The translations under genes were made by a program, and so were the position numbers. DNA of 64,000 nt from Planctomycetota bacterium (lineage in GTDB: Bacteria > Planctomycetota > UBA1135 > UBA2386): contig OZ245838.1 of NCBI GenBank assembly GCA_965228735.1, positions 6,048,001 through 6,112,000 on the forward strand. The letters are read 5' to 3'. Shown piece after piece: positions 1 to 64,000 of the stretch. Every line of letters starts with the position of its first letter. Position 1 is the stretch's first letter. A model generated the notes under the pieces. The model worked only from the letters and a program-made list of their open reading frames with translations. It searched no databases and had not been told where the DNA came from.

Positions 1-1
1 C

Positions 2-142
2 GCGTCGCTCGCCGATGTGGTCAAGCAGATGGCCGATATCCAGCTCAACCGGTCGTTGAGCGACGACGACGTCGCCGCGATCGTTGCGTTCCTCGAGGCG
101 CTCACGGGCGAGCTGCCGGCCGACATCGTCGGGCAGAAGTAG
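2..142 (+). CDS. 3' end of a probable di-heme cytochrome c peroxidase (partial, runs off window start)
   Basis: Frame from position 2 reads ASLADVVKQMADIQLNRSLSDDDVAAIVAFLEALTGELP...*, matching the typical CcpA/MauG C-terminus (..MA..QL...L.......IVAFL..LTGE). Confidence 0.7.
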   Translation, partial: ASLADVVKQMADIQLNRSLSDDDVAAIVAFLEALTGELPADIVGQK

Positions 143-172
143 TTCTGCCCGCGGCTGGGCGTCCGCCGCCGG

Positions 173-1951
173 TCAGCGCCGCACGATGAGCTGCACGCCG
201 TTCGTCGGCGTCAGCGTGCCCGACGTCGCGCCGAAGACGAACGCCTGCAGATACAGGCGGGTGCCGTGCCACGCCACTGCTGGCGGGATCGTCACTGTCT
301 CCGACGCCGTGCTGCCGTTCCAGAAGCCGATCGAGAGCGGCGATGACGGCGTTCCGAGCAGGTAGCGCCCGCTGAACGGTGCTGGCATCGGCACGTTGTC
401 GGGGTCGAGGCTGCCGACGAACGCGTAGAGATCGCCGTTCTGCACGGGGAACCGCGGGTCCAGATCGATGAAGCAGGTCGTGCCGGTCCGCGGCTCGTTG
501 CGCACCGTGAGGCCGTTCTCGAGTCCGGCGGCCGCGAGCATCGCCGCGGTGTCCGGGCGCCGCGCGATGCCGCTGACCTGCGGGCCGTGGGCCCGCAGCA
601 GCGCGCGGATCGCGAACATGTCCATCGCGGCCGCGGCCGCCGGCTCGAGCTGGGAGCGCGCCGCGCCGAGCATCGCGGTCACCGCGCCGGTGACGATGGG
701 GGTCGCGGACGACGTGCCGCTGAAGCTGTCCGTGTAGCGCTGCCGCACATCGCCCGGATCGAACAAGCTGCCGTAGCCCGTCGTCGCGACGGAACCGCCC
801 CAGCCGTTGGCGTCGATGCGGCTGCCGTAGCAGCTGAAGCCGGCGCGCGACAGCGGACCGCCGAGGCTCGCGCCGACGATGATCGCGCCCGAGTCGCGCA
901 CGTTGAGGTTGAACAGTCCGCCGAGCGACGGCGAGTCGAGGTTGACGCCGCCGTTGCCGGCCGCTTCGACGGTCACGATGCCGAGCCCCGTCGCGATCAG
1001 GATCGCGTCGAAGTCGGCCTGGTTCCACTCGGTCGGCCCGAGGCCGAGCGGCGTGCCGGTCTGCGCCTCGAGCACCATCACGTCGCCTGCCGTGAGCACG
1101 GGCAGGCCGACGGCGATCGCGTTCGCGACGCTGTAGCCCGACGCCGGGAAGTCGGTCGCGACCCGGATGTCGACGTCGGGGTTGAAGCCCGTGACGCCGT
1201 AGATGTCGTAGTCGGCCGCGATCTCGCCCATGACGGCGGTGCCGTGGTTGTTGAAGCTCGGGTTGGCGATCGGTGGGCCGACGAGCGCGCTGGCCACGAG
1301 CTCGCGGATGTCCTCGTGATCGAAGTTCCAGCCCCATTCGATGTCGAGCACGGTGATGCCCGCGCCGGTCGCGCCCAGCGAGGATGCGATCGCATGGCCG
1401 TCGATGCCGTTCGGGGAGCTGTCGCGGTAGCCCTGTTGGATCGTGAAGTCCGGGGTCGGCGGGAAGATGTCACCAGGTGGGGGCGTGGGCAGCTCGCGCG
1501 GGTATGCCAGTTCGACCGCCGCCAGTTCGTTGAGCCGCGCCGTGAGCTCGCGGGTCGCCGCGCCGCCCGTCGTGTGGACCTGGAAGTAGAGCCCGAGGTC
1601 GACCGGCGGGCGCTGCCCGGGCGGCGTGCGCGCGAGCTGGCGGGCGCGGATCGCGCGCAGCTCGGCTGCGAGGCCCGGGAAGAACGAGCCGACCTGGCGG
1701 CCGCCGATCACGGCGAGGACGTCGGGCGCGACGATCCTGCCGTCCGCGACGAGCTCGGGGCGGCCTTCCGCGAGCTTCAGCACGACGCGGTCCTGCCCGA
1801 TCGTCGCGGGCAGAGCGTTGGCCATCGCCTTCGGCATGACTCCGCGGACCGGCAGCCCGGTCGCGATGGCGGCGGACTCGGGCGGGGGTGGTAGCTGCGG
1901 CGCGAGCAGGGCGCTGCCGAGGGTCAGACTGAGAACGGCAGAGAGCGTCAT
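173..1951 (-). CDS. Secreted S8 (subtilisin-like) serine peptidase with C-terminal putative sorting domain
   Basis: Signal peptide; catalytic motifs VLDIEWG, NHGTAV, AAGNG, FSGTSSATP. Confidence 0.9.
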   Translation of the reverse strand: MTLSAVLSLTLGSALLAPQLPPPPESAAIATGLPVRGVMPKAMANALPATIGQDRVVLKLAEGRPELVADGRIVAPDVLAVIGGRQVGSFFPGLAAELRAIRARQLARTPPGQRPPVDLGLYFQVHTTGGAATRELTARLNELAAVELAYPRELPTPPPGDIFPPTPDFTIQQGYRDSSPNGIDGHAIASSLGATGAGITVLDIEWGWNFDHEDIRELVASALVGPPIANPSFNNHGTAVMGEIAADYDIYGVTGFNPDVDIRVATDFPASGYSVANAIAVGLPVLTAGDVMVLEAQTGTPLGLGPTEWNQADFDAILIATGLGIVTVEAAGNGGVNLDSPSLGGLFNLNVRDSGAIIVGASLGGPLSRAGFSCYGSRIDANGWGGSVATTGYGSLFDPGDVRQRYTDSFSGTSSATPIVTGAVTAMLGAARSQLEPAAAAAMDMFAIRALLRAHGPQVSGIARRPDTAAMLAAAGLENGLTVRNEPRTGTTCFIDLDPRFPVQNGDLYAFVGSLDPDNVPMPAPFSGRYLLGTPSSPLSIGFWNGSTASETVTIPPAVAWHGTRLYLQAFVFGATSGTLTPTNGVQLIVRR

Positions 1952-2004
1952 CGGGACTCCTTGGGCCGAATCGGTAGGGGCCGGTCGTGGGGGCGGCGAT
2001 GCTA

Positions 2005-3795
2005 CTACGCGACGTCGCTGATGTGGGCGAGCATCCGGGCGTAGGCGCCGTTCCTGGCCACGAGTTGCCGATGCGTGCCGGCCTCCGTGATCGCGCCGTG
2101 CTCGAGCACGAGGATCTGGTCGGCATCGCGCACCGTGGAGAGTCGGTGGGCGACGACGATCGCGGTGCGGCCGCGCAGCAGCACGGCGAGCGCGCGCTGG
2201 AGCCGCGCCTCGGATTCGCTGTCGATGCTCGCCGTGGCTTCGTCGAGCAGCAGCACATCCGGATCGACGACGAGGGCCCGGGCGAAAGCGAGCAGTTGGC
2301 GTTCACCCTGGGAGAACGTCGCGCCGCGTTCTTGCACCTGGGTCCTCAGACCGTCCGGCAGCGCGTCGACGAAACGGTCGGCGCCGACGGTGGCGAGTGC
2401 CTGCTGCACCCGTTCCTCGGAGATCGTCGGGTCGAACAGCCGGACGTTGTCGAGCACGGTGCCCGTGAAGAGGAACAGGTCCTGCGCCACGAACGCGATC
2501 CGTTGCCGCAGCTGGGTCGGATCGAGGTCGCGGACGTCGACGTCGTCGACCTCGACGCGGCCGCCAGTGGTGTCGCGCAGGCGTGAGATGAGCGCGAGCA
2601 GCGTCGACTTGCCCGCCCCGGTTGGCCCGACGACGGCGACGGTCTGGCCCGGCTCGACCGTGAAGTCGACGCCGCGCAGGACCGGTTCGTTCTCGAGGTA
2701 GGCGAAGTCGACGCCGGCGAAGCGGATGCGCGCCGCGCCGCGGCGGGTCGTCGGCAGGGCGCGGCCGCCCGCCGGCGGGAACGTCGGTTCGTCGAGGATC
2801 TGGAAGACGCGTTCGCAGCTCGCGAACGCGGCCTGCAGCACGTTGTACTTCTCGCCGAGCTGTCGGATCGGCGCGGTCAGCAGCTGGTAGCAGAGCCAGA
2901 ACTGCACGAACTGCCCGGGCAGGAGCGTGCCGGCGAGCACGGCGCTGCCGCCGAACCACAGCAGCCCGACCGTCGTCGCGCGCATCGCGAGGTCGATGAG
3001 CGAGAAGAAGATCGAGAAGTGCAGCACCGCACCGCGCCAGGCGTTGGCCGTCTCGCGGTTGCGCTCGCGGTAGCGCGTTGCGATCGCGGTTTCGCGGCCG
3101 AACGCGCGGGTCGTCGCAGCACCGCCGATGAGCTCCGCCGTGTACGCGTTCTGCAGCGCGAGGCGGCTGCGGACGGCGCGATAGGCCTGCTCGGCGCGCT
3201 TCCGAAACAGCAGGCTGATGACGAGCAGGATCGGCGTGGTCGCGATCGTGAAGAACGCGAGTGCCGGGTCGAGGAAGAACAGCACGACGACGACGCCGCC
3301 GATCTTCATCAGGTCGAAGACCGACTGCAGCACGCCGGTCGCGATCAGCTCGTTGAGGTTCTCGACGTCGCTCGTGATGCGCGTCGTGAGCTTGCCGGCC
3401 GGGTTCTTCTCGTGATAGCCGAGGCGCGTCCGGAGCAGGTGGTCGAACAGGTGGCGGCGCACGTCGCGGATCACGCGCTGCCCGTTCCACGCCGTCAGCA
3501 GGCCGTAGACGTAGCCGAGCAGCGCGCCGCCGCCGATCGTCGCGGCGAAGCCGATGCCGAGCCAGATGAGCGACTGCAGCCGATCGTCCGTCGGCAGCGA
3601 GTCGTCGCGCATCGGGCCGTCGATCGCGAGCCGCAGCAGGTAGGGGCCGAGCAACTCGAGGACGAACGAGACGACGAGGATGCCGAGGCAGGCGAGGAAG
3701 CCGCGACGGTAGGGCCGCACGAACGGCCAGAGCCGCCGCAGGAACGTGAACGAGAACCGCCCCTCGGGCGCGTCGTCGAGGTAGGGGTCGCTCAC
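2005..3795 (-). CDS. ABC exporter fused permease/ATPase (MdlB-like half)
   Basis: TM domain, Walker A GPTGAGKS, FSQGERQ signature, LLLDEATA, AHRLS. Confidence 0.92.
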   Translation of the reverse strand: MSDPYLDDAPEGRFSFTFLRRLWPFVRPYRRGFLACLGILVVSFVLELLGPYLLRLAIDGPMRDDSLPTDDRLQSLIWLGIGFAATIGGGALLGYVYGLLTAWNGQRVIRDVRRHLFDHLLRTRLGYHEKNPAGKLTTRITSDVENLNELIATGVLQSVFDLMKIGGVVVVLFFLDPALAFFTIATTPILLVISLLFRKRAEQAYRAVRSRLALQNAYTAELIGGAATTRAFGRETAIATRYRERNRETANAWRGAVLHFSIFFSLIDLAMRATTVGLLWFGGSAVLAGTLLPGQFVQFWLCYQLLTAPIRQLGEKYNVLQAAFASCERVFQILDEPTFPPAGGRALPTTRRGAARIRFAGVDFAYLENEPVLRGVDFTVEPGQTVAVVGPTGAGKSTLLALISRLRDTTGGRVEVDDVDVRDLDPTQLRQRIAFVAQDLFLFTGTVLDNVRLFDPTISEERVQQALATVGADRFVDALPDGLRTQVQERGATFSQGERQLLAFARALVVDPDVLLLDEATASIDSESEARLQRALAVLLRGRTAIVVAHRLSTVRDADQILVLEHGAITEAGTHRQLVARNGAYARMLAHISDVA

Positions 3796-5684
3796 GCGTC
3801 GCCCTCCGGCAGCCCGCCGCCGTCGCTGCTGTCGCCGTCACCGCCCTCGCCCGTGAGCGCCGCGGCCTCCGCCTGCAGCTGCCATGCGGCAGCGTAGGGC
3901 CCGGCTCGTTGCAGGAGCTCGGCGTGGGTGCCACGTTCGCGCACCGTACCGTCCGCGAGGACGAGGATGACGTCCGCATCGGCGACGACCGACAGGCGAT
4001 GGCTCGCGGCGACGACCGTGCGCGCGCGGCGTTCGGTCTCGAGGCCGCGCAGGATGCGCCGTTCGGTGCCGGGGTCGACCGCGGAGAGGGTGTCGTCGAG
4101 CAGCAGTCCCGGGCGGTCGCTGAGCAGGGCGCGCGCCAGCGAGACGCGCTGCTTCTGGCCGCCCGACAGCGTGACGCCGCGTTCGCCGACGAGCGTGTCG
4201 AGCCCCGCGGTGAACTGCGGCAGGTCCTGGTCGAGCGCCGCGGCGGCCACGGCGGCGTCCTTCGCGTCATCGAGCGCGACGTCGGCGCCGTGGTTCTCGG
4301 GGCCCTGGCCGGCGTCCGCGCCGAAGGCGACGTTGTTGCCGATCGTGTCGGAGAACAAGAACGGCTCCTGCGCCGCGAGCGCGAATCGCGCACGCACGAC
4401 GGCCGGCGACAGATCGAGGATGTCGTGGTCGTCGACGAACATCGTGCCGCGCGGCGGGTCGTAGAGCCGCATGAGCAGCGCGAGGAGCGTCGACTTGCCG
4501 CTGCCGACGGGGCCGACGAGGCCGAGCTTCTGGCCGGGTTCGAGCACGAACGACACGTCGTCGAGTGCGGGTCGGCTCGCGCCGTCGTAGCGGAACGTCA
4601 GGTGCTCGACCCGCAGCCGGCCGACGAGCTCCGGCGCGATGCCGGTCGCGACCTCGGGCTCGACCTCGAACAGTTCCGCGATGCGGGTGGCGCCGGCATA
4701 GGCGCGCGGCAGCATCGCGAGCGTCCACCCGAGGATCTCGAGCGGGAACGTCATCAGCGCGAGGTAGCCGATGAACTGGAACAGCTCCCCGACCGACAGC
4801 CGGCCGTGGATCGCCTCGTAGCCGCCGACCGCGAGCACGCTGAGGAGCACCGCGCCGCTGGTCGTGTGGGTCAGGGCGTTGAGCGCCGAGCGCAGCCGCA
4901 CGAGTCTCAGGTTGGCCAGCAGGTAACGCCGGTTCTTCGTGGCCATCGCGGCGCGTTCGCGTTCGACGCGCGCGAACTGGTGCACGACGCGGATGCCGGC
5001 GAAGTCCTCCTGCGCCTGCTGCGAGATCTCGGCGACGGCCTCCTGCGACTTCTTGCTCCAGCGGTGCAGCCGCGGCATCACCGCGCGGAACGCGAGCAGC
5101 AAGACGCCGAACACGCCGGCGGCCGCGAGGGTCACGGGCACGTTCATCGACGCCATGAGCCAGGCGCCGGCCGGCAGCACGAGCAGCGCGTTGCCGCCGT
5201 GCAGCAGCAACGGCCCCATGACGAACCGCACGAGCTCGGCGTCCTGGGTCAGCCGGCTCACGATGTCGCCCGTTCGTGACCGGTCGAACCAGGTCATCGG
5301 CAGCCGCTGGAGGTGGTCGACGAGGTCGTTCTTGAGGTCCTCCTCGACGTGGCGCGAGACGTCGATGAGGAGGCGCCGCGAGATGAATCGGCTGCCCGCT
5401 TCCGCCACGCCGAGGCCCAGCAACAGGAGACAGGTCGCGGCCAGGGCGTCGCGGCCCGCGCTCGATTCGCTAGAGACCTCGCGCTCGAGCAGATCGAGCG
5501 TCTCGCCGATCAGCGCCGGCATCCACAGCGTCACGGCGGCGTGAACGGGGACGAACAGCATGCCGATGACGACTTGGAGCCGGTGCTGCCAGAGCAGCCG
5601 CAGCGGGCGGCCGAAGGCGCGGCGCCAGCGCCGAGAGGTCGGTGGCGCCGCGCTCTGGTCGGGGTCGGTCGTCGGGCTGGCCAC
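3792..5684 (-). CDS. ABC exporter fused permease/ATPase (MdlA-like half of a heterodimer)
   Basis: GPVGSGKS, LSGGQKQR, degenerate Walker B LLLDDT, SHRLS; ends overlapping the partner gene; GTG start at 5684 is inferred. Confidence 0.9.
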   Translation of the reverse strand: MASPTTDPDQSAAPPTSRRWRRAFGRPLRLLWQHRLQVVIGMLFVPVHAAVTLWMPALIGETLDLLEREVSSESSAGRDALAATCLLLLGLGVAEAGSRFISRRLLIDVSRHVEEDLKNDLVDHLQRLPMTWFDRSRTGDIVSRLTQDAELVRFVMGPLLLHGGNALLVLPAGAWLMASMNVPVTLAAAGVFGVLLLAFRAVMPRLHRWSKKSQEAVAEISQQAQEDFAGIRVVHQFARVERERAAMATKNRRYLLANLRLVRLRSALNALTHTTSGAVLLSVLAVGGYEAIHGRLSVGELFQFIGYLALMTFPLEILGWTLAMLPRAYAGATRIAELFEVEPEVATGIAPELVGRLRVEHLTFRYDGASRPALDDVSFVLEPGQKLGLVGPVGSGKSTLLALLMRLYDPPRGTMFVDDHDILDLSPAVVRARFALAAQEPFLFSDTIGNNVAFGADAGQGPENHGADVALDDAKDAAVAAAALDQDLPQFTAGLDTLVGERGVTLSGGQKQRVSLARALLSDRPGLLLDDTLSAVDPGTERRILRGLETERRARTVVAASHRLSVVADADVILVLADGTVRERGTHAELLQRAGPYAAAWQLQAEAAALTGEGGDGDSSDGGGLPEGDA

Positions 5685-5866
5685 TGTGCACAGCATCGAC
5701 GGGCAGCACCGGTGTTGCAAACTCCGACAGCGGCAGCTCGCCCGCGCGGAGCGCGTTCGTGCCTCGTTCTGAGACGAGCCCGGGGTTCCGCAGAACCCGG
5801 AGGCAGGGAAATGCCGATAGGCCGCGAACACCTATTCCGGGATGTCCCCGTCAGGAGTGTCTGCGA

Positions 5867-8800
5867 ATGCGTACTTATCGAGCCGGTCAGAAGGAGGCGG
5901 GCTTCACGTTCGCCGAGGTGGCGTTCAGCATGTTGATCCTCGTGATCGGCGCTGCGGTGCTGATCAACCACCTCGCGGTCAACTACCAAGCCACCAAGAC
6001 CGAGCGTGACAAGGTCTTCGCCTACGCGAAGGCCCAGGCCATCCTCGCCGAGATCCAGAACCTCGTCGACCGCGGCGGCGTCGACTCGGCGGTCGACCTC
6101 GACGTGCTCGACGATGGCGTGGTCAGCAAGAACACGCTGACGATCACGGAGGACGGCTCCGGCAACCTGGTGCTGCCCGACCACGTGCTGTCGGGCAACT
6201 ACCAGCGCTACGAGAACTGGATCTGGTCCCGCCGCATCTCGGTGCAGCCGTTCAGCGGCGTGGACAACCGGAACGTGCGCTACGTGACCGTGACGATCTT
6301 CCGGCGCGACCAGGACGGCAACGAGACCGCGATGGCGGACCTGTCGTCGGTCATCAACTCGGCGGCGGTGGCCTACCCGACGACGCAGGTGTTCGACGTC
6401 TACCTCCTGGCCGTCGAGAACATCCCGGGCTGGTGGGTCTACATGGACACCATCAAGCCGTTCGTCGAGTCGATGATCACCGACCTCGAGAGCCGCAACC
6501 CGGGGCTCGAGTACCGGACGCACTGGATCACGAAGGCCGCGTTCGGCCGCAACCAGGGCTACCGGCCGTTCATCAACGACGCGGTCGACAGCTACGACCC
6601 GATCGCCGACGTCTACCACTACCCGGGCACGATGCCGTCCGGGTCGTCGTCCGTGTACTACTACGTGCCGGACAACTTCAACGGGTACGTCAACCTCGAC
6701 GGCGTCGCGACCAACGGCTACGACGCGACCGACAATCCGGTTCCGTACGCGCTCGCGGACTTCTTCAACCACGCGATGCGCTACCCCGACGAGCTGGAGC
6801 TCTGGGAGCGTCGCGTCGCGGCGATCGAGCAGCGCGAGGCGGACATCGCGGCGGCGATCCTCGCGGGCACGACGCCCCCGGACGAGCTCGACGACATGTC
6901 GAAGGAGCCGACGCTGCGCCTGTTCCTCGAGGACCTCAACACGGACCCCGACAAGTACCGCAACGCGCTCGTCATCAACCTCCACGGCGAGCTCCTGCCG
7001 ATGCCCGCGCTGCGCAACTACAGCGATGCGGCGCGCGTCCCGGACGTGCTGCCGAACATCCGCGCCGTGACGCACCCCGAGCAGCTGCGGACCCTGCGTG
7101 ACCCGGTGACGCCGAGCTCGAGCGATGTGGTCTCGCTGCGTGTCTACGCCTACCACGACGATCCGAGCTACAGCGGCGACGACCGCATCTGGTACGACCC
7201 GGGTGCCGGCAAGAACAACTACATCGTGCTCGAGATCCCGGGCCTCGACATCGTCGACAACTCGACGTACGAGCTCGATCCGTCCGCCCGGCTCTTCAAC
7301 GTGCACGGCGGCGTGCCGTGGGGCTTCGCCGGCACGACCGACTACGACCTGAACTGGCAGCCCGCGGTCCACTTCGACGACCCGGCGCGCGAGCCGGGCC
7401 AGATGTGGTACTTCGCGTACCTCGCGGTCGACCCGGAGGGTGGCCCGCCGGTCAGCCGCATCCTGCTCGGCAACACGCCGGTCATCTGCCCGCTGGACAG
7501 CAACAACCGCGGGCTCGCGGCGACGGACCGAGCGATGCCGTACGGCATGCCCTACGTGCCGTGCTCGATCGAGACGTCGCCGGCATTCGACACGGACCTG
7601 ACGACGATCGGCGCCGTCGGGCCGAAGAACACCGCGCGCTGGAACCTCCAGATCTCGCCGGACGTGCTGACCAACTCGTCGTTCGTCAACCAGTCGGGGG
7701 TCTACTACAACCCGCCGGGTGACGTCCAGCTCGAGGTCCGGACCTACATCTACGCGGGCTCGTACGGGCCGGGCGTGATGTGGCCGGCCGCGTCGCGCGT
7801 GCAGCCCGACAACAAGTCCAAGACCTACACGTGGTGGGCCGACAGCGCCGAGGACGTGCCGTTCACCGAGCGGTCGCAGTTCAACGGCGACCCGCGGCAC
7901 ATGCCGTACGTGGACTGCATGACCGGGGCGACGGACTTCCCGGACGGCTACAACTGGTACTTCAACGATCTCGCCGCCGGTGGCAACGACGCCGCGCCGG
8001 ACTTCCCGTCGATCGACGACGCCCGCCTGCGTGATCGCTGGAACGGTTCGATGTCGTGTGACGTGCCGCGCTACATGCAACTGCTGCGCCGGGGGCTCGC
8101 GCGGAGTTCGTGCGTCTACACGACGTTGACGGGCTATTCGTACTACTACCTCGGGATCGGCAACGACATCGGCTACGACAGCGCGAACGGCTACCCGAGC
8201 TCGATTCCGCTCAACATGACCCCGCACGGCGGGACTGGCAACGGCTACCTCAACACGATTACGAGCAGCCGGCGCTACGTTCGCTCCAACGACGCCACTC
8301 CGTGGTGGGGCATGCCGTGGCTCGGCGAGCTCTACCCGGACTCGGCACAGGCGACGTGGTTCGCGGAAGACGGTTCCGGCAACATGCGCGGCAACCTCGA
8401 CCCGGGCACGAGCGCGGGTGAGTTCTTCCAGACGCCCGTCGCGACGGCCTACGACCTCGGTACGCGCACCAGCTACGGCATCGACATCGTCTCCAACCAC
8501 CAGCGAACGTCGAGCCGCGGCTGCATCTGCTTCTTCAACATCGGGTCCGGTGGGTCGACGTTCGACCACGTTCCGAGTGGCGGCAACGGTAGCACGACGA
8601 CGATCGGCACCGAGGTCGCGACCAACTACAACATCGAGTTGGTCACGACCGCGCCGATCTCGCGTCCGTTCCGGTTGAACGACAACGCGTGGCCGGCCGA
8701 CGAGTGGAACTACAGTCCGTACACGAGCCGCAACACGGCTTCGCTCTACAAGGAGTACTTCACGCACGGTTCGGGCGTCGGCTCGGGCCTCGTGAAGCTC

Positions 8801-9370
8801 GTCGACAACGCCGGTACCGACGCGGCGTACATCGTCGTGAACGGCATCGACAAGACCGTTCAGTCGGGCACGTCGTTCATCGCCAAGTGGTCGGTGCTCA
8901 CGCTCACGCACTCGTTCTTCGAGGCGGGCGACACGGCGAACACGCTGCGCATCAACCAGCTGCCGCGGGTGGAGATCAACTACCCCAACGACATCACCGA
9001 GCTCGTCTCCGTGACGTCGATCGACGTCGTGTACGACGTCGAGTGGACGCGCTGGGACGGTGAGCCCTACACGCTCACCGGCACGTTCAGCGAGGACGAG
9101 TCGTTGCTCGAGTACGTGATCATGTACTCGCGCGACAACGGCGACACCTGGCTGCACGTGCAGGACAACGCCGTCGCGACCCCGGGCGAGCGCCCGACCA
9201 ACGCGACCTACCTCGAGCCCGACGTGTCGGTCGGCGAGGAGACCTACACCTGGCCGACACCGGCCAGCAACTTCCCAGAAGGCACGTACCTGCTCCGCAT
9301 CGACTGCTACCGGCAGGGCGCGCAGGTCCACTACGCCTACCACCAGACGAAGATCTACATCCAGCGATGA
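5867..9370 (+). CDS. Giant prepilin-type (type IV pilin/pseudopilin-like) protein, ~1167 aa
   Basis: AGGAG RBS then MRTYRAGQKEAG|FTFAEVAFSMLILVIG class III signal peptide (G-1, F+1, E+5); strong coding bias; Asp-box-like YSRDNGDTW near the C-terminus. Confidence 0.8.
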   Translation: MRTYRAGQKEAGFTFAEVAFSMLILVIGAAVLINHLAVNYQATKTERDKVFAYAKAQAILAEIQNLVDRGGVDSAVDLDVLDDGVVSKNTLTITEDGSGNLVLPDHVLSGNYQRYENWIWSRRISVQPFSGVDNRNVRYVTVTIFRRDQDGNETAMADLSSVINSAAVAYPTTQVFDVYLLAVENIPGWWVYMDTIKPFVESMITDLESRNPGLEYRTHWITKAAFGRNQGYRPFINDAVDSYDPIADVYHYPGTMPSGSSSVYYYVPDNFNGYVNLDGVATNGYDATDNPVPYALADFFNHAMRYPDELELWERRVAAIEQREADIAAAILAGTTPPDELDDMSKEPTLRLFLEDLNTDPDKYRNALVINLHGELLPMPALRNYSDAARVPDVLPNIRAVTHPEQLRTLRDPVTPSSSDVVSLRVYAYHDDPSYSGDDRIWYDPGAGKNNYIVLEIPGLDIVDNSTYELDPSARLFNVHGGVPWGFAGTTDYDLNWQPAVHFDDPAREPGQMWYFAYLAVDPEGGPPVSRILLGNTPVICPLDSNNRGLAATDRAMPYGMPYVPCSIETSPAFDTDLTTIGAVGPKNTARWNLQISPDVLTNSSFVNQSGVYYNPPGDVQLEVRTYIYAGSYGPGVMWPAASRVQPDNKSKTYTWWADSAEDVPFTERSQFNGDPRHMPYVDCMTGATDFPDGYNWYFNDLAAGGNDAAPDFPSIDDARLRDRWNGSMSCDVPRYMQLLRRGLARSSCVYTTLTGYSYYYLGIGNDIGYDSANGYPSSIPLNMTPHGGTGNGYLNTITSSRRYVRSNDATPWWGMPWLGELYPDSAQATWFAEDGSGNMRGNLDPGTSAGEFFQTPVATAYDLGTRTSYGIDIVSNHQRTSSRGCICFFNIGSGGSTFDHVPSGGNGSTTTIGTEVATNYNIELVTTAPISRPFRLNDNAWPADEWNYSPYTSRNTASLYKEYFTHGSGVGSGLVKLVDNAGTDAAYIVVNGIDKTVQSGTSFIAKWSVLTLTHSFFEAGDTANTLRINQLPRVEINYPNDITELVSVTSIDVVYDVEWTRWDGEPYTLTGTFSEDESLLEYVIMYSRDNGDTWLHVQDNAVATPGERPTNATYLEPDVSVGEETYTWPTPASNFPEGTYLLRIDCYRQGAQVHYAYHQTKIYIQR

Positions 9371-10410
9371 ACGTTCTCAGCTCACGCCAGATGCCCCGCG
9401 AGGGCGGCTTCTCCTTGCTGGAAGTCGTCATCGCGTCGGTGCTGCTCTTCGTCATGATCTACTCGGTGGCGAACCTGAGCCTCTCCGGGGCCGACGCCTC
9501 CGACCTTTCGCGACGGATGACGCGGTGCTCGGAGGTCTCGTCGGAGGTGCTCAACGACACACGCATCGAGCTCGTGTCGTCGGTGCGCCTCTTCGGCAAC
9601 AACACCGAGGGCAACGCCAACCTCGCGATCTTCGATCTGAGCGCGGCGCCGACGCCGCTCGACACGAGCATCCTGCCGACGATCTCCGCGACGGGCACGA
9701 TTCAGGCCGACACCGTCGGCAACGAGATCACGGGCAACTCGCTGTTCTTCGCGCGACTTGCGTGGACCGACCGATTCGTCTGCACGAGCGGCAACGAGTA
9801 CCTCGTCGACATCGTCCGCTGGGTTCATATCTACCTGACGCTCGAGGATGGCGGGCCGGTTCCCGGCAGCCCGCTCGGCCTCAACCTCGTGCGCGTCGTG
9901 AGCGAACCGATCGCGGACGCGGCGAGCGTCGACGAGATCACGGACTCGACGGACCAGGCCGAGGTCCTGCTCCATCTGCTCAACGCCACGCCGGATAGCA
10001 ACGGCGATACCCACGACCCGGTCGAGATCGTCTGGTCGCGCGGCGATCTGCCGAGCGTCACCGGCACGATTCGGCAGATCGACTCGGCGGACGGCTCGCT
10101 CAGTGACACCCCGCTGAGCGGCCGGGCCAACCCGTTCGAGGTCGAGCCGCGCGACGACGCGATCCAGGGCATGCTCTACTACCGTCACCACTCGGTGGCG
10201 TCGAACTACTCGCAGCCGAGCTACGGCGTCGCGACGTTCGGCATCCCGGACAACACGAACAACGGGTTCCCGCACGGCCTCGAGGTCCAGATCGTGGGCC
10301 CCAGTTCGGCCCGCCAGGTGATGATGCACCTGGTGCTTACTACGACGAACTCGCGCGGCCACCGGGCTTACACGGACACGACCGTCGTGGTGGACGCGCG
10401 GGAGATGTAG
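9367..10410 (+). CDS. Prepilin-type N-terminal cleavage/methylation domain protein (minor pilin-like), 347 aa
   Basis: REGG|FSLLEVVIASVLL motif; ATGA overlap with the upstream giant pilin. Confidence 0.85.
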   Translation: MNVLSSRQMPREGGFSLLEVVIASVLLFVMIYSVANLSLSGADASDLSRRMTRCSEVSSEVLNDTRIELVSSVRLFGNNTEGNANLAIFDLSAAPTPLDTSILPTISATGTIQADTVGNEITGNSLFFARLAWTDRFVCTSGNEYLVDIVRWVHIYLTLEDGGPVPGSPLGLNLVRVVSEPIADAASVDEITDSTDQAEVLLHLLNATPDSNGDTHDPVEIVWSRGDLPSVTGTIRQIDSADGSLSDTPLSGRANPFEVEPRDDAIQGMLYYRHHSVASNYSQPSYGVATFGIPDNTNNGFPHGLEVQIVGPSSARQVMMHLVLTTTNSRGHRAYTDTTVVVDAREM

Positions 10411-11049
10411 CGCCCCGGCCGCTTCCGCGAGATCGTCTTCTGCCAACGACGAACTCGCGCGGCCACCGGGCTTACACGGACACGACCGTCGTGGTGGACG
10501 CGCGGGAGATGTAGCGCCCCGGCCGCTTCCGCGAGATCGTCTTCTGCCCAACGACGAACTCGCGCGGCCACCGGGCTTACACGGACACGACCGTCGTGGT
10601 GGACGCGCGGGAGATGTAGCGCCCCGGCCGCTTCCGCGAGATCGTCTTCTGCCAACGACGAACTCGCGCGGCCACCGGGCTTACACGGACACGACCGTCG
10701 TGGTGGACGCGCGGGAGATGTAGCGCCCCGGCCGCTTCCGCGAGATCGTCTTCTGCCCAACGACGAACTCGCGCGGCCACCGGGCTTACACGGACACGAC
10801 CGTCGTGGTGGACGCGCGGGAGATGTAGCGCCCCGGCCGCTTCCGCGAGATCGTCTTCTGCCCAACGACGAACTCGCGCGGCCACCGGGCTTACACGGAC
10901 ACGACCGTCGTGGTGGACGCGCGGGAGATGTAGCGCCCCGGCCGCTTCCGCGAGATCGTCTTCTGCCCAACGACGAACTCGCGCGGCCACCGGGCTTACA
11001 CGGACACGACCGTCGTGGTGGACGCGCGGGAGATGTAGCGCCCCGGCCG
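10342..11049. repeat. Tandem array: seven identical 80-bp copies of the pilin gene 3' end separated by six 24/25-bp linkers (period 104/105 bp)
   Basis: Units start at 10342, 10446, 10551, 10655, 10760, 10865 and 10970; the only variation is TGCCA vs TGCCCA in linker CTTCCGCGAGATCGTCTTCTGCC(C)A. Confidence 0.97.
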
Positions 11050-11182
11050 GGCCCGCCCAACTTGGCCCGGCCACGGGTCCGGCGGCGCCGGATGGGCGGA
11101 TCCGGGCTTGCATCCGGTCGGGCCGGGCCTACGCTGCTTCGCCCGCTTGCGGCCCAGCCCGGCCGCGCGGCCCCCGACCGCC

Positions 11183-11398
11183 ATGGATCAGAGCCTCCCG
11201 CAAGAACTGGTGAAGCAGGTTTCCGGTTCGTTCCGCCTGACGGCGCTGCTGCAGAAGCGCGTGCGTGAGCTCGTTCGCGGCCAGAAGCCGTTGTTCGAGA
11301 CCCGGGAACGCAACTACATCAAGATCGCCAGCGAAGAGCTGAAGCGGGGTCTGATCGAACTCGTCCCCGACGAAGAGCAGGCCGAGCCGACCATCTGA
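11183..11398 (+). CDS. rpoZ: DNA-directed RNA polymerase subunit omega (planctomycete type)
   Basis: 71 aa, VSGSFRLTALLQKRVRELVRGQKPL...IASEELKRGLI fits the omega family pattern. Confidence 0.8.
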   Translation: MDQSLPQELVKQVSGSFRLTALLQKRVRELVRGQKPLFETRERNYIKIASEELKRGLIELVPDEEQAEPTI

Positions 11399-11475
11399 GC
11401 CGACCATCTGAGTCGGCCGTTCGGGTCGCCCATCTGGGTTGACCGCATGTGGGCTGGCCACCTTTGGGCTGGCCG
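11384..11475. repeat. Decaying 13-15 bp tandem repeat starting at the rpoZ 3' end
   Basis: GAGCCGACCATCT x2, then GAGTCGGCCGTTC, GGGTCGCCCATCT, GGGTTGACCGCATGT, GGGCTGGCCACCTTT, GGGCTGGCCG. Confidence 0.65.
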
Positions 11476-11484
11476 TCGGAACGT

Positions 11485-13254
11485 CTACGGGGCGCGCCGA
11501 TCCTGTTCGAGCTTCGCGATGGCTTCGAGCAGTTCGTCCGGCGTCGTCGCGACGCTCTCCACGCGGCTGCCGATCGCGAGGTAGGCCGTCGGGCGGTCCC
11601 GCACCTCGAGGCCGCTGCGTTCGAGCAGCACCGGGTCGTGGTTCGGGTCGAGCGACTGCACGATGCGCGAGGGCACGTACTGGGTGAGCGCGGCGCGGCG
11701 CAGGGCCACGGCTGCCTCCGTGTCACGGTCGCCGACGATCGTCACGAAGAGCGGTTCGTAGAAGATCAGGTCGACCGCGCGACCGTAGCTCGCGACGTAG
11801 TAGCCGTACTCCCGGTAGTCGCCGGCGAACGATTCGAGCGCTGCGACCGCTTCGTCGAACAGGTCGGGGCGGCGAGCGAGATAGGAGAGCCGCACGAGCG
11901 ACTCGGCCATCTGCGCGTTGTCGAGAATCGACCGGTTGCGCCGCCGCATCGAGCCGTGCTGCTCCGGATCGTGCAGGATGTCGTAGAACCCACCCGAACT
12001 GGCCTTCTGGCGTTCGATGGCGCGTTCCGCGATCGCTTCGGCCGGCTGCAGCAGGTCCGCATCACCGGTGTTCTGCGACGCGTCGATCAGTGCGCGGATC
12101 AGGCAGGCCTGGTCCGCGAGCATGCCGGGCAGGTGATACGTGCCGTCCCAGTAGTGGTAGACCTCGCGACCGTCGTAGAGGTTGTCGAGGACGAACTGCA
12201 GCGTCGTCATCGCGTGCTCGCGCCAGTGCGGCTGATCGAGAACGGCCGCGGCCTTGAGCAGGCTCGAGACCGCGATCGCGTTGGAGTTGCAGTAGACGGT
12301 GCGGTCGACGTGGGGCGCGGCGCGGCGGCTGCGTTCCTCGCCGCTCGTCGTGAAGTAGTCCATGTCGCCGTTCTGGCTGCCGGCGAACGCGCCCGTCTGC
12401 TCGTCGCGCATCGTCGTGAGCATCCACTCGACGATGCCCTCGGCCGCGCGACGATAGGCATCCTTGTCGAACACCTGGTAGGCCTCGAGGTAGGCCCGTA
12501 GCACGAGCGCGTTCTGGTCGAGCAGCTTCTCGTAGTTGGGCGTGTGCCAGTCGGGCGTCCGCGAGAACCGGAAGAAGCCACCGTCGACGTGGTCGTGCAG
12601 CGGGCTCTCCATCATGCGATCGAGCGTCAGGATGACGACCTCCCGCATGTTGGCGTCGTCGCGCTTGCTGACCTGCACGAGCGCGAAATCGAGGGCCTCG
12701 GGGTGCGGGAACTTGCTCGTGTCGCCGAAGCCGCCGTGCACGCGGTCGAACTTCTCGTAGATCGAGCCGGCGACGTTGGCCGTCATCTCCTGGCGCAGCT
12801 TGCCCTGCTCGGGGCTCGCGTGCTCAGGGCGGCCATGTTCGGGCGCGCTCGACTCGGCGTCGGCCCGCAGCTCGGCGAGTCCCTGCTCGATCGCGCCGCG
12901 GTTGTCGCGCCACGCCGTCCGCACGCGGTCGAGCTGCGCCGTGAGCGCTTCCGTGTCGAGGAAATTGCTCTGCGTGATGAGCTCGCCGTCCGGCGTGAGC
13001 CACGCGATCGTCGGCCACGCGCCGGCGCCGTAGCGCTGATTGACATCGGGTCGGCGTTCGGCGTCGACGCGCACGGGCACGAACGCCTCGTTGATCCGAT
13101 CGATCACCTGCGGATCGGCGAAGCTCGTCGCCATGAGCGCGCGACAGTGCTGGCACCACGGGACCGTCAGCACCATGACCACCGGGCGGTCCGCTTTCGC
13201 GGCGGCCGCGAGGACCGTCGAGTCGAAGTGCTGCCACTGGATCGTGTCGCTCAT
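11485..13254 (-). CDS. Thioredoxin-domain (DUF255) / YyaL-like alpha-alpha toroid protein
   Basis: WCQHC, VRVDAERRPDVNQRY, GGFG..KFP, DGGFFRFS, YEKLLDQNA. Confidence 0.88.
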   Translation of the reverse strand: MSDTIQWQHFDSTVLAAAAKADRPVVMVLTVPWCQHCRALMATSFADPQVIDRINEAFVPVRVDAERRPDVNQRYGAGAWPTIAWLTPDGELITQSNFLDTEALTAQLDRVRTAWRDNRGAIEQGLAELRADAESSAPEHGRPEHASPEQGKLRQEMTANVAGSIYEKFDRVHGGFGDTSKFPHPEALDFALVQVSKRDDANMREVVILTLDRMMESPLHDHVDGGFFRFSRTPDWHTPNYEKLLDQNALVLRAYLEAYQVFDKDAYRRAAEGIVEWMLTTMRDEQTGAFAGSQNGDMDYFTTSGEERSRRAAPHVDRTVYCNSNAIAVSSLLKAAAVLDQPHWREHAMTTLQFVLDNLYDGREVYHYWDGTYHLPGMLADQACLIRALIDASQNTGDADLLQPAEAIAERAIERQKASSGGFYDILHDPEQHGSMRRRNRSILDNAQMAESLVRLSYLARRPDLFDEAVAALESFAGDYREYGYYVASYGRAVDLIFYEPLFVTIVGDRDTEAAVALRRAALTQYVPSRIVQSLDPNHDPVLLERSGLEVRDRPTAYLAIGSRVESVATTPDELLEAIAKLEQDRRAP

Positions 13255-13422
13255 GTCGCTCGGTGGGTCAGGGGAGCCGGCCGTCGCCGGCTGCCGTTCT
13301 ATCGTCGGCGGACGCCCTCAAACTGCAAGCCGACTCGGAAACGTCGTCGTGTCGGAGCCGCCCACGCCATCGCGGGTTCGGCCCCCGTTCGGTCCGGCGG
13401 GGCGGCCTCGACGCCGGGGGCT

Positions 13423-14088
13423 TCAGTTCGGGGCGCCGTCGGGCCCGTCACTGCCCGGGTCGTCACCGCCCGGGTCGTGACCGTCCGGCGCGCTGCCATC
13501 CGGTGCGCTGCCATCTGGCAGGAACGCGCCGAAACCATCCAGCGTCGGCTGGCGGATCTCGTTGCCGTCCGCCGCGTCCTTTTCGGTCGGCGTGGCGCTC
13601 GGCTCGAACGGCACGCGCGGCACGTCGGCCCACAGCGTCTCGAGGCCGTAGTACGACCGGGCCTCGGGCTGGAACAGGTGCACGACGACTTCGTCGAAGT
13701 CGAGCAGCAGCCAGTTCGACACGTCGCCGTCGAGGCCACTCGCGTGCCGCCGGCGGCGGCCGCGCATGGCCTTGCTCGCGGCGTCGAGTTCGCGCGCGAG
13801 AGACTGCGCCTGGCGCGTGCTCTGCACCGTCGCGATCACGAAGTAGTCGGCGATGACGAGCGGGCCCGACACGTCGAGGATCGCGATGTCGCGGGCCTGC
13901 TTCTCGTCTAGTGCCTCGGCGATCTTCAACGCGAGTTCGGTCGCAGCCGGATCGGGCGTCGCGGCGGTCGGCGTGTCGGTGGCGGTCCCGTCGGACTTCG
14001 TGCGCGGCGTCGTGATCGGGTCGGAACTACGGTCGGATGCGGGTGTGCTCAAAGCGATGGTGGTGGGTTCGCGCTCATCAGCGCCCAT
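13423..14088 (-). CDS. rsfS: Ribosome silencing factor RsfS (Iojap) with low-complexity extensions
   Basis: DEKQARDIAILDV..IADYFVIAT, WLLLDFDEVVVHLF, RSYYGLETLWAD; start uncertain. Confidence 0.9.
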   Translation of the reverse strand: MGADEREPTTIALSTPASDRSSDPITTPRTKSDGTATDTPTAATPDPAATELALKIAEALDEKQARDIAILDVSGPLVIADYFVIATVQSTRQAQSLARELDAASKAMRGRRRRHASGLDGDVSNWLLLDFDEVVVHLFQPEARSYYGLETLWADVPRVPFEPSATPTEKDAADGNEIRQPTLDGFGAFLPDGSAPDGSAPDGHDPGGDDPGSDGPDGAPN

Positions 14089-14373
14089 TGCAAGGATAGC
14101 AGCCTCATGCCGCTTGATAAGCCCCTGGTCCCCGGGCGTACCAGGGAAACTCGCGGTCGTGGGGCAGCAATTCGGGCATCTGCGCTTTCATCGTCCCTTG
14201 ACCGCCGCGGGCTGGGGGATTTCACCGACCCGTGCCTTCCCATGGGGGACTCGAGGGGCGCCGTGGGGCGTCCCGGCTGGCGCGGGAGCCGGCCGAGCGC
14301 GCCGGCCCGGTCCTCGCATGGCCGGTCCCGAATGGCCGGCCCCGTTCCGCGGCGGGTCGGCGCCCCAGATCGG

Positions 14374-14458
14374 CCAGCTCCGGAACGGGCCAGCTCCGGA
14401 ACGGGCCAGCTCCGGAACGGGCCAGCTCCGGAACGGGCCAACTCCGGAACGGGCCAGC
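14374..14458. repeat. 16-bp tandem repeat CCAGCTCCGGAACGGG, five copies plus a partial, just downstream of hppA
   Basis: Four exact copies and one with a single mismatch (CCAACT...); nearby CCCGTTCCG (14341-14349) is the reverse complement of part of the unit. Confidence 0.95.
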
Positions 14459-14469
14459 GCCGAGACAGG

Positions 14470-16566
14470 TCAGTTCCGGAAGAGGGGTAGCGCGATCAGC
14501 GCCGCGATCGTCATGAGCTTCATGAGGATGTTGATCGACGGGCCGGCCGTGTCCTTGAACGGATCGCCGACCGTGTCACCCGTGACTGCGGCCTTGTGCG
14601 TATCGCTGCCCTTGCCGCCGAGCGCACCCGACTCGATGTACTTCTTCGCGTTGTCCCACGCGCCGCCGGCGTTGGCCATGAACAGCGCCATCATGACGCC
14701 GGCCGCCGTCGCGCCGGCGAGCAGGCCGCCGACGGCCGCCTTGCCGAAGATCATCCCCATCGCGATCGGGGCGAGTACCGCGAGCAGACCCGGCACGACC
14801 ATCTCGCGCAGCGCACCCTTCGTCGAGATGTCGACGCAGCGCTCGTAGTCGGGCTTGCCCGTGCCTTCCATGATGCCCGGGATCTCGCGGAACTGACGCC
14901 GCACCTCCTCGACCATCGCGTTGGCGGCCTTGCCGACCGCCTTCATCGCCATCGAGGAGAACACGAACGGCAGCATCGCGCCGATCAGGAGACCCATGAC
15001 GACGTTGGCGTCCTCGAGGCCGAGCGACGTGTTGGCCGCGACCTTGTAAGCCGAGAACAGCGCGAGCGCGGTGAGCGCCGCCGAGCCGATCGCGAAGCCC
15101 TTGCCGATCGCGGCGGTCGTGTTGCCGGTCGCGTCGAGCGAGTCGGTGCGCTGGCGCACCGACGGGTCCTGGCCGGACATCTCGGCGATGCCGCCCGCGT
15201 TGTCGGCGACCGGGCCGTAGGCGTCGACGCCGAGCGAGATGCCGAGCGTGCTCAGCATGCCGACGGCCGCGACGCAGATGCCATACATGCCGCAGAGGTG
15301 GTTGCAGAAGTAGATCGCGAGCGCGAGCAGAATCGTCGGGATCCAGGTCGACGCCATGCCGGTCGCGAGGCCGTGGATGATGTTGGTCGCGGCGCCGGTC
15401 TTGCTCTGCTCGGCGATCATCTGGGCCGGGGCCATCTTCTCCGAGGTGTAGTACTCGGTGACCTTGCCGATGATGACGCCGGTCGCGAGGCCGATGACGA
15501 CCGCGAAGAACACGTTCCAGTGCGAGTGCGTCTCGGTGCCGCCAGCGGCGACGGCCGGGCTCGGCTGCATGATCGCGGTGATCACCGCGGCGCCGATGAC
15601 GAGCAGCACGGATGCGGCGATCAGGCCGCTGAACAGCGCGGCCGACAGCTTGCTCTCGTCGTCCGCCTTGACGCGGAACGTGCCGAGGAAGCTCGCGACG
15701 ATGCCGACCGCGGCCAGCACGACCGGGAAGAGCATGAGGCTCGCGCGTGCCGTGTTCTGGGCATCGACATCGTCACCGAACGCGCCGATCGCCGGCACGA
15801 GCGAGAAGCCGATGATCGCGGTCGAGATGATCGCGCCGCAGAAGCTCTCGAACAGGTCGGCGCCCATGCCCGCGACGTCACCGACGTTGTCGCCGACGTT
15901 GTCCGCGATCGTGGCCGGGTTGCGCGGGTCGTCCTCGGGGATGCCGGCTTCGATCTTGCCGACGAGGTCGCCGCCGACGTCCGCCGCCTTGGTGTAGATG
16001 CCGCCGCCGACACGCGCGAACAGCGCGATCGAGCTCGCGCCGAAGCTGAAGCCCAGCACGTAGTTGACGAAGTTGGTCTCGCCGCCGTCCTGACGGAAGA
16101 GCAGCATCAGCAGCGCGATGCCGCCCAGGCCCATGCCGACGACGACCATCCCCATGACCGTGCCCGACTTGAACGCGACGTCGAGCGCCGCGCCGAGGCT
16201 GGTCTTGGCCGCCTGCGTCGTGCGCACCGCGGAGCGGGTCGCGCAGTGCATGCCGAAGTAGCCGGCCGTGCCCGAGGCGAGCGCACCGAGCAGGAACGCG
16301 ACGCCCGTGCGCCAACCGAGGTACTGACTCTTCTCCGGGTTGTCCGGGCCGAAGCAGATGCCGAAGAAGACGACGACGACGAACAGCGCCAGCCACTTGT
16401 ATTCGGCGTGGAGGAACGCGCGGCCGCCGGCCTGCACGGCGCGGGCGATCTCCTGCATCTTCTCGTCGCCCCCGTCCTTCTGCATGATCTGCTTGAACAG
16501 GTTGAACGCGTAGACGATCGCCGCCGCGGCAATGATCAGGGAGAGAATCGAATAGAACGAATACAT
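14470..16566 (-). CDS. hppA: Membrane-integral pyrophosphatase, K+-dependent, probably Na+-translocating
   Basis: DVGGDLVGKIE, DNVGDNVGD, ADLFES, GNTTAA (Ala marks K+ dependence), GDPFKDT, ILMK. Confidence 0.95.
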   Translation of the reverse strand: MYSFYSILSLIIAAAAIVYAFNLFKQIMQKDGGDEKMQEIARAVQAGGRAFLHAEYKWLALFVVVVFFGICFGPDNPEKSQYLGWRTGVAFLLGALASGTAGYFGMHCATRSAVRTTQAAKTSLGAALDVAFKSGTVMGMVVVGMGLGGIALLMLLFRQDGGETNFVNYVLGFSFGASSIALFARVGGGIYTKAADVGGDLVGKIEAGIPEDDPRNPATIADNVGDNVGDVAGMGADLFESFCGAIISTAIIGFSLVPAIGAFGDDVDAQNTARASLMLFPVVLAAVGIVASFLGTFRVKADDESKLSAALFSGLIAASVLLVIGAAVITAIMQPSPAVAAGGTETHSHWNVFFAVVIGLATGVIIGKVTEYYTSEKMAPAQMIAEQSKTGAATNIIHGLATGMASTWIPTILLALAIYFCNHLCGMYGICVAAVGMLSTLGISLGVDAYGPVADNAGGIAEMSGQDPSVRQRTDSLDATGNTTAAIGKGFAIGSAALTALALFSAYKVAANTSLGLEDANVVMGLLIGAMLPFVFSSMAMKAVGKAANAMVEEVRRQFREIPGIMEGTGKPDYERCVDISTKGALREMVVPGLLAVLAPIAMGMIFGKAAVGGLLAGATAAGVMMALFMANAGGAWDNAKKYIESGALGGKGSDTHKAAVTGDTVGDPFKDTAGPSINILMKLMTIAALIALPLFRN

Positions 16567-16716
16567 GGAGACGCGAGTGGGCCGTGGATCCGGGAGGATC
16601 GGGCCGGGGGATTGGGGATCCCGACGAGGATCCGGAGCAGAGTTGGAGTTCCGGCGGAAAAGTGGGGCGGCACCTTAGCCGGGCAGGCCGGTCAGGGGCA
16701 AGCGATTGCCCGCCCC

Positions 16717-17652
16717 TCAACCCGCGTTGTCCGCATCGGTGCCTGACGGCGGCGGTGCGGGAGCGCGATCGCGACCACGGACCTCCTCCGAGGCGCCCGT
16801 ATCGTCCGCGCGAGGCGTGGAATTGCGTTCCGGTGCCGGGTTTTCGTCCGTTGCCGGTGATTCGTTCGCACCGGACTCGGCCGCGGCCCGATCGTCGGGG
16901 GAGCGGTCGTCGGGGGAGCGGTCGTCGGGGGGGCCGTCGTCGGCGATCGCGTCGGCGGCTGCCGGCTCGTCGGGCGCTGCCAGCGGCGGCGATTGACCCG
17001 CGATCGGACGGCTTGGCTCCACGAACGCCTCGCCGACGTCGCGGCGGGCCGCCCGTCGCCGGCGCCGCCGCCACCACCAGAACCACAGCGCGAGCACGAC
17101 ACCGCCGCCGATGGCGGTCCAGAGGATGCCGCGTTCGACCTGCTGCACGTCCTCGATCAGCTGGTCGATGTACTCCTGGCTCGCGTAGGCCAGCCAGGTG
17201 AGCAGCGGAACGATGAGCAGGATGCCGATGCCGTCGTAGAGCAAGAATCGCCGCCACGGCATCTTCATCGCGCCAGCGGTGAAGAACGCCACCATGCGCA
17301 GGCCGGCGATGAAGCGCGCGATCAGGATCACCCAGTCCCCGCGCCGCCGGAACCACAGGTCGAACGTGGCGAGGCGCCGCTTCGTCACGAAGATCCGCAT
17401 CCAGCGCAGGCGCAGCAGGCGGGGCCCGAACACCCGTCCCAGCAGGAACGGCAGGATGTCGCCGGCTGTGATCGCGCCGCCGCACCAGACCATCATGACC
17501 CAGAGGTTGAGATCGAGCTTGGCGCAGACGTAGCCAGCCGCGAGCAGGACCAGCTCCTCGGGCAGCGGCAGCCCCATGCCGCAGAGTAGAAATACCGCCG
17601 CCACCCCGAGATAGGGGTAGGCCTCGAGCCAAAGGACGATCTGGTCGAACAT
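16717..17652 (-). CDS. DedA family membrane protein with acidic repetitive tail
   Basis: GMGLPLPEELVLL, GDILPF.LGR, ARFIAGLR. Confidence 0.9.
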   Translation of the reverse strand: MFDQIVLWLEAYPYLGVAAVFLLCGMGLPLPEELVLLAAGYVCAKLDLNLWVMMVWCGGAITAGDILPFLLGRVFGPRLLRLRWMRIFVTKRRLATFDLWFRRRGDWVILIARFIAGLRMVAFFTAGAMKMPWRRFLLYDGIGILLIVPLLTWLAYASQEYIDQLIEDVQQVERGILWTAIGGGVVLALWFWWWRRRRRRAARRDVGEAFVEPSRPIAGQSPPLAAPDEPAAADAIADDGPPDDRSPDDRSPDDRAAAESGANESPATDENPAPERNSTPRADDTGASEEVRGRDRAPAPPPSGTDADNAG

Positions 17653-17682
17653 CGACGGGGTCGGGGGACCGGCTGGGGGGGG

Positions 17683-18471
17683 CTACCGCAGGTAGGGCTG
17701 CAGGTGGTTCAGGCGTGGATCGGCGCGCACGTCGTCGAGGTTGACATGTTCGCCGCGAAGATGTCGCAAGACCTTACGAAGTAGGTCGGCCCATTCCTCG
17801 GCCTTGGTGCGATCGAGGCTCGTTCGAGCGCGGCCGACGGCCCATTCGATCACCTCGATCGCGCGCTGCCGGTCGCCCCAGCGGAGGAAGCTCGCTGCGC
17901 GTTCCAGGGCCGTGTGGAACCGCTTCTCGCGCAGGATCCGGCTGTCGGTGAGCTGCTCGGCGATCGCGAGGTAGCGGTCACCGAGCGCGACGGCGCCGAG
18001 CCCGGTGCGTTTGCGGAGGAGCGCCTCGAGGCCGGGGAACCGGCGCGCCATGATCTCGGGCAACATCGCCATGCCCTCCAGCAGTTCGACCTCGCGGCGA
18101 CCGGCGGAGCGGCGGGCGGATTCGAGCCAGGCGAGCGCGACCTGCAGGCGGTCCGCGGCCGCCGCGGCCGCATCCGCATCGGCGCTGGCGCGAGCCAGCC
18201 CGCCGTCGGTCGCGAAGCGGTAGGCGAACACGGTCTGGGCGTCGGTCCAGCTCGGCACGAGTTCGAGGAGCTGCTGGCTGCGGGCAAAGGCCTCGGCGCC
18301 GTCGCCGGACGCGACGGCGAGATCGAGGTCGCGCCAGAGGAACGGCAGGACCGCGGGGCGGACCAGCCAGCGCGCGGTCTCCGCTGCGGCGGCGGGTCGG
18401 GGTGGCTGCAGCCAGAAAGCGGTGCCGAGGCACAACACGCCGGCTGCGCCGAGTGCGAGTGCGCGCTTCAT
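17683..18471 (-). CDS. Hypothetical exported helical (TPR-like) protein, last gene of an ABC operon
   Basis: MKRALALGAAGVLCLG N-terminus inside the 17683..19749 ORF; overlaps the upstream stop codon. Confidence 0.65.
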   Translation of the reverse strand: MKRALALGAAGVLCLGTAFWLQPPRPAAAAETARWLVRPAVLPFLWRDLDLAVASGDGAEAFARSQQLLELVPSWTDAQTVFAYRFATDGGLARASADADAAAAAADRLQVALAWLESARRSAGRREVELLEGMAMLPEIMARRFPGLEALLRKRTGLGAVALGDRYLAIAEQLTDSRILREKRFHTALERAASFLRWGDRQRAIEVIEWAVGRARTSLDRTKAEEWADLLRKVLRHLRGEHVNLDDVRADPRLNHLQPYLR

Positions 18472-19592
18472 CGCGCGAGCCTCCAGCGCACCGCGACCGC
18501 CGCGGCGAGCCCGCCGAAGCCCGCGAGTGCGGTGGTTGCAGTCGTCGCGAACGCGGGGCTCGTCGGCAACCAGTAGCCGCGGAGCAGCGCGAGCAGCGTC
18601 GCGTGCCCGGGGCCGATGCCGGCGACCGACAGGATGAAGAGCAGTGCGAACGCCACGGTCAGGACCGTCGGGCGGGCGGCGGCGGCGCCCGCGAGGTTGG
18701 CGAACGCGAGCACGGTGAGCGCCGGCAACAACCAGAGCAACGCCGCCAGGGCGCCGTTCAGCAGGCCGCTGCGCGGCGTCGCTTCGATGCCGAGCACCGC
18801 GCCCGGTGGAAAGAACAGCGGAACGTTGCCGGACTCGAGCAGCAGCTCGATGCGCGTGATGGTCCGCGGCTCGAAGTCGATACGCGCGAACTGGCCGGTC
18901 TGGTCGAACACCGCGGTCGCCGACGAAGCGGTGGGCGACGTGGAGGTCAGCGGTTCGTTGCCAGCGCGCACGACGACGCGGCTCGGGGCGAGCGTTGCGC
19001 CCGGCGGCCCGGCGAGCGGTCGCAGCTCGATCGCCGCGAGCGAACGCTTCTCGGCGCCCGGCAACTCGAACGGCAACGCCTGCTGGCCCGGCGCGAGCAG
19101 CACCGGGGCGTCGGTCGCCGGGGTCAGGGTCAAGCGTGCCGTGATCGCAGCCGGAGCGCCGAGCAGTCGCGGCAGGATCATCGTGAGCGGCATCGTGAGC
19201 ACGAGCTGGGCGAGCAGCGCGCCCGCGATCGCGCCGCCGCTGCCGCGCAGCGGTCCGCGCTGCAGCCGTCGGATCCAGTCGGCGCCCTCCGCGCCGGAAC
19301 CGGCCGCGCCGGAACTGGCCGCGCCGGAGCCGCTCGCGCCGGGCGCGCCCGCGCAGAACGTCGGCCAGGCGGTGATTGCCGTCGCGGTGCACATCGCGAC
19401 GGCGACGACGAGCGGCAGCAGGAGCCACGACGTCAACGCTCCCGGCGCGGTCGCGCCGGTCGTGAGGACGGGTGCGACCGAGGTCGCACCGAGCCACGCG
19501 ACGATCGCCGTGCCGAGCGTCGGCAGTGCCGCGCGGCGCAGGCCGAGCGCGAACGTGATCGCGACGGCGGAACGGGTCGGGAGGACGCTCAC
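18468..19592 (-). CDS. Multi-pass membrane protein, probable ABC-2-like permease with inserted extracytoplasmic domain
   Basis: Several hydrophobic segments flanking a beta-rich segment; translationally coupled to an ABC ATPase. Confidence 0.6.
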   Translation of the reverse strand: MSVLPTRSAVAITFALGLRRAALPTLGTAIVAWLGATSVAPVLTTGATAPGALTSWLLLPLVVAVAMCTATAITAWPTFCAGAPGASGSGAASSGAAGSGAEGADWIRRLQRGPLRGSGGAIAGALLAQLVLTMPLTMILPRLLGAPAAITARLTLTPATDAPVLLAPGQQALPFELPGAEKRSLAAIELRPLAGPPGATLAPSRVVVRAGNEPLTSTSPTASSATAVFDQTGQFARIDFEPRTITRIELLLESGNVPLFFPPGAVLGIEATPRSGLLNGALAALLWLLPALTVLAFANLAGAAAARPTVLTVAFALLFILSVAGIGPGHATLLALLRGYWLPTSPAFATTATTALAGFGGLAAAVAVRWRLAR

Positions 19593-20515
19593 GAGTTCCC
19601 GTCGTGCTCGTTGGTACCGTGCTCGGTCGTACCGTGCTCCTGCTGGCCCCGCTCCGGGCCCCCGTCCGGTCGGGGCCCGCGAGCATCGGCGAGGCGGCGG
19701 AACAGCGCGAACAGATGTTCGCGTTCGGGTTCGTGCCGGACGATTTCACCGCCGAGTTCTCGGGCCGTCGCCGCGAGCGACTCGCGTTTGCCGTCGTCGA
19801 GCCCGCGCACGACGAGCGCGTGCGCGTCGGTGCCGAGCAGATCGTCGAACGTGCCGCGGGCGCGCATGACGCCGTTCTGCAGCACGACGACCTCGTCGCA
19901 GAGCTCTTCGATCTCGAGCAGGTGGTGCGACGCCATGAGGATCGTCACGCCGGCCGCCGCGCGTTCGCGCAGGATCTCGAGCACGGTCGCGCTGCCGAAC
20001 GGATCGAGCCCCGACGTCGGTTCGTCGAGCAGCAGCACGGCTGGGTCGCCGAGCAGCGCGGCGGCGAGCGCGAGGCGCTTCTGCATGCCGGTGCTGAACG
20101 TGCGCAGCCAGCGGCGGCCGGCATGGCGGAGGTCGAGGCGTTCGAGCCAGTGGCTGGCGCGCGCATCGGACTCGCGGTTGGCGAGGCCGAGCTGCGCGCC
20201 GACGTAGGCGAGGAACTCGGGCGCTGACAGCACGCCGAGCGGCAGCGCGCCTTCGGGCTGGAACGCGAGTCGCCGGTGCAGCGCCGCGCTGCCCGGCGGG
20301 TGGCCGAGGATCGTCGCGGTGCCCGCGGTCGGGCGCTGCAGTCCGGCGAGCACGCGCAGCAGGGTCGTTTTCCCCGAGCCGTTGGGGCCGAGGATGCCGG
20401 CGATCCGCCCACCTGGCAGCTCGAGGTCGAGCGGCGCGAGCGCGAGCACGGGCCGGCGGCCGCCGAAACGGACCGAGAGCTGCTGAACGGAGATGGCGGG
20501 CGCTTCTGCGGTCAC
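19589..20515 (-). CDS. ABC transporter ATP-binding protein
   Basis: GPNGSGKT, FSTGMQKR, LLLDEPTSGLDP, ASH; GTG start inferred. Confidence 0.92.
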   Translation of the reverse strand: MTAEAPAISVQQLSVRFGGRRPVLALAPLDLELPGGRIAGILGPNGSGKTTLLRVLAGLQRPTAGTATILGHPPGSAALHRRLAFQPEGALPLGVLSAPEFLAYVGAQLGLANRESDARASHWLERLDLRHAGRRWLRTFSTGMQKRLALAAALLGDPAVLLLDEPTSGLDPFGSATVLEILRERAAAGVTILMASHHLLEIEELCDEVVVLQNGVMRARGTFDDLLGTDAHALVVRGLDDGKRESLAATARELGGEIVRHEPEREHLFALFRRLADARGPRPDGGPERGQQEHGTTEHGTNEHDGNS

Positions 20516-20612
20516 GACGATCGGGCGGGGATCCCGCCGGCGGTCGATGCTATCCTGCGCGGCCCCCGTTTCCCCACAAGCGCGTCGGTTCGGCGCCAAG
20601 GAGTCCGGTCGT

Positions 20613-21530
20613 TTGAGTGGTCATTTCGCGTTGTCCGACGGTCGCACGGTCGCCCTGCGCGACGGTCTCGTGATCGGTCGCGGCAAGAACTGCGACATCG
20701 TGCTCGACGACACCAAGGCGTCGCGCCGGCATGCCAGGGTGATCGTCGAGAGCGGCGTGGTCGAGATCGAGGATCTCGGCAGCAGCAACGGCACGTCGTT
20801 GAACGGCGTGCAGGTCGATCGCCGGATGCTGCGGGACGGCGACCAGGTGCAGATCGGCAAGACGACGCTGACGATGCGCGATGCGCCCGCGCCGACTGCG
20901 GGCGGGGGCGATGACGGCGACGAATTGTTCGGGGACGCGCCGGCTGCCGCCGGCAGTCCCAGTACTGGCGCGGCTGGCGGAACCGCGGCGGTCGACGACG
21001 GGGACGAACTGTTCGGCGAAGCGCCCGCCGCGACCCCCCAGCCAAAGTCCCAGCCGAAGTCACAGCCGAAGTCACAGCCAAAGCCCCAGCCGAAACCGCA
21101 GTCGACACCGTCGTCGACACCGGCCGCTCCCGCGGCCGGTTTCGAGGACGAGGACGAGTTGTTCGGGGGCGGTACCGACGTCGTGTCGAAAGAGCCTGCG
21201 CCGCCACCGGCCGCCCCGAAGCCGGCCGCCCCGAAGCCGGCCGCCGCGAAGAAGAACGTCGTCGAGTTCGCCGACGAGGTCGTCGAGGTCAAACAGACGG
21301 CGAAGCCGAGGTCCGAATCCGTGGCTTCGCGTCCGCTCTCCGGCGGCTCCGGCGAGCCCGTCGTCGAGTCCAAGAACCGCGTGCTGCAGTACTCGAAGCA
21401 GGCCGGCAGCCGATCGATGCTCGGCGACGACGTCGGTCAGATGAGCGGTGGCATGCGCGCGCTCATGTTCGTGCTGATCATCGGCGGCATGGGCGCGCTG
21501 GCGTGGTTCGTCATGAACGCCGTGCGCTGA
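20613..21530 (+). CDS. FHA domain protein with acidic/Pro-rich linker and C-terminal TM helix
   Basis: IGR...CDIVL, SRRHA, DLGSSNGT.LNG, GD.VQIG; AAGGAG RBS before TTG at 20613. Confidence 0.88.
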   Translation: MSGHFALSDGRTVALRDGLVIGRGKNCDIVLDDTKASRRHARVIVESGVVEIEDLGSSNGTSLNGVQVDRRMLRDGDQVQIGKTTLTMRDAPAPTAGGGDDGDELFGDAPAAAGSPSTGAAGGTAAVDDGDELFGEAPAATPQPKSQPKSQPKSQPKPQPKPQSTPSSTPAAPAAGFEDEDELFGGGTDVVSKEPAPPPAAPKPAAPKPAAAKKNVVEFADEVVEVKQTAKPRSESVASRPLSGGSGEPVVESKNRVLQYSKQAGSRSMLGDDVGQMSGGMRALMFVLIIGGMGALAWFVMNAVR

Positions 21531-22617
21531 CGAGCCGGCGCCACAGCTCGACCACGCGCTCGGCCGTGGTGCGCCACGACAGTGCCGTCGCCCGCGCGAT
21601 GCGCCGGCTGCGAGCCTCGACATCGTTCCCGGTTTCGGGGGCCACGGCAGTGCGGATCGCGTTGGCCCACGCGGCCGGGTCGTCGGGGGGCAGCACGACG
21701 CCCGCATCCGAGACGACCTCGGGCAGCGCGCCCGCGTCGGCGACGAGCGTCGGCCGGCCGTGCGCGAGCCCGTCGAGCGCGGGCAGGCCGAAGCCTTCGT
21801 AGCGCGAGGGCACGACCACGGCGGCGGCCGTGCGCAGCAGCGCCGTGACCGCCGGATCCGGCAGCACGCCGCGCCACTCGATTGCATCGCCCACGCCGAG
21901 CTCGACCGCGCGGTCGCGGAGCGCGGTCCAGGCGCCGGCGTCGCGACCGACGAGCACGAGTCGAGGTCGGTCGTTGCCGGGCAGCAGCGCGAGGGCGCGC
22001 ACGAGCACGTCGAGGTTCTTGCGCGGCTCGAGATGACCGACGTGCAGCAGGATGGCGGGCCGATCGTCGCGCGGCGGTTCGAGCGGCGCCGCTGCCGGCA
22101 CGTCGACGCCGTTCCCGATGACTTCGATCGTCGCGTTCTCGGTGACCGAACGAACGCGCGCGGCCGTGAACTCGCTCGGCACGACGAGCGCCGCCGCGCG
22201 GTCGGCCGCCCGGCGCACCGCCGCCCGAGCGATGAACTGCGGCCAACGGGTCAGCCCGTCCACGGCGCGCAGGTCGTGGATCGTAACGCAGATCGGCAGG
22301 CTGGCCGGCAGCGGCGGCACCGGCAGCAGACCGTGATCGAGGAGGTTCGCGTCGAGCCGGCGCAACACGCTCGGCAGCTCGCGGCGTTCGGCGAGAACGC
22401 GCTGGGGCAACGGGCCGGCCGGGATCGCGACGCGCTGCCAGCGCACCGCGGCGGTGTCCGCGCGCTCGGGAGTGTCGCGATGCAGCACGGTGATTCGTTC
22501 GCCGTTCTCGAGCAGCGCGTCGGCGTGGTCGAGGATCGCGCGCAGCCGGCGGTTGGCGCCGGACTGCGGGCCGAGCAGCCAGCCGGAGACGGCGACGTGC
22601 AGCGATCCGGCCGTCAT
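21511..22617 (-). CDS. Glycosyltransferase family 4
   Basis: TIHDL, GHLEPRKN, PSRYEGFGLPALD. Confidence 0.9.
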   Translation of the reverse strand: MTAGSLHVAVSGWLLGPQSGANRRLRAILDHADALLENGERITVLHRDTPERADTAAVRWQRVAIPAGPLPQRVLAERRELPSVLRRLDANLLDHGLLPVPPLPASLPICVTIHDLRAVDGLTRWPQFIARAAVRRAADRAAALVVPSEFTAARVRSVTENATIEVIGNGVDVPAAAPLEPPRDDRPAILLHVGHLEPRKNLDVLVRALALLPGNDRPRLVLVGRDAGAWTALRDRAVELGVGDAIEWRGVLPDPAVTALLRTAAAVVVPSRYEGFGLPALDGLAHGRPTLVADAGALPEVVSDAGVVLPPDDPAAWANAIRTAVAPETGNDVEARSRRIARATALSWRTTAERVVELWRRLVSARRS

Positions 22618-23330
22618 GCGAGAGTGGCCGCGATCTCACGCAGCAGCCCCGGCACCTCGTCCTTGGCGTGGCCCGCGACGAAGCGGTCGGTGCCGAGCGC
22701 GAGGTTCTGCGGTTCGTCGAGCGCTTGCACGAACGTCGCGGCCCCGATCTGGCGGGCCGCGTGCAGCATCCCGGCGGCTGGCCACACGGCGCCGCTCGTG
22801 CCGATCGCGATGAAGTGGCTGCACGTGCGCAACGCGCTTTCGATCGTCTCGAGGTGCAGCGGCACTTCACCGAACCACACGACGTCGGGGCGCAGGCGGT
22901 CGTGCCCGCACGCGGGGCACGGCACGAAGAGCTCCGGGTCGACCCGCTCGAGGTCGCGCTCGCGATGGTCACACCGCTCGCAACGCAGGACGGCGAGCTC
23001 GCCGTGCATGTGCAGCGGCGTGCTGCCGGCGCGGTCGTGCAGGTCGTCGACGTTCTGGGTGACGAGCGTCACGCGATGGCCGTTCCCCGTCGCGTCGCGT
23101 TCGAACTCCGCAACCGCCGCGTGCGCCGGGTTGGGCTCGACCGTACGGAGCTGCGCCCGCCGCAGCTGGTAGAACCGCCAGACCATCACCGGGTCCTTCG
23201 CCCAGGCCTCGGGCGTCGCGACGTCCTCGGGTCGGTGCCCTTCCCACAGGCCGCCGGCGTCGCGGAACGTGCGCACACCGGAGTCCGCCGAGATCCCGGC
23301 TCCGGTCATGAACACGATGTGCGCCGCCAT
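22614..23330 (-). CDS. cobB: NAD-dependent protein deacylase (class III sirtuin)
   Basis: GAGISADSG.RTFRD, QNVDDLH, HG, two CxxC pairs, RPDVVWFGE, GTSG; FYQLRR Tyr/Arg pair typical of desuccinylases. Confidence 0.93.
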   Translation of the reverse strand: MAAHIVFMTGAGISADSGVRTFRDAGGLWEGHRPEDVATPEAWAKDPVMVWRFYQLRRAQLRTVEPNPAHAAVAEFERDATGNGHRVTLVTQNVDDLHDRAGSTPLHMHGELAVLRCERCDHRERDLERVDPELFVPCPACGHDRLRPDVVWFGEVPLHLETIESALRTCSHFIAIGTSGAVWPAAGMLHAARQIGAATFVQALDEPQNLALGTDRFVAGHAKDEVPGLLREIAATLA

Positions 23331-23366
23331 GCGCGCGATTAGAGCGCGTGCCGGTCGGCGACTTCC

Positions 23367-25826
23367 CTAAAAAGCCCCGACCGTGAGCTCGAGCGCGTTC
23401 GAGCTGCTGAGCGACATCAGCAGACCGCCGCCGTCGAGCTCGACCTGGATGTACTGATGCGACAGCGGCAGTCCGGCGAACGCGGGGTCGTTGGGGATCG
23501 AGAACGCGTACTCGACCGCGCCGGCGATCGGCAGGCCGAGGAACGTCGCCTCGGTGTTCGCGAGCAGGTCGCAGTTGGGCAGGGCCGCCGGGTCGAACGC
23601 CTGGAGCGGCACGTTCTGCGAGCCGATGCCGACGAGCCCGAACGCGAGGGCGCCGGGCAGGAACCCGTTCGCCGTGGACTCGAACGTCGAGCCGGTCCAC
23701 GGCAGCGTGCTGCTGGTCAGCGTGATCGGACCCGCGGGGCCGACGCACGCCGTGGTCACGTTGGTGAGCGTCGCCGGGCAGGTCGTCGTGACGATCGCGA
23801 GGTTGCCCGCGGCGCCGCTGCCGGCCAGCGTCAGCGAACCGCCGACCGCGAGATCACCGTTCGGCAGCTGCGCGAGCGCCGTGAGGTCGCTGTCGGTGTC
23901 CGTGCCGAGGAGCGGCGCCCACGCGGTCCCGTCGAACCGCGCGAGGTTCGCGACCGCGACACCGCCGGCCGTGGCGAAGCTGCCCGCCACGACGAGGTCG
24001 CCGTTCTGCAGCTCGACGACCGCGCGCGCCGGGCCGTCGACGCCGCCGCCGAGATCGTCCCACGTCGCGCCGTTCCAGCGCGCCACTCCGTTCGCGGGCA
24101 CCCCGTCGACGCCGGTGAACTCGCCGACGATCACGAGGTCGCCGTTCCCGCGTTCGAGCACGTCGAGCACGATGCCGCCCGTCGGGCTCGCGAACGGCGT
24201 CCACGCGCTGCCGTCCCAGGTCGACAACTGCGGGCCGAGGATCGGATCGCGGTGCGCGGCGAGCAGATCGCCGCTGCCGAGCTCGATCACCGCGCGCGGA
24301 TCCTGCGGCAGGCCGCCGCCGAGCGTCGACCACGTCGCGCCGTTCCAGCGCGCGACCCGCGACGCGAGGATGCCGCCGATCGTCGTGAAGTTGCCGACCG
24401 CGACGAGGTCGCCGGCCGCGGTCACGACGAGGTCGCGCACGGTGTTGTTGGCGTCGCCCATCGACTGCCACGCGTTGCCGTCCCAGCGCGCGATGCGATC
24501 GATCGACTGCCCGCCCGCGGACCGGAAGTCGCCGCCCGCGATGATCTCGCCCGCGCGCTCGACGACGGTGCGCGGGATGTTGACCTCGAAGCCGCCGCCG
24601 AATGCGTGCCACTGCGTGCCGTCCCAGCGCGCGATGCGGTTGGCCGGCGTCGTGCCGGCCGCGAGGAACGAGCCGACCGCGATCAGGTCGCCGTCGCCGT
24701 TGACGAAGAGATCCTCGACCGGCAGGTTGAGCCCGTGCCCGGCGCCGAGCGGTTGCCACGCGCTGCCGTCCCACTCTGCCGCACCGCGCGCGCCGACGCC
24801 GCCAACCGTGAGGATGTTGCCGCACATCACGAACCCGGTCGGCGTCGGCAGGAGATCGCGCACGTTCCACGGGTCGCCGAAGGCCTGCCACGTCGTGCCG
24901 CTGCGGCGGGCGAGGCCGCGGATGTTGGTGCCGCCGACGTTGGTGAAGTCACCGCCGATCAGCAGATCGCCGTTCGGCAGGTCGAGGAACGCGTAGACGG
25001 CCTGGTCGGCGCCGCCGAGGTTCTCCCAGATCGAGCCGTTCCAGCGCGCGAAGCGTTGGATCGGCGCGCCGCCGATGAACGTGAAGAAGCCACCGGCGAG
25101 GAGGTTGCCCGCGGCATCGACGTGCAGCGCTTCGACGATCGCCGAGGCGCCACCGCCGAACTGCTGCCACGACACGCCGTCCCAGACCGCGAGGTAGTTG
25201 GTCGCGACCGCGCCGGCGTTGAGGAAGTTGCCGCCGGCGACGAGGTCGCCGTTCGGCAGTTCGGCGAGCGTGTACGCCGGGCGGTCGAAGCCCGTGCCGA
25301 TCGCGGAGAACGTCGCCCCATCCCAGCGGGCCACGCGGTCGACGGGAACGCCCGCGATCGACGTGAAGAACCCGGCGAACGCGAGGTCGCCGCTGCTCAG
25401 CACTTCGATCGCGCGCACGACGCTGTTGCTGTCGTGGTCGGTCCACGTCGTGCCGTCGAAGCTCGCGAGCCGCACGGCTGGTTGGCCATCGATCGTGGTG
25501 AACGCACCGCCGACCCAGAGGTCGCCGTTGCCGTCGACCGCGACGGCCTCGACGTTGCCGTCGAGCGCGGCGATCGCGTGCCACTCGGTGCCGTCGAAGC
25601 GCGCGAGCTTGCTCGCGGCGACGTTGCCCGCGGCGACGAACTCACCGCCGACGACGAGTTGTTCCGCGAGCGGTCCCGCGCCATCGGGGTCCCACATCGT
25701 CGCGCAGTAGCCCCAGCGGCTGAGACCGGCGAAGCCGAGCCCGGGAACGAACTCGTTGTCGCACTGCGAACGCAACGGGCCACTGCTCGCGAGCCCCGCG
25801 AGCAGGATGAGCGTGGTGGCTCTCAT
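23367..25826 (-). CDS. Large secreted beta-propeller repeat protein with C-terminal putative sorting domain
   Basis: Signal peptide MRATTLILLAG; many repeats of GDL..GG.F...G.....IARWDG..W. Confidence 0.85.
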   Translation of the reverse strand: MRATTLILLAGLASSGPLRSQCDNEFVPGLGFAGLSRWGYCATMWDPDGAGPLAEQLVVGGEFVAAGNVAASKLARFDGTEWHAIAALDGNVEAVAVDGNGDLWVGGAFTTIDGQPAVRLASFDGTTWTDHDSNSVVRAIEVLSSGDLAFAGFFTSIAGVPVDRVARWDGATFSAIGTGFDRPAYTLAELPNGDLVAGGNFLNAGAVATNYLAVWDGVSWQQFGGGASAIVEALHVDAAGNLLAGGFFTFIGGAPIQRFARWNGSIWENLGGADQAVYAFLDLPNGDLLIGGDFTNVGGTNIRGLARRSGTTWQAFGDPWNVRDLLPTPTGFVMCGNILTVGGVGARGAAEWDGSAWQPLGAGHGLNLPVEDLFVNGDGDLIAVGSFLAAGTTPANRIARWDGTQWHAFGGGFEVNIPRTVVERAGEIIAGGDFRSAGGQSIDRIARWDGNAWQSMGDANNTVRDLVVTAAGDLVAVGNFTTIGGILASRVARWNGATWSTLGGGLPQDPRAVIELGSGDLLAAHRDPILGPQLSTWDGSAWTPFASPTGGIVLDVLERGNGDLVIVGEFTGVDGVPANGVARWNGATWDDLGGGVDGPARAVVELQNGDLVVAGSFATAGGVAVANLARFDGTAWAPLLGTDTDSDLTALAQLPNGDLAVGGSLTLAGSGAAGNLAIVTTTCPATLTNVTTACVGPAGPITLTSSTLPWTGSTFESTANGFLPGALAFGLVGIGSQNVPLQAFDPAALPNCDLLANTEATFLGLPIAGAVEYAFSIPNDPAFAGLPLSHQYIQVELDGGGLLMSLSSSNALELTVGAF

Positions 25827-26030
25827 GGACGGCGACGATACCGGAAACCACTCGGTTCGGGCACGGCGACGGCAGGGTCGCAACGCCCTTCCCGGGCGGC
25901 AATGCGGCGCAGTGGAAACCTTCACGCGATGTTCGCGTGTGACGCCAGCCGGAGCGCGCGCGGGGCGCGATCTGCCGTTGCCAACGAGACGACCGTGGGG
26001 TGTCGCGCGTCCGCGGATACCCTCGCGCCC

Positions 26031-26999
26031 GTGACCGACTCCCACGCGTATCCCCCGCTCGAGCCGTTCGACACCGGCGAGCTCGCCGTCACCGCGCCGC
26101 ACGTGCTCTACTACGAGCAGTGCGGCAAACCCGACGGCGAGCCCATGCTGTTCCTGCACGGTGGCCCGGGCGCGGGCTGCACGACGACCGACCGCCGGTT
26201 CTTCGACCCCGAGCACTTTCGGGTCGTGCTGTTCGACCAACGCGGCTGCGGCCGGTCGCGACCCGTCGGAGAGCTAACGAACAACTCGCCCGATGACCTC
26301 GTTGCGGATATCGAGCGGTTGCGTGAGCACCTCGGCATCGACACGTGGCACGTCTTCGGCGGCTCGTGGGGCAGCACGCTGTCGCTCGCGTATGCGCAGT
26401 CGCACCCCGAGCGTTGCCGCAGTCTGACCCTGCGCGGCATCTGGCTGCTGACGCAGGAGGAGATCGAGTGGTGGCTCTACGGCATGCGCCTCATCCAGCC
26501 CGAACGCTGGCGGGAGTTCGCCGCGATGGTGCCCGAGGCCGAGCGCGGCAATCTGCTCGACGGGTACTGGCAGCTGTTCGACAGCGCGGATCGTGACGTC
26601 GCGTATCGCGCCGCCGCGGCGTGGGCGAAGTACGAGTTCGCGAGCTGCACGCTGCTGCCGAACCCCGAGTTCCTCGCGCAGGTCGACAATCCCGAGGTGT
26701 CGTGGGCCGTGGCCCGCCTCGAGGCGCACTACTTCCGCAACGTGCGCTTCGATCCCGACGATCGCCTGCTGCAGAACGTCGACCGCGTGCGATCGATCCC
26801 CGGGTTCATCGTGCACGGGCGCTACGACATCGTCTGTCCGATCAAGAGTGCGTTCGACCTGCACGAACGCTGGCCCGAGTCGAGTCTCGTCGTCGTCGAC
26901 GACGCCGGCCACAGCTCGCACGAGCCCGGCATCATGAAGCAGCTCGTCGCCGCGACGGATCGGATCCGCGATCACGGCAGCCCGGTCGTGCGCGATTAG
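26031..26999 (+). CDS. pip: Prolyl aminopeptidase (proline iminopeptidase, S33)
   Basis: LHGGPG, DQRGCGRS, GGSWGSTL, HGRYDIVCP, DAGHS. Confidence 0.95.
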   Translation: MTDSHAYPPLEPFDTGELAVTAPHVLYYEQCGKPDGEPMLFLHGGPGAGCTTTDRRFFDPEHFRVVLFDQRGCGRSRPVGELTNNSPDDLVADIERLREHLGIDTWHVFGGSWGSTLSLAYAQSHPERCRSLTLRGIWLLTQEEIEWWLYGMRLIQPERWREFAAMVPEAERGNLLDGYWQLFDSADRDVAYRAAAAWAKYEFASCTLLPNPEFLAQVDNPEVSWAVARLEAHYFRNVRFDPDDRLLQNVDRVRSIPGFIVHGRYDIVCPIKSAFDLHERWPESSLVVVDDAGHSSHEPGIMKQLVAATDRIRDHGSPVVRD

Positions 27000-27979
27000 T
27001 CGACCGCAGCCGTGTGGAGCTCGCGCCAGCGCGACGCGATGTCTTCCGGCGGCCGCGGCGCAATGGCGACAGGCGGTGCACACAGGGCGGCCGCGATCGC
27101 GTCGACGTCCGTCGGATCGACGAACGTCGCGACTCTGCCCGCGATCTCGCCCGCAGTCTCGCCCGTAATCTCTCCCGCGATCTCTCGATGGGGCGGAATG
27201 TCGGAGCAGATCAGCGGGGCGCCGTGCACGAGCGCTTCGAGCACCGGCAGACCGAACCCCTCGTAGAGCGAGCACTGCACGACCGCGCGACACGTCGCGA
27301 GCAGTTCGGCCTTCTCCGCCTCGGTCACGTAGTCGTCCGGAGGGCCGACGAAGCGCAGGTCCGGCAGGGTCGGGTCGGCGCGGCGCGCGATCGCGTACGC
27401 CTGTCGAACGCGGTCGCGGTTCTTGCGCGGTCGGTCGTCGCCGAACGTCACGAACGGACCGTTCCGCGGCGGCGCGGCGGCACGGGCCGGCGCCGGTGGG
27501 GTGACATGTGGCACGAGCCGCAGCGTCCGTTCGGTGCCGAGGAGTCGGGCGGCGGCCGCGAGCGTGAAACGCGACGGCGCGATCACGAGCGTGGCCGAAC
27601 GCAGCGCGCGCGTGGTCGCAAACCGCCGCCACCACGTCGAACGTTCGCCGGCTTCGGGGTGCAGCCACGGCAGGTCGTGAACCGTCGCGATCGTCGGGCA
27701 CGGTGCGCGCAGCGGGACGGCGGCGACGGAGCTGTGCAGGACAGCGGCGCCGAGATCGCGCACCAGTCGCGGGATCTCAAGTTGGCGGCGCCAGGCGCCG
27801 TGCGGCGCGGCGACGGTTCGCACCTCCGGCAGCTCGCTCCCGTGCGCGTCTTCTGGCACGAGCACGATCATGTCGTCGCCGAAGCGCTCCGCGTATTGCG
27901 TCAGCCCCGTGAGGAACGCGCGCGCCACACCCGTCACCGGGCCGTCCGCGAGGCAGATCGCATCGAACGCGACCTTCAC
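26996..27979 (-). CDS. Glycosyltransferase family 4 (compact)
   Basis: GVARAF, TVHDL, RPRKN, SLYEGFGLPVLEA. Confidence 0.85.
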   Translation of the reverse strand: MKVAFDAICLADGPVTGVARAFLTGLTQYAERFGDDMIVLVPEDAHGSELPEVRTVAAPHGAWRRQLEIPRLVRDLGAAVLHSSVAAVPLRAPCPTIATVHDLPWLHPEAGERSTWWRRFATTRALRSATLVIAPSRFTLAAAARLLGTERTLRLVPHVTPPAPARAAAPPRNGPFVTFGDDRPRKNRDRVRQAYAIARRADPTLPDLRFVGPPDDYVTEAEKAELLATCRAVVQCSLYEGFGLPVLEALVHGAPLICSDIPPHREIAGEITGETAGEIAGRVATFVDPTDVDAIAAALCAPPVAIAPRPPEDIASRWRELHTAAVD

Positions 27980-29049
27980 GGGGCGAGCTCGCGGTAGAGC
28001 GCGGCATGCTGCGCAGCGCAGTCCGCCCAGCGGTAGCGGGCGGCGTGCTGTCGCCCGGCAGCGACGCGGCCGATGCGATCGGTGAGTGCGGTCTCGATTC
28101 CGGCCGCGAGGGCCTCGGGGTTCGTCGCGTCGACGAGTAGCGCAGCTGCGCCGGCGATCTCGCGCAGCGCGGGCGTGTCGTTGCAGACGACGGGCACACC
28201 ACAGCGCATCGCCTCGAGCGGCGGCAGGCCGAAGCCTTCCCACAGCGACGGATAGACCAGCAGCTCCGCGTGGTGCAGCAATCGCCAGACCTGCGCGTCG
28301 TCGGCGCGGCGCAGCCACGTGACGTGCCCCGCGCGCTCGGCGGCTTCGAGGTCGCGCACGATCGCGTCGCACTCCCAGCCGACGCCGCCGACCACGACGA
28401 GGTGTGGCGCGACATCACCTGGCAGCGCGCGCCAGGCCTGCAGCAGCGTCCGGTGGTTCTTGCGCGGCTCGATCGTGCCCAGGCAGAGCGCGTACGGAGC
28501 GCCGCCGCGCGGGTGGTCAGCGCTACGCGGTGGCACGTGGTCGGCGCCGAACGGAATGACGCGCGGCTCGACCGTCGGCGTGAACTCCCGCAGGTCGGCC
28601 GCCGTCGTCGCGGATGGCACGACGACGGCATCCGCGCGTTCGATCGCCAGCCGCGTTCGTTCTCGCAGCGTCACGGCGTCCTGGCCGTGCCACGACGGCT
28701 CGCGGACGAACGCGAGGTCGTGCACCGTGAAGACGGTCCGCGCCCGCCGCACCGGCGGCTGGATGAAGTCGAGCCAGTGGAAGACCCGCGCCGAGCCCGC
28801 GAGTCGTTCGGCGCCGAGCCCGAATCGCGCGAGCGCCGGCAGGCCGCGGCCGGGCAGCGGCAGGCGATGCAGTCGGGCCGCTGCGGGGATCTCCGGCTGC
28901 ACGCGCGCGGCCGCCACGCTGTGGCCGAAGAGATGCACGAGGAGTTCGTCGTGGCCCGCGAGGTGCCGGGCGAGCTCGCGCGTCACGCGACCGATGCCAG
29001 CGCGGGACAGGAGCGCGGGGCGGTAGTCGAGGGCGATGGGCAGGCGCAC
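27976..29049 (-). CDS. Glycosyltransferase family 4
   Basis: GIGRVT, TVHDL, GTIEPRKN, PSLWEGFGLPPLEAM; GTG start inferred. Confidence 0.9.
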   Translation of the reverse strand: MRLPIALDYRPALLSRAGIGRVTRELARHLAGHDELLVHLFGHSVAAARVQPEIPAAARLHRLPLPGRGLPALARFGLGAERLAGSARVFHWLDFIQPPVRRARTVFTVHDLAFVREPSWHGQDAVTLRERTRLAIERADAVVVPSATTAADLREFTPTVEPRVIPFGADHVPPRSADHPRGGAPYALCLGTIEPRKNHRTLLQAWRALPGDVAPHLVVVGGVGWECDAIVRDLEAAERAGHVTWLRRADDAQVWRLLHHAELLVYPSLWEGFGLPPLEAMRCGVPVVCNDTPALREIAGAAALLVDATNPEALAAGIETALTDRIGRVAAGRQHAARYRWADCAAQHAALYRELAP

Positions 29050-29116
29050 GGCGGCGGAGAAGATCACGATACCTGGGACGTCGGCGAGGCTATCCTCTTC
29101 CCGTCCTCCCCACGGC

Positions 29117-30679
29117 ATGCAACGTACCAACGCCCTGCTCCTCGTCACCGTCCTGATCGGGCTCGCGATCATGACGCTCTGGCGTCTGACGGCCGAGGAG
29201 ATCCGACCGCTCGATCCGAGCGACCCGGTATCGGATTCGGGTGAGGGCGTAGCGAGTGGCGACTCGGGCGGGGCTGGCGACGCCGGCGGTGGCAGCCAAC
29301 CCCTCGTCGAACTCGCGCCGGGGGCGCCCCGGGTCGTGGTTCGGGTCACGGCGCGCGAACGCTACGTGTTGCCCGATCCGTCGCCGGTTCGGGCCGTGTT
29401 GCTGCCGCGGCGCGACCCGCTGCCGACCACGCTCCTCGCGGGCACGGGCGCGGAGCCCTGGGCCGGAGCGCAGGCGGAACGCGCCCCGCGCGCCGGTGCC
29501 GCGCTCGTTCGCGTCGCGATCGACGGCAGCTTCCTCGTGCGGCAGGCCGTCGTCGACCCGGCAGTCGGCACGGCGGAGCTTCTGATCGGCAGTGAGCTGC
29601 GCATCACGGGCACGATCCGCGATGCGACGAGGCAGCCCGTGCAGGACGCGCGCGTCTGGCTCGGGCAACTCGAGAGCGACGGCCGCACGCGGCACGTGCG
29701 CACGGACGGGGAGGGGCGGTTCGAGGTGTCGGTGCGCGCGGGGCCGGGTGTGCCGTTCGTCGCGTGGGCCGAGGGACACGCGGCAGCGTGGCGGGCGGTC
29801 ACAATCGGTGTCGATCTCGATCGTGACCTCGAGATCACGCTGCCGGCCGGCGGCGAACTCACGGTGCAGCTCGCCGGCCAGGCCGTCGAGGTCCAGCGCG
29901 GTCAGGCGTTCGTCACGCCGGCCGCCGCGATCTCCGCCGAACTCGCGAGCTACCCGTTCTTCCTGCAGGGGCTCGTCGGTGGGATCGAGTTCGACGCGCG
30001 CGGCCGCGGGCGCGGCACGTTCCTGCCGCAGAACGGCAACGTCGGGGTCACGCTCGTGCACCCGCTCCTCGCGATCGGTCGGAACAAGGAGGTCGAACTC
30101 GGTGAACGGGAGCAGTGTGTCGTGCCCGTCGACTTCCGACCCGCGTGGCGCACGCGGGTCACGGACAGCGGCGGCGTGGCGGTCCCCGCCGTCGAGGCGT
30201 TGTTGCGGCCCGAGGGGCGGCGGCCCGCGGTCGTGTCGCGTCAGCGCCTGTTGCCGCCGCACGTCGGCGCGGCCGGCTGCTACTACGCCAAGGCCGACCC
30301 CGACGGCGCGCTGCTCATCGCGCGACCGAGTGCGGGCGACGTGCTCGCGCTGCGGGCGCCGGGGTTTGCCGGGCGCGACGTCGTGATCCGTGACGCCCTG
30401 CCCGAGCCCATCACGCTGCATGCCTGGGACGGGACCGAGCCGGCGCTCGCATTGCAGCCGCCGGTCACAGGCCGCGACTGGCGCGCCGAGTTCAGCCTAG
30501 GCGAAGGCGTGACGATCGATCTGCCGGCCGGCGAGGCCGCGATCGTGGCGTTGCCCCACGCCGGTCGGTTCGCGGTCGAGATGATCACGTTCGTCGGCGA
30601 GGAGGAACGCGGCCGCGAGGATCTCGGCGAGATCGTTGCCACGGGCCGGACCGCGCTCCAGGCGCCGCGGATCGAGTGA
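29117..30679 (+). CDS. Membrane-anchored protein with carboxypeptidase-regulatory-like beta domains
   Basis: N-terminal TM helix; ITGTIRD..QPVQDARV...TDGEGRF motif. Confidence 0.7.
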   Translation: MQRTNALLLVTVLIGLAIMTLWRLTAEEIRPLDPSDPVSDSGEGVASGDSGGAGDAGGGSQPLVELAPGAPRVVVRVTARERYVLPDPSPVRAVLLPRRDPLPTTLLAGTGAEPWAGAQAERAPRAGAALVRVAIDGSFLVRQAVVDPAVGTAELLIGSELRITGTIRDATRQPVQDARVWLGQLESDGRTRHVRTDGEGRFEVSVRAGPGVPFVAWAEGHAAAWRAVTIGVDLDRDLEITLPAGGELTVQLAGQAVEVQRGQAFVTPAAAISAELASYPFFLQGLVGGIEFDARGRGRGTFLPQNGNVGVTLVHPLLAIGRNKEVELGEREQCVVPVDFRPAWRTRVTDSGGVAVPAVEALLRPEGRRPAVVSRQRLLPPHVGAAGCYYAKADPDGALLIARPSAGDVLALRAPGFAGRDVVIRDALPEPITLHAWDGTEPALALQPPVTGRDWRAEFSLGEGVTIDLPAGEAAIVALPHAGRFAVEMITFVGEEERGREDLGEIVATGRTALQAPRIE

Positions 30680-30707
30680 GTCCCGCCGCGCGCGACTGAC
30701 GCACTCT

Positions 30708-30848
30708 GCGACACACCGGGTCGGGAGTCTCTCGGCGAGACGCGTGGACCGCGCGATGGGACCGCACCGTGCGCGCCGGGCGACCGGGGCGCTGGCGGTC
30801 CGTCCGACCCGAGCATCGAACTCGGGGTATCCTGTCCGTGCGTGTCGC
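30708..30848 (+). ncRNA. Candidate structured RNA (ncRNA or cis-regulatory leader), family not recognised
   Basis: Nested complementary segments GCGACAC/GTGTCGC, CGGGTCGG/CCGACCCG, GTCTC/GAGAC, GGACCGC/GCGGTCC, CCGG-GCGA-CCGG, CCCGAG/CTCGGG. Confidence 0.4.
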
Positions 30849-30887
30849 TTCCGTGGCGCGCACCTCGTGTGGCTTCGTTGTGTGGTG

Positions 30888-30924
30888 GGGGGCCGGTCCT
30901 TCGGGGCCGGCCCCCGCTTTTTTT
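30888..30924 (+). terminator. Intrinsic terminator
   Basis: 12-bp GC stem with C(UUCG)G loop followed by GC and a 7-nt T run. Confidence 0.85.
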
Positions 30925-30983
30925 CCTCCGCGTCACACTGCGCCGTCGACCCGACCTGGCCGGCGCGCGAAGCTCTGTCGCCA

Positions 30984-32339
30984 GTGAGCATCCTGCGCGA
31001 CCCCGTCCACGGTGACATCGAGCTGACGGCCGATGAACTGCGACTCGTCGACACGGCCGAGTTCCAGCGCCTGCGCGGCATCAAGCAACTCGGTTCGGCG
31101 AGCCTCGTCTTCCCCGGTGCGGTGCACACGCGGTTCGAGCACTCGATCGGCACGATGCACCTGGCGGACCGTCTGCTCGATGCGTGCAACAAGAACGCGG
31201 CGCGGGATCCGGCCGGCTGCCATCGCGTGACCGAGGAGGAGCGTCGCATCCTGCGCGCCGCCGCGCTGCTGCACGACGTCACGCACATTCCTTACGGCCA
31301 CAACATCGAGGACCAGACGGGCCTGCTCGCGCGGCACGACGAACCCGAACGGTTCGCCGGCGTGCTCGGCGACACCGAGCTCGGGCGCGAACTCGAACGC
31401 CAGGGACTGCATCGCGAGGTGCTCGCCGTCCTCACGGGTGAGCCGGTCGCCGGCACCGGCGCGACCGTGCCGCCGTTCTGGCGGCAGGTCCTCAGTGACA
31501 CGATCGACGCCGACCTGCTCGACTACCTGCGGCGTGACGCGCTCTACACCGGGCTCGAGCTGCGCTACGACCGCCGTGTCCTCGACTACTTCCGCATCGA
31601 CCGCCGCACGCAGGAGCTGTTCGTCGACTGCGAGAAGAACGGCATGCTGCGCGAGGACATCGTCAGCGAGCTGCTGCGCGTGCTCGAGTGCCGCTACCAC
31701 TTCAGCGAACGCGTCTACTACCACCACGCCAAGATCGCGGCCGGCGCGCTGCTGTCGCGCATGGTCGAGCTCGCGCTGCGCAGCGGCGCGCTCGAGGGCG
31801 ACGAGCTGCAGACGATGACCGACGAGTCGCTCGTCGTGCGCCTCGCCGCGCTCGACCTCGGTGACGCGGAGCAGAACGCCCGGCTGCAGCGCTTCGTCGA
31901 ACGCTTCCGCCGCCGCGCGTTGCCGAAGCGCGTGCTCGTGCTGCCGTTCTACAGCAACCGCGACCAGCAAGACGAGCTGCTCGAGCGCTACTTCCAGCCA
32001 GGGGACCCGACCGCGCGCTTCGAGTGGGAGGCCGAGATGGAGGCGCGCGCGGCGAACGAGCTCGGCGAACGTTCGGACGTGATGCTCTACTGCCCGAAGC
32101 GCCGGATGCAGCTCAAGGAAGTGAAGACGCGCGTGCGCTTCCCCGGCAGCGGCGGCACCGAACCGCTCGACGCCTACGCCGACGAGCTGCCGCGCCTGCG
32201 CGACCTCGCGGACAGCTACCCGCGGTTGTGGAAGCTCTACGTCTTCACCTCGACCGAGGACCGACTGCAGCGCCGCAAGCTGCAGGAGATGTGCCTCGCG
32301 GCGCTCCCGGCCGGCTGCCGGAACGCGCTGGCGCTGTAG
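30984..32339 (+). CDS. HD-domain phosphohydrolase, SAMHD1/dNTPase-like
   Basis: RDPVHG, QRLRGIKQLG, HTRFEHSIG, LLHD, DADLLDYLRRD, VYYH. Confidence 0.9.
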   Translation: MSILRDPVHGDIELTADELRLVDTAEFQRLRGIKQLGSASLVFPGAVHTRFEHSIGTMHLADRLLDACNKNAARDPAGCHRVTEEERRILRAAALLHDVTHIPYGHNIEDQTGLLARHDEPERFAGVLGDTELGRELERQGLHREVLAVLTGEPVAGTGATVPPFWRQVLSDTIDADLLDYLRRDALYTGLELRYDRRVLDYFRIDRRTQELFVDCEKNGMLREDIVSELLRVLECRYHFSERVYYHHAKIAAGALLSRMVELALRSGALEGDELQTMTDESLVVRLAALDLGDAEQNARLQRFVERFRRRALPKRVLVLPFYSNRDQQDELLERYFQPGDPTARFEWEAEMEARAANELGERSDVMLYCPKRRMQLKEVKTRVRFPGSGGTEPLDAYADELPRLRDLADSYPRLWKLYVFTSTEDRLQRRKLQEMCLAALPAGCRNALAL

Positions 32340-32404
32340 CGGTCCAGCACGATCGTCCCGGACGCAGTATCATCGGGCCGTCCAACAAGCCCAGGAGGCT
32401 CTCG

Positions 32405-33640
32405 ATGCTCGATTCACGGTTGCTGTTCGTCGTCGGTCTGTTCCTCGCTCCGGTTCCCGCTCAGACGTTCGTCGTCGATCGAGCTGGCGGCGCGGGCTCG
32501 CAGTTCCTCGAAATCTCGACGGCGGTCGCAGCGGTGCCGGATGGGGCGACGTTGCTCGTTCGTCCCGGCGTCTACCAGGGGTTCGGCTTCGCGAACAAGG
32601 GGCTGACGATCCTCGGCGACCCGGGTGTGCGGATCGACGGGATCGTCTCGGTCTCGGACACCGCCGCGCATCAGCCGACGATCCTGCGCGGGTTCGACTG
32701 GGTGCTCTACACCGCGCCGGCGAACCTCGGCGGCAGCAACGCGCTGATCCAGCTGACGAACTGCATCGGCCGCGTCGTGCTCGAGGACCTCGATACGAGT
32801 AGCGGCGTCAATTGCCTCAGTCTGCCGATCGGCAGTGACTGCCTCTGGTCACCCGGTCTGCAGGCGAACGACTGCCACCAGCTCGTCGTGCGCGACTGCG
32901 CGATCCACGCGGGATCGTGGATCGTCGGCACCGCCGTGTTGATCGAGTCGTCGGAGTTTGCCGGCAAGAGCTATCAGCACAACTCGGCCGGGCACCCGAC
33001 GGCCGGACTCAGGCTGTCGAGCAGTTTCGCGCAGGTCGCCGGGAGCAGCACGTTCGTCGGCGGCGACGGCGTGAACGGTGGACTGGCGAACGCGCCGGCC
33101 GAGCCGGGCATCTGGGTCGGCCTCGGTGACCTGCGCTTCCTCGAAGGGCACGCGACGGGCGGCGGGATCACCGGCGGGTTCGGTACGACGCACCCGCCGA
33201 AGTCGGCCGTCGAACTGTTCAACGCGTCGCTGCGGCGGGATCCGGTGGTCCAGCTGACGACGTTCGGCGCCCCGCCCGTCGGCGGTTTCGGCACGGTCGA
33301 CAACAGGCCGATGCCGGTCACGACGAGCACGGGCGCAGCACCTGGCGGCACGTTGACCGCGAGCGTGAGCAGCGAGAACGGTGACCTGCTGCTGCTCGTC
33401 ACCGGCCTGCCGGGGAACCCGACGCCGCTGCCGGGCTTCACGGACGCGTTCTGGCTCGATGCGACCGTGCACGTGTTCTCGGCCATCGGCGTGCAGCAGG
33501 GCGGCGTGCCGCTCACGACGTCGATCCCGGTGCCGGCGAATCCGGCCCTGCGCGGGCTCGCGCTGACGTTCCAGGGCGTCGCGGACGGGCCCGTGACCGG
33601 CCTCGCGGCCGCGAACCCGTCGTTCGCGATCGTGCGCTGA
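32405..33640 (+). CDS. Secreted hypothetical protein (beta-helix-like N-region) with C-terminal putative sorting domain
   Basis: AGGAGG RBS; signal peptide; I..AV.A...G.TLLVRPGVY start typical of pectin-lyase-like folds. Confidence 0.75.
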   Translation: MLDSRLLFVVGLFLAPVPAQTFVVDRAGGAGSQFLEISTAVAAVPDGATLLVRPGVYQGFGFANKGLTILGDPGVRIDGIVSVSDTAAHQPTILRGFDWVLYTAPANLGGSNALIQLTNCIGRVVLEDLDTSSGVNCLSLPIGSDCLWSPGLQANDCHQLVVRDCAIHAGSWIVGTAVLIESSEFAGKSYQHNSAGHPTAGLRLSSSFAQVAGSSTFVGGDGVNGGLANAPAEPGIWVGLGDLRFLEGHATGGGITGGFGTTHPPKSAVELFNASLRRDPVVQLTTFGAPPVGGFGTVDNRPMPVTTSTGAAPGGTLTASVSSENGDLLLLVTGLPGNPTPLPGFTDAFWLDATVHVFSAIGVQQGGVPLTTSIPVPANPALRGLALTFQGVADGPVTGLAAANPSFAIVR

Positions 33641-33716
33641 GCGGGCAGAAAGTCGCGGGGACCTGTCGGATCGCGGGTCGCCGGGACACTGGCTTCGGGA
33701 ACCCCGCCCGAAGCCG

Positions 33717-35930
33717 ATGAATCCACGCGATCGAGTCTCCTTCTCCGTTCACGCGAGCCTGGCCCTGGCCCTCGCCGCGACCGCGCCTTGTCAGCGGCCC
33801 GACGTGGAGTCGGCCCGGATCGCCGTCCAGCGGAACGCCGGCCTGCAGGCCGTGCCAGGCGGGCTCCACGGCGGCGGGGAGCGCTACGACGTGCGCTTCG
33901 ACGCCGCCGGCATGCGGTTCGAGCCGGCGCTCGGGGCGTCGATCGCGACGACGCAACGGCTCGGCCTCTCGCCGATCGCGGTCGAGCGCGGCGGCGAACC
34001 GGTCCTGGCTCTGCCGTCCGGTGCCGAGCCGCGGCAGCACGATCGGACGGCGGTGTTCGCGCATTCGCGGGCGGTGCGTGAACGCTTCGCCGTTGGCGTC
34101 GACGGGGTGGAGCTGTCGTGGATCTTCGACGAGCGGCCAGCGGGGCACGGCGATCTCGTCGTGCGCTACGCGGTCGACACCGAACTCGCCGAGCCGGTTG
34201 CCTTGCCGGGCGGCGGCCTCTACTTCGCGCACCCGGGCGTCGGCGGGGTTACCGTCGGCACCGTGACGGGGATCGACGCCGCGGGCCGCTCGGTGCCTGG
34301 CGGTCTGCACTACGAGAACGGCGAACTGTCCCTGTCGCTGCCGGATGAGTTCGTCGACCGCGCGAGCTACCCGCTCGTGCTCGATCCGCTGATCGGCACG
34401 CGCTTCGACATCTGGGGCGGGCCGCAGTACACGGATTCGCAGCCCGACTGTTCGTTCGAGAAGACCGAGGACCGGTTCCTGGTCACGTTCCTGCGCTACT
34501 TCTCGGCGGGCGACGTCCGCATCCGCGCGCAGCTCATCGATCGGACCGCCGGCCTGTTCCAGGGCGTCATCTGGGTCACGACGGGTGGTTTCTCGCTCGC
34601 GCCGCGGGTCGCGAGCTTCTCGAGCCGCGACCGCTTCGGTGTCGTGTGGACCACCAACGTCGGGACCCAGTCGATTGCGTACTTCCGGTCGGTGTCGTCG
34701 ATCGACGGGTCGACGTCGACGACTCGCACGCTCGGGCAGAGCACGGCGGGGACGCTACGCAACCTCGACATCGGTTCGGAAGCGGGCGCGTTCCAGCAGG
34801 ACTACGCGTTCGTGACGGTGTGGGACGACACCAACGACGGCCGGATCTACGCGCGACGGGTCGGCATCGACGCCGGCGGCAACTCGGTGCTCTACCCGGC
34901 CTACACGGTGTTCGCCGATGCCGGACTGAACGAGTACTCGCAGCCGGCGATCGCTCGGGCGGCGGCGACGGGCGGCAAGCTCATGGTGGCCGCCCGTCGA
35001 TTCAGCGGCATCGGTCCGACGATCGGGATCAGCTCGCGACTCGTCTCGGCGCGTGACAACACGGTCAGCTCGCCGACGACGATTGCCGGCAACACGACGG
35101 ACGAGTTCCGCACGCCCGAGGTCGACGGGTACGGGAACGAATGGGTCGTGGCCTGGCGGCAGACGCCGAGCGGATCGTCCCGCCACGCCGTCGTCATGCG
35201 GTCGGGGCAGCTGGTCGGGTCGTCCGTGCAACTCGCACCGCCGGTCACGCTCGGCGGCTCGTCGCTGGTGCAGGCCGACAGCCCGACCGTCGGCTACGCG
35301 CACGGCAAGACGTGGCTCGCCTATCGTCGCGTCGCGTTCGGCGCACCGACGCTGCAGGCGCGCGGTATCGACAGCTCCACGTGTCTGAGCTGCCAGGACA
35401 CGTTCAGCGAACCGGTCCCGGCGGGCGTCACCCGGATCGTGGTGGCGACCACGATGTCAGGCAACGATCCGAACCGCGACGAAGGCGTGATCGTCTGGGC
35501 CGAGAGCTCGGACGTCTGGGTCCAACGCGTCGGCAACCACAGCAACGGAGGCACGGTCACGAACATCGGCGGCGGGTGTGGCGCCGGCGGCAACCACTCC
35601 GCCCAACCGCCGGTCATCGGCGCGAACGCGCTCTCCTGCTCGGTGACCGGGCTGTCGACGACGGCGACGCTGACGATGTTCAACCTCACGATCGGCGCGA
35701 CGCCGATCGTGTGCGGCACCTGCGAGTGGCTGCCGCCCTCGGTCGCCGTCGTGATGCCGGTGACCCAGTGGCAGAACGCGAGCTTCGGCTACGTCTTCCC
35801 GTGCATGCCGAGCCTCGTCGGTGTGCAGTTCGAGACCCAGTGGACCACCTATGACCCGGCTACCACGGCGTGCGCGCTGTATCCGGGCTTCTCGGTGTCC
35901 GACCGCCTGCTGCAGACGATCGGGCAGTAG
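33717..35930 (+). CDS. Secreted hypothetical protein, 737 aa, with C-terminal putative sorting domain
   Basis: Signal peptide; ASYPLVLDP motif; beta-rich repeats. Confidence 0.75.
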   Translation: MNPRDRVSFSVHASLALALAATAPCQRPDVESARIAVQRNAGLQAVPGGLHGGGERYDVRFDAAGMRFEPALGASIATTQRLGLSPIAVERGGEPVLALPSGAEPRQHDRTAVFAHSRAVRERFAVGVDGVELSWIFDERPAGHGDLVVRYAVDTELAEPVALPGGGLYFAHPGVGGVTVGTVTGIDAAGRSVPGGLHYENGELSLSLPDEFVDRASYPLVLDPLIGTRFDIWGGPQYTDSQPDCSFEKTEDRFLVTFLRYFSAGDVRIRAQLIDRTAGLFQGVIWVTTGGFSLAPRVASFSSRDRFGVVWTTNVGTQSIAYFRSVSSIDGSTSTTRTLGQSTAGTLRNLDIGSEAGAFQQDYAFVTVWDDTNDGRIYARRVGIDAGGNSVLYPAYTVFADAGLNEYSQPAIARAAATGGKLMVAARRFSGIGPTIGISSRLVSARDNTVSSPTTIAGNTTDEFRTPEVDGYGNEWVVAWRQTPSGSSRHAVVMRSGQLVGSSVQLAPPVTLGGSSLVQADSPTVGYAHGKTWLAYRRVAFGAPTLQARGIDSSTCLSCQDTFSEPVPAGVTRIVVATTMSGNDPNRDEGVIVWAESSDVWVQRVGNHSNGGTVTNIGGGCGAGGNHSAQPPVIGANALSCSVTGLSTTATLTMFNLTIGATPIVCGTCEWLPPSVAVVMPVTQWQNASFGYVFPCMPSLVGVQFETQWTTYDPATTACALYPGFSVSDRLLQTIGQ

Positions 35931-35942
35931 GCGGTGACCCGG

Positions 35943-36308
35943 TCAGTCTCGCGAGGGCAATGGTCGGGTTCGAACTCGGTCGTCCTCGATGATCGAGAAC
36001 TCACCGTGCCAATCCGTTCGGCTATCGAGCGCCGCGACTGCGCGATCGTTGTCGATGGCTGGAGACGCTCCGGTGAGCCGGAGCAAGACGATGCCGCATT
36101 CCGCTGGCAGTCCGGCTTGGAAGGCGAGTTGCCCGAAGTCAGTGTCGCAGGTAAGCACGAGCCGCTTCTCCAGTGGTGCCTTCGCGAGGACGGAACGGTC
36201 ATCGACGCCTGGGTGGTCTTCGGCGATCCAAGACACGTCGTGGCCGCGACTACGCAGAGCCGTTACTACGGGACCGGGCACATTCTCATTGGCGAGAACC
36301 CGAAGCAT
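35943..36308 (-). CDS. DUF5615 PIN-like toxin
   Basis: MLRVLANENVP..VV.ALR..GHDV, D..VL..A..E.RLVLT.D.DFG.L, GIVLLR. Confidence 0.85.
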   Translation of the reverse strand: MLRVLANENVPGPVVTALRSRGHDVSWIAEDHPGVDDRSVLAKAPLEKRLVLTCDTDFGQLAFQAGLPAECGIVLLRLTGASPAIDNDRAVAALDSRTDWHGEFSIIEDDRVRTRPLPSRD

Positions 36309-36325
36309 GCCTGCCGGTGAATCGC

Positions 36326-36556
36326 TCACGCTGGGCGGCCGAGCATCCGTTCGAGTCGAGTCAGTTCCGCTGCGTAACCGAGGCAAGCAGTGATGTCTGC
36401 CACGGAGAGCGATGGATACTGCGCCAGCACGTCGTCGTGGCTGTAGCCGCGGGCGAGCAGGTCCATCACGAGTTCGACGCTGATGCGCGTGCCCTTGATC
36501 ACGGCCTTGCCGACCAGGACGTCGGGGTCTGCGCCGATGCGATCGCGCCAGTTCAT
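36326..36556 (-). CDS. DUF433 antitoxin
   Basis: RI..DPDVLVGKAVIKGTRISV..V...LA.G....DVL..YPSL...DI.ACL.YA. Confidence 0.9.
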   Translation of the reverse strand: MNWRDRIGADPDVLVGKAVIKGTRISVELVMDLLARGYSHDDVLAQYPSLSVADITACLGYAAELTRLERMLGRPA

Positions 36557-36709
36557 GTGGCTATTCTCGCCAACTCGGTGTGGGGCGCAACCCTGGCAGC
36601 TGCCCCTGACGGGTCGTCGGTGGCCGAGCGAGCACGGTGGACGGGACTCTCCGGCACAAAACCTCCGTTTCGACGTCGCACGATCGCCAGCCCGGGATAA
36701 GGGAACCCC

Positions 36710-39700
36710 GTGTGGCCGATTTCCGAGGACCGCCTGTTCGAGCGCTTTCGACGTCGTCGTGACGGTGCGTCGCTCGCGGCTGTGTTCGATCGCGTCGCGC
36801 CGGCGCTGCAGCGGGTCGCGTCGCATTTGTGCCGGGATCCGCATGCGGCCGAGGATCTGGTGCAGCAGACGTTTCTCGCCGCGATCGAACGGGCCGAACG
36901 TTGGGACCCCGAGCGCGGGCTGTTTCCGTGGTTGGTCGGCATCTTGACCAACCGCGCGCGGCTGCATCGCCGCGCGGAGCAGCGCACACCCGTCGCCGAG
37001 CGGCTGTCGCAGCCGGCGGTGGAGCAGCCGGACGATGCCGCCGAACGGCGCGAGCTCGAGGCGGCGGTCGACGCGGCGATTGCCGAGCTCGGGGACACGT
37101 ATCGGCCCGTTCTGCATCTGCACCTGCTGCACGGTCTGAACGCCAAGGAGATCGCGGCGGCGCTCGGTCGGCCCGCGGGTTCGGTGCGCACGCAGTTGGT
37201 GCGTGGCCTCACCCGGTTGCGCGCCGCGCTGCCGGTCGGGCTCGGGGTCGCGCTGGCCAGCTCCGCGTCATTGCTGGCCATGCGCCAGCGCTTGCTCGAC
37301 GCCCTGCCGGCGGCAGACGCCGCGGGAGCAGCTTCGCTCGCGGCGACGCTGATGATCGGAGGATCGATGGTGAAGAAGTGGACCTTGCTCGGGATCGTGC
37401 TGCTCTTCGGGGTGGTCGCGGGGTGGCAGGCGGTGGGCTCTCCGGGGGCTTTCGAGCCGGCGGGTGCCGGCGCGGCGCAACTCGACGTCAGCGCCGTGGA
37501 CGTGAAGCGTCACGGCGCCGGCGCCGTGAACGATGCCAACGGCGTCGGCGACCGCGACGTATCCCGTACGCTCGCCGGGCCGTTGCGCGACTCGGCCGCG
37601 ACGCCGGGCAGCATCGAAGTGCGCTGCCAGGCCGCGCTCGCGTTGCCGGACGGCAGCGCCGCCGAGGAGGGGTTGGCCGGCGCCTGGGTGCAGGTGCGTG
37701 GCGTCGGGCAAGGGTGGCGGGATCGCCGCTTCGGCGCCGATACCGATGCCGATGGCGTCGCCCGTTTCGCTGATGTGCCGGCCGGCGAGTGGCACGTCGT
37801 CGCGGTTCTCGGCGTGCTGCGGCAGTCCAGCACGATCGTGCTGGAGCCGGGTCGTTCGCTCGACATCGAGCTGACCTTCGATTCGGTGACGGGGGTCGAC
37901 GTGCACGTCGTCGACGAGGGTCACCGGCCCGTGGCCGACGCGGAGGTCTGGGTCGCGCTCGGAATCGGTCTTCGGCGGGTGCGGCCGATGGAGGTGACGA
38001 CGCGGATGGCCGGGCGCACCGACGGCAACGGCAAGGTGCGCGTCGCTGCCGGTCCGGTTGCCCACATCGGCGCTCGCAAGGCCGGCTACTCGGCGTCGCT
38101 GACGGCGCGCACGGAGTTGGCGAGCACTGGCCCGCTGACCCTCGTCCTGCGGTCGGGCGGTGGCGCGATCGATGGCGAGGCCCGCGACGAACGTGGTCGC
38201 GCAATCGCCGGCGCCCGGGTGTTCTTGAGTCCGGTTATCGACGATGCGGGAGGGAACTTTCGCACCGCGGACGGTAGCCCCGGGTTGCCGCCGACCGGGA
38301 TCCGCGTCGACGCCGACGAGCACGGGCGGTTCACGATCGATGGGCTGGCTGCCGCGCGCTACCGGTGTATCGCGATTGCGCCGGGCGCGCTCGATGCCGA
38401 ACTCGAGGTCGAGGTGCGCGATCACGAGCGCAGCCCTGCCGCGTTCGTTCTTCAGGCCAGCACCGAGCTCCATGGTCTCGTCGTCCGGCGCGGCGGGCAG
38501 CCTGCGCCGGGCCTCGACGTGACGTGTCGTGCACTCGACGGCCGTCGGTTCCCCTGGTCGAGCGCTCGCACCGACGAGCAGGGACACTTCACGATCGACG
38601 TTCCGCGGGCCGGCTACCACGTGATGGTCGAGCGCGGTGAGCGGATGCTGGCCGAAGCTCGCAGCCAGGCCGTGCTGACCGGTCCCGTCGAAGTCGAGTT
38701 GACCGTCACCGAAGAACGACTGGCCAGCGGGCGGGTGATCGACGAGCGCGGCGAGCCGATGGCCGACTGGTACGTCGTCGGGATGCCGGACGGCGAACGG
38801 TCGTTGCTGGACGTGATGCGCGCCGGTCACCGGGACTGTGCGCGCACCGATTCCGCGGGTCGCTTCGAGCTCTGGGGCACCCCGACCGGCGCGTTCACGG
38901 TCGCTGCCGTGGCCCGCCTGGGTGGTCGCTACCACGACCTGCCGCCGCCGCAGCTGCATGGCGTGGTCGTCGGGAGCGCCGATCTCGAGCTGGTCGTTCC
39001 GGATCGTTGGTTGAGCCGTGCGACCATCGCCGCGCGAGTCGTCGACGCCGAAGGTCAGGTGATCGCCACCGCCGAGGTGGCGCTCATGACCCAGAGTGAT
39101 GCCGCGGTCGCATGCGAGCAGGGCCAGGTGCGGTGCACGGCCGTTACCTACGGCGAACAGCGCCTGCATGTCACCGCGGCGGGCTACGGCACCGTGAGCG
39201 TCAAAACGGTCGTAGAGGGTCCCGCGATCGATCTGGGCGACATCGTGTTGCAGCGCGCGGTCGAACTGCGCGTGCGGCCGCGGCTGCCGGCGGGGCAGCC
39301 GTGGCGGGGGCCACTGCCACGGCCGTGGCTCAAGCACGGTGACGGTGGCCTCGTCGCCAGTCAGGAGGCCCAGGTCGAAGGCGGCATATTCGTGTTCCGC
39401 TGCTTGCCGCCCGGGAGCTACCGCATCGTGCCGCACTTCCGCGACAGCGTGGCCGCCAGCCCGTTGCCGTTGGAGCTGCGTGCCGGCGTGCCGCTGACGC
39501 TCGATTGGCCGGTGCAGGCAGGGTTTCGGGTCGCGCTCGAGTTCACCGAAGACCCGGCAACACCCATCGACCCTCAGGTCGTGCTCACGATCACTGTGCG
39601 CAATGCCCGTGGCGAGATCGCGCTGCACGAGGCGCAGCCTCGCGGCTCGAACCCGGGTTGGCTCGTGCTGCAGCCGCTCGCGGCGGGTCGCCATCGGGTC

Positions 39701-39796
39701 GAGGCCAGCTGTCCGAACGGTCGGCGCTACGAAGGGGAGTTCGAGGTCGAGCTCACGGACGAGACCCCGAGGTTCGAGTTCGAACCCCGGCGTTGA
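36710..39796 (+). CDS. ECF sigma factor fused to a TM helix and repeated carboxypeptidase-regulatory-like domains
   Basis: AEDLVQQTFL, FPWLVGILTN (region 2); GLNAKEIA..LGRPAGSVRTQL.RG (region 4); TM helix near aa 225; repeated TD..GRF motifs. Confidence 0.88.
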   Translation: MWPISEDRLFERFRRRRDGASLAAVFDRVAPALQRVASHLCRDPHAAEDLVQQTFLAAIERAERWDPERGLFPWLVGILTNRARLHRRAEQRTPVAERLSQPAVEQPDDAAERRELEAAVDAAIAELGDTYRPVLHLHLLHGLNAKEIAAALGRPAGSVRTQLVRGLTRLRAALPVGLGVALASSASLLAMRQRLLDALPAADAAGAASLAATLMIGGSMVKKWTLLGIVLLFGVVAGWQAVGSPGAFEPAGAGAAQLDVSAVDVKRHGAGAVNDANGVGDRDVSRTLAGPLRDSAATPGSIEVRCQAALALPDGSAAEEGLAGAWVQVRGVGQGWRDRRFGADTDADGVARFADVPAGEWHVVAVLGVLRQSSTIVLEPGRSLDIELTFDSVTGVDVHVVDEGHRPVADAEVWVALGIGLRRVRPMEVTTRMAGRTDGNGKVRVAAGPVAHIGARKAGYSASLTARTELASTGPLTLVLRSGGGAIDGEARDERGRAIAGARVFLSPVIDDAGGNFRTADGSPGLPPTGIRVDADEHGRFTIDGLAAARYRCIAIAPGALDAELEVEVRDHERSPAAFVLQASTELHGLVVRRGGQPAPGLDVTCRALDGRRFPWSSARTDEQGHFTIDVPRAGYHVMVERGERMLAEARSQAVLTGPVEVELTVTEERLASGRVIDERGEPMADWYVVGMPDGERSLLDVMRAGHRDCARTDSAGRFELWGTPTGAFTVAAVARLGGRYHDLPPPQLHGVVVGSADLELVVPDRWLSRATIAARVVDAEGQVIATAEVALMTQSDAAVACEQGQVRCTAVTYGEQRLHVTAAGYGTVSVKTVVEGPAIDLGDIVLQRAVELRVRPRLPAGQPWRGPLPRPWLKHGDGGLVASQEAQVEGGIFVFRCLPPGSYRIVPHFRDSVAASPLPLELRAGVPLTLDWPVQAGFRVALEFTEDPATPIDPQVVLTITVRNARGEIALHEAQPRGSNPGWLVLQPLAAGRHRVEASCPNGRRYEGEFEVELTDETPRFEFEPRR

Positions 39797-39800
39797 GCCG

Positions 39801-40919
39801 CTACTGCCAGTCCGACCGGAAGCGCAGGATGTGATCCCGCACCTTGCGATACACGGCACCCGTCGCGCGCACGTCGTGGCGGTTGTAGTCGGCGATCTTG
39901 ACGATCTCGCCCGCGGCGTAGGCGGGCGCGACCATCGAGCCGTCCATGTGCTCCTTCGGGCTCTCGATGCCGAGCGCCCAGCACACGACGTCGAGCTTGC
40001 TCGGGCCGCGGCCGCGTTGCGTGAGGATCTCGAAGAGGTCGAGGTGCGGCTTGAGCGAGAAGCGGTTGCTCACGAGGTCGACGCGCGCCGGGATGCCGTG
40101 GACGAGGCTGCGCGTGACGACGAACGGCACGTCGAAGCCGCGGCCGTTGAACGACACGACGACCTCCGCGCGGCTGCACAGCGCCCAGAACGCGCGCAGC
40201 ACGTCGGCTTCGCTCATGAAACGCAGCCACGGCGGACAGTCGTCCTCGGGCAGCTCGAAACCGGGCGGTGGCACCGCGAGGACGGTCACGTCGCCTTCGG
40301 GACTGTCCGGATCCGCATCGCCGTCGCCGACCGCGATCGACGCGACCTGGCCGAAGAACGGACTCATGCCCATGAACTTCTTGGCCTCGGCCTCGATGAG
40401 ATCCGGCTCGCTGTGCTGGCGCGCCGCGAACCCGTTGAGCGCGTCGGCGACCGACTCGGGCAGGTCCTTGCGCTGCACGGCCGGCACGGTCTCGATGTCG
40501 AACACGAGCGTGCGGCAGCAGAGGTCTTCGACCAGCGCGAGTGCCGGGTCCTCGATCTGCGACAGGTCGAGGCCGGGCGGCGCGTCCTCGGGATCGATCA
40601 CGCGCAGCCGCTCGACGATCAGCTGCTTCTGCCCCTTGTAGGTGTTGATGTAGCCGAGCACCTTCACGATCGCGTTCACGGGCGCGTCGGTCGCCGCGTC
40701 GATCGCCTTCTCGTGGTCGCCCCAGATCTTGCCCGAGAGCGTCGCGTCGCGGTCGGCGAGGTCGAGCACGGCGAACGGTTTGCCGTTCTTGGCCTCGAGG
40801 CGCTTGGCCGACCGCAGCTGCGCGAACGCGATCCAGCGCTGGTCGCCCTCGGTCTCGCTGAGCAGCGCGGAGAGGTTGTCGGCGAGCGGGATCGCTTCCT
40901 GTTGTTCGTCGTTGTTCAT
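39801..40919 (-). CDS. OB-fold plus DEDD 3'-5' exonuclease (PolB-exo/RNase H-like) protein
   Basis: N-terminal KNGKPF..L.LAD.....GKIW..VKV.G....YKG.KQ; C-terminal VFDIET, SFNGRGFDVPF, HLDL, YNRHD. Confidence 0.8.
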   Translation of the reverse strand: MNNDEQQEAIPLADNLSALLSETEGDQRWIAFAQLRSAKRLEAKNGKPFAVLDLADRDATLSGKIWGDHEKAIDAATDAPVNAIVKVLGYINTYKGQKQLIVERLRVIDPEDAPPGLDLSQIEDPALALVEDLCCRTLVFDIETVPAVQRKDLPESVADALNGFAARQHSEPDLIEAEAKKFMGMSPFFGQVASIAVGDGDADPDSPEGDVTVLAVPPPGFELPEDDCPPWLRFMSEADVLRAFWALCSRAEVVVSFNGRGFDVPFVVTRSLVHGIPARVDLVSNRFSLKPHLDLFEILTQRGRGPSKLDVVCWALGIESPKEHMDGSMVAPAYAAGEIVKIADYNRHDVRATGAVYRKVRDHILRFRSDWQ

Positions 40920-40939
40920 CGTGCCGTCCGATCAGCGAC

Positions 40940-42127
40940 TCAATCCGCCGTGGCCCACTGAGCGAGCCGGTCGACGCCCTTCTCCAGCGCCGGCATCGCC
41001 GCCGCGTAGCTCAACCGCACGAAGCCCGGGATCGCGAACGCGCTCCCCGGCACGCCCGCGAGCAGGTGATCGTCGAGCAGCTGGTTGCACGCTGCGACAT
41101 CGTCGATGCCGCGCCGTGCACAGATTTCCCGCGCGTCGACGAGCGCGTAGAACGAGCCGCGCGGCGTCTGCAGCGCGAGCCCCGGGATCTGGTTGATGCG
41201 ATCGACGAGGAAGCGCCGCCGTTCGTCGAACGCGGCCATGCGGTTCGTGTGCTCGTCGGGCAGCGGCGTGTTGCACGCCGCGAGCATCGCCGCCTGACTG
41301 ATCGTGCACGGGTTGCCGAGCACCTGACTCTGCATCTTGGCGCACGCCTCGATGAGCGGAGCGGGCGCTGCCATGAAGCTCGTGCGCCAGCCCGTCATCG
41401 TGTGGCTCTTGGTGAAGCCGTTCACGACGACCGTGCGCTCCTTGCCGCCGGCGATCGCGGCAGCGCTCGCGTGCTCGGCGTCGTCGTAGAGCAGCGTCGC
41501 GTAGATCTCGTCCGCGACGATCCAGAGCCCGGCGGCCGTCGCGGCGTCGACGATCGCGGTGAGCTGCGCCCGGGTCGGCACGGCGCCCGACGGGTTGTTG
41601 GGGTAGTTGAGGATGATGCCCTTGGCGTCGTGTTCTTGCGCCGCGGCGGCGATCGCGTCACCCGTGTGCACGAACCCGGCCTCGGGCACGGGCGCGACGA
41701 CGGCGGGTTCGCCGCCGGCCACGCGAACGAGCGCGGGGTACGACACCCAGTAGGGAGCGAGGAGCAGGACCTTGTCACCGGGCTCGACGAGCGCCGACAG
41801 GGCCAGGTGCAGCGCGGCCTTCGCGCCGGCCGTGACCATGACCTCCGCGGCCGAATACTCGAGGCCGAACTCACTGCTGAACCACGCGGCGCCGGCCGCG
41901 CGCAACGCCGGCGTGCCCGCGGCGGCCGTGTACCGGTAGTCGCCGGCCTCGATCGCCCGGATCCCGGCCGCGGTGATCGGCGGCGGCGCCGGGAAGTCCG
42001 GTTCGCCCGCGCCCAGCGACACCACGTCGAGGCCGTCGGCCTTCATCGCGGCCGCGCGGGCCGAGATCGCCAGCGTCGGCGAGGCTTCGATGCCGCGGGC
42101 GAGTGAGTTGGGGGCGAGGCCGCTCAT
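40940..42127 (-). CDS. PLP-dependent aminotransferase class I/II (aspartate aminotransferase-like)
   Basis: GAGEPDF, NYPNNPSG, DEIY, GFTKSHTMTGWR. Confidence 0.93.
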   Translation of the reverse strand: MSGLAPNSLARGIEASPTLAISARAAAMKADGLDVVSLGAGEPDFPAPPPITAAGIRAIEAGDYRYTAAAGTPALRAAGAAWFSSEFGLEYSAAEVMVTAGAKAALHLALSALVEPGDKVLLLAPYWVSYPALVRVAGGEPAVVAPVPEAGFVHTGDAIAAAAQEHDAKGIILNYPNNPSGAVPTRAQLTAIVDAATAAGLWIVADEIYATLLYDDAEHASAAAIAGGKERTVVVNGFTKSHTMTGWRTSFMAAPAPLIEACAKMQSQVLGNPCTISQAAMLAACNTPLPDEHTNRMAAFDERRRFLVDRINQIPGLALQTPRGSFYALVDAREICARRGIDDVAACNQLLDDHLLAGVPGSAFAIPGFVRLSYAAAMPALEKGVDRLAQWATAD

Positions 42128-42323
42128 CGAGCCAGTAGAACGCGCGGCCCCGGGGAAGGCAAATCGCGGTGCAGGTGCGGATTCGCCGCGCGTGGGGCCG
42201 GAGGCCGGCGGAGATGCTCGGAGCTGGGACTCCCGCTGCGCGGAGCTGGGAATAACCGGGCGAGATGGTCGTCGAAGACGGTTCGGCTGCACTGCGCGCG
42301 GAGCTAAGCTGCCGCCCCGAGGC

Positions 42324-44456
42324 ATGAGCAAGAAGACGAAGACGAAGACCAAGAAGAGCAGCAAGCGACTCCTGCGCAACATCGCCCTCGGGCTCGTTGC
42401 ACTCGTGGCGTTCCTGTTGCTGTTCGTCGTGGCGTTCATCTACAACCCGTTCGAAGGGTCGGTGCGCGACGTGCGCGACCTGGTGCCGCGCGGGGTCAAC
42501 TTCTTCGCGCGCAAGACGCTGCTCGAGGACGATTTCTACGACTTCCCCGAGCCCAAGTTCTGGGTCCGACTCACCGACACGGTCGGTTGGCAGGAGATCC
42601 TCGAGGGGCCGCTGGCGCAGCAGGCGCGATCCGCCGGGTTCGAACGGTCGGTGCAGCAGCTGCGGCAGGCAACGGAGCAGATCCAGCGCGACAGCGGCGG
42701 CTGGGTCGAGCTGCTGCGCGACCTGATCGGCACCGAAGTCGTCGTCGCGGGCTACATGCAGGACTACAGCACGGCCCCGCCGCGGCCGCTGAGTCAGCCG
42801 CACTGGTGCGCGTATGCGCGCGTCACCTGGCGCATCAAGGCCGCGCTCGGGCTTGCGGGCTTCGGCTTCGTGCAGGGGGAGATCGAGAAGAGCGGCACGC
42901 AGTTCACGACGGACGGCGACCTGTTCGTCGTCACCCCGCCGGGGCAGCAGCCGCTCTACGTTCGCCGCCATCTCGACGTGCTCATGGTCGGCAACGACAA
43001 GAGCATGTTCGAGGCAACGCAGCGCCTCATCGACGGCAACCGCGACGAAGAGCCGTTCGGTCGGATCGCGGAATACACGGACGGCGCGGTCGCGCGCATC
43101 GAGAAATGGGCCGAGGACAACTTCATCGACGAGCCCAACGTCTTCGACTACATGCTGGAGCCGAACGCGTTCGACGGGTTCCGGCGCTTCGCGTCCAACT
43201 GGCCCAACCCGGCCAACCAGGACAGCATGAACGAGCGCGTGCTCGCGTCGTTCCTCAACCTCAAGGGCTGGCGGCGGCTCGTCGGCGGCGTGATGTTCGA
43301 GCCCGGCGTGCTCGCGGCGACGGGTCAGGTCGTGCTCAACAGCAAGCAGCACAGCGCGTTCCAGAGCACGTTCTACGCGGCCGAGAGCGCGCCGCGGGAG
43401 CAGTGGCTCGATCCGTTCCTGCAGATGGTGCCGCAGTCGGCCTGCGCGGCCGTCGGCATGCGCATGCCGGTCGGCGACTTCCTGCACGCGATGTTCGCGG
43501 CGATGGAGCCGGCCGAGCGCGATCTGATCAACGAGATGATGCGGCGCACGTCGTTCCGCGGCGAACAGCTGACCGGGACGGACGACCTCATCGAGCGGCT
43601 GCGCGTCGCGTTCTTGCCGCGCGCGGGGTTCGTGTTCCGGCGCAACATCCCGGACACGTCGGTCGACGAGAACGGTGAGGCCAAGGTGCCGGTCGCGCGG
43701 CAGTCGCCCGTGCCGCAGGTCGCGTGGGTGTTCTGGCTGCGGCCCGGCATGGCGCCGATGTTCGAGGACCTGATCCTCACGCTGCGCAACAACCCGGGCA
43801 ACTTCTACATCAAGAAGGTGTGGCACCTGCGCATCCCGCTGTCGGGCGGCACGCTGACCGAGCCGGTCACCGAGTTCTGCAACGCGCAGATCCCGGGCAC
43901 GGGCGAGATCGCGATGATGGTGTTCCGCGACTTCTTCGTCTTGTCCAACTCGGGGCCGCTGATCCAGGACGTTCTGCGCACGGCCTACAGCGACGGCAAC
44001 AACCGCTCGATCCTCGACCTCGAGGACTTCGACAAGTTCGACCGCGAGACGCCGAGCGCGCTCAACGCGTTCGTCTGGCTGCACGGCGACAACCTCGTCA
44101 AGCTGCTCGACGACTACCAGCGCTTCAGCGAGGCCGACAGCGAGCAGATGGACTCGGGTTGGATGCTCGCGGTGCGCGGCGACACGGAGGAGCAGGTGCG
44201 GCGCTCGCAGTTCCCGCGTTATCCGAGCAAGGCCGCGATGCCCGAGTCGCTGCGCCGCGGCGCGTTCAACGACGCCGTCGTCCGCGCGATGCAGCAGCGC
44301 TGGAAGCGCGAACGGACGAACTTCACGGCCGAGGACCAGGCTGCGATCCGGCAGCTGCGCGGCATGGCGCAGTTGCTCGACACGGGCTACCTGCAGCTCG
44401 AGCTCATGAACAACTTCATCCGCTACCAGGTCAAACTGCTGCTCGACATCGAGTAG
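42324..44456 (+). CDS. Hypothetical membrane-anchored protein, ~710 aa
   Basis: Basic N-terminus, single TM helix, strong coding-type codon bias. Confidence 0.8.
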   Translation: MSKKTKTKTKKSSKRLLRNIALGLVALVAFLLLFVVAFIYNPFEGSVRDVRDLVPRGVNFFARKTLLEDDFYDFPEPKFWVRLTDTVGWQEILEGPLAQQARSAGFERSVQQLRQATEQIQRDSGGWVELLRDLIGTEVVVAGYMQDYSTAPPRPLSQPHWCAYARVTWRIKAALGLAGFGFVQGEIEKSGTQFTTDGDLFVVTPPGQQPLYVRRHLDVLMVGNDKSMFEATQRLIDGNRDEEPFGRIAEYTDGAVARIEKWAEDNFIDEPNVFDYMLEPNAFDGFRRFASNWPNPANQDSMNERVLASFLNLKGWRRLVGGVMFEPGVLAATGQVVLNSKQHSAFQSTFYAAESAPREQWLDPFLQMVPQSACAAVGMRMPVGDFLHAMFAAMEPAERDLINEMMRRTSFRGEQLTGTDDLIERLRVAFLPRAGFVFRRNIPDTSVDENGEAKVPVARQSPVPQVAWVFWLRPGMAPMFEDLILTLRNNPGNFYIKKVWHLRIPLSGGTLTEPVTEFCNAQIPGTGEIAMMVFRDFFVLSNSGPLIQDVLRTAYSDGNNRSILDLEDFDKFDRETPSALNAFVWLHGDNLVKLLDDYQRFSEADSEQMDSGWMLAVRGDTEEQVRRSQFPRYPSKAAMPESLRRGAFNDAVVRAMQQRWKRERTNFTAEDQAAIRQLRGMAQLLDTGYLQLELMNNFIRYQVKLLLDIE

Positions 44457-44515
44457 CCCGCCCGGCCGGTTGGGGCTGCAGGGCCGTGATTTCGGGCTGG
44501 CCGGCAAACTCCGCG

Positions 44516-44543
44516 TTGACAAGGGCGGGGCCGGGGCTAGTCT
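44516..44543 (+). promoter_or_regulatory. Sigma70-type promoter of tRNA-Leu
   Basis: TTGACA-N16-TAGTCT ending 14 nt before the tRNA. Confidence 0.65.
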
Positions 44544-44557
44544 CCTCGGCCCGACAC

Positions 44558-44644
44558 GCTCAGGTGGCGGAATTGGCAGACGCGCTAGCTTGAGGTGCTA
44601 GTGTCCTACGGGACTTGCAAGTTCAAATCTTGTCCTGAGCACCA
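44558..44644 (+). tRNA. tRNA-Leu (GAG)
   Basis: GCTCAGG/CCTGAGC acceptor stem, anticodon loop TTGAGGT, long variable arm, GTTCAAATC T-loop, encoded CCA. Confidence 0.97.
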
Positions 44645-44671
44645 CTTGCCCCACGAATCCTCGGGGCCTCG

Positions 44672-44708
44672 ACGCGACGAACGGCGACGTTCGTCGCGTT
44701 TTCTTTTT
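44672..44708 (+). terminator. Intrinsic terminator after tRNA-Leu
   Basis: ACGCGACGAACG-GCGA-CGTTCGTCGCGT followed by TTTCTTTTT. Confidence 0.9.
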
Positions 44709-44722
44709 GCGTGGCCTCGGTT

Positions 44723-46123
44723 TCACGCCGGCGCGACGGCGGCCTGCATCGCGGCCCAGAGTTCCTCGACGTGCCGGCGTTCGGTCGGCAGGGCGCCGAT
44801 GGACACGCGCACCATCCAGCGACCGTCGAGTTGCGCCGGGGTCAGCCAGCCCGCGCCGCTCTGCGTGACGCGCTCGTGCCACGCCATCGTGTGCGCGTCG
44901 AGCTCGTCGCCCGTCATGCCCGCGGGCTCGTGTCGGACGCACAGCGTCTGCAGCGGCACCGGCGCGAGCAATCGCCAGTCGTCGGTCGCCGCGACCTGCT
45001 CCGTGAGCCAGCGCGCATTGTCGAGGTCGCGCCGCAGGCGTCGTTGCAGGCGGGCGACGCCGTGCGTGCGGATCAGGCTCCACAGCTTGAGCGCCCGGAA
45101 GCGGCGGCCGAGCGCGATGCCCCAGTCGCGGTAGTTCTTCACCTGCTCGTCGACCGCGGTGCGCAGGTAGCTCGGGTTGGTGCTCATCACGCGCTCGAGG
45201 TGCTCGGGGTCACGGATGAACATGACCGAACAGTCGAACGCCGCGCCGAGCCACTTGTGCGGATTGACGACGAGCGAGTCGGCGCGTTCGGCGCCGGCCC
45301 ACAGCCGGCGGCATTCGGGCAGGATCATCGCGGAGCCGGCCATCGCGGCGTCGACGTGCAGGAACGCGCCGTGTTCGGCCGCGACATCGGCGCACGCTGC
45401 GATCGGGTCCATCGCGGTGGTCGTCGTGGTGCCCGTCGTCGCGATGATCGCGGTCGGGATCGATCCGTTCGCGACGTCCTCGGCGACCGCGCGTGCGAGG
45501 TCCGCGGGATCGATCGCGTAGTCGGCGGTCGTCTTCACCTTGCGGAAGTTGCTGCGCGAGAACCCCGCGAGCAGCACCGCCTTGTCGATCGAGCTGTGCG
45601 CGTGCGCGCTGGTGTAAACGGTCTTCTGCGTGAGCGGCGCGGCGGTGCGTTCGCGCGCGCACAACATCGCGATCAGCGAACCCGTCGACGCGGTGTCCTG
45701 GATCACGCCCTGCAGTTCGGGCGGCAACCCGAGCATCTGGCGCAACCAGTCGGTCGTCCGATCCTCGAGCTCGGTCAGCGCGGGAGCGGACTGCCACGCG
45801 AGACCGAGCACGCCGAGGCCCGTGCTCAGGAAGTCGCCGAGAACGGAACTCAGGTCGCCGTTCGACGGGAAGTAGCCGAAGAAGCGCGGGTGTTGCCAGT
45901 GCGGCAGCGCCGGCAGCAACAACTCGTCGAGGTCGCGCATCACCGCGTCGAAGCCTTCGGGTTCGACGGGTGGTTCGGCCGGCAGTCTGGCGAGCAGCTC
46001 GCCCGGTTCGGCGCTGCTGTGGATCGCCCGATCGCCGACCGAGGCCCGGTAATCGGCGATCCAGTCGACCACGCGGTGGCCGAGCTCACGGAATTCTTCG
46101 GGGCTCATCGAGGAATCGTCCAT
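44723..46123 (-). CDS. PLP-dependent aromatic-L-amino-acid decarboxylase-like enzyme (group II)
   Basis: HWQHPRFFGYFP, AHSSIDKA, HVDAAMAG, NPHKW, LGRRFRALKLW. Confidence 0.92.
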   Translation of the reverse strand: MDDSSMSPEEFRELGHRVVDWIADYRASVGDRAIHSSAEPGELLARLPAEPPVEPEGFDAVMRDLDELLLPALPHWQHPRFFGYFPSNGDLSSVLGDFLSTGLGVLGLAWQSAPALTELEDRTTDWLRQMLGLPPELQGVIQDTASTGSLIAMLCARERTAAPLTQKTVYTSAHAHSSIDKAVLLAGFSRSNFRKVKTTADYAIDPADLARAVAEDVANGSIPTAIIATTGTTTTTAMDPIAACADVAAEHGAFLHVDAAMAGSAMILPECRRLWAGAERADSLVVNPHKWLGAAFDCSVMFIRDPEHLERVMSTNPSYLRTAVDEQVKNYRDWGIALGRRFRALKLWSLIRTHGVARLQRRLRRDLDNARWLTEQVAATDDWRLLAPVPLQTLCVRHEPAGMTGDELDAHTMAWHERVTQSGAGWLTPAQLDGRWMVRVSIGALPTERRHVEELWAAMQAAVAPA

Positions 46124-46257
46124 TGGTGCGGCGCGGAACTCTGGCGATGGGAAGGGCAGTTCGCGATCGGCGGCCGCGACGGGCGCCGCGGAGACGCAGT
46201 CGTAGCGGTCCAGGGCTGGGATTGCAGCCGCCTCCGTGGCTATGCTCGCGGTCTGGC

Positions 46258-47151
46258 ATGACGAGTCCCCGCGGTATTCCGGAGTCGGAGCGGCCGTCGC
46301 CCGAGCAGATCGCGACGACGATCGCGCTGCTCGGCGACGACGCCGGTGTCGTTCAGGCGTCGGCGCGCGAGCGCCTCGTGCTCTGGGGTGACGCCGCGGT
46401 CGCGCAGCTCGAGACGGCGACCGAATCGTCGAGCATGCTCGTGCGGTTGCGGTCGCGCGCCGTGCTGCGGGCCATCGATCTGCAGAAGGACCTGCGGCGG
46501 CTCGGGCGGCTGCAGTTCGAACGCGCGGGTCGCGGGTCGGCGCCGACGCTGCTCGAGGGCTCGATGCTGCTCGCGCGGCTCGTGCGCACGTTCGTGCCGC
46601 GCACCAGCTCGGTCGCGCAACGCCTGCGCCGGCTCGGCCGCAAGCTCAAGCGCGAGTTCGTCGGCCGCAGCCTGCCGACCCGCGCGCGACTGCTCGCGGA
46701 GCGCCTGCACGACGAGCTCGGACTGTCGGGTCAGAGCCCGGGTGGTCCCGAGGCGAGCGTGCTCGAGCTCGACCACGTGCTGCCGCACCGCGTGCTCGTT
46801 GGCGGCACCGGCATCCCGGTCGCGCTGTCGATCCTCTACATGCTCGTGGCCCGCTGGGCCGGCCTGTCGGCCGCCGGCGTGGCGCTGCCCGACCACTTCC
46901 TCGTTCGCCTGCACGGCGTGCGGCCGGTGCTCATCGACCCGTTCCACGCAGGGCGCACGATCACCAAGGCCGACTGCTCGCGGTATCTGCGCGCCAGCGG
47001 GCACGATCAGGTGAAGCATCACCTGCGCGATCTCGACGATCGTGAGGTGTTGCTCTACGCGCTGCGCGCGCTGCGGCGCGCGGTCCACTACCGCACGGCG
47101 CCCGAGACCAAGAAGGCGCTTTCCCGCGCCTTCGCGCTGCTCGACGAGTGA
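46258..47151 (+). CDS. SirB1/transglutaminase-like (Transglut_core2) protein
   Basis: GIPVALSILY, GVALPDHFLVR, IDPFHAG. Confidence 0.85.
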   Translation: MTSPRGIPESERPSPEQIATTIALLGDDAGVVQASARERLVLWGDAAVAQLETATESSSMLVRLRSRAVLRAIDLQKDLRRLGRLQFERAGRGSAPTLLEGSMLLARLVRTFVPRTSSVAQRLRRLGRKLKREFVGRSLPTRARLLAERLHDELGLSGQSPGGPEASVLELDHVLPHRVLVGGTGIPVALSILYMLVARWAGLSAAGVALPDHFLVRLHGVRPVLIDPFHAGRTITKADCSRYLRASGHDQVKHHLRDLDDREVLLYALRALRRAVHYRTAPETKKALSRAFALLDE

Positions 47152-48431
47152 GGCAGCTGGCTGGGGGGCTGGCAGGAGCGATCGCAGCGCTGACGCTGCT
47201 GCTCGCTGCTGGTTGCACCGGCCTGTTCCAGCGCGCGCTGCCGAGCACGCCGCAGTCCTACGCGGTGACCGTGCCCGCGACCGGTGCCGTGCGCGTCGGC
47301 AGCGCCGAACGTGACATCACTCCGACCGTCGGTGGCTACCTCGGCGGCTTCGACCTCGCGCGCCGCAGCACCGCGGTGAACACGAAGCTCAAGGTGCGGG
47401 CGCTCGTCGTCGAGACGGGCGGGCGGCCGTTCGCGATCGTCGGCGTCGACAACCTCGGGCTGCTGCGCGAGGACGTCGACTGGCTCAAGAGCGGGCTGGC
47501 CGGCTTCCGCAACGGCGACATCTGCGTCTGCGCGAGCCACACTCACGCGGGCCCGGACCTCATCGGCATCTGGGGCTGGTACTTCATGACGACCGGGCGC
47601 GATCGCGGCTACCTCGCGAGCGTTCGCGACGCCATGGCCGCAGCGGTCGCGGAGGCGCGGCAGAACGCGGTGCCGGCGCGGTTCTCGCGCGGCACGGCGC
47701 TGTTGCCGCCGAGCGGTCTCGTGCGCAACAGCAACCGGCGCGGCGTGTTCGATCGCCGGGTCGTCGTGCTGCAGGCCCGTGCCGTCGATGACGATCGCCC
47801 GGTCGGCTCGCTGCTGCATCTGGCCTGCCACCCCGAGGTCCTGCCGCGGCGCAACACGCTGGTCTGCGCCGACTTCGTCGGGGTGCTGTGCGACGAGTGG
47901 CGCGCGCGCGGCCACGGCCAGGCCGTGTTCGTCAACGGCGCGCTCGGCGCGATGATCGCGCCCGACTACAAGCCGCGCACGCCCGCCGGTGTGCAGGAGT
48001 GCGGCAGCAAGCTCTGCGACATCGCCGAACGCGCGCTGGCTGCGGCCGAGCCGATGCCGATCGACGCGATCGAGATGCGCCGTCGTGACATCTTCCTGCC
48101 GATGGAGGCGCTCGCGTTCCGGCTCGGTCGCCTCATGACCGTGCTGCAGCGTGAGCTGCACGAGGGGTACGCCCGTTCGACGGTCGGCTACTTCCGCCTC
48201 GGTCCGTTCGAGGCCGCGCTCATCCCCGGCGAGATGGAGCCCGCGCTAGCCGAGCAATTGCGTGCGGAGCTCGGTTGCCCCGATCTACTGATCTTCGGCC
48301 TCTGCGACGACGAGGTCGGCTACCTGATGCGCAAGCAGGAAGCCCGCCACCCCGACTACCGCTACGAACACTCGATGAGTCCGTGCACGCTCGCGGGCGA
48401 AATGGTGCGAGCGGCCCTGACCGGCCGCTGA
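47148..48431 (+). CDS. Lipoprotein, neutral/alkaline ceramidase-like hydrolase
   Basis: Lipobox LAAGC; RDITP, ASHTHAGPD, ACHPE, PGE. Confidence 0.75.
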   Translation: MRQLAGGLAGAIAALTLLLAAGCTGLFQRALPSTPQSYAVTVPATGAVRVGSAERDITPTVGGYLGGFDLARRSTAVNTKLKVRALVVETGGRPFAIVGVDNLGLLREDVDWLKSGLAGFRNGDICVCASHTHAGPDLIGIWGWYFMTTGRDRGYLASVRDAMAAAVAEARQNAVPARFSRGTALLPPSGLVRNSNRRGVFDRRVVVLQARAVDDDRPVGSLLHLACHPEVLPRRNTLVCADFVGVLCDEWRARGHGQAVFVNGALGAMIAPDYKPRTPAGVQECGSKLCDIAERALAAAEPMPIDAIEMRRRDIFLPMEALAFRLGRLMTVLQRELHEGYARSTVGYFRLGPFEAALIPGEMEPALAEQLRAELGCPDLLIFGLCDDEVGYLMRKQEARHPDYRYEHSMSPCTLAGEMVRAALTGR

Positions 48432-48546
48432 TGGCGTTACCGAACCCGTTTCAAATCCGCCACGGCAGAGCAGCGGCATGCGGCGGCGGAAGGGGCGGTT
48501 GCGATGGGGCGGGAGTGGCGGATTCGAAACGGGTTCGGTACCGCCA
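48432..48546. repeat. 115-bp REPIN/MITE-like inverted-repeat element, copy 1
   Basis: 32-bp arms 48432-48463 and 48515-48546 are 30/32 reverse-complementary; 51-bp spacer. Confidence 0.85.
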
Positions 48547-48552
48547 ACGGGT

Positions 48553-49212
48553 TCACTTCAGGATGTGGGGGTGGCTGAAGACGCTGTAGGGGAGCAGGTC
48601 GTCGACGGCGAAGAGCACGGGCCAGACGAGCTGGCCGCCGTAGTTGAACAGGATGACGAGGATGATGATCGTCATGAACGGGATCTGCATCAGGCCGTCG
48701 TAGATCTTGTTGGCGCCCGGATAGAGGCCGCGGACGACGCCGGCGCCGTCGAGCGGCGGCAGCGGGATCATGTTGAACACGGCGAGCAGCACGTTCAGCA
48801 GCAGGAAGATGCCGGCGATGCGGCGGATCGCGACCATCGTGTCGCCGTCGGGGCGGGCGATGAACCAGAGAGCTGCGAACGCGACGCCGGCGAGCATGAC
48901 GTTGGCCAGCGGACCGGCGGCCGACATGAGCGCCGCCTTCTTCGGGTTGTGGTGGGCCCAGATCGGATCGATCGGCGCGTGGGCGAAGCCGAACGTGTAG
49001 CGGCCGCCGCTGAGGAGCAGGATCACGATCGGCATGACGATCATGCCGAACGGCTCGCGCTGGATGTGCGGGATCGGATTGATCGTCACCTGACCCGTGC
49101 GATACGCGGTCAGATCGCCGCCGAGCTTGGCGAACCACGCGTGCGCGGCTTCGTGGAACGTCACGCTGATGATGAACGTGATGAACCACATCGCGGCGAG
49201 TGTCCAGTCCAC
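48553..49212 (-). CDS. Site-2 protease family (M50) intramembrane metalloprotease
   Basis: HEAAH, AGPLAN, FNMIPLPPLDG. Confidence 0.92.
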   Translation of the reverse strand: MDWTLAAMWFITFIISVTFHEAAHAWFAKLGGDLTAYRTGQVTINPIPHIQREPFGMIVMPIVILLLSGGRYTFGFAHAPIDPIWAHHNPKKAALMSAAGPLANVMLAGVAFAALWFIARPDGDTMVAIRRIAGIFLLLNVLLAVFNMIPLPPLDGAGVVRGLYPGANKIYDGLMQIPFMTIIILVILFNYGGQLVWPVLFAVDDLLPYSVFSHPHILK

Positions 49213-49213
49213 G

Positions 49214-49471
49214 CTACTCCTCGCCCTCCTCAGCCGCGTCGTCGCCATCCGCCGCGGTCGCCATCTCGTCGACGACCTTCTTCACCTTGGTCTCGGTCGC
49301 CGCGAGCTTCTGGCGGCAGACGGTCAGCAGCAGAGCGGCGCGCTCGACCTTCTCCGACAGGACGTCGAGGTCGATCTCGCCCGACTCGATGTCGCGCAGG
49401 ATCTCGTCGAGCTCGGTCGTGGCTTCGGAGTAGCTCGGCTCCTTGGCCGACTTGGTCTTCTTCGCAGTCAT
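49214..49471 (-). CDS. xseB: Exodeoxyribonuclease VII small subunit
   Basis: SYSEA..EL.EIL..IESGE.DLD.L...V.RA..L...C..KL; adjacent to xseA. Confidence 0.92.
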   Translation of the reverse strand: MTAKKTKSAKEPSYSEATTELDEILRDIESGEIDLDVLSEKVERAALLLTVCRQKLAATETKVKKVVDEMATAADGDDAAEEGEE

Positions 49472-51141
49472 TGGTTCTTGCTCTCGCTCGGGTCCTTCTC
49501 GACGCGTTCGATCGCGGCCGTCGCGCGGCCGTCGCGGAACTGCACGACGAGCTGCTGCCCGGCGCTGAGTCGGTCGGCGCTCGGCACGACGTTGCCGTCA
49601 CTGTCGCGCGCGAGCACGAAGCCGCGTTCGAGCACGCGGCGCGGGTCGAGCAGGCGCAGGCGCTCGGCCTGGCCATCGAGCCGCAGCGTGGCGCGTTCGA
49701 GGCGGCGGGCGCTGCCGTTGCTCGCGCGCGCAGCAGCGGCCAACAGCGCGTTGCGCTCGTTGGACAGTCGCAGCGTGACGGAGCTGCCGAGCTGCCGGCC
49801 GGCGCTCAGCAGGCCGTGGCGTTCGTCGCGGATGCGATGCGTGGCCGCGCGCTGGAGGTCGCTCGTCGTGCGCGCCAGCCCGTCGCCGAGGTCCTGCAGC
49901 AGCTCACGCGCGAGGCGCTGCAGTTGTTCGGCGCGCTCCTTGACGTCGGTGCGCGCGCCGCGCAGCAGCTCGACGATCAGGCCGGCCGCCGCGGTCGGCG
50001 TCTTCTCCGAATGCGCGACGAGGTCGAGCACGGACTGGTCGCGTTCGTGCCCGATGCCGACGAGCACCTTGAGCGGGTGCCGGCACACGAGCTGCGCGAT
50101 GTCCTGGTCGTCGAACCACGCGAGGTCGGTGCGCGAGCCGCCGCCGCGCACGATGCACAGCAGATCGAACTCGGCCGCGTGCCGTTCGAACCACTCGAGC
50201 CCGCGTCGCAGGCTCGGCTTCAGGCCCTGGCCCTGGGTCTTGATCGGATGCAGCGTCACATCGAGGCCGCAGCCGCTGCCCTGCAGGTGCTGCAGGAAGT
50301 CGTTCCAGCCGTCGGAGTCGGGGCTCGCGAGCACACCGATGCGAAGGGCCGGCACGGGGAACGGCAGCGCCCGGTTCTGCTCCGCGATGCCGAGCTTCTG
50401 CAGCTCCTTGAAGATCTGCTCCTTGGTCAGCGCGAGCTTGCCGAGCGTGTGCTCGGGGTCGATGTCCTCGATGATGACCTGGAAGCGGCCGACGTTCTTG
50501 AAGAGGTCGACGCGCACGAGCGCGCGGATCTCGATGCCGTCGCGCAGCGTCAGCGGGTTGTCAGAGCCTTCGAGCTTCTTCAGCAGCCACGACGCGGTGC
50601 GGCCGAACAGCGCCGTCTCGACCGTCGCGACGGCGCGCTGCGCCCGCTTGCCCTGCTCGGCGAGCTGGAAGAACTTGTGCTCGCGGTCGGCGGCTTTGTC
50701 GTAGCCGACGATCTCGCCGACGATCCACACCGGGTCCGGAAACAGCTGCCGCAGCCCGTCCTTCGCCCGGCCGGTCAGCTGCGAGATCGTCATCGCGTCG
50801 GGCGCCCGCGACTCGCCACCGGTCTGGCCGTCCGCGCCGAGCGGCAGCTGGCCCTGATCGACGGCGCCGTCCGTCGGACCGGCGGCGGCTTCGTCCGCCT
50901 TGGCCGGCGGCGCCCACGTCCCCGCGAGCAACCCCGACGCCTCGGACGAGAACTCGAACTGGAATGCGGCGAACGTCGCGTAGACCCGATCGATGTGCTG
51001 GCACGGCACCTTCCACGTCTTGTTGCGTGGATCCCAGCGGCGCCCGGGCAGCTCCTTCACCGCCGCGACGAGCGACTCGTCGTAGGGGAACCGAATGAGC
51101 AGATGGGTGCCGCCGGGGTCGATCTCGACCGTGCCCGTCAT
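49468..51141 (-). CDS. xseA: Exodeoxyribonuclease VII large subunit with extra N-terminal HARP-like domain
   Basis: WIVGEI OB fold, RIGVL.S..SDG..DF, RGGGS..DL.WF, GIGHERD, TPTAAA, RVLERGF; N-terminal FPYD..LV..VKELPGRRWDP..K.W. Confidence 0.9.
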   Translation of the reverse strand: MTGTVEIDPGGTHLLIRFPYDESLVAAVKELPGRRWDPRNKTWKVPCQHIDRVYATFAAFQFEFSSEASGLLAGTWAPPAKADEAAAGPTDGAVDQGQLPLGADGQTGGESRAPDAMTISQLTGRAKDGLRQLFPDPVWIVGEIVGYDKAADREHKFFQLAEQGKRAQRAVATVETALFGRTASWLLKKLEGSDNPLTLRDGIEIRALVRVDLFKNVGRFQVIIEDIDPEHTLGKLALTKEQIFKELQKLGIAEQNRALPFPVPALRIGVLASPDSDGWNDFLQHLQGSGCGLDVTLHPIKTQGQGLKPSLRRGLEWFERHAAEFDLLCIVRGGGSRTDLAWFDDQDIAQLVCRHPLKVLVGIGHERDQSVLDLVAHSEKTPTAAAGLIVELLRGARTDVKERAEQLQRLARELLQDLGDGLARTTSDLQRAATHRIRDERHGLLSAGRQLGSSVTLRLSNERNALLAAAARASNGSARRLERATLRLDGQAERLRLLDPRRVLERGFVLARDSDGNVVPSADRLSAGQQLVVQFRDGRATAAIERVEKDPSESKNQ

Positions 51142-51224
51142 CGGCTCCAGTTCATACCGGATCGGTCGGTCCGGCGCCCCCTCTGCGCGGGAGAGTGCTC
51201 CTGCGCCCGAATCACCCAGCCGAA

Positions 51225-51833
51225 TCATGCGTCGGGCGAACCGACGAGCTCCGGCACCTCGGCCGTGGCAGCGGTGACCGCCTCGACCATCGTGATCGCG
51301 CGCCCCGTCACGCTGCTGAGGTCCGTCATCACGTCGGGCGACAGGCCGCACGGCCGCACCTGCTGCCATGATGCCTGATCCATCGCGATGTTGAGCGCGA
51401 TGCCGTGCAGGTTGACCCAGCGTTTGATCGCCACGCCGATCGAGGCGAACTTCCGCTGCCCGGCGAACACCCCGGTGCCGTCGACCGACGGCGTTGCCTG
51501 GACCCCGAACCGCGCCGCGAACGCGACGCCGAACGCCTCGAGCCGCCGCAGCCAGTCGCGGACGTCGCGCCGCGGCAGCCGCACGATGGGGTAGACGACG
51601 AGCTGTCCGGGGCCGTGGTAGGTGATCTTGCCGCCGCGCTCGATCTCGACCGTGTGCGGCCCGAGTTCGGCCTTCGGCGTCGCGCGCCCGGCGGTGTAGA
51701 CCGGCTCGTGCTCGACGAGCAGCACGCGGCCCGGGTCGTCGCCGTGCTGGACGGCTGCGTGCAGCTCCCGCATTCGGGTCAGCACGGGACGGTATTCGGC
51801 GCGCCCCAGATCCTCGACAACGACGGACTGCAT
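51225..51833 (-). CDS. lipB: Lipoyl(octanoyl) transferase
   Basis: EHEPVYTAGR, RGGKITYHGPGQLVVYP, KFASIG, HGIALN, PCG. Confidence 0.95.
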   Translation of the reverse strand: MQSVVVEDLGRAEYRPVLTRMRELHAAVQHGDDPGRVLLVEHEPVYTAGRATPKAELGPHTVEIERGGKITYHGPGQLVVYPIVRLPRRDVRDWLRRLEAFGVAFAARFGVQATPSVDGTGVFAGQRKFASIGVAIKRWVNLHGIALNIAMDQASWQQVRPCGLSPDVMTDLSSVTGRAITMVEAVTAATAEVPELVGSPDA

Positions 51834-51848
51834 CGACAGACTACCCAC

Positions 51849-52244
51849 GTGCTCCTGGCTTCGTTGTCCTTCAACCTGGTGTCTACGGCCCTGGTCCTGC
51901 CTCAGCTCGAGATCGAGCCGTCCCGCATCGCGGTCGGGCAGACGGTGGAGGTGCGGGCGATGCGGCACGACCGCGCGCTCGCGGACGCGCCGATCGAGCT
52001 CGTGTTGCCGGATGGCAGCGAATCGACGATCGGTACGACGGGCGCTGACGGACGGCTGACGTTCGTGCCGGCGGCGGCTGGCGAGCACGTGTTGCGTACC
52101 GAGGCCGAGGGCGTCGTCATGCTCGCGCCGCTGCACGTGCTGCCGGCGCGGCCGCGCTGGCTCGTCGCGGCCGTCTGCGTCCCCCTCGGTCTGGCGCTGC
52201 TCTGGCGCAATCTCAGCCGAGCACGCGGTCGACGTGCGTCGTGA
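51849..52244 (+). CDS. Small hypothetical protein (Ig-like segment with C-terminal TM helix)
   Basis: Hydrophobic N-terminus, G.TGADGRL, C-terminal hydrophobic helix; start inferred. Confidence 0.55.
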   Translation: MLLASLSFNLVSTALVLPQLEIEPSRIAVGQTVEVRAMRHDRALADAPIELVLPDGSESTIGTTGADGRLTFVPAAAGEHVLRTEAEGVVMLAPLHVLPARPRWLVAAVCVPLGLALLWRNLSRARGRRAS

Positions 52245-52533
52245 CCGTGCGCAGGTCCTTGTTGCCGGTGAAGCGCTCGACTTCCTTGCCGTCCTTGAAG
52301 AACACGCAGGTCGGCACGCTCATGATGCCGAGGCTGGCCGCGGACTCCTGGGCGTTGTCGATGTCGAGCTTGTAGACATCGATGCGTCCCTTGTAGTCCT
52401 CGGCGACCTTGTCGATCGTCGGAGCAAGCGCCTTGCACGGTCCGCACCAGCTGGCCGAGAAGTCGACGAGCACGGGGACCGAGGCGTTCTGCAGCGTGGA
52501 CTGGAAGTTGGTGTCCGTCAGTTCGTTTACCAT
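52213..52533 (-). CDS. trxA: Thioredoxin
   Basis: VDFSASWCGPCK, 106 aa. Confidence 0.95.
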   Translation of the reverse strand: MVNELTDTNFQSTLQNASVPVLVDFSASWCGPCKALAPTIDKVAEDYKGRIDVYKLDIDNAQESAASLGIMSVPTCVFFKDGKEVERFTGNKDLRTVTTHVDRVLG

Positions 52534-52613
52534 GATGTGCTGAGGGCCGGAGGGTAGTGGCGATTGGAGTCTGAAGTGGTGGTGCCGACCGTGAGGGCCA
52601 ACGGTGTTGTGGC

Positions 52614-52853
52614 CTACGCGCCTGGCGCCTGGCGGTTGAGGGCGGCGAGCAAACGGTCCGTGGGGATGCCGTTCTGCTGCGCGACCGTCTCGATCGAATC
52701 GTGCTGATCGAAGCCGCAGTTGCTGCAGCCGCCGAGGTGGAAGTCACGCATCAGAACCATGCCCAGCGAAGGGTCGGCGGTCAGCGCCTCGAGCATCGTG
52801 GTCTGGGCCGTGAATCGCGTCGGGCTCGACGTCTTGCCGGGGTTGTCGTTCAT
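52614..52853 (-). CDS. Small DUF1858-like CxxC (redox/Fe-S associated) protein
   Basis: 79 aa, FHLGGCSNC...SIE.VA...GI....LL..LN; lies between mrp and trxA. Confidence 0.7.
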   Translation of the reverse strand: MNDNPGKTSSPTRFTAQTTMLEALTADPSLGMVLMRDFHLGGCSNCGFDQHDSIETVAQQNGIPTDRLLAALNRQAPGA

Positions 52854-52939
52854 CGTAGTTCGATCGTGCGGAGTGAGTGGGGGCGAGTGGGAGCGCAGGC
52901 CGTCGGTGGCCACGTCGGCTCGCGAGGATAGCAGGCGCG

Positions 52940-54007
52940 CTACTCCGCGTTGAGCACGCTGACGCGTTGCGCCATTCGGCCCGCGATCTCGAGGATCGCC
53001 TTGGCCGCCGCGGAGTTCGGGTCGGTCGTGACGATCGGCGCGCCGCGGTCGCCGCCTTCGCGCACGGGCACTTCGATCGGGATCTGGCCGAGCAGCGGCA
53101 CGCCGAACTCCTGCTCGATGCGCTTCCCGCCGCCCTCGCCGAACAGGTGGTACTTCTCCGTGTGACCCGGCGGCGTGAACCACGCCATGTTCTCGACGAC
53201 GCCGAGGATCGGCACGTTGACCGTCTGGAACATGCGGATCGCCTTCTTGACGTCGAGCACCGACACGTCCTGCGGCGTCGTGACGATGATCGCGCCCATG
53301 AGGTGGGCCTGCTGGCTGAGCGACAGCTGCGCGTCGCCCGTGCCCGGCGGCAGGTCGACGACGAGGTAGTCGACGTCGCGCCACGCCACGTCGAACAGGA
53401 ACTGGCGCACCGCGGAGTGCAGCATTGGACCGCGCCAGATGACCGGCTGGTCCTCGGCGACCAGCAGCGCCATCGAGATGACCTGCAGGCCGTGGCGTTC
53501 GAACGGCACGATCTTCTTCTCGATGACCTCGGGCTGCCCCGTGATGCCGAGCATCAGCGGCACGTTCGGCCCGTAGACGTCGGCGTCGAGGATGCCCACC
53601 GTGGCGCCCGTCTTCTGCAGGGCACACGCGAGGTTGACCGCGACGGTCGACTTGCCGACGCCGCCCTTGCCGGAGGACACGGCGATGACGTTCTTGACGC
53701 CGGGGATCAGGCCCTTGTCGCCGAGCACCGGCCGGGAGGCCGTGACCTGCGCCGTCATCTCGACCGCGACCGAAGTCACGCCCGGCAGCGCCTTCACGGC
53801 CGTCTCCGCCTGGCTCTTCATCAGCTCCTTCACCGGGCACGCGGGCGTGGTGAGTTCGATCTGGAACGCGACCTGACCGCCGCGGATCTCGAGTTCCTTG
53901 ACGAACCCGAGGTCCACGATGTTGCGGTGGAGGTCGGGGTCCTGCACCGCGGAGAGCGCCTCGAGGACGGCGGCTTCGGTGGGCTCACTGGCGGCGGGGG
54001 CGGTCAT
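52940..54007 (-). CDS. apbC: Iron-sulfur cluster carrier ApbC/Mrp
   Basis: N-terminal DUF59 (V.DPDL, TTPACP), SGKGGVGKS, DADVYGP, WRGPM, DLPPGTGD, VTTPQ, VENM. Confidence 0.95.
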   Translation of the reverse strand: MTAPAASEPTEAAVLEALSAVQDPDLHRNIVDLGFVKELEIRGGQVAFQIELTTPACPVKELMKSQAETAVKALPGVTSVAVEMTAQVTASRPVLGDKGLIPGVKNVIAVSSGKGGVGKSTVAVNLACALQKTGATVGILDADVYGPNVPLMLGITGQPEVIEKKIVPFERHGLQVISMALLVAEDQPVIWRGPMLHSAVRQFLFDVAWRDVDYLVVDLPPGTGDAQLSLSQQAHLMGAIIVTTPQDVSVLDVKKAIRMFQTVNVPILGVVENMAWFTPPGHTEKYHLFGEGGGKRIEQEFGVPLLGQIPIEVPVREGGDRGAPIVTTDPNSAAAKAILEIAGRMAQRVSVLNAE

Positions 54008-54316
54008 GGGGGGCAGGACAAATAGCCTCGGAATGGGGCCTATTCAATGCCGGCGCGGGGACATTCCACCCGCAATGCGTGGCGCGGCCGGTCGCGTGCT
54101 GCCCGGCGGCTCGACCGGCCAGGATCCCGGCCGCATGGCCCGTTCGCCATTGCGGGGGGCTGCGTGGGGAGCGGGGCCGGCCGGGAAGTTCTGGAAGCAC
54201 GCGAAGATCCGCGGCGTTGATCCGTCCAAGTGCCTCCCGGCGCCACAATCTGCACCCCCAGCACTGCCTTGGCTCGTAGAGTCCTGGCAGGTCCCCGCCG
54301 CCAATTCCGAATTCCG

Positions 54317-55225
54317 ATGAAGTCCGCCGTCCTGCTCGTTCTGCCGTTCCTGATCACCGCGCTCCCGGCCCAGAGTCCCGTGCCGGTCCGGCAGAAGCCG
54401 GCGCCGAGCGAGGTCAACGGCGGTGATGAAGTCAAGCTCAACGACTCGGGCGAGCCGATGTACGAGGGGCGGCCGAGCAAGAAGGTCAACAGCGAGATCG
54501 TTCCCCGCGTGCGCGCCGCGTCGGCGTTCTGCATGTTCTACGTGCACACGGAGCCGACCAAGCTGATGCCCGGCGAGACGGGCAAGCTCATCGTCACGGC
54601 GTCGCTCAAGGATCGGGCCGTGCTGCCGTCGCCGGCGCCGTTGCGCGTGACCTCGCCGGCCACGCAGGGCCAGCTGACGCTGGGGCCCGCGACCGTGCTG
54701 CCGGCCGAACTCGGTCGCCTCCCCGGCGCCTACCGCGGCCGTCCCGTCTACGACAACTGGGCGACGATCGAGATGCCGATCACCGTCGCGGCGAGCGCGC
54801 CGGTCGGCAAGAAGCAGTCGGTCGTGGTGGAGTTCTCGTTCGAGCTCTTCGACGGCAACACGGCGCAGAGCCTCGGCGAGTTCGTCGATCGGGCGCTGGG
54901 CCAGATCGAGATCGGCAAGTCCTACGACCCGCAAGTTCAGGGCGGCTACGAGGCGCCCGCGGCCGCGGCGGCCGCTGCCGCCGAACCGCAGCCCGAGATC
55001 CGGCCGATGGCCGACGATCCCGATGAGCCGCTGACCCCTGCCGTCGGCGGTGCGGAGCCGCTGCCGGTAGTCGATTCGGGAGCTCAGGCAAAGGCGGTCG
55101 CGCCGATCGTCGACGAGGGCCCGGTCGCGCAGATCGAGGACGACGAGGGCAACCGGTGGATCCTCATCGTGGGTGGTGGCGCGCTCGCGCTCGCCGTCCT
55201 GCTGCTCGTTCTGAAGAAGAAGTAG
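54317..55225 (+). CDS. Exported hypothetical protein (Ig-like/DsbD-N-like domain, acidic linker, C-terminal TM and KKK)
   Basis: Signal peptide MKSAVLLVLPFL; C-terminal WILIVGGGALALAVLLLVLKKK. Confidence 0.65.
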   Translation: MKSAVLLVLPFLITALPAQSPVPVRQKPAPSEVNGGDEVKLNDSGEPMYEGRPSKKVNSEIVPRVRAASAFCMFYVHTEPTKLMPGETGKLIVTASLKDRAVLPSPAPLRVTSPATQGQLTLGPATVLPAELGRLPGAYRGRPVYDNWATIEMPITVAASAPVGKKQSVVVEFSFELFDGNTAQSLGEFVDRALGQIEIGKSYDPQVQGGYEAPAAAAAAAAEPQPEIRPMADDPDEPLTPAVGGAEPLPVVDSGAQAKAVAPIVDEGPVAQIEDDEGNRWILIVGGGALALAVLLLVLKKK

Positions 55226-55484
55226 GGCGGCAGAGAAGTAGGGTCCGCGCCGGGCGAACGCCGCCGGATCCACACCCAGGCCATCAGCCTCTCGCGGGTG
55301 CGGCCACCGCCGAGTCGAATTTCGGTAAGACGCAATTCAGCGCGCCGCATGCGAATCCCGGTCGCAATCGGCCGCAGTGCGAAGTGGAAGGCACGGAACT
55401 TGAAACCGGTTCTTGCGCTACCGCGAAGGCTCGTTCGAGACGAACCGTCGTATCACTGAGCCTCCGCACCCTGGAGGGACCCCG

Positions 55485-56690
55485 ATGGCATCCACGAAAC
55501 TGTTTCCACGATCTGGCCGCAAGAGCGCAAGTCCAATCCTCATCGAGGACTTGGACCGGCATCTCGACGTGGACGTAGATCGGTTCCCGGCGCTCTGCAA
55601 GCGCCTGGCCCGCCAGTTCGGCAAGCATCGCGCGACGCTCGATGTGGCAGGCTACCGCTACGTTCGGCAGCAGCTGACTGCCGAAATGGCAGGCTCGACG
55701 TCGGCCCCCGCGGGTCGCGGCAGCTACTCCGTCGAAGTTCGTCGGCTCGCCCCGATGGATCGCGAGGAGGAGTTCAAGATGGCCCGCCGGCATGAGTTCG
55801 TGCAGCGCGTTCTCGTCCATTTCCTCGCCGACTACGGGCTCAGCGAGACGGACGCGATGCAGCTGCTGCGACAGCCGACCACGGCGATCCGTGCAGCTCT
55901 CGCCGAGCGCACGCTGAAGTCGCGGAGCTCATTGGACGAGCAGTGGTTCGACGCGTTCCTCGACCAGTTCGAGGACCTGCGCAACCTCTACGTCGAGGGC
56001 GCGCTGCACATCGTGCTCGGCACCGTGCACCGGTATCGCGGTCTCGGCGTGGACACTGCGGACTTGATCCAGGAGGGCAACGCGTCGTTGTTCCAGGCCA
56101 TCGACGGCTTCGACTGGCGGCGCGACGTGCGCTTCCGGACCTACGCCCAGTTCTGGGTGCAGCAGGCCGTGCTCAAGATGCTCTACAACCACGCGCGCAC
56201 CGTGCGCGTGCCGATCTGGGTGCAGAAGGTGCTCGGCAAGATCCGCCGGGCGCAGGAAGCCGGGCGGCGCGACGGGCGGGAGCTCACGCATCAAGAACTC
56301 GCCGAGCGGCTCGAGCTGCCGGTCGAGAAGATCAAGTGGGTGCTCGAGTCGCGCCGTCATGCCGTCAGCCTCGACGCCGAGGTCGGCGGGCAAGAAGGCG
56401 CGTCCCTCGGGCAGTCGCTGCCCGACGACAGCCTCGAACCGATCCCCGATTCGATCCCGCCGGGTGACCTGGGTGCGACGCTCGAGGAAGCGATGGCGGA
56501 TCTGCCGGATCGCGAACGTCACATCCTGCGCAGTCGCTTCGGCCTCGATGGCGCAGAGCCGCGCACGCTCGGCGACATCGCGACGGACTACGACATCACG
56601 CCCGAGCGCGTGCGGCAGCTGCAGAACGCGGCGCTCGCCCGGCTCAAGAAGCCGGCAAAGCTCCAGCAGCTCAAAGCCTTCGTGGAGTAG
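55485..56690 (+). CDS. Alternative sigma-70 family factor (RpoD/RpoS-like architecture, divergent)
   Basis: GGAGG RBS; DLIQEGN, AID.FD, RFRTYA, RTVRVP, VSLD, TL.DI, ERVRQ. Confidence 0.9.
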   Translation: MASTKLFPRSGRKSASPILIEDLDRHLDVDVDRFPALCKRLARQFGKHRATLDVAGYRYVRQQLTAEMAGSTSAPAGRGSYSVEVRRLAPMDREEEFKMARRHEFVQRVLVHFLADYGLSETDAMQLLRQPTTAIRAALAERTLKSRSSLDEQWFDAFLDQFEDLRNLYVEGALHIVLGTVHRYRGLGVDTADLIQEGNASLFQAIDGFDWRRDVRFRTYAQFWVQQAVLKMLYNHARTVRVPIWVQKVLGKIRRAQEAGRRDGRELTHQELAERLELPVEKIKWVLESRRHAVSLDAEVGGQEGASLGQSLPDDSLEPIPDSIPPGDLGATLEEAMADLPDRERHILRSRFGLDGAEPRTLGDIATDYDITPERVRQLQNAALARLKKPAKLQQLKAFVE

Positions 56691-56752
56691 GCAGTCCCTG
56701 ACTTCGCGGCCTGGAGCTTCAGCAGCTCGAGGCTTTCGTGCAGTCGGTCGGG

Positions 56753-57646
56753 CTACGACGACGAGTCCGCGGGCGGGTCGTTCTCGCGCGCGTTCTCGTT
56801 CATCTGCTCCCACGTCGCTTCGAAGAGCCGGCGGTAGACCGCGGGTCGCAGGTCGCGGTTGAGCGGCAGGATGCGGCGCATCGTCCGCACCTTGCGGCGT
56901 TCGATCTCGGCGATCACCGCGCCCGCATCGCCCGTGCCCGAAGCGAGGATCTCGCCAGTCGGCGCGATGATGCGGCCGTCGCCGGGGAACGGCATCGGCT
57001 CGCCGTTCTTGAGGGAGGCTTCCTGCCCGGTCCGGTTGCAGCCGACGACGAACATCTCGTTCTCGATCGCGCGGGCGCGCAGCAGCGTGCGCCAGTGCTG
57101 CGAGCGCGCCTCGGGCCATTGCCCCGGCACGACGAGGATCTCGACCTGGTTGTGGAAGTAGTAGCGCGACAGCTCGGGGAAGCGCAGGTCGTAACACACG
57201 AGCACGCCGAGCTTGCCGACGCCGGTCTGCACGATCAGCGGCTCTTCGCCGGCGGTGTGATGGCGGTCCTCGGCGTTGGGCGAGAACAGGTGGATCTTCC
57301 GGTACTTGCCGAGCGTCTCGCCGTTCTCGTGCACGTACGCCGTGTTGTAGAACCGACCGTCGCTCGGCTCGATCGTGCTGCCGACAATGACGAGGCCGTG
57401 CTCGCGCGACAGCTCGCGCAGTTCGTTCTCGGCGTCCTCGACTTCCTTCAGCAGCGCGTCGGAGTAGGTCTCGAGGAACGACGTCGACCATAGCTCCGGC
57501 AGCACGCACAGCCGCGCGTCGCTGTCCTTGGCTTCGTCGATCGCGGCGCGGACGGCGACGAGGTTGGCGGCGACATCGCCGGCGCGCACGTCGAACTGCA
57601 GGCAAGCCGCGGTGAACGGTTGGTGATCGTCGTCGTGATCGGTCAC
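56753..57646 (-). CDS. Carbon-nitrogen hydrolase (nitrilase superfamily, omega-amidase-like)
   Basis: LPELW, YRKIHLF, CYDLRFPE catalytic E-K-C, RAIEN. Confidence 0.92.
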   Translation of the reverse strand: MTDHDDDHQPFTAACLQFDVRAGDVAANLVAVRAAIDEAKDSDARLCVLPELWSTSFLETYSDALLKEVEDAENELRELSREHGLVIVGSTIEPSDGRFYNTAYVHENGETLGKYRKIHLFSPNAEDRHHTAGEEPLIVQTGVGKLGVLVCYDLRFPELSRYYFHNQVEILVVPGQWPEARSQHWRTLLRARAIENEMFVVGCNRTGQEASLKNGEPMPFPGDGRIIAPTGEILASGTGDAGAVIAEIERRKVRTMRRILPLNRDLRPAVYRRLFEATWEQMNENARENDPPADSSS

Positions 57647-57825
57647 GGTGGCGCAGAATAGCCGGCGGGCCCGCCGAATCGCGATCGGTGTGCCCAAATG
57701 TGTCGTTCGTGCCGGATCCGTGGGCGGCGGTCCGCGTACACGACGCGAGGCCCGCGTGGGGCCTCGTGGTGGTGCGTCGCTGCCGGCTCCGCACGTTCGC
57801 GGGTGGCCGTTCCCGTGCCGGGCGT

Positions 57826-58254
57826 CTAGCCCTTGAACAGGATGTCGTCGGTCGGCTGACCTTGCGCCTTCTTCGGGCGCGGCGCGGCGTTGCTGGCCGT
57901 GTCCGAGATCAGCTGGTCGCTCGGCTTGAAGATCACCGTCTCCTTGTTGGCGACGTCGATGCTCTCACCGGTCAGCGGGTGCTTGTAGGCGCGCCCCTTG
58001 CGGATGCGGCGCTCGAACGTGCCGAAGCCCTTGACGGCGACCTTGCCGCGCGCCCTGAGCAGTTCGGAGACCGAATCCAGCACGGCGTCCAGCACGCGAG
58101 CGGCGGTGCGGCGAGGCACGTTCAGCTCGGCGGCGATCTGGTCGGCCAGGATTCCCTTGTTGGCTTGGCGGCCGAAAGCTTCTTCGGCTGCCCCGGACTG
58201 GCCCGTCGCCTGATCCGTGCGATGGTTCGCATCCTGCTTCGTCATACGGGTCAT
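57826..58254 (-). CDS. HU/IHF family DNA-binding protein with N- and C-terminal extensions
   Basis: KV..KGFGTFE...RK.R..KHP.TGE.I.V......FKPS. Confidence 0.9.
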   Translation of the reverse strand: MTRMTKQDANHRTDQATGQSGAAEEAFGRQANKGILADQIAAELNVPRRTAARVLDAVLDSVSELLRARGKVAVKGFGTFERRIRKGRAYKHPLTGESIDVANKETVIFKPSDQLISDTASNAAPRPKKAQGQPTDDILFKG

Positions 58255-58327
58255 ACTTCCTCTTTCCCTTGTTACTGACGGGGGTGGTCCCGTCGCCCTT
58301 CGTCCCTTCTTACCTTTCCCCTCTCCG

Positions 58328-59161
58328 TCAGTTCTCAGCGGCCTGCGGTGCCGGTGACTTGGGTGCCCCGATGTAGCGTTCGAGGGCTGTCACCAGCTTC
58401 GCCAGGTATCGCGCCGCGACACTGCCCGGGAAGATCTCGCTGAAGGGAGTGCGCTTCAACACTGCGCCCTCAACGGAACTATCCTCCGGCAGCAGTCCGA
58501 GCCAGTTGAGGTCGAAGCTCAAAAAGCGATCGGTGCAGCCCTTCAGTTTGAGGAACACCTGCTCGGCTTCTTCTGGCGAACGGACGCGATTGACGACCGC
58601 ATGAATCGGGCGGTCGTACCCGTCTTGTACGATTACCTTGACGATGCCGTAGGCATCGGCAATGGAGGCGAAGTTGCTCGTCGTGACGAGGAGCGTGTGC
58701 TCCGCCATTGTGATGAAATCGGTCACCCCCTTCGACACACCGGCACCGGTGTCGAGCAGGATGATGTCGCAGAACGGCTGCAGCTCCTCGATCGCGACGC
58801 AGATCCGGGCGCGCCCGTTGTCGTCGAGGTTGGCCATTTCCTTCACGCCGCTGCCGCCGCTGATGAACTTCACCTGGCAGGGGCCGTCCTCGATGATCTC
58901 CGCGAGCTCAGCGTTGCCCTCGATGTAGTCCGACAGCGTGAGCTTGGGCTTGATGCCCGCGAGGATATGAGCGTTGGCGAGACCGAGGTCGGTGTCGACC
59001 ACGATCGTGCGGTGTCCGCGCCGCGACAGTTCGCAGGCGAGGTTGACCGACAGCGACGTCTTGCCGACGCCGCCCTTGCCGGACGTGATCGCGATGATCT
59101 TCGCGCCACCCGAGGTTTGCTCTCCCGGGGTTCGTTCTGGCGAATTCGATGGATCGGTCAT
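58328..59161 (-). CDS. MinD/FlhG (FleN)-like ATPase
   Basis: ITSGKGGVGKT, DTDLGLAN, ISGGSG, DTGAG, DAYGIVK, VVNRV. Confidence 0.9.
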   Translation of the reverse strand: MTDPSNSPERTPGEQTSGGAKIIAITSGKGGVGKTSLSVNLACELSRRGHRTIVVDTDLGLANAHILAGIKPKLTLSDYIEGNAELAEIIEDGPCQVKFISGGSGVKEMANLDDNGRARICVAIEELQPFCDIILLDTGAGVSKGVTDFITMAEHTLLVTTSNFASIADAYGIVKVIVQDGYDRPIHAVVNRVRSPEEAEQVFLKLKGCTDRFLSFDLNWLGLLPEDSSVEGAVLKRTPFSEIFPGSVAARYLAKLVTALERYIGAPKSPAPQAAEN

Positions 59162-59314
59162 GGGCTGATCTCGTTCTCGGTGGTGAACGTGGTGTTCCCC
59201 CAACTCGCTGCCCTCATCGGTCGGAATCGTCGATCGGCTTGCGTCCAATGCTGAGACAATGCGGGAGGCCACGCATGCGTTCCGGCCTTCCGACGGCCGA
59301 TCTCGCAACAAGCC

Positions 59315-59821
59315 ATGCGAAGTGCTCGAGGGAACAGGCGAAAAGGACCGGGCAAGGCGACGAAGTTGCCCGCCGTGCGGGTCGCGATGATTGCCGGCGT
59401 CGTGGGCATGCTCGGTGTCATGGTGGGAATCGCGGCGTACACGACGTGGCTGCTGCGGTCCGCCGGCGAGGGCGAGACGATCGATGTGTCGACACTCCTC
59501 GTGCCGTTTGCCGCGTTGTTCGTCGCCGGCAGCATGGTCGTCGTGGTCTTCCAGTCCCTGCATGTCGCGAATCGCGTCGCCGGGCCGGAACAGCGTCTCA
59601 AGCAGACGCTGCAACGCGTGCGCCGCGGCGACCTGTCCAACCGGATCCATCTGCGCCGCGGCGATCTCCTCGGGCCGCTCGCGCGCGAGTGCAACGAATT
59701 GCTCGACTGGCTCAATGCGAACCCGCCGGCGGGCACCGTCGGCGGCTCCGACGTCGTCCCGCTCGAGCCGGTCGAGGTCGGTGAGCCGAACGGTCGGGCG
59801 GCGGGGGAGGAGCGCCCATGA
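59315..59821 (+). CDS. Small two-TM HAMP-domain protein without output domain
   Basis: Two TM helices, then RVAGP..RL......V.RGDL..RI.LR.GD....LA...N. Confidence 0.75.
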   Translation: MRSARGNRRKGPGKATKLPAVRVAMIAGVVGMLGVMVGIAAYTTWLLRSAGEGETIDVSTLLVPFAALFVAGSMVVVVFQSLHVANRVAGPEQRLKQTLQRVRRGDLSNRIHLRRGDLLGPLARECNELLDWLNANPPAGTVGGSDVVPLEPVEVGEPNGRAAGEERP

Positions 59822-60117
59822 CGGGACGCGTGCGCCTCGGCAACGAACGCCGACTCGCGTTCGTCGTGCTCGCGGCCGGCGTGTTGGCGTCGTTCTGGAT
59901 GCAGCGCGAGGCGGCGGGTGTCGACGCGATCGTCGCCGCGCGGTCGCAGCAGCTCACCCACCTGCGCACGGTCTCGGATCCGCGGCGCACGCCGCACCGC
60001 GACGGTTGCACGGGTGACGCGCTGCGCGGCGTCTTCGCCGACTACCGGATCCGCTGGCTCGACACGCCGTTCGGCCCGACCCTCGGACTCGCGCAGGTGA
60101 CGGAGCCGCAGTCGTGA
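59818..60117 (+). CDS. Hypothetical protein with N-terminal TM helix
   Basis: ATGA/GTGA overlaps with both neighbours. Confidence 0.5.
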   Translation: MTGRVRLGNERRLAFVVLAAGVLASFWMQREAAGVDAIVAARSQQLTHLRTVSDPRRTPHRDGCTGDALRGVFADYRIRWLDTPFGPTLGLAQVTEPQS

Positions 60118-61253
60118 CGGGTGGATTCCAGGCGCGGTTCGAACGCCGGCAGCGCGCGTGGCGCTGGACCTGGCTGCTGGACTCGCCGCTCTGCATCGCG
60201 ACGTGGGTCACGATCACGCTCGGGGCCTGGTCGTTGCAGCGCGTCGGGGAGTCGCTCGGTCAGGCGGCCGCACTGCAGCGGGAGGTCGACGCCGAACTCG
60301 CGCGCCTCGCAGCGGACACCGTGCTCATGACGCACAGCGAGGCGGTCTGCGCTCGCGGTGGTGGCGTCGTGAATGCGAGCGTTGGCGAGATCGCGGTCGA
60401 AGCCCGCCGCGTCGGGGACGAGTTCGTGGTCGCGTGCACGTTGCCCGACGGTCGCGTTCACGAGTTCGTCGCGGACCTGCTGCCGGGTGCGGGTCCGGTC
60501 GAGCTCGGCGAGCCGCGGTCCGACGTGGTGCCCGAACTCGATCCGAACGAGATGCTGCGGGCAGCGCGGGCGGACGAGTTGCGGGCGTTCCGCCGCGACG
60601 GCGCGATCGCGCTGATGCACCTCGAGAGCGGCACCGGACTCTGTGACTTCGTGCTCGAGTCCGGCTGCATCTCGCGCTTCAAGACCGAACTCGTCGAGGT
60701 TTCCGGGCACCTCTGGGTCGAACCCGACCCCGAGCCGCTCGTCGTCAGCCTCGTGCGCGACACCACCGTCGTCGTGCGCGGCAACCTCTACCTCGGTCGC
60801 ACGCTGCGCGTCCGTGGTCCGGGTCGCCTCGTGTTCGTCGTCACCGGCAGCGACACCGCGACGCCGTTCGCCGACCGCGACGGCAACGGTCGCCGTTCCG
60901 CCGGGGAACGGTTGCGGGGCGGCGAGGTCGCGAGTGCGCCGGCCGTGCCGCCGGGTCCGATCGAAGGCGGCGGCAACGTCTACTTCGGCGTCACCGCGAC
61001 CGACGAGCCGCTCGAGTGCGACGCCTCGGTCCTGGCGGTCGGCTACGCGCACTGTCGCAGCCCCGAGATCGTCATCGCGGGCGGGCTCGCGACCGCCGCC
61101 GCCGCGGATCCCGTGTGGCTCCGGCCGCCCGGCCGCCTCGCCACGACGGGTGCCCGCCGCTTCCGCCCGACCCGCGAACGCGTCCCCGGCTTCGGCCCGA
61201 TCGGCGCGCCCCGCCCCGGCGTCCTGCGCCCCCGCGAGGCCTCGGATTCATAG
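60114..61253 (+). CDS. Hypothetical membrane-anchored beta-rich protein
   Basis: N-terminal TM helix; VRGNLYLG, DRDGNG (possible Ca-binding loop), GGGNVYFG. Confidence 0.6.
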   Translation: MTGGFQARFERRQRAWRWTWLLDSPLCIATWVTITLGAWSLQRVGESLGQAAALQREVDAELARLAADTVLMTHSEAVCARGGGVVNASVGEIAVEARRVGDEFVVACTLPDGRVHEFVADLLPGAGPVELGEPRSDVVPELDPNEMLRAARADELRAFRRDGAIALMHLESGTGLCDFVLESGCISRFKTELVEVSGHLWVEPDPEPLVVSLVRDTTVVVRGNLYLGRTLRVRGPGRLVFVVTGSDTATPFADRDGNGRRSAGERLRGGEVASAPAVPPGPIEGGGNVYFGVTATDEPLECDASVLAVGYAHCRSPEIVIAGGLATAAAADPVWLRPPGRLATTGARRFRPTRERVPGFGPIGAPRPGVLRPREASDS

Positions 61254-61263
61254 CAACGAGCCC

Positions 61264-61292
61264 TTTACCTGGGCGCGCCCGGTCGCTAACGT
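61264..61292 (+). promoter_or_regulatory. Putative sigma70 promoter of tRNA-Ala
   Basis: TTTACC-N17-TAACGT upstream of the tRNA. Confidence 0.5.
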
Positions 61293-61307
61293 TCCGCGCC
61301 CACATCC

Positions 61308-61383
61308 GGGGCCGTAGCTCAGTTGGTAGAGCGCTGCGTTCGCAATGCAGAGGTCAGGGGTTCAACTCCCCTCGGCTCCACCA
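61308..61383 (+). tRNA. tRNA-Ala (CGC)
   Basis: 76 nt, G3:U70 pair, anticodon loop TTCGCAA, GGTTCAACTCC T-arm, encoded CCA. Confidence 0.97.
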
Positions 61384-61426
61384 GTTTCCGGGAAGCCGAT
61401 TCCTCGGGAACGAACGTTCCGGGACG

Positions 61427-61996
61427 ATGACGAAGAAGGGGCCGCACCGTCCGGTTCGGACGCGATCCGCTGACTGGCGCGAGCTGGCGAACCCGTGGGC
61501 GCCGTTCGTGTTCGCGCGACTCGTTCCGCATGCCGAGCGGCAGTGCTATCCGCACGTTTGCTATGGCCAGATGCACGTCGACGCCCGGCGGGTCTTCCTC
61601 ATGCGCGGACGCCAGCGCCGGCTCGTCGACGAGCTCGCGGCCGCGGTCGGGCTGCCCGACGACATCGCCGGCAACATCCACGCGATGACGGACCATCTCG
61701 AGGACCTCTACTCCCATCATCCGGCTGCGGAGTTCGTGATCGTGCTGCGGAACGCGGACCTCGTGCAGGATCTCGACTACTGGATCGCGCTGTTCCATCG
61801 CGTTGGTGAGCGGTATGCCGAGTCGATCGACCAGGGCGCGCACTTCGATCGCCCGGCGATGCCGTTCCACGCGGTGCTCGAGTGCGAGTCCGAGGACGGG
61901 CTCGGTCGCGTCAACCGCGAGATCTGGCGCGAGACTGGCGAGTCGACGCCGGTGCCGCAGCTCGGTGCGAGTCCGTTCGTGGAACAGCGGCGGTAA
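61427..61996 (+). CDS. Divergent barstar-like protein
   Basis: L.DELAAA.GLPD...GN..AM.D.LEDL......FVIVL.NAD and DRPA.PFH.VL resemble barstar-family patterns. Confidence 0.55.
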   Translation: MTKKGPHRPVRTRSADWRELANPWAPFVFARLVPHAERQCYPHVCYGQMHVDARRVFLMRGRQRRLVDELAAAVGLPDDIAGNIHAMTDHLEDLYSHHPAAEFVIVLRNADLVQDLDYWIALFHRVGERYAESIDQGAHFDRPAMPFHAVLECESEDGLGRVNREIWRETGESTPVPQLGASPFVEQRR

Positions 61997-62042
61997 CGCC
62001 GCCAGCGCATCGACTATCGCCAGGTCGGAGTGTCAGACGCCG

Positions 62043-62157
62043 TGGCGATACCGAACCAGTTTCGAATCCGCCACGGTCGCAGCGACGCTGACCGCTGCGG
62101 ACGGCGGGTTGGCGCGGTCAGGCCGGTGGCGGAGTTGAAGCGGGTTCGGTACCGCCA
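62043..62157. repeat. 115-bp REPIN/MITE-like inverted-repeat element, copy 2
   Basis: 32-bp arms 62043-62074 and 62126-62157 similar to copy 1; same 51-bp spacer length. Confidence 0.85.
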
Positions 62158-63107
62158 TCATCGGCGCGGGTGAGCGCGTGCGCGATGCGGAGTTTGATCG
62201 CGACGGCGAGCCAGAGGTTGGCGCAGAGCAGCAGCGTTGCGAACAGCGGGCTGCGGCGGTCGCGGTGGAGCTCGATCACGGCGTCGAGCCAGTTGGAGTC
62301 GTACTCGTAGCCGCCGACCCAGAAGAACTGCACGCTGTAGCTCGTGCCGACCACCACCACGGCGCCGAGCAGCACGAGCTGGGCGAGGACCGGGAGGGCG
62401 AACGCGCGGCAGTGTCGGCGCGCGGTCGTGATCGCCGATGCGAGGGCGCGGCCGAACGGTTCGTCGCTGTGCAGGACGGCGAGTAGCAGGGTCGCGGAGG
62501 CGAGGTTCCAGGCGATCGTGAGGAGCGCGCCGAAGACCATGGCGACCATCATCGCGCGCGGGGCGCCGGCCGCGACGAGGGCGAGACCGGCGAGCAGCAG
62601 GAGGTTCACCCCGTGGCCGATCGCGAGCGCGCCGAGTCCGCGCCAGAACCGATCCCGCACGTCGGTGAGTCCGAGGGTCAGTGCGGTGTCGGCGTCTTCG
62701 CCGGCAGCGAGTCGCAGGATCGCGCGGCTCGTCCAGATCACGGCGATCGCGCTGAGCACGAGGCTGACGAGCAAGGTCAGCGACAGCTGCATCCCGAGGA
62801 TGCCGCAGCCGACGTCCGGTCCGGCATCGAGCAGCGGCAGCGCGTGGCCGCCCACGGCGAGCACCGTGTTCGCCCCGAGCAGCATGCCGATGGGCGCGAG
62901 CGCTGGCAGCGCGTGGCGCAGTGAACGGAGCCGCCCCTCGCGGAACAGCGCCGCGAGTCCGAGGGTCAGCAGCGTCAGGACGATCGCGGCCGAGATGACC
63001 GGCACGGACCGGCCGGTCATGGTCCAATCGGCGTCGGCGACCTCGGAGAAGAGGTGGAGCCCGACGCCGATGATGCCGCACACGGGCGCCCAGCGATTGG
63101 TCTGCAT
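62118..63107 (-). CDS. Hypothetical polytopic membrane protein
   Basis: About eight hydrophobic segments; start MQTNRW inferred. Confidence 0.7.
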   Translation of the reverse strand: MQTNRWAPVCGIIGVGLHLFSEVADADWTMTGRSVPVISAAIVLTLLTLGLAALFREGRLRSLRHALPALAPIGMLLGANTVLAVGGHALPLLDAGPDVGCGILGMQLSLTLLVSLVLSAIAVIWTSRAILRLAAGEDADTALTLGLTDVRDRFWRGLGALAIGHGVNLLLLAGLALVAAGAPRAMMVAMVFGALLTIAWNLASATLLLAVLHSDEPFGRALASAITTARRHCRAFALPVLAQLVLLGAVVVVGTSYSVQFFWVGGYEYDSNWLDAVIELHRDRRSPLFATLLLCANLWLAVAIKLRIAHALTRADDGGTEPASTPPPA

Positions 63108-63233
63108 CGTCGCTGAGCCTATCCGAACGAACGCCCGCAAGATTCTGACGGGATTCGTGGTCAACCGGTCCCGGTGGCGCCGCTCGGCCGACGGAGACTC
63201 GTGCGAGGTGCGCCCGGGGCGTAGCGTGACGTG

Positions 63234-64000
63234 ATGCCCGCACCCGTGATTCGCCGGCTCGCGACCGTCGCCGCTGGTCTCGTCACGCTCGGCGTCGCGG
63301 CTGCGCAGGACGGCTCGCCGAGCTGGTTCGAGGTCACGGAGTATCACGCGGTCCAGAACGAGGCGGTCCTGCCGCAGCTCGAGACTCCCCAGTCGACGCT
63401 CGAGTTCTTCTTCGACGCGATCGCCGCGCACGAGTACGAGCGGGCGGCGGCCGCGCTCAACCTGCGCCTGGTCGATGTCGCGGGCGCAGCGGCGGCAGCC
63501 GAGCTGGCGCGGCGGCTCGGCTACGTGATCAACCAGGAGGTCTGGGTCGACTGGGACGCGGTGCCGGATCGACCGGACGGGGTGCGCGAGCCGGGCCTGC
63601 TCGGGGGCGAGGCGGGGGCGGCCACGCAAGCGCGGCGCGGCTTGCGAATCGGCGACGTCGAGATCCAGGGGCGAATCGCCCCGATCAGTCTGCACCGCGT
63701 GAAGGCCGCGGGCCGCCCCGCCATCTGGCTGTTCTCCGCGCACACGGTCGACAACGTCGAACGCATGTGGGCCGTGCACGGGCCGAGTGCACTGGCGCGC
63801 GCGATGCCGGCGTGGGCGCAGGAACGCGGTTTGGGGCAGCTGCTGGTCTGGCAGTGGATCGGGCTCGGCGTCGTGCTCCTGCTGGCCCCGTTGCTCGGGT
63901 TCTTCGTCGCGGGGCGGGTCGTGCGCTTCATCGAGCGCCGGACCGGAGGCGAGTTCTCGGCGATCGTCGCGCGGCTGCGGTGGCCCATCGGTGGGGTCGT
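63234..64000 (+). CDS. N-terminal part of a probable large MscS-family mechanosensitive channel (partial)
   Basis: Open to window end; signal peptide, TPQSTLE.F, AA..LNL, LARRL..V, PDRPDG, WLFS..TV, WQWIGL typical of MscS periplasmic extensions; channel domain is beyond the window. Confidence 0.65.
   Translation, partial: MPAPVIRRLATVAAGLVTLGVAAAQDGSPSWFEVTEYHAVQNEAVLPQLETPQSTLEFFFDAIAAHEYERAAAALNLRLVDVAGAAAAAELARRLGYVINQEVWVDWDAVPDRPDGVREPGLLGGEAGAATQARRGLRIGDVEIQGRIAPISLHRVKAAGRPAIWLFSAHTVDNVERMWAVHGPSALARAMPAWAQERGLGQLLVWQWIGLGVVLLLAPLLGFFVAGRVVRFIERRTGGEFSAIVARLRWPIGGV

Follow-up and report, generated by a model that had tools for sequence, protein, structure and literature searches.

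A single-copy, predicted Ig-like domain on hundreds of unrelated proteins with export signals in a Planctomycetota clade: a candidate surface address

Introduction

Four putatively exported proteins encoded within 64,000 nucleotides of a Planctomycetota genome (this stretch is termed the window, and the genome G000) have different bodies, and a preliminary description proposed that all four end in a common domain of ~110 aa, perhaps a targeting tag like that of type IX secretion (T9SS). What is this domain, and what does it do for the proteins that carry it?

Cargo-independent terminal tags are known from large secretomes, as in PEP-CTERM, GlyGly-CTERM and MYXO-CTERM, and GlyGly-CTERM cargo use type II secretion (T2SS). 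PEP-CTERM-type signals comprise a short motif, a transmembrane (TM) helix and a basic tail, and a sortase-like enzyme cleaves them. Dockerins, small helical modules that bind calcium, may sit at either protein end. Low charge is a mark of extracellular proteins.

Results

Four carriers in the window

The sequence contains all eight C-terminal peptides first quoted for these proteins; the two of each pair share a reading frame and lie directly before a stop codon. Compared with one another by BLASTP, the four domains match weakly (best E 0.008) and alone are barely significant; a profile built from 248 other G000 copies, with these four left out, scores them at 26–82 bits (E 1e-23 to 3e-6), while the best scores of their shuffled controls (200 each) are 6–13 bits. 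The common domain is thus independently confirmed, at a length of 125–136 aa rather than ~110 (Table 1). The bodies are indeed unrelated (all BLASTP E≥1), every protein begins with a signal peptide ending before Gln (by eye and heuristic), and none has a TM helix under our own hydropathy rule.

Table 1. Domain carriers in the window and their terminal domains; genes were called with our own gene caller, and signal peptides assigned by eye and heuristic
Feature	Coordinates	Strand	Remarks
S8 (subtilase) peptidase, 592 aa	173..1951	-	Predicted signal peptide 1-18 then Gln; own gene caller
Terminal domain of S8 peptidase, residues 467-591	179..553	-	Without Cys pair; leave-out E 2.6e-7
DUF5122/Rax2-type beta-propeller protein, 819 aa	23367..25826	-	Predicted signal peptide 1-20 then Gln
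Terminal domain of propeller protein, residues 683-818	23373..23780	-	Leave-out E 1.1e-23
411-aa protein, body without Pfam match	32405..33640	+	Predicted signal peptide 1-19 then Gln
Terminal domain of 411-aa protein, residues 283-410	33251..33634	+	No Cys; leave-out E 3.1e-6
737-aa protein, body without Pfam match	33717..35930	+	Predicted signal peptide 1-25 then Gln
Terminal domain of 737-aa protein, residues 610-737	35544..35927	+	Cys-rich variant; leave-out E 3.5e-11

The copy on the propeller protein lies nearest to the consensus, with its Cys pair at residues 694 and 752, and was modelled at pLDDT 96.5. The body of the 411-aa protein has a weak NosD-family match (E 0.002) and is possibly a beta-helix. 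All 24 relatives of the 737-aa protein in G000 bear the domain.

An unnamed family in one clade

A profile search extends the family far beyond the window, to 371 of ~5,550 genes in G000 (~7%). Each carrier has exactly one copy (371 of 371; 47 of 47 in a second genome, G160), reversed decoys give none, and none of 1278 mid-protein windows matches the profile at E≤0.01. The family, of ~130 residues, comprises 32,321 clusters at 50% identity and is multi-copy in a single Planctomycetota clade (61 of 301 genomes) with 16 domain-rich families. Median pairwise identity among copies is 25%. The domain is net negative, has a nearly invariant Pro and Gln, and its Cys pair co-varies: 129 of 252 copies have both residues, 77 neither and 46 one.

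Position is not strictly C-terminal. In G000, 343 copies are C-terminal, and the other 28 directly follow the signal peptide (13), precede a short tail (14) or are internal (1); in G160, 4 of 47 are N-terminal. Among the carriers, ~11 genes in G000 and one in G160 encode signal peptide plus domain with no cargo.

The domain is unnamed. No characterised family matches it, whether a carbohydrate-binding module or a known Ig family: Pfam and NCBIfam give no match on the four window domains, Pfam none inside the domain among these and 52 other carriers, a PDB sequence search nothing below E 0.28, and 30 Atlas neighbours have no Pfam family in common. Nor was it found described in the literature searched.

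Predicted structure

The model is an all-beta Ig-like sandwich of generic fold, complete and without a low-confidence donor segment. Its best structural neighbours, macroglobulin (MG) and Ig/FnIII domains (Z 7–8.4, rmsd 2.3–2.9, ~90 residues aligned, at most 14% identity), occur in tandem arrays, whereas this domain never does. Foldseek returned nothing at E≤0.001. In the tail-bearing subfamily, residues 15-366 of a model (pTM 0.90) align to single jelly-roll domains, with Ig matches only at ~203-330; this makes the domain a predicted insertion within the cargo fold, one that would not be clipped in that subfamily. A profile of the tail gave no significant match to relatives.

Cargo and the exported class

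Most carriers bear export signals. The heuristic finds a signal peptide on 232 of 276 carriers and 1594 of 4467 other proteins; many of the 53 of 349 carriers failing the signal-peptide rule look like wrong starts. None of 276 has two or more TM helices, or the C-terminal TM helix that distinguishes PEP-CTERM-type signals. Among G000 proteins whose signal peptide is followed by Gln, the domain is on 256 of 296 of low charge (K+E+R<12%) and 0 of 472 of high charge; in G160 the figures are 29 of 52 and 0 of 137. By eye, most of the unmarked low-charge Gln-start proteins show diverged domain copies.

Cargo include proteases, Kelch/DUF5122/VPS10 propellers, a sulfatase and di-haem peroxidases; Pfam assigned a family to 29 of 52 carriers scanned, none of them a housekeeping periplasmic family. 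Only 3 of 133 lipobox proteins bear the domain; in place of the lipobox, one relative of a lipoprotein family carries a signal peptide and the domain. A 320-aa extension following the domain in two sister-family peroxidases was considered as another multi-copy tag and has just 1–2 matches.

Candidate machinery

T2SS-like genes are present in both genomes. Secretin systems are the sole evident exit route, and no dedicated machine was found. The preliminary description had suggested a machinery not yet described, with a possible link to pilin-like genes nearby; four candidates were tested and all occur outside the clade. The pilin-like gene at 5867-9370 does not co-distribute with the domain: 6 of 23 domain-rich genomes have it, as do 3 of 10 domain-less ones, so that link is unsupported. 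An operon of twin secretin, TPR, ExbB and two ExbD genes is syntenic between G000 and G160, but its secretin occurs in 284 of 301 genomes. A short secretin of lipoprotein type, encoded next to a GspK-like gene, is found in 15 of 19 domain-rich against 5 of 25 other genomes, and a shared exported protein of no assigned function in 14 of 19 against 17 of 25. A dedicated partner may still exist, since of 236 shared exported candidates 103 were scanned against Pfam, ~80 against NCBIfam and few profiled, and BLAST misses fast-evolving ones.

A profile search for glutaminyl cyclase (PF05096) found none in G000. An M28 pair there is a candidate for this activity and has no BLAST match in G160.

Comparison with T9SS and dockerins

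The T9SS C-terminal domain (CTD) of type A (TIGR04183/PF18962) is a seven-stranded Ig-like sandwich, a fold of the kind predicted for our domain. It too occurs once per protein, for the most part at the very C-terminus, on hundreds of Sec/signal peptidase I proteins per genome with Gln starts and similar cargo kinds. Our domain differs in its ~130 aa, Cys pair, long inserts, net negative charge and lack of a terminal Lys, in having no sequence match and only generic structural likeness, and in occurring also N-terminally, inserted or alone. The early comparison is supported for a cargo-independent, one-per-protein terminal beta domain in one lineage, and unsupported as a strict analogy to a cleaved C-terminal signal, given the 13 copies after the signal peptide, the 14 before a predicted fold-completing tail and the ~11 without cargo.

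Very improbable, and already largely refuted, is the reading of the domain as a T9SS-type C-terminal signal that has diverged strongly, passes through an unrecognised barrel and is then cut off by a PorU-like enzyme. Such a reading could draw on the fold, to which the PorU CTD aligns (Z 6.5, rmsd 3.3, 96 residues, rank 47, among unrelated Ig domains), on the cargo, on Gln-start signal peptides as in Bacteroidota (PMC5837995) and on one C25-family protein in G000. T9SS CTDs were absent from the top 50 of a wide structure search on the isolated domain. Against the reading, PorV was found in none of 32 genomes (25 of them domain-rich), its control matching in B. thetaiotaomicron; TIGR04183 exceeded its cut-off in 0 of 32, as also in control genomes; the Lys conserved in the last CTD strand (PMC11285876) has a counterpart within the last 8 residues of only 27 of 343 C-terminal copies; copies are also N-terminal and inserted; and the C25 protein has no BLAST match in the fetched part of G160. 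For SprA, PF14349 matched neither G000 nor any control, and a heuristic found no large barrel.

Dockerins of type I (PF00404) and GC type (NF041540) in other Planctomycetota are likewise lineage-specific modules expanded on many exported proteins, and are retained, as predicted for our domain; their fold is helical and EF-hand-like, whereas our model is all-beta. PF00404 has no match in G000 and NF041540 none in five genomes. Dockerin expansions (12–77 matches) occur in 5 of 44 domain-less and 0 of 21 domain-rich genomes, a weak mutual exclusion, as 39 of the 44 also lack an expansion and kin are not independent. A MamK-like actin, considered as a clade marker, is in 14 of 21 domain-rich and 9 of 44 other genomes, leaving a 'Saltatorellota' link unproven.

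Discussion

We tentatively favour the reading that the domain is a retained surface address, docking ~370 otherwise unrelated proteins with export signals on a partner that they share at the outer cell surface. All carriers have one domain, and typically a signal peptide followed by Gln and no membrane helices. They would be exported by Sec and cleaved by signal peptidase I. Folding would take place in the periplasm, where about half of the domain copies would form a disulfide and some cargoes would acquire haem. We predict that the domain is recognised as a folded unit rather than as a free C-terminus, and that it escapes cleavage. Folded cargo would then cross the outer membrane through one or other of the secretin systems, and the domain would hold it at the surface by binding a putative partner there that is specific to the clade (a protein, glycan or lipid), so filling the role that dockerin expansions may have in other Planctomycetota. 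We count towards this reading the single copy, position tolerance, predicted insertion, coverage of the low-charge class, cargo types, lipobox avoidance, Cys co-variation and absence of dockerin expansions from domain-rich genomes. A single tight receptor is hard to reconcile with the ~11 stand-alone domains and the low median identity.

A pure export signal without anchoring also fits these data: a portable folded tag, at either end of the cargo or inside it, read in the periplasm by a secretin machine (type II or the twin-secretin/TPR/ExbB/ExbD operon) and committing hundreds of proteins to export. We hold this possible but doubtful. Near-complete, one-per-protein coverage of the low-charge class speaks for it, as do the seven secretins of G000, the absence of a large shared barrel by heuristic, the size of the largest carrier (1235 aa), and the retention by G160 (2.4 Mb) of an operon resembling GspD-E-F-G-H, a GspK-like gene and five additional secretin genes, although its NCBIfam T2SS matches fall below their cut-offs. 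Position tolerance would also fit, T2SS being thought to read folded substrate features (PMC13721041). On the other side, secretin systems are phylum-wide and the domain clade-limited, as the counts for the twin and short secretins illustrate, and no clade-specific adaptor was found among the candidates profiled.

It is unlikely that the domain is an Ig module of generic structural or ligand-binding use (stabiliser, spacer, or periplasmic lipid or glycan binder), spread by shuffling with no sorting role. The fold is generic (best Z 8.4), lipid-binding ML domains are among the weak Foldseek matches (E>0.01), and periplasmic digestion has been suggested for Planctomycetota (PMC11131199). Yet the domain never occurs twice in a protein, matches none of the mid-protein windows scanned, and is totally excluded from high-charge exported proteins. 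Stalk Ig repeats and carbohydrate-binding modules, unlike it, are repeated or mid-protein.

Quite improbable is self-assembly into a surface lattice or filament displaying the cargoes, which the stand-alone genes, as filler subunits, and the carriers' share of coding residues (~10%) would suit; the stand-alone copies rank among the most diverged, and the complete sandwich offers no donor segment.

Whatever the exact role of the domain, its profile serves to predict the surface secretome of a whole deep clade of Planctomycetota; most members are uncultured, and annotation is lacking for most of their exported proteins. If the retained address is correct, this would be a new surface-display system. 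If instead a secretin machine reads the domain, it would bear on type II substrate choice; secretin-based secretion would have its first dedicated modular signal, and Planctomycetota a CTD-style pathway with an origin separate from that of T9SS.

The domain family

The preliminary description had claimed a common C-terminal pattern on four unrelated secreted proteins, and the eight peptides that it quoted do map to the end regions of four genes (table) whose bodies are mutually unrelated (BLASTP E ≥ 1). In the 7.19 Mb genome holding the window (G000), a profile built from the four window domains finds 74 ORFs and no reversed decoy, and a 132-column profile gives 286 matches at E ≤ 1e-3. The alignment proves statistically significant: a profile built without the four scores them at 1e-23 to 3e-6, with shuffles at ≤13 bits. 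The genome-wide scan that had been proposed yields, with a broadened profile, 371 genes for domain-bearing proteins (carriers) in G000, where a dicodon model, a non-standard tool, called 5,551 genes, whereas a distant genome (G160), of which 2.27 Mb were fetched, yields 47, decoys being zero in both. Judged by profile scores, the family is real despite the weak pairwise likeness of the window copies (best BLASTP E 0.008).

The domain has ∼130 residues and a median pairwise identity of 25%. Its Pro and its Gln are each kept in 238 of 252 aligned copies, a Ser or Thr precedes the final strand in 207, and a Cys pair co-varies. An Ig fold is predicted, the AlphaFold2 model being an all-beta sandwich (pLDDT 96.5, pTM 0.89) that in structure comes closest to generic Ig and macroglobulin domains (Z ≤ 8.4, rmsd 2.7, 92 aligned); Foldseek gave no match to the model at E ≤ 0.001. 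The expectation that no characterised family would match was borne out in Pfam and NCBIfam (four window carriers; for Pfam also 52 further scanned carriers) and in a PDB sequence search. Thirty Atlas neighbours, most frequently from Planctomycetota, have no Pfam family in common. Matching clusters number 32,321 at 50% identity, and in 149 of the best 150 the domain ends ≤6 residues from the C-terminus. No description of the family was found in the open full-text literature, although supplements could list it; the accessible parts of PMC11131199 and PMC11495043 report many unexplained signal-peptide proteins in Planctomycetota and mention no such domain.

Position in the protein

No carrier in G000 or G160 has two copies. 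Strict C-terminal position, for which a check had been proposed, does not hold: in G000 343 copies end ≤15 residues before the stop, one is internal, 13 come straight after the signal peptide and 14 precede a tail of 16–60 residues, and G160 has 43 terminal and four N-terminal copies. None of 1,278 mid-protein windows matches the profile at E ≤ 0.01. In structural comparison the model of a tail protein (pTM 0.90, tail pLDDT 97–99) matches single jelly-roll domains between residues 15–38 and 366 and Ig domains at about residues 203–330. This predicts insertion of the domain within the cargo fold, and removing it would take away cargo strands; a sequence test of insertion in the tail subfamily was not significant. 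In sister-family di-haem peroxidases (genomes G170 and G201) the domain is internal and precedes a further 320-aa region, which occurs 1–2 times per genome.

Export signals and cargo

Signal peptides and TM helices were called by our own heuristic. The anticipated co-occurrence with signal peptides was confirmed (232 of 276 carriers vs 1,594 of 4,467 other proteins), Gln stands in the cleavage zone of 217 of these 232 carriers vs 722 of the 1,594 others, and among the 276 there is no case of a C-terminal TM helix or of two TM helices. Gln directly follows the predicted signal peptide in ∼870 G000 proteins of at least 250 aa (283 carriers, 588 others), a genome-wide pattern outside Bacteroidota that resembles the Bacteroidota Q-rule, which according to the part of PMC5837995 available does not control T9SS targeting. 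A glutaminyl cyclase was not found in G000; tandem M28 genes are candidates.

Single-linkage clustering sorts the 260 cargo bodies into 81 groups. Pfam families occur in 29 of 52 carriers scanned (of 371): Kelch (13), DUF5122/Rax2 (6), VPS10, di-haem peroxidase and DUF7452 (two each), and single cases of BNR, trypsin, M14 and sulfatase.

The sharpest result on distribution is a split by charge, low charge being generally associated with extracellular proteins. Among Gln-start, TM-free proteins of at least 250 aa, the domain is present in 256/296 of those with <12% K+E+R in the body, in 15/34 at 12–14% and in 0/472 above (G160: 29/52, 0/5 and 0/137). Most unmarked low-charge proteins carry diverged copies by eye. 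Four domain-less ones have a common end motif, perhaps another terminal module, which we take to resemble the end of the MAM domain. Among 133 lipobox proteins, only three are carriers. Some tandem lipoproteins sit in a type IV pilus locus that has a syntenic equivalent in G160, and in one relative a Gln-start signal peptide and an internally placed domain copy take the place of the lipobox.

Coordinates of features in the window, G000 and G160
Feature	Sequence	Positions	Strand	Basis
Domain-bearing gene, quoted peptides at end	window	173-1951	-	own gene caller
Domain-bearing gene, quoted peptides at end	window	23367-25826	-	own gene caller
Domain-bearing gene, quoted peptides at end	window	32405-33640	+	own gene caller
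Domain-bearing gene, quoted peptides at end	window	33717-35930	+	own gene caller
Prepilin-like pair	window	5867-10410		
ECF sigma factor fusion	window	36782-39796		
Twin-secretin operon	G000:C1	6769699-6784599		
Twin-secretin operon	G160 C5	9351-24324		
MamK-family actin	locus G000:C1:6769699-6784599	1481-2560 of locus		NCBIfam cut-off
Pseudopilin cluster	G000:C1	1397583-1412826		
Pseudopilin cluster	G160 C15			
C25-family peptidase	G000:C1	3598143-3600725		
Tandem lipoproteins, 880-1360 aa	G000:C1	2569111-2575679, 2655148-2660532, 2691436-2703361, 2418873-2422367, 1245429-1248329		
Low-charge Gln-start proteins, no domain, common end motif	G000:C1	5689984-5691477, 5970101-5971489, 7038004-7039377, 2954019-2955686		

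Distribution in Planctomycetota

The domain was matched in 67 of 301 Planctomycetota genomes. In 61, from 16 families, 4–13 of 13 scored candidates match and in six others 1–2, counts that are not copy numbers and whose negatives are not exhaustive; five of these six still have 1–2 with all candidates scored. In a quick, midpoint-rooted RpoB tree, a branch with SH-aLRT 93 sets 15 domain-rich families apart, and the families that have stray copies adjoin them. A MamK-family actin, described for ‘Saltatorellota’ in the accessible part of 10.1101/817700, lies beside the twin-secretin operon of G000; because it is not restricted to the domain-rich clade, we can only infer that this clade is ‘Saltatorellota’. 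Dockerin expansions (5/44 domain-less vs 0/21 domain-rich genomes) faintly hint at functional replacement by the domain.

Export machinery

Both G000 and G160 retain T2SS-like, type IV pilus and twin-secretin/TPR/ExbB/ExbD loci. The twin-secretin operon, preceded in G160 by PilM-like genes, combines two long secretins that carry TPRs with TPR proteins, two ExbD homologues and a single ExbB/MotA homologue, i.e. a secretin with a Ton-type motor, of which a literature search found no description; its secretin occurs in 284 of 301 Planctomycetota genomes. The conserved pseudopilin cluster encodes a 1,700-aa PilX/GspK-like protein and PilM-like genes, without its own secretin or ATPase. In the window, proteins of 1167 and 347 aa have prepilin-like N-termini, the larger being kept in its own family (4/4) and patchy in others, and a 1004-aa protein joins an ECF sigma factor to carboxypeptidase-regulatory-like Ig repeats. 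The barrel heuristic gave 43 candidates in G000 and seven in G160, with no large barrel common to both beyond a TonB-dependent receptor and porins. The only C25-family peptidase of G000 has 860 aa and a signal peptide, is encoded close to a type VI-like gene cluster and lacks a match in the fetched part of G160.

Proposed function

The domain occurs once per protein, with export signals and without TM helices, is position-tolerant and clade-restricted, and is excluded from high-charge exported proteins. We tentatively favour a reading in which carriers would fold in the periplasm and exit through a secretin, the domain staying on the cargo and docking it on a common surface partner; this may well be wrong. 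Somewhat unlikely is the main rival, in which the domain would only mark cargo for export by a secretin machine: according to the accessible part of PMC13721041 the T2SS presumably recognises folded features of unresolved nature, but none of the four machinery candidates profiled follows the domain across genomes, and the dedicated co-occurring machinery first envisaged thus failed to appear among them. A generic module, as the nearest folds might suggest, is quite improbable given one copy per protein. A self-assembling tile is very unlikely, although signal peptide and domain stand alone in ∼11 G000 genes and one in G160, leaving out three short rows resembling fragments. A true T9SS CTD, compared by features from the accessible part of PMC11285876, is hardly credible, with PorV in 0/32 genomes (control positive) and CTDs above cut-off in 0/32, control genomes likewise lacking a match; for SprA, PF14349 matched neither G000 nor any control. 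The domain is a new family whose putative mode of action resembles that of terminal sorting or anchoring modules of a known kind.
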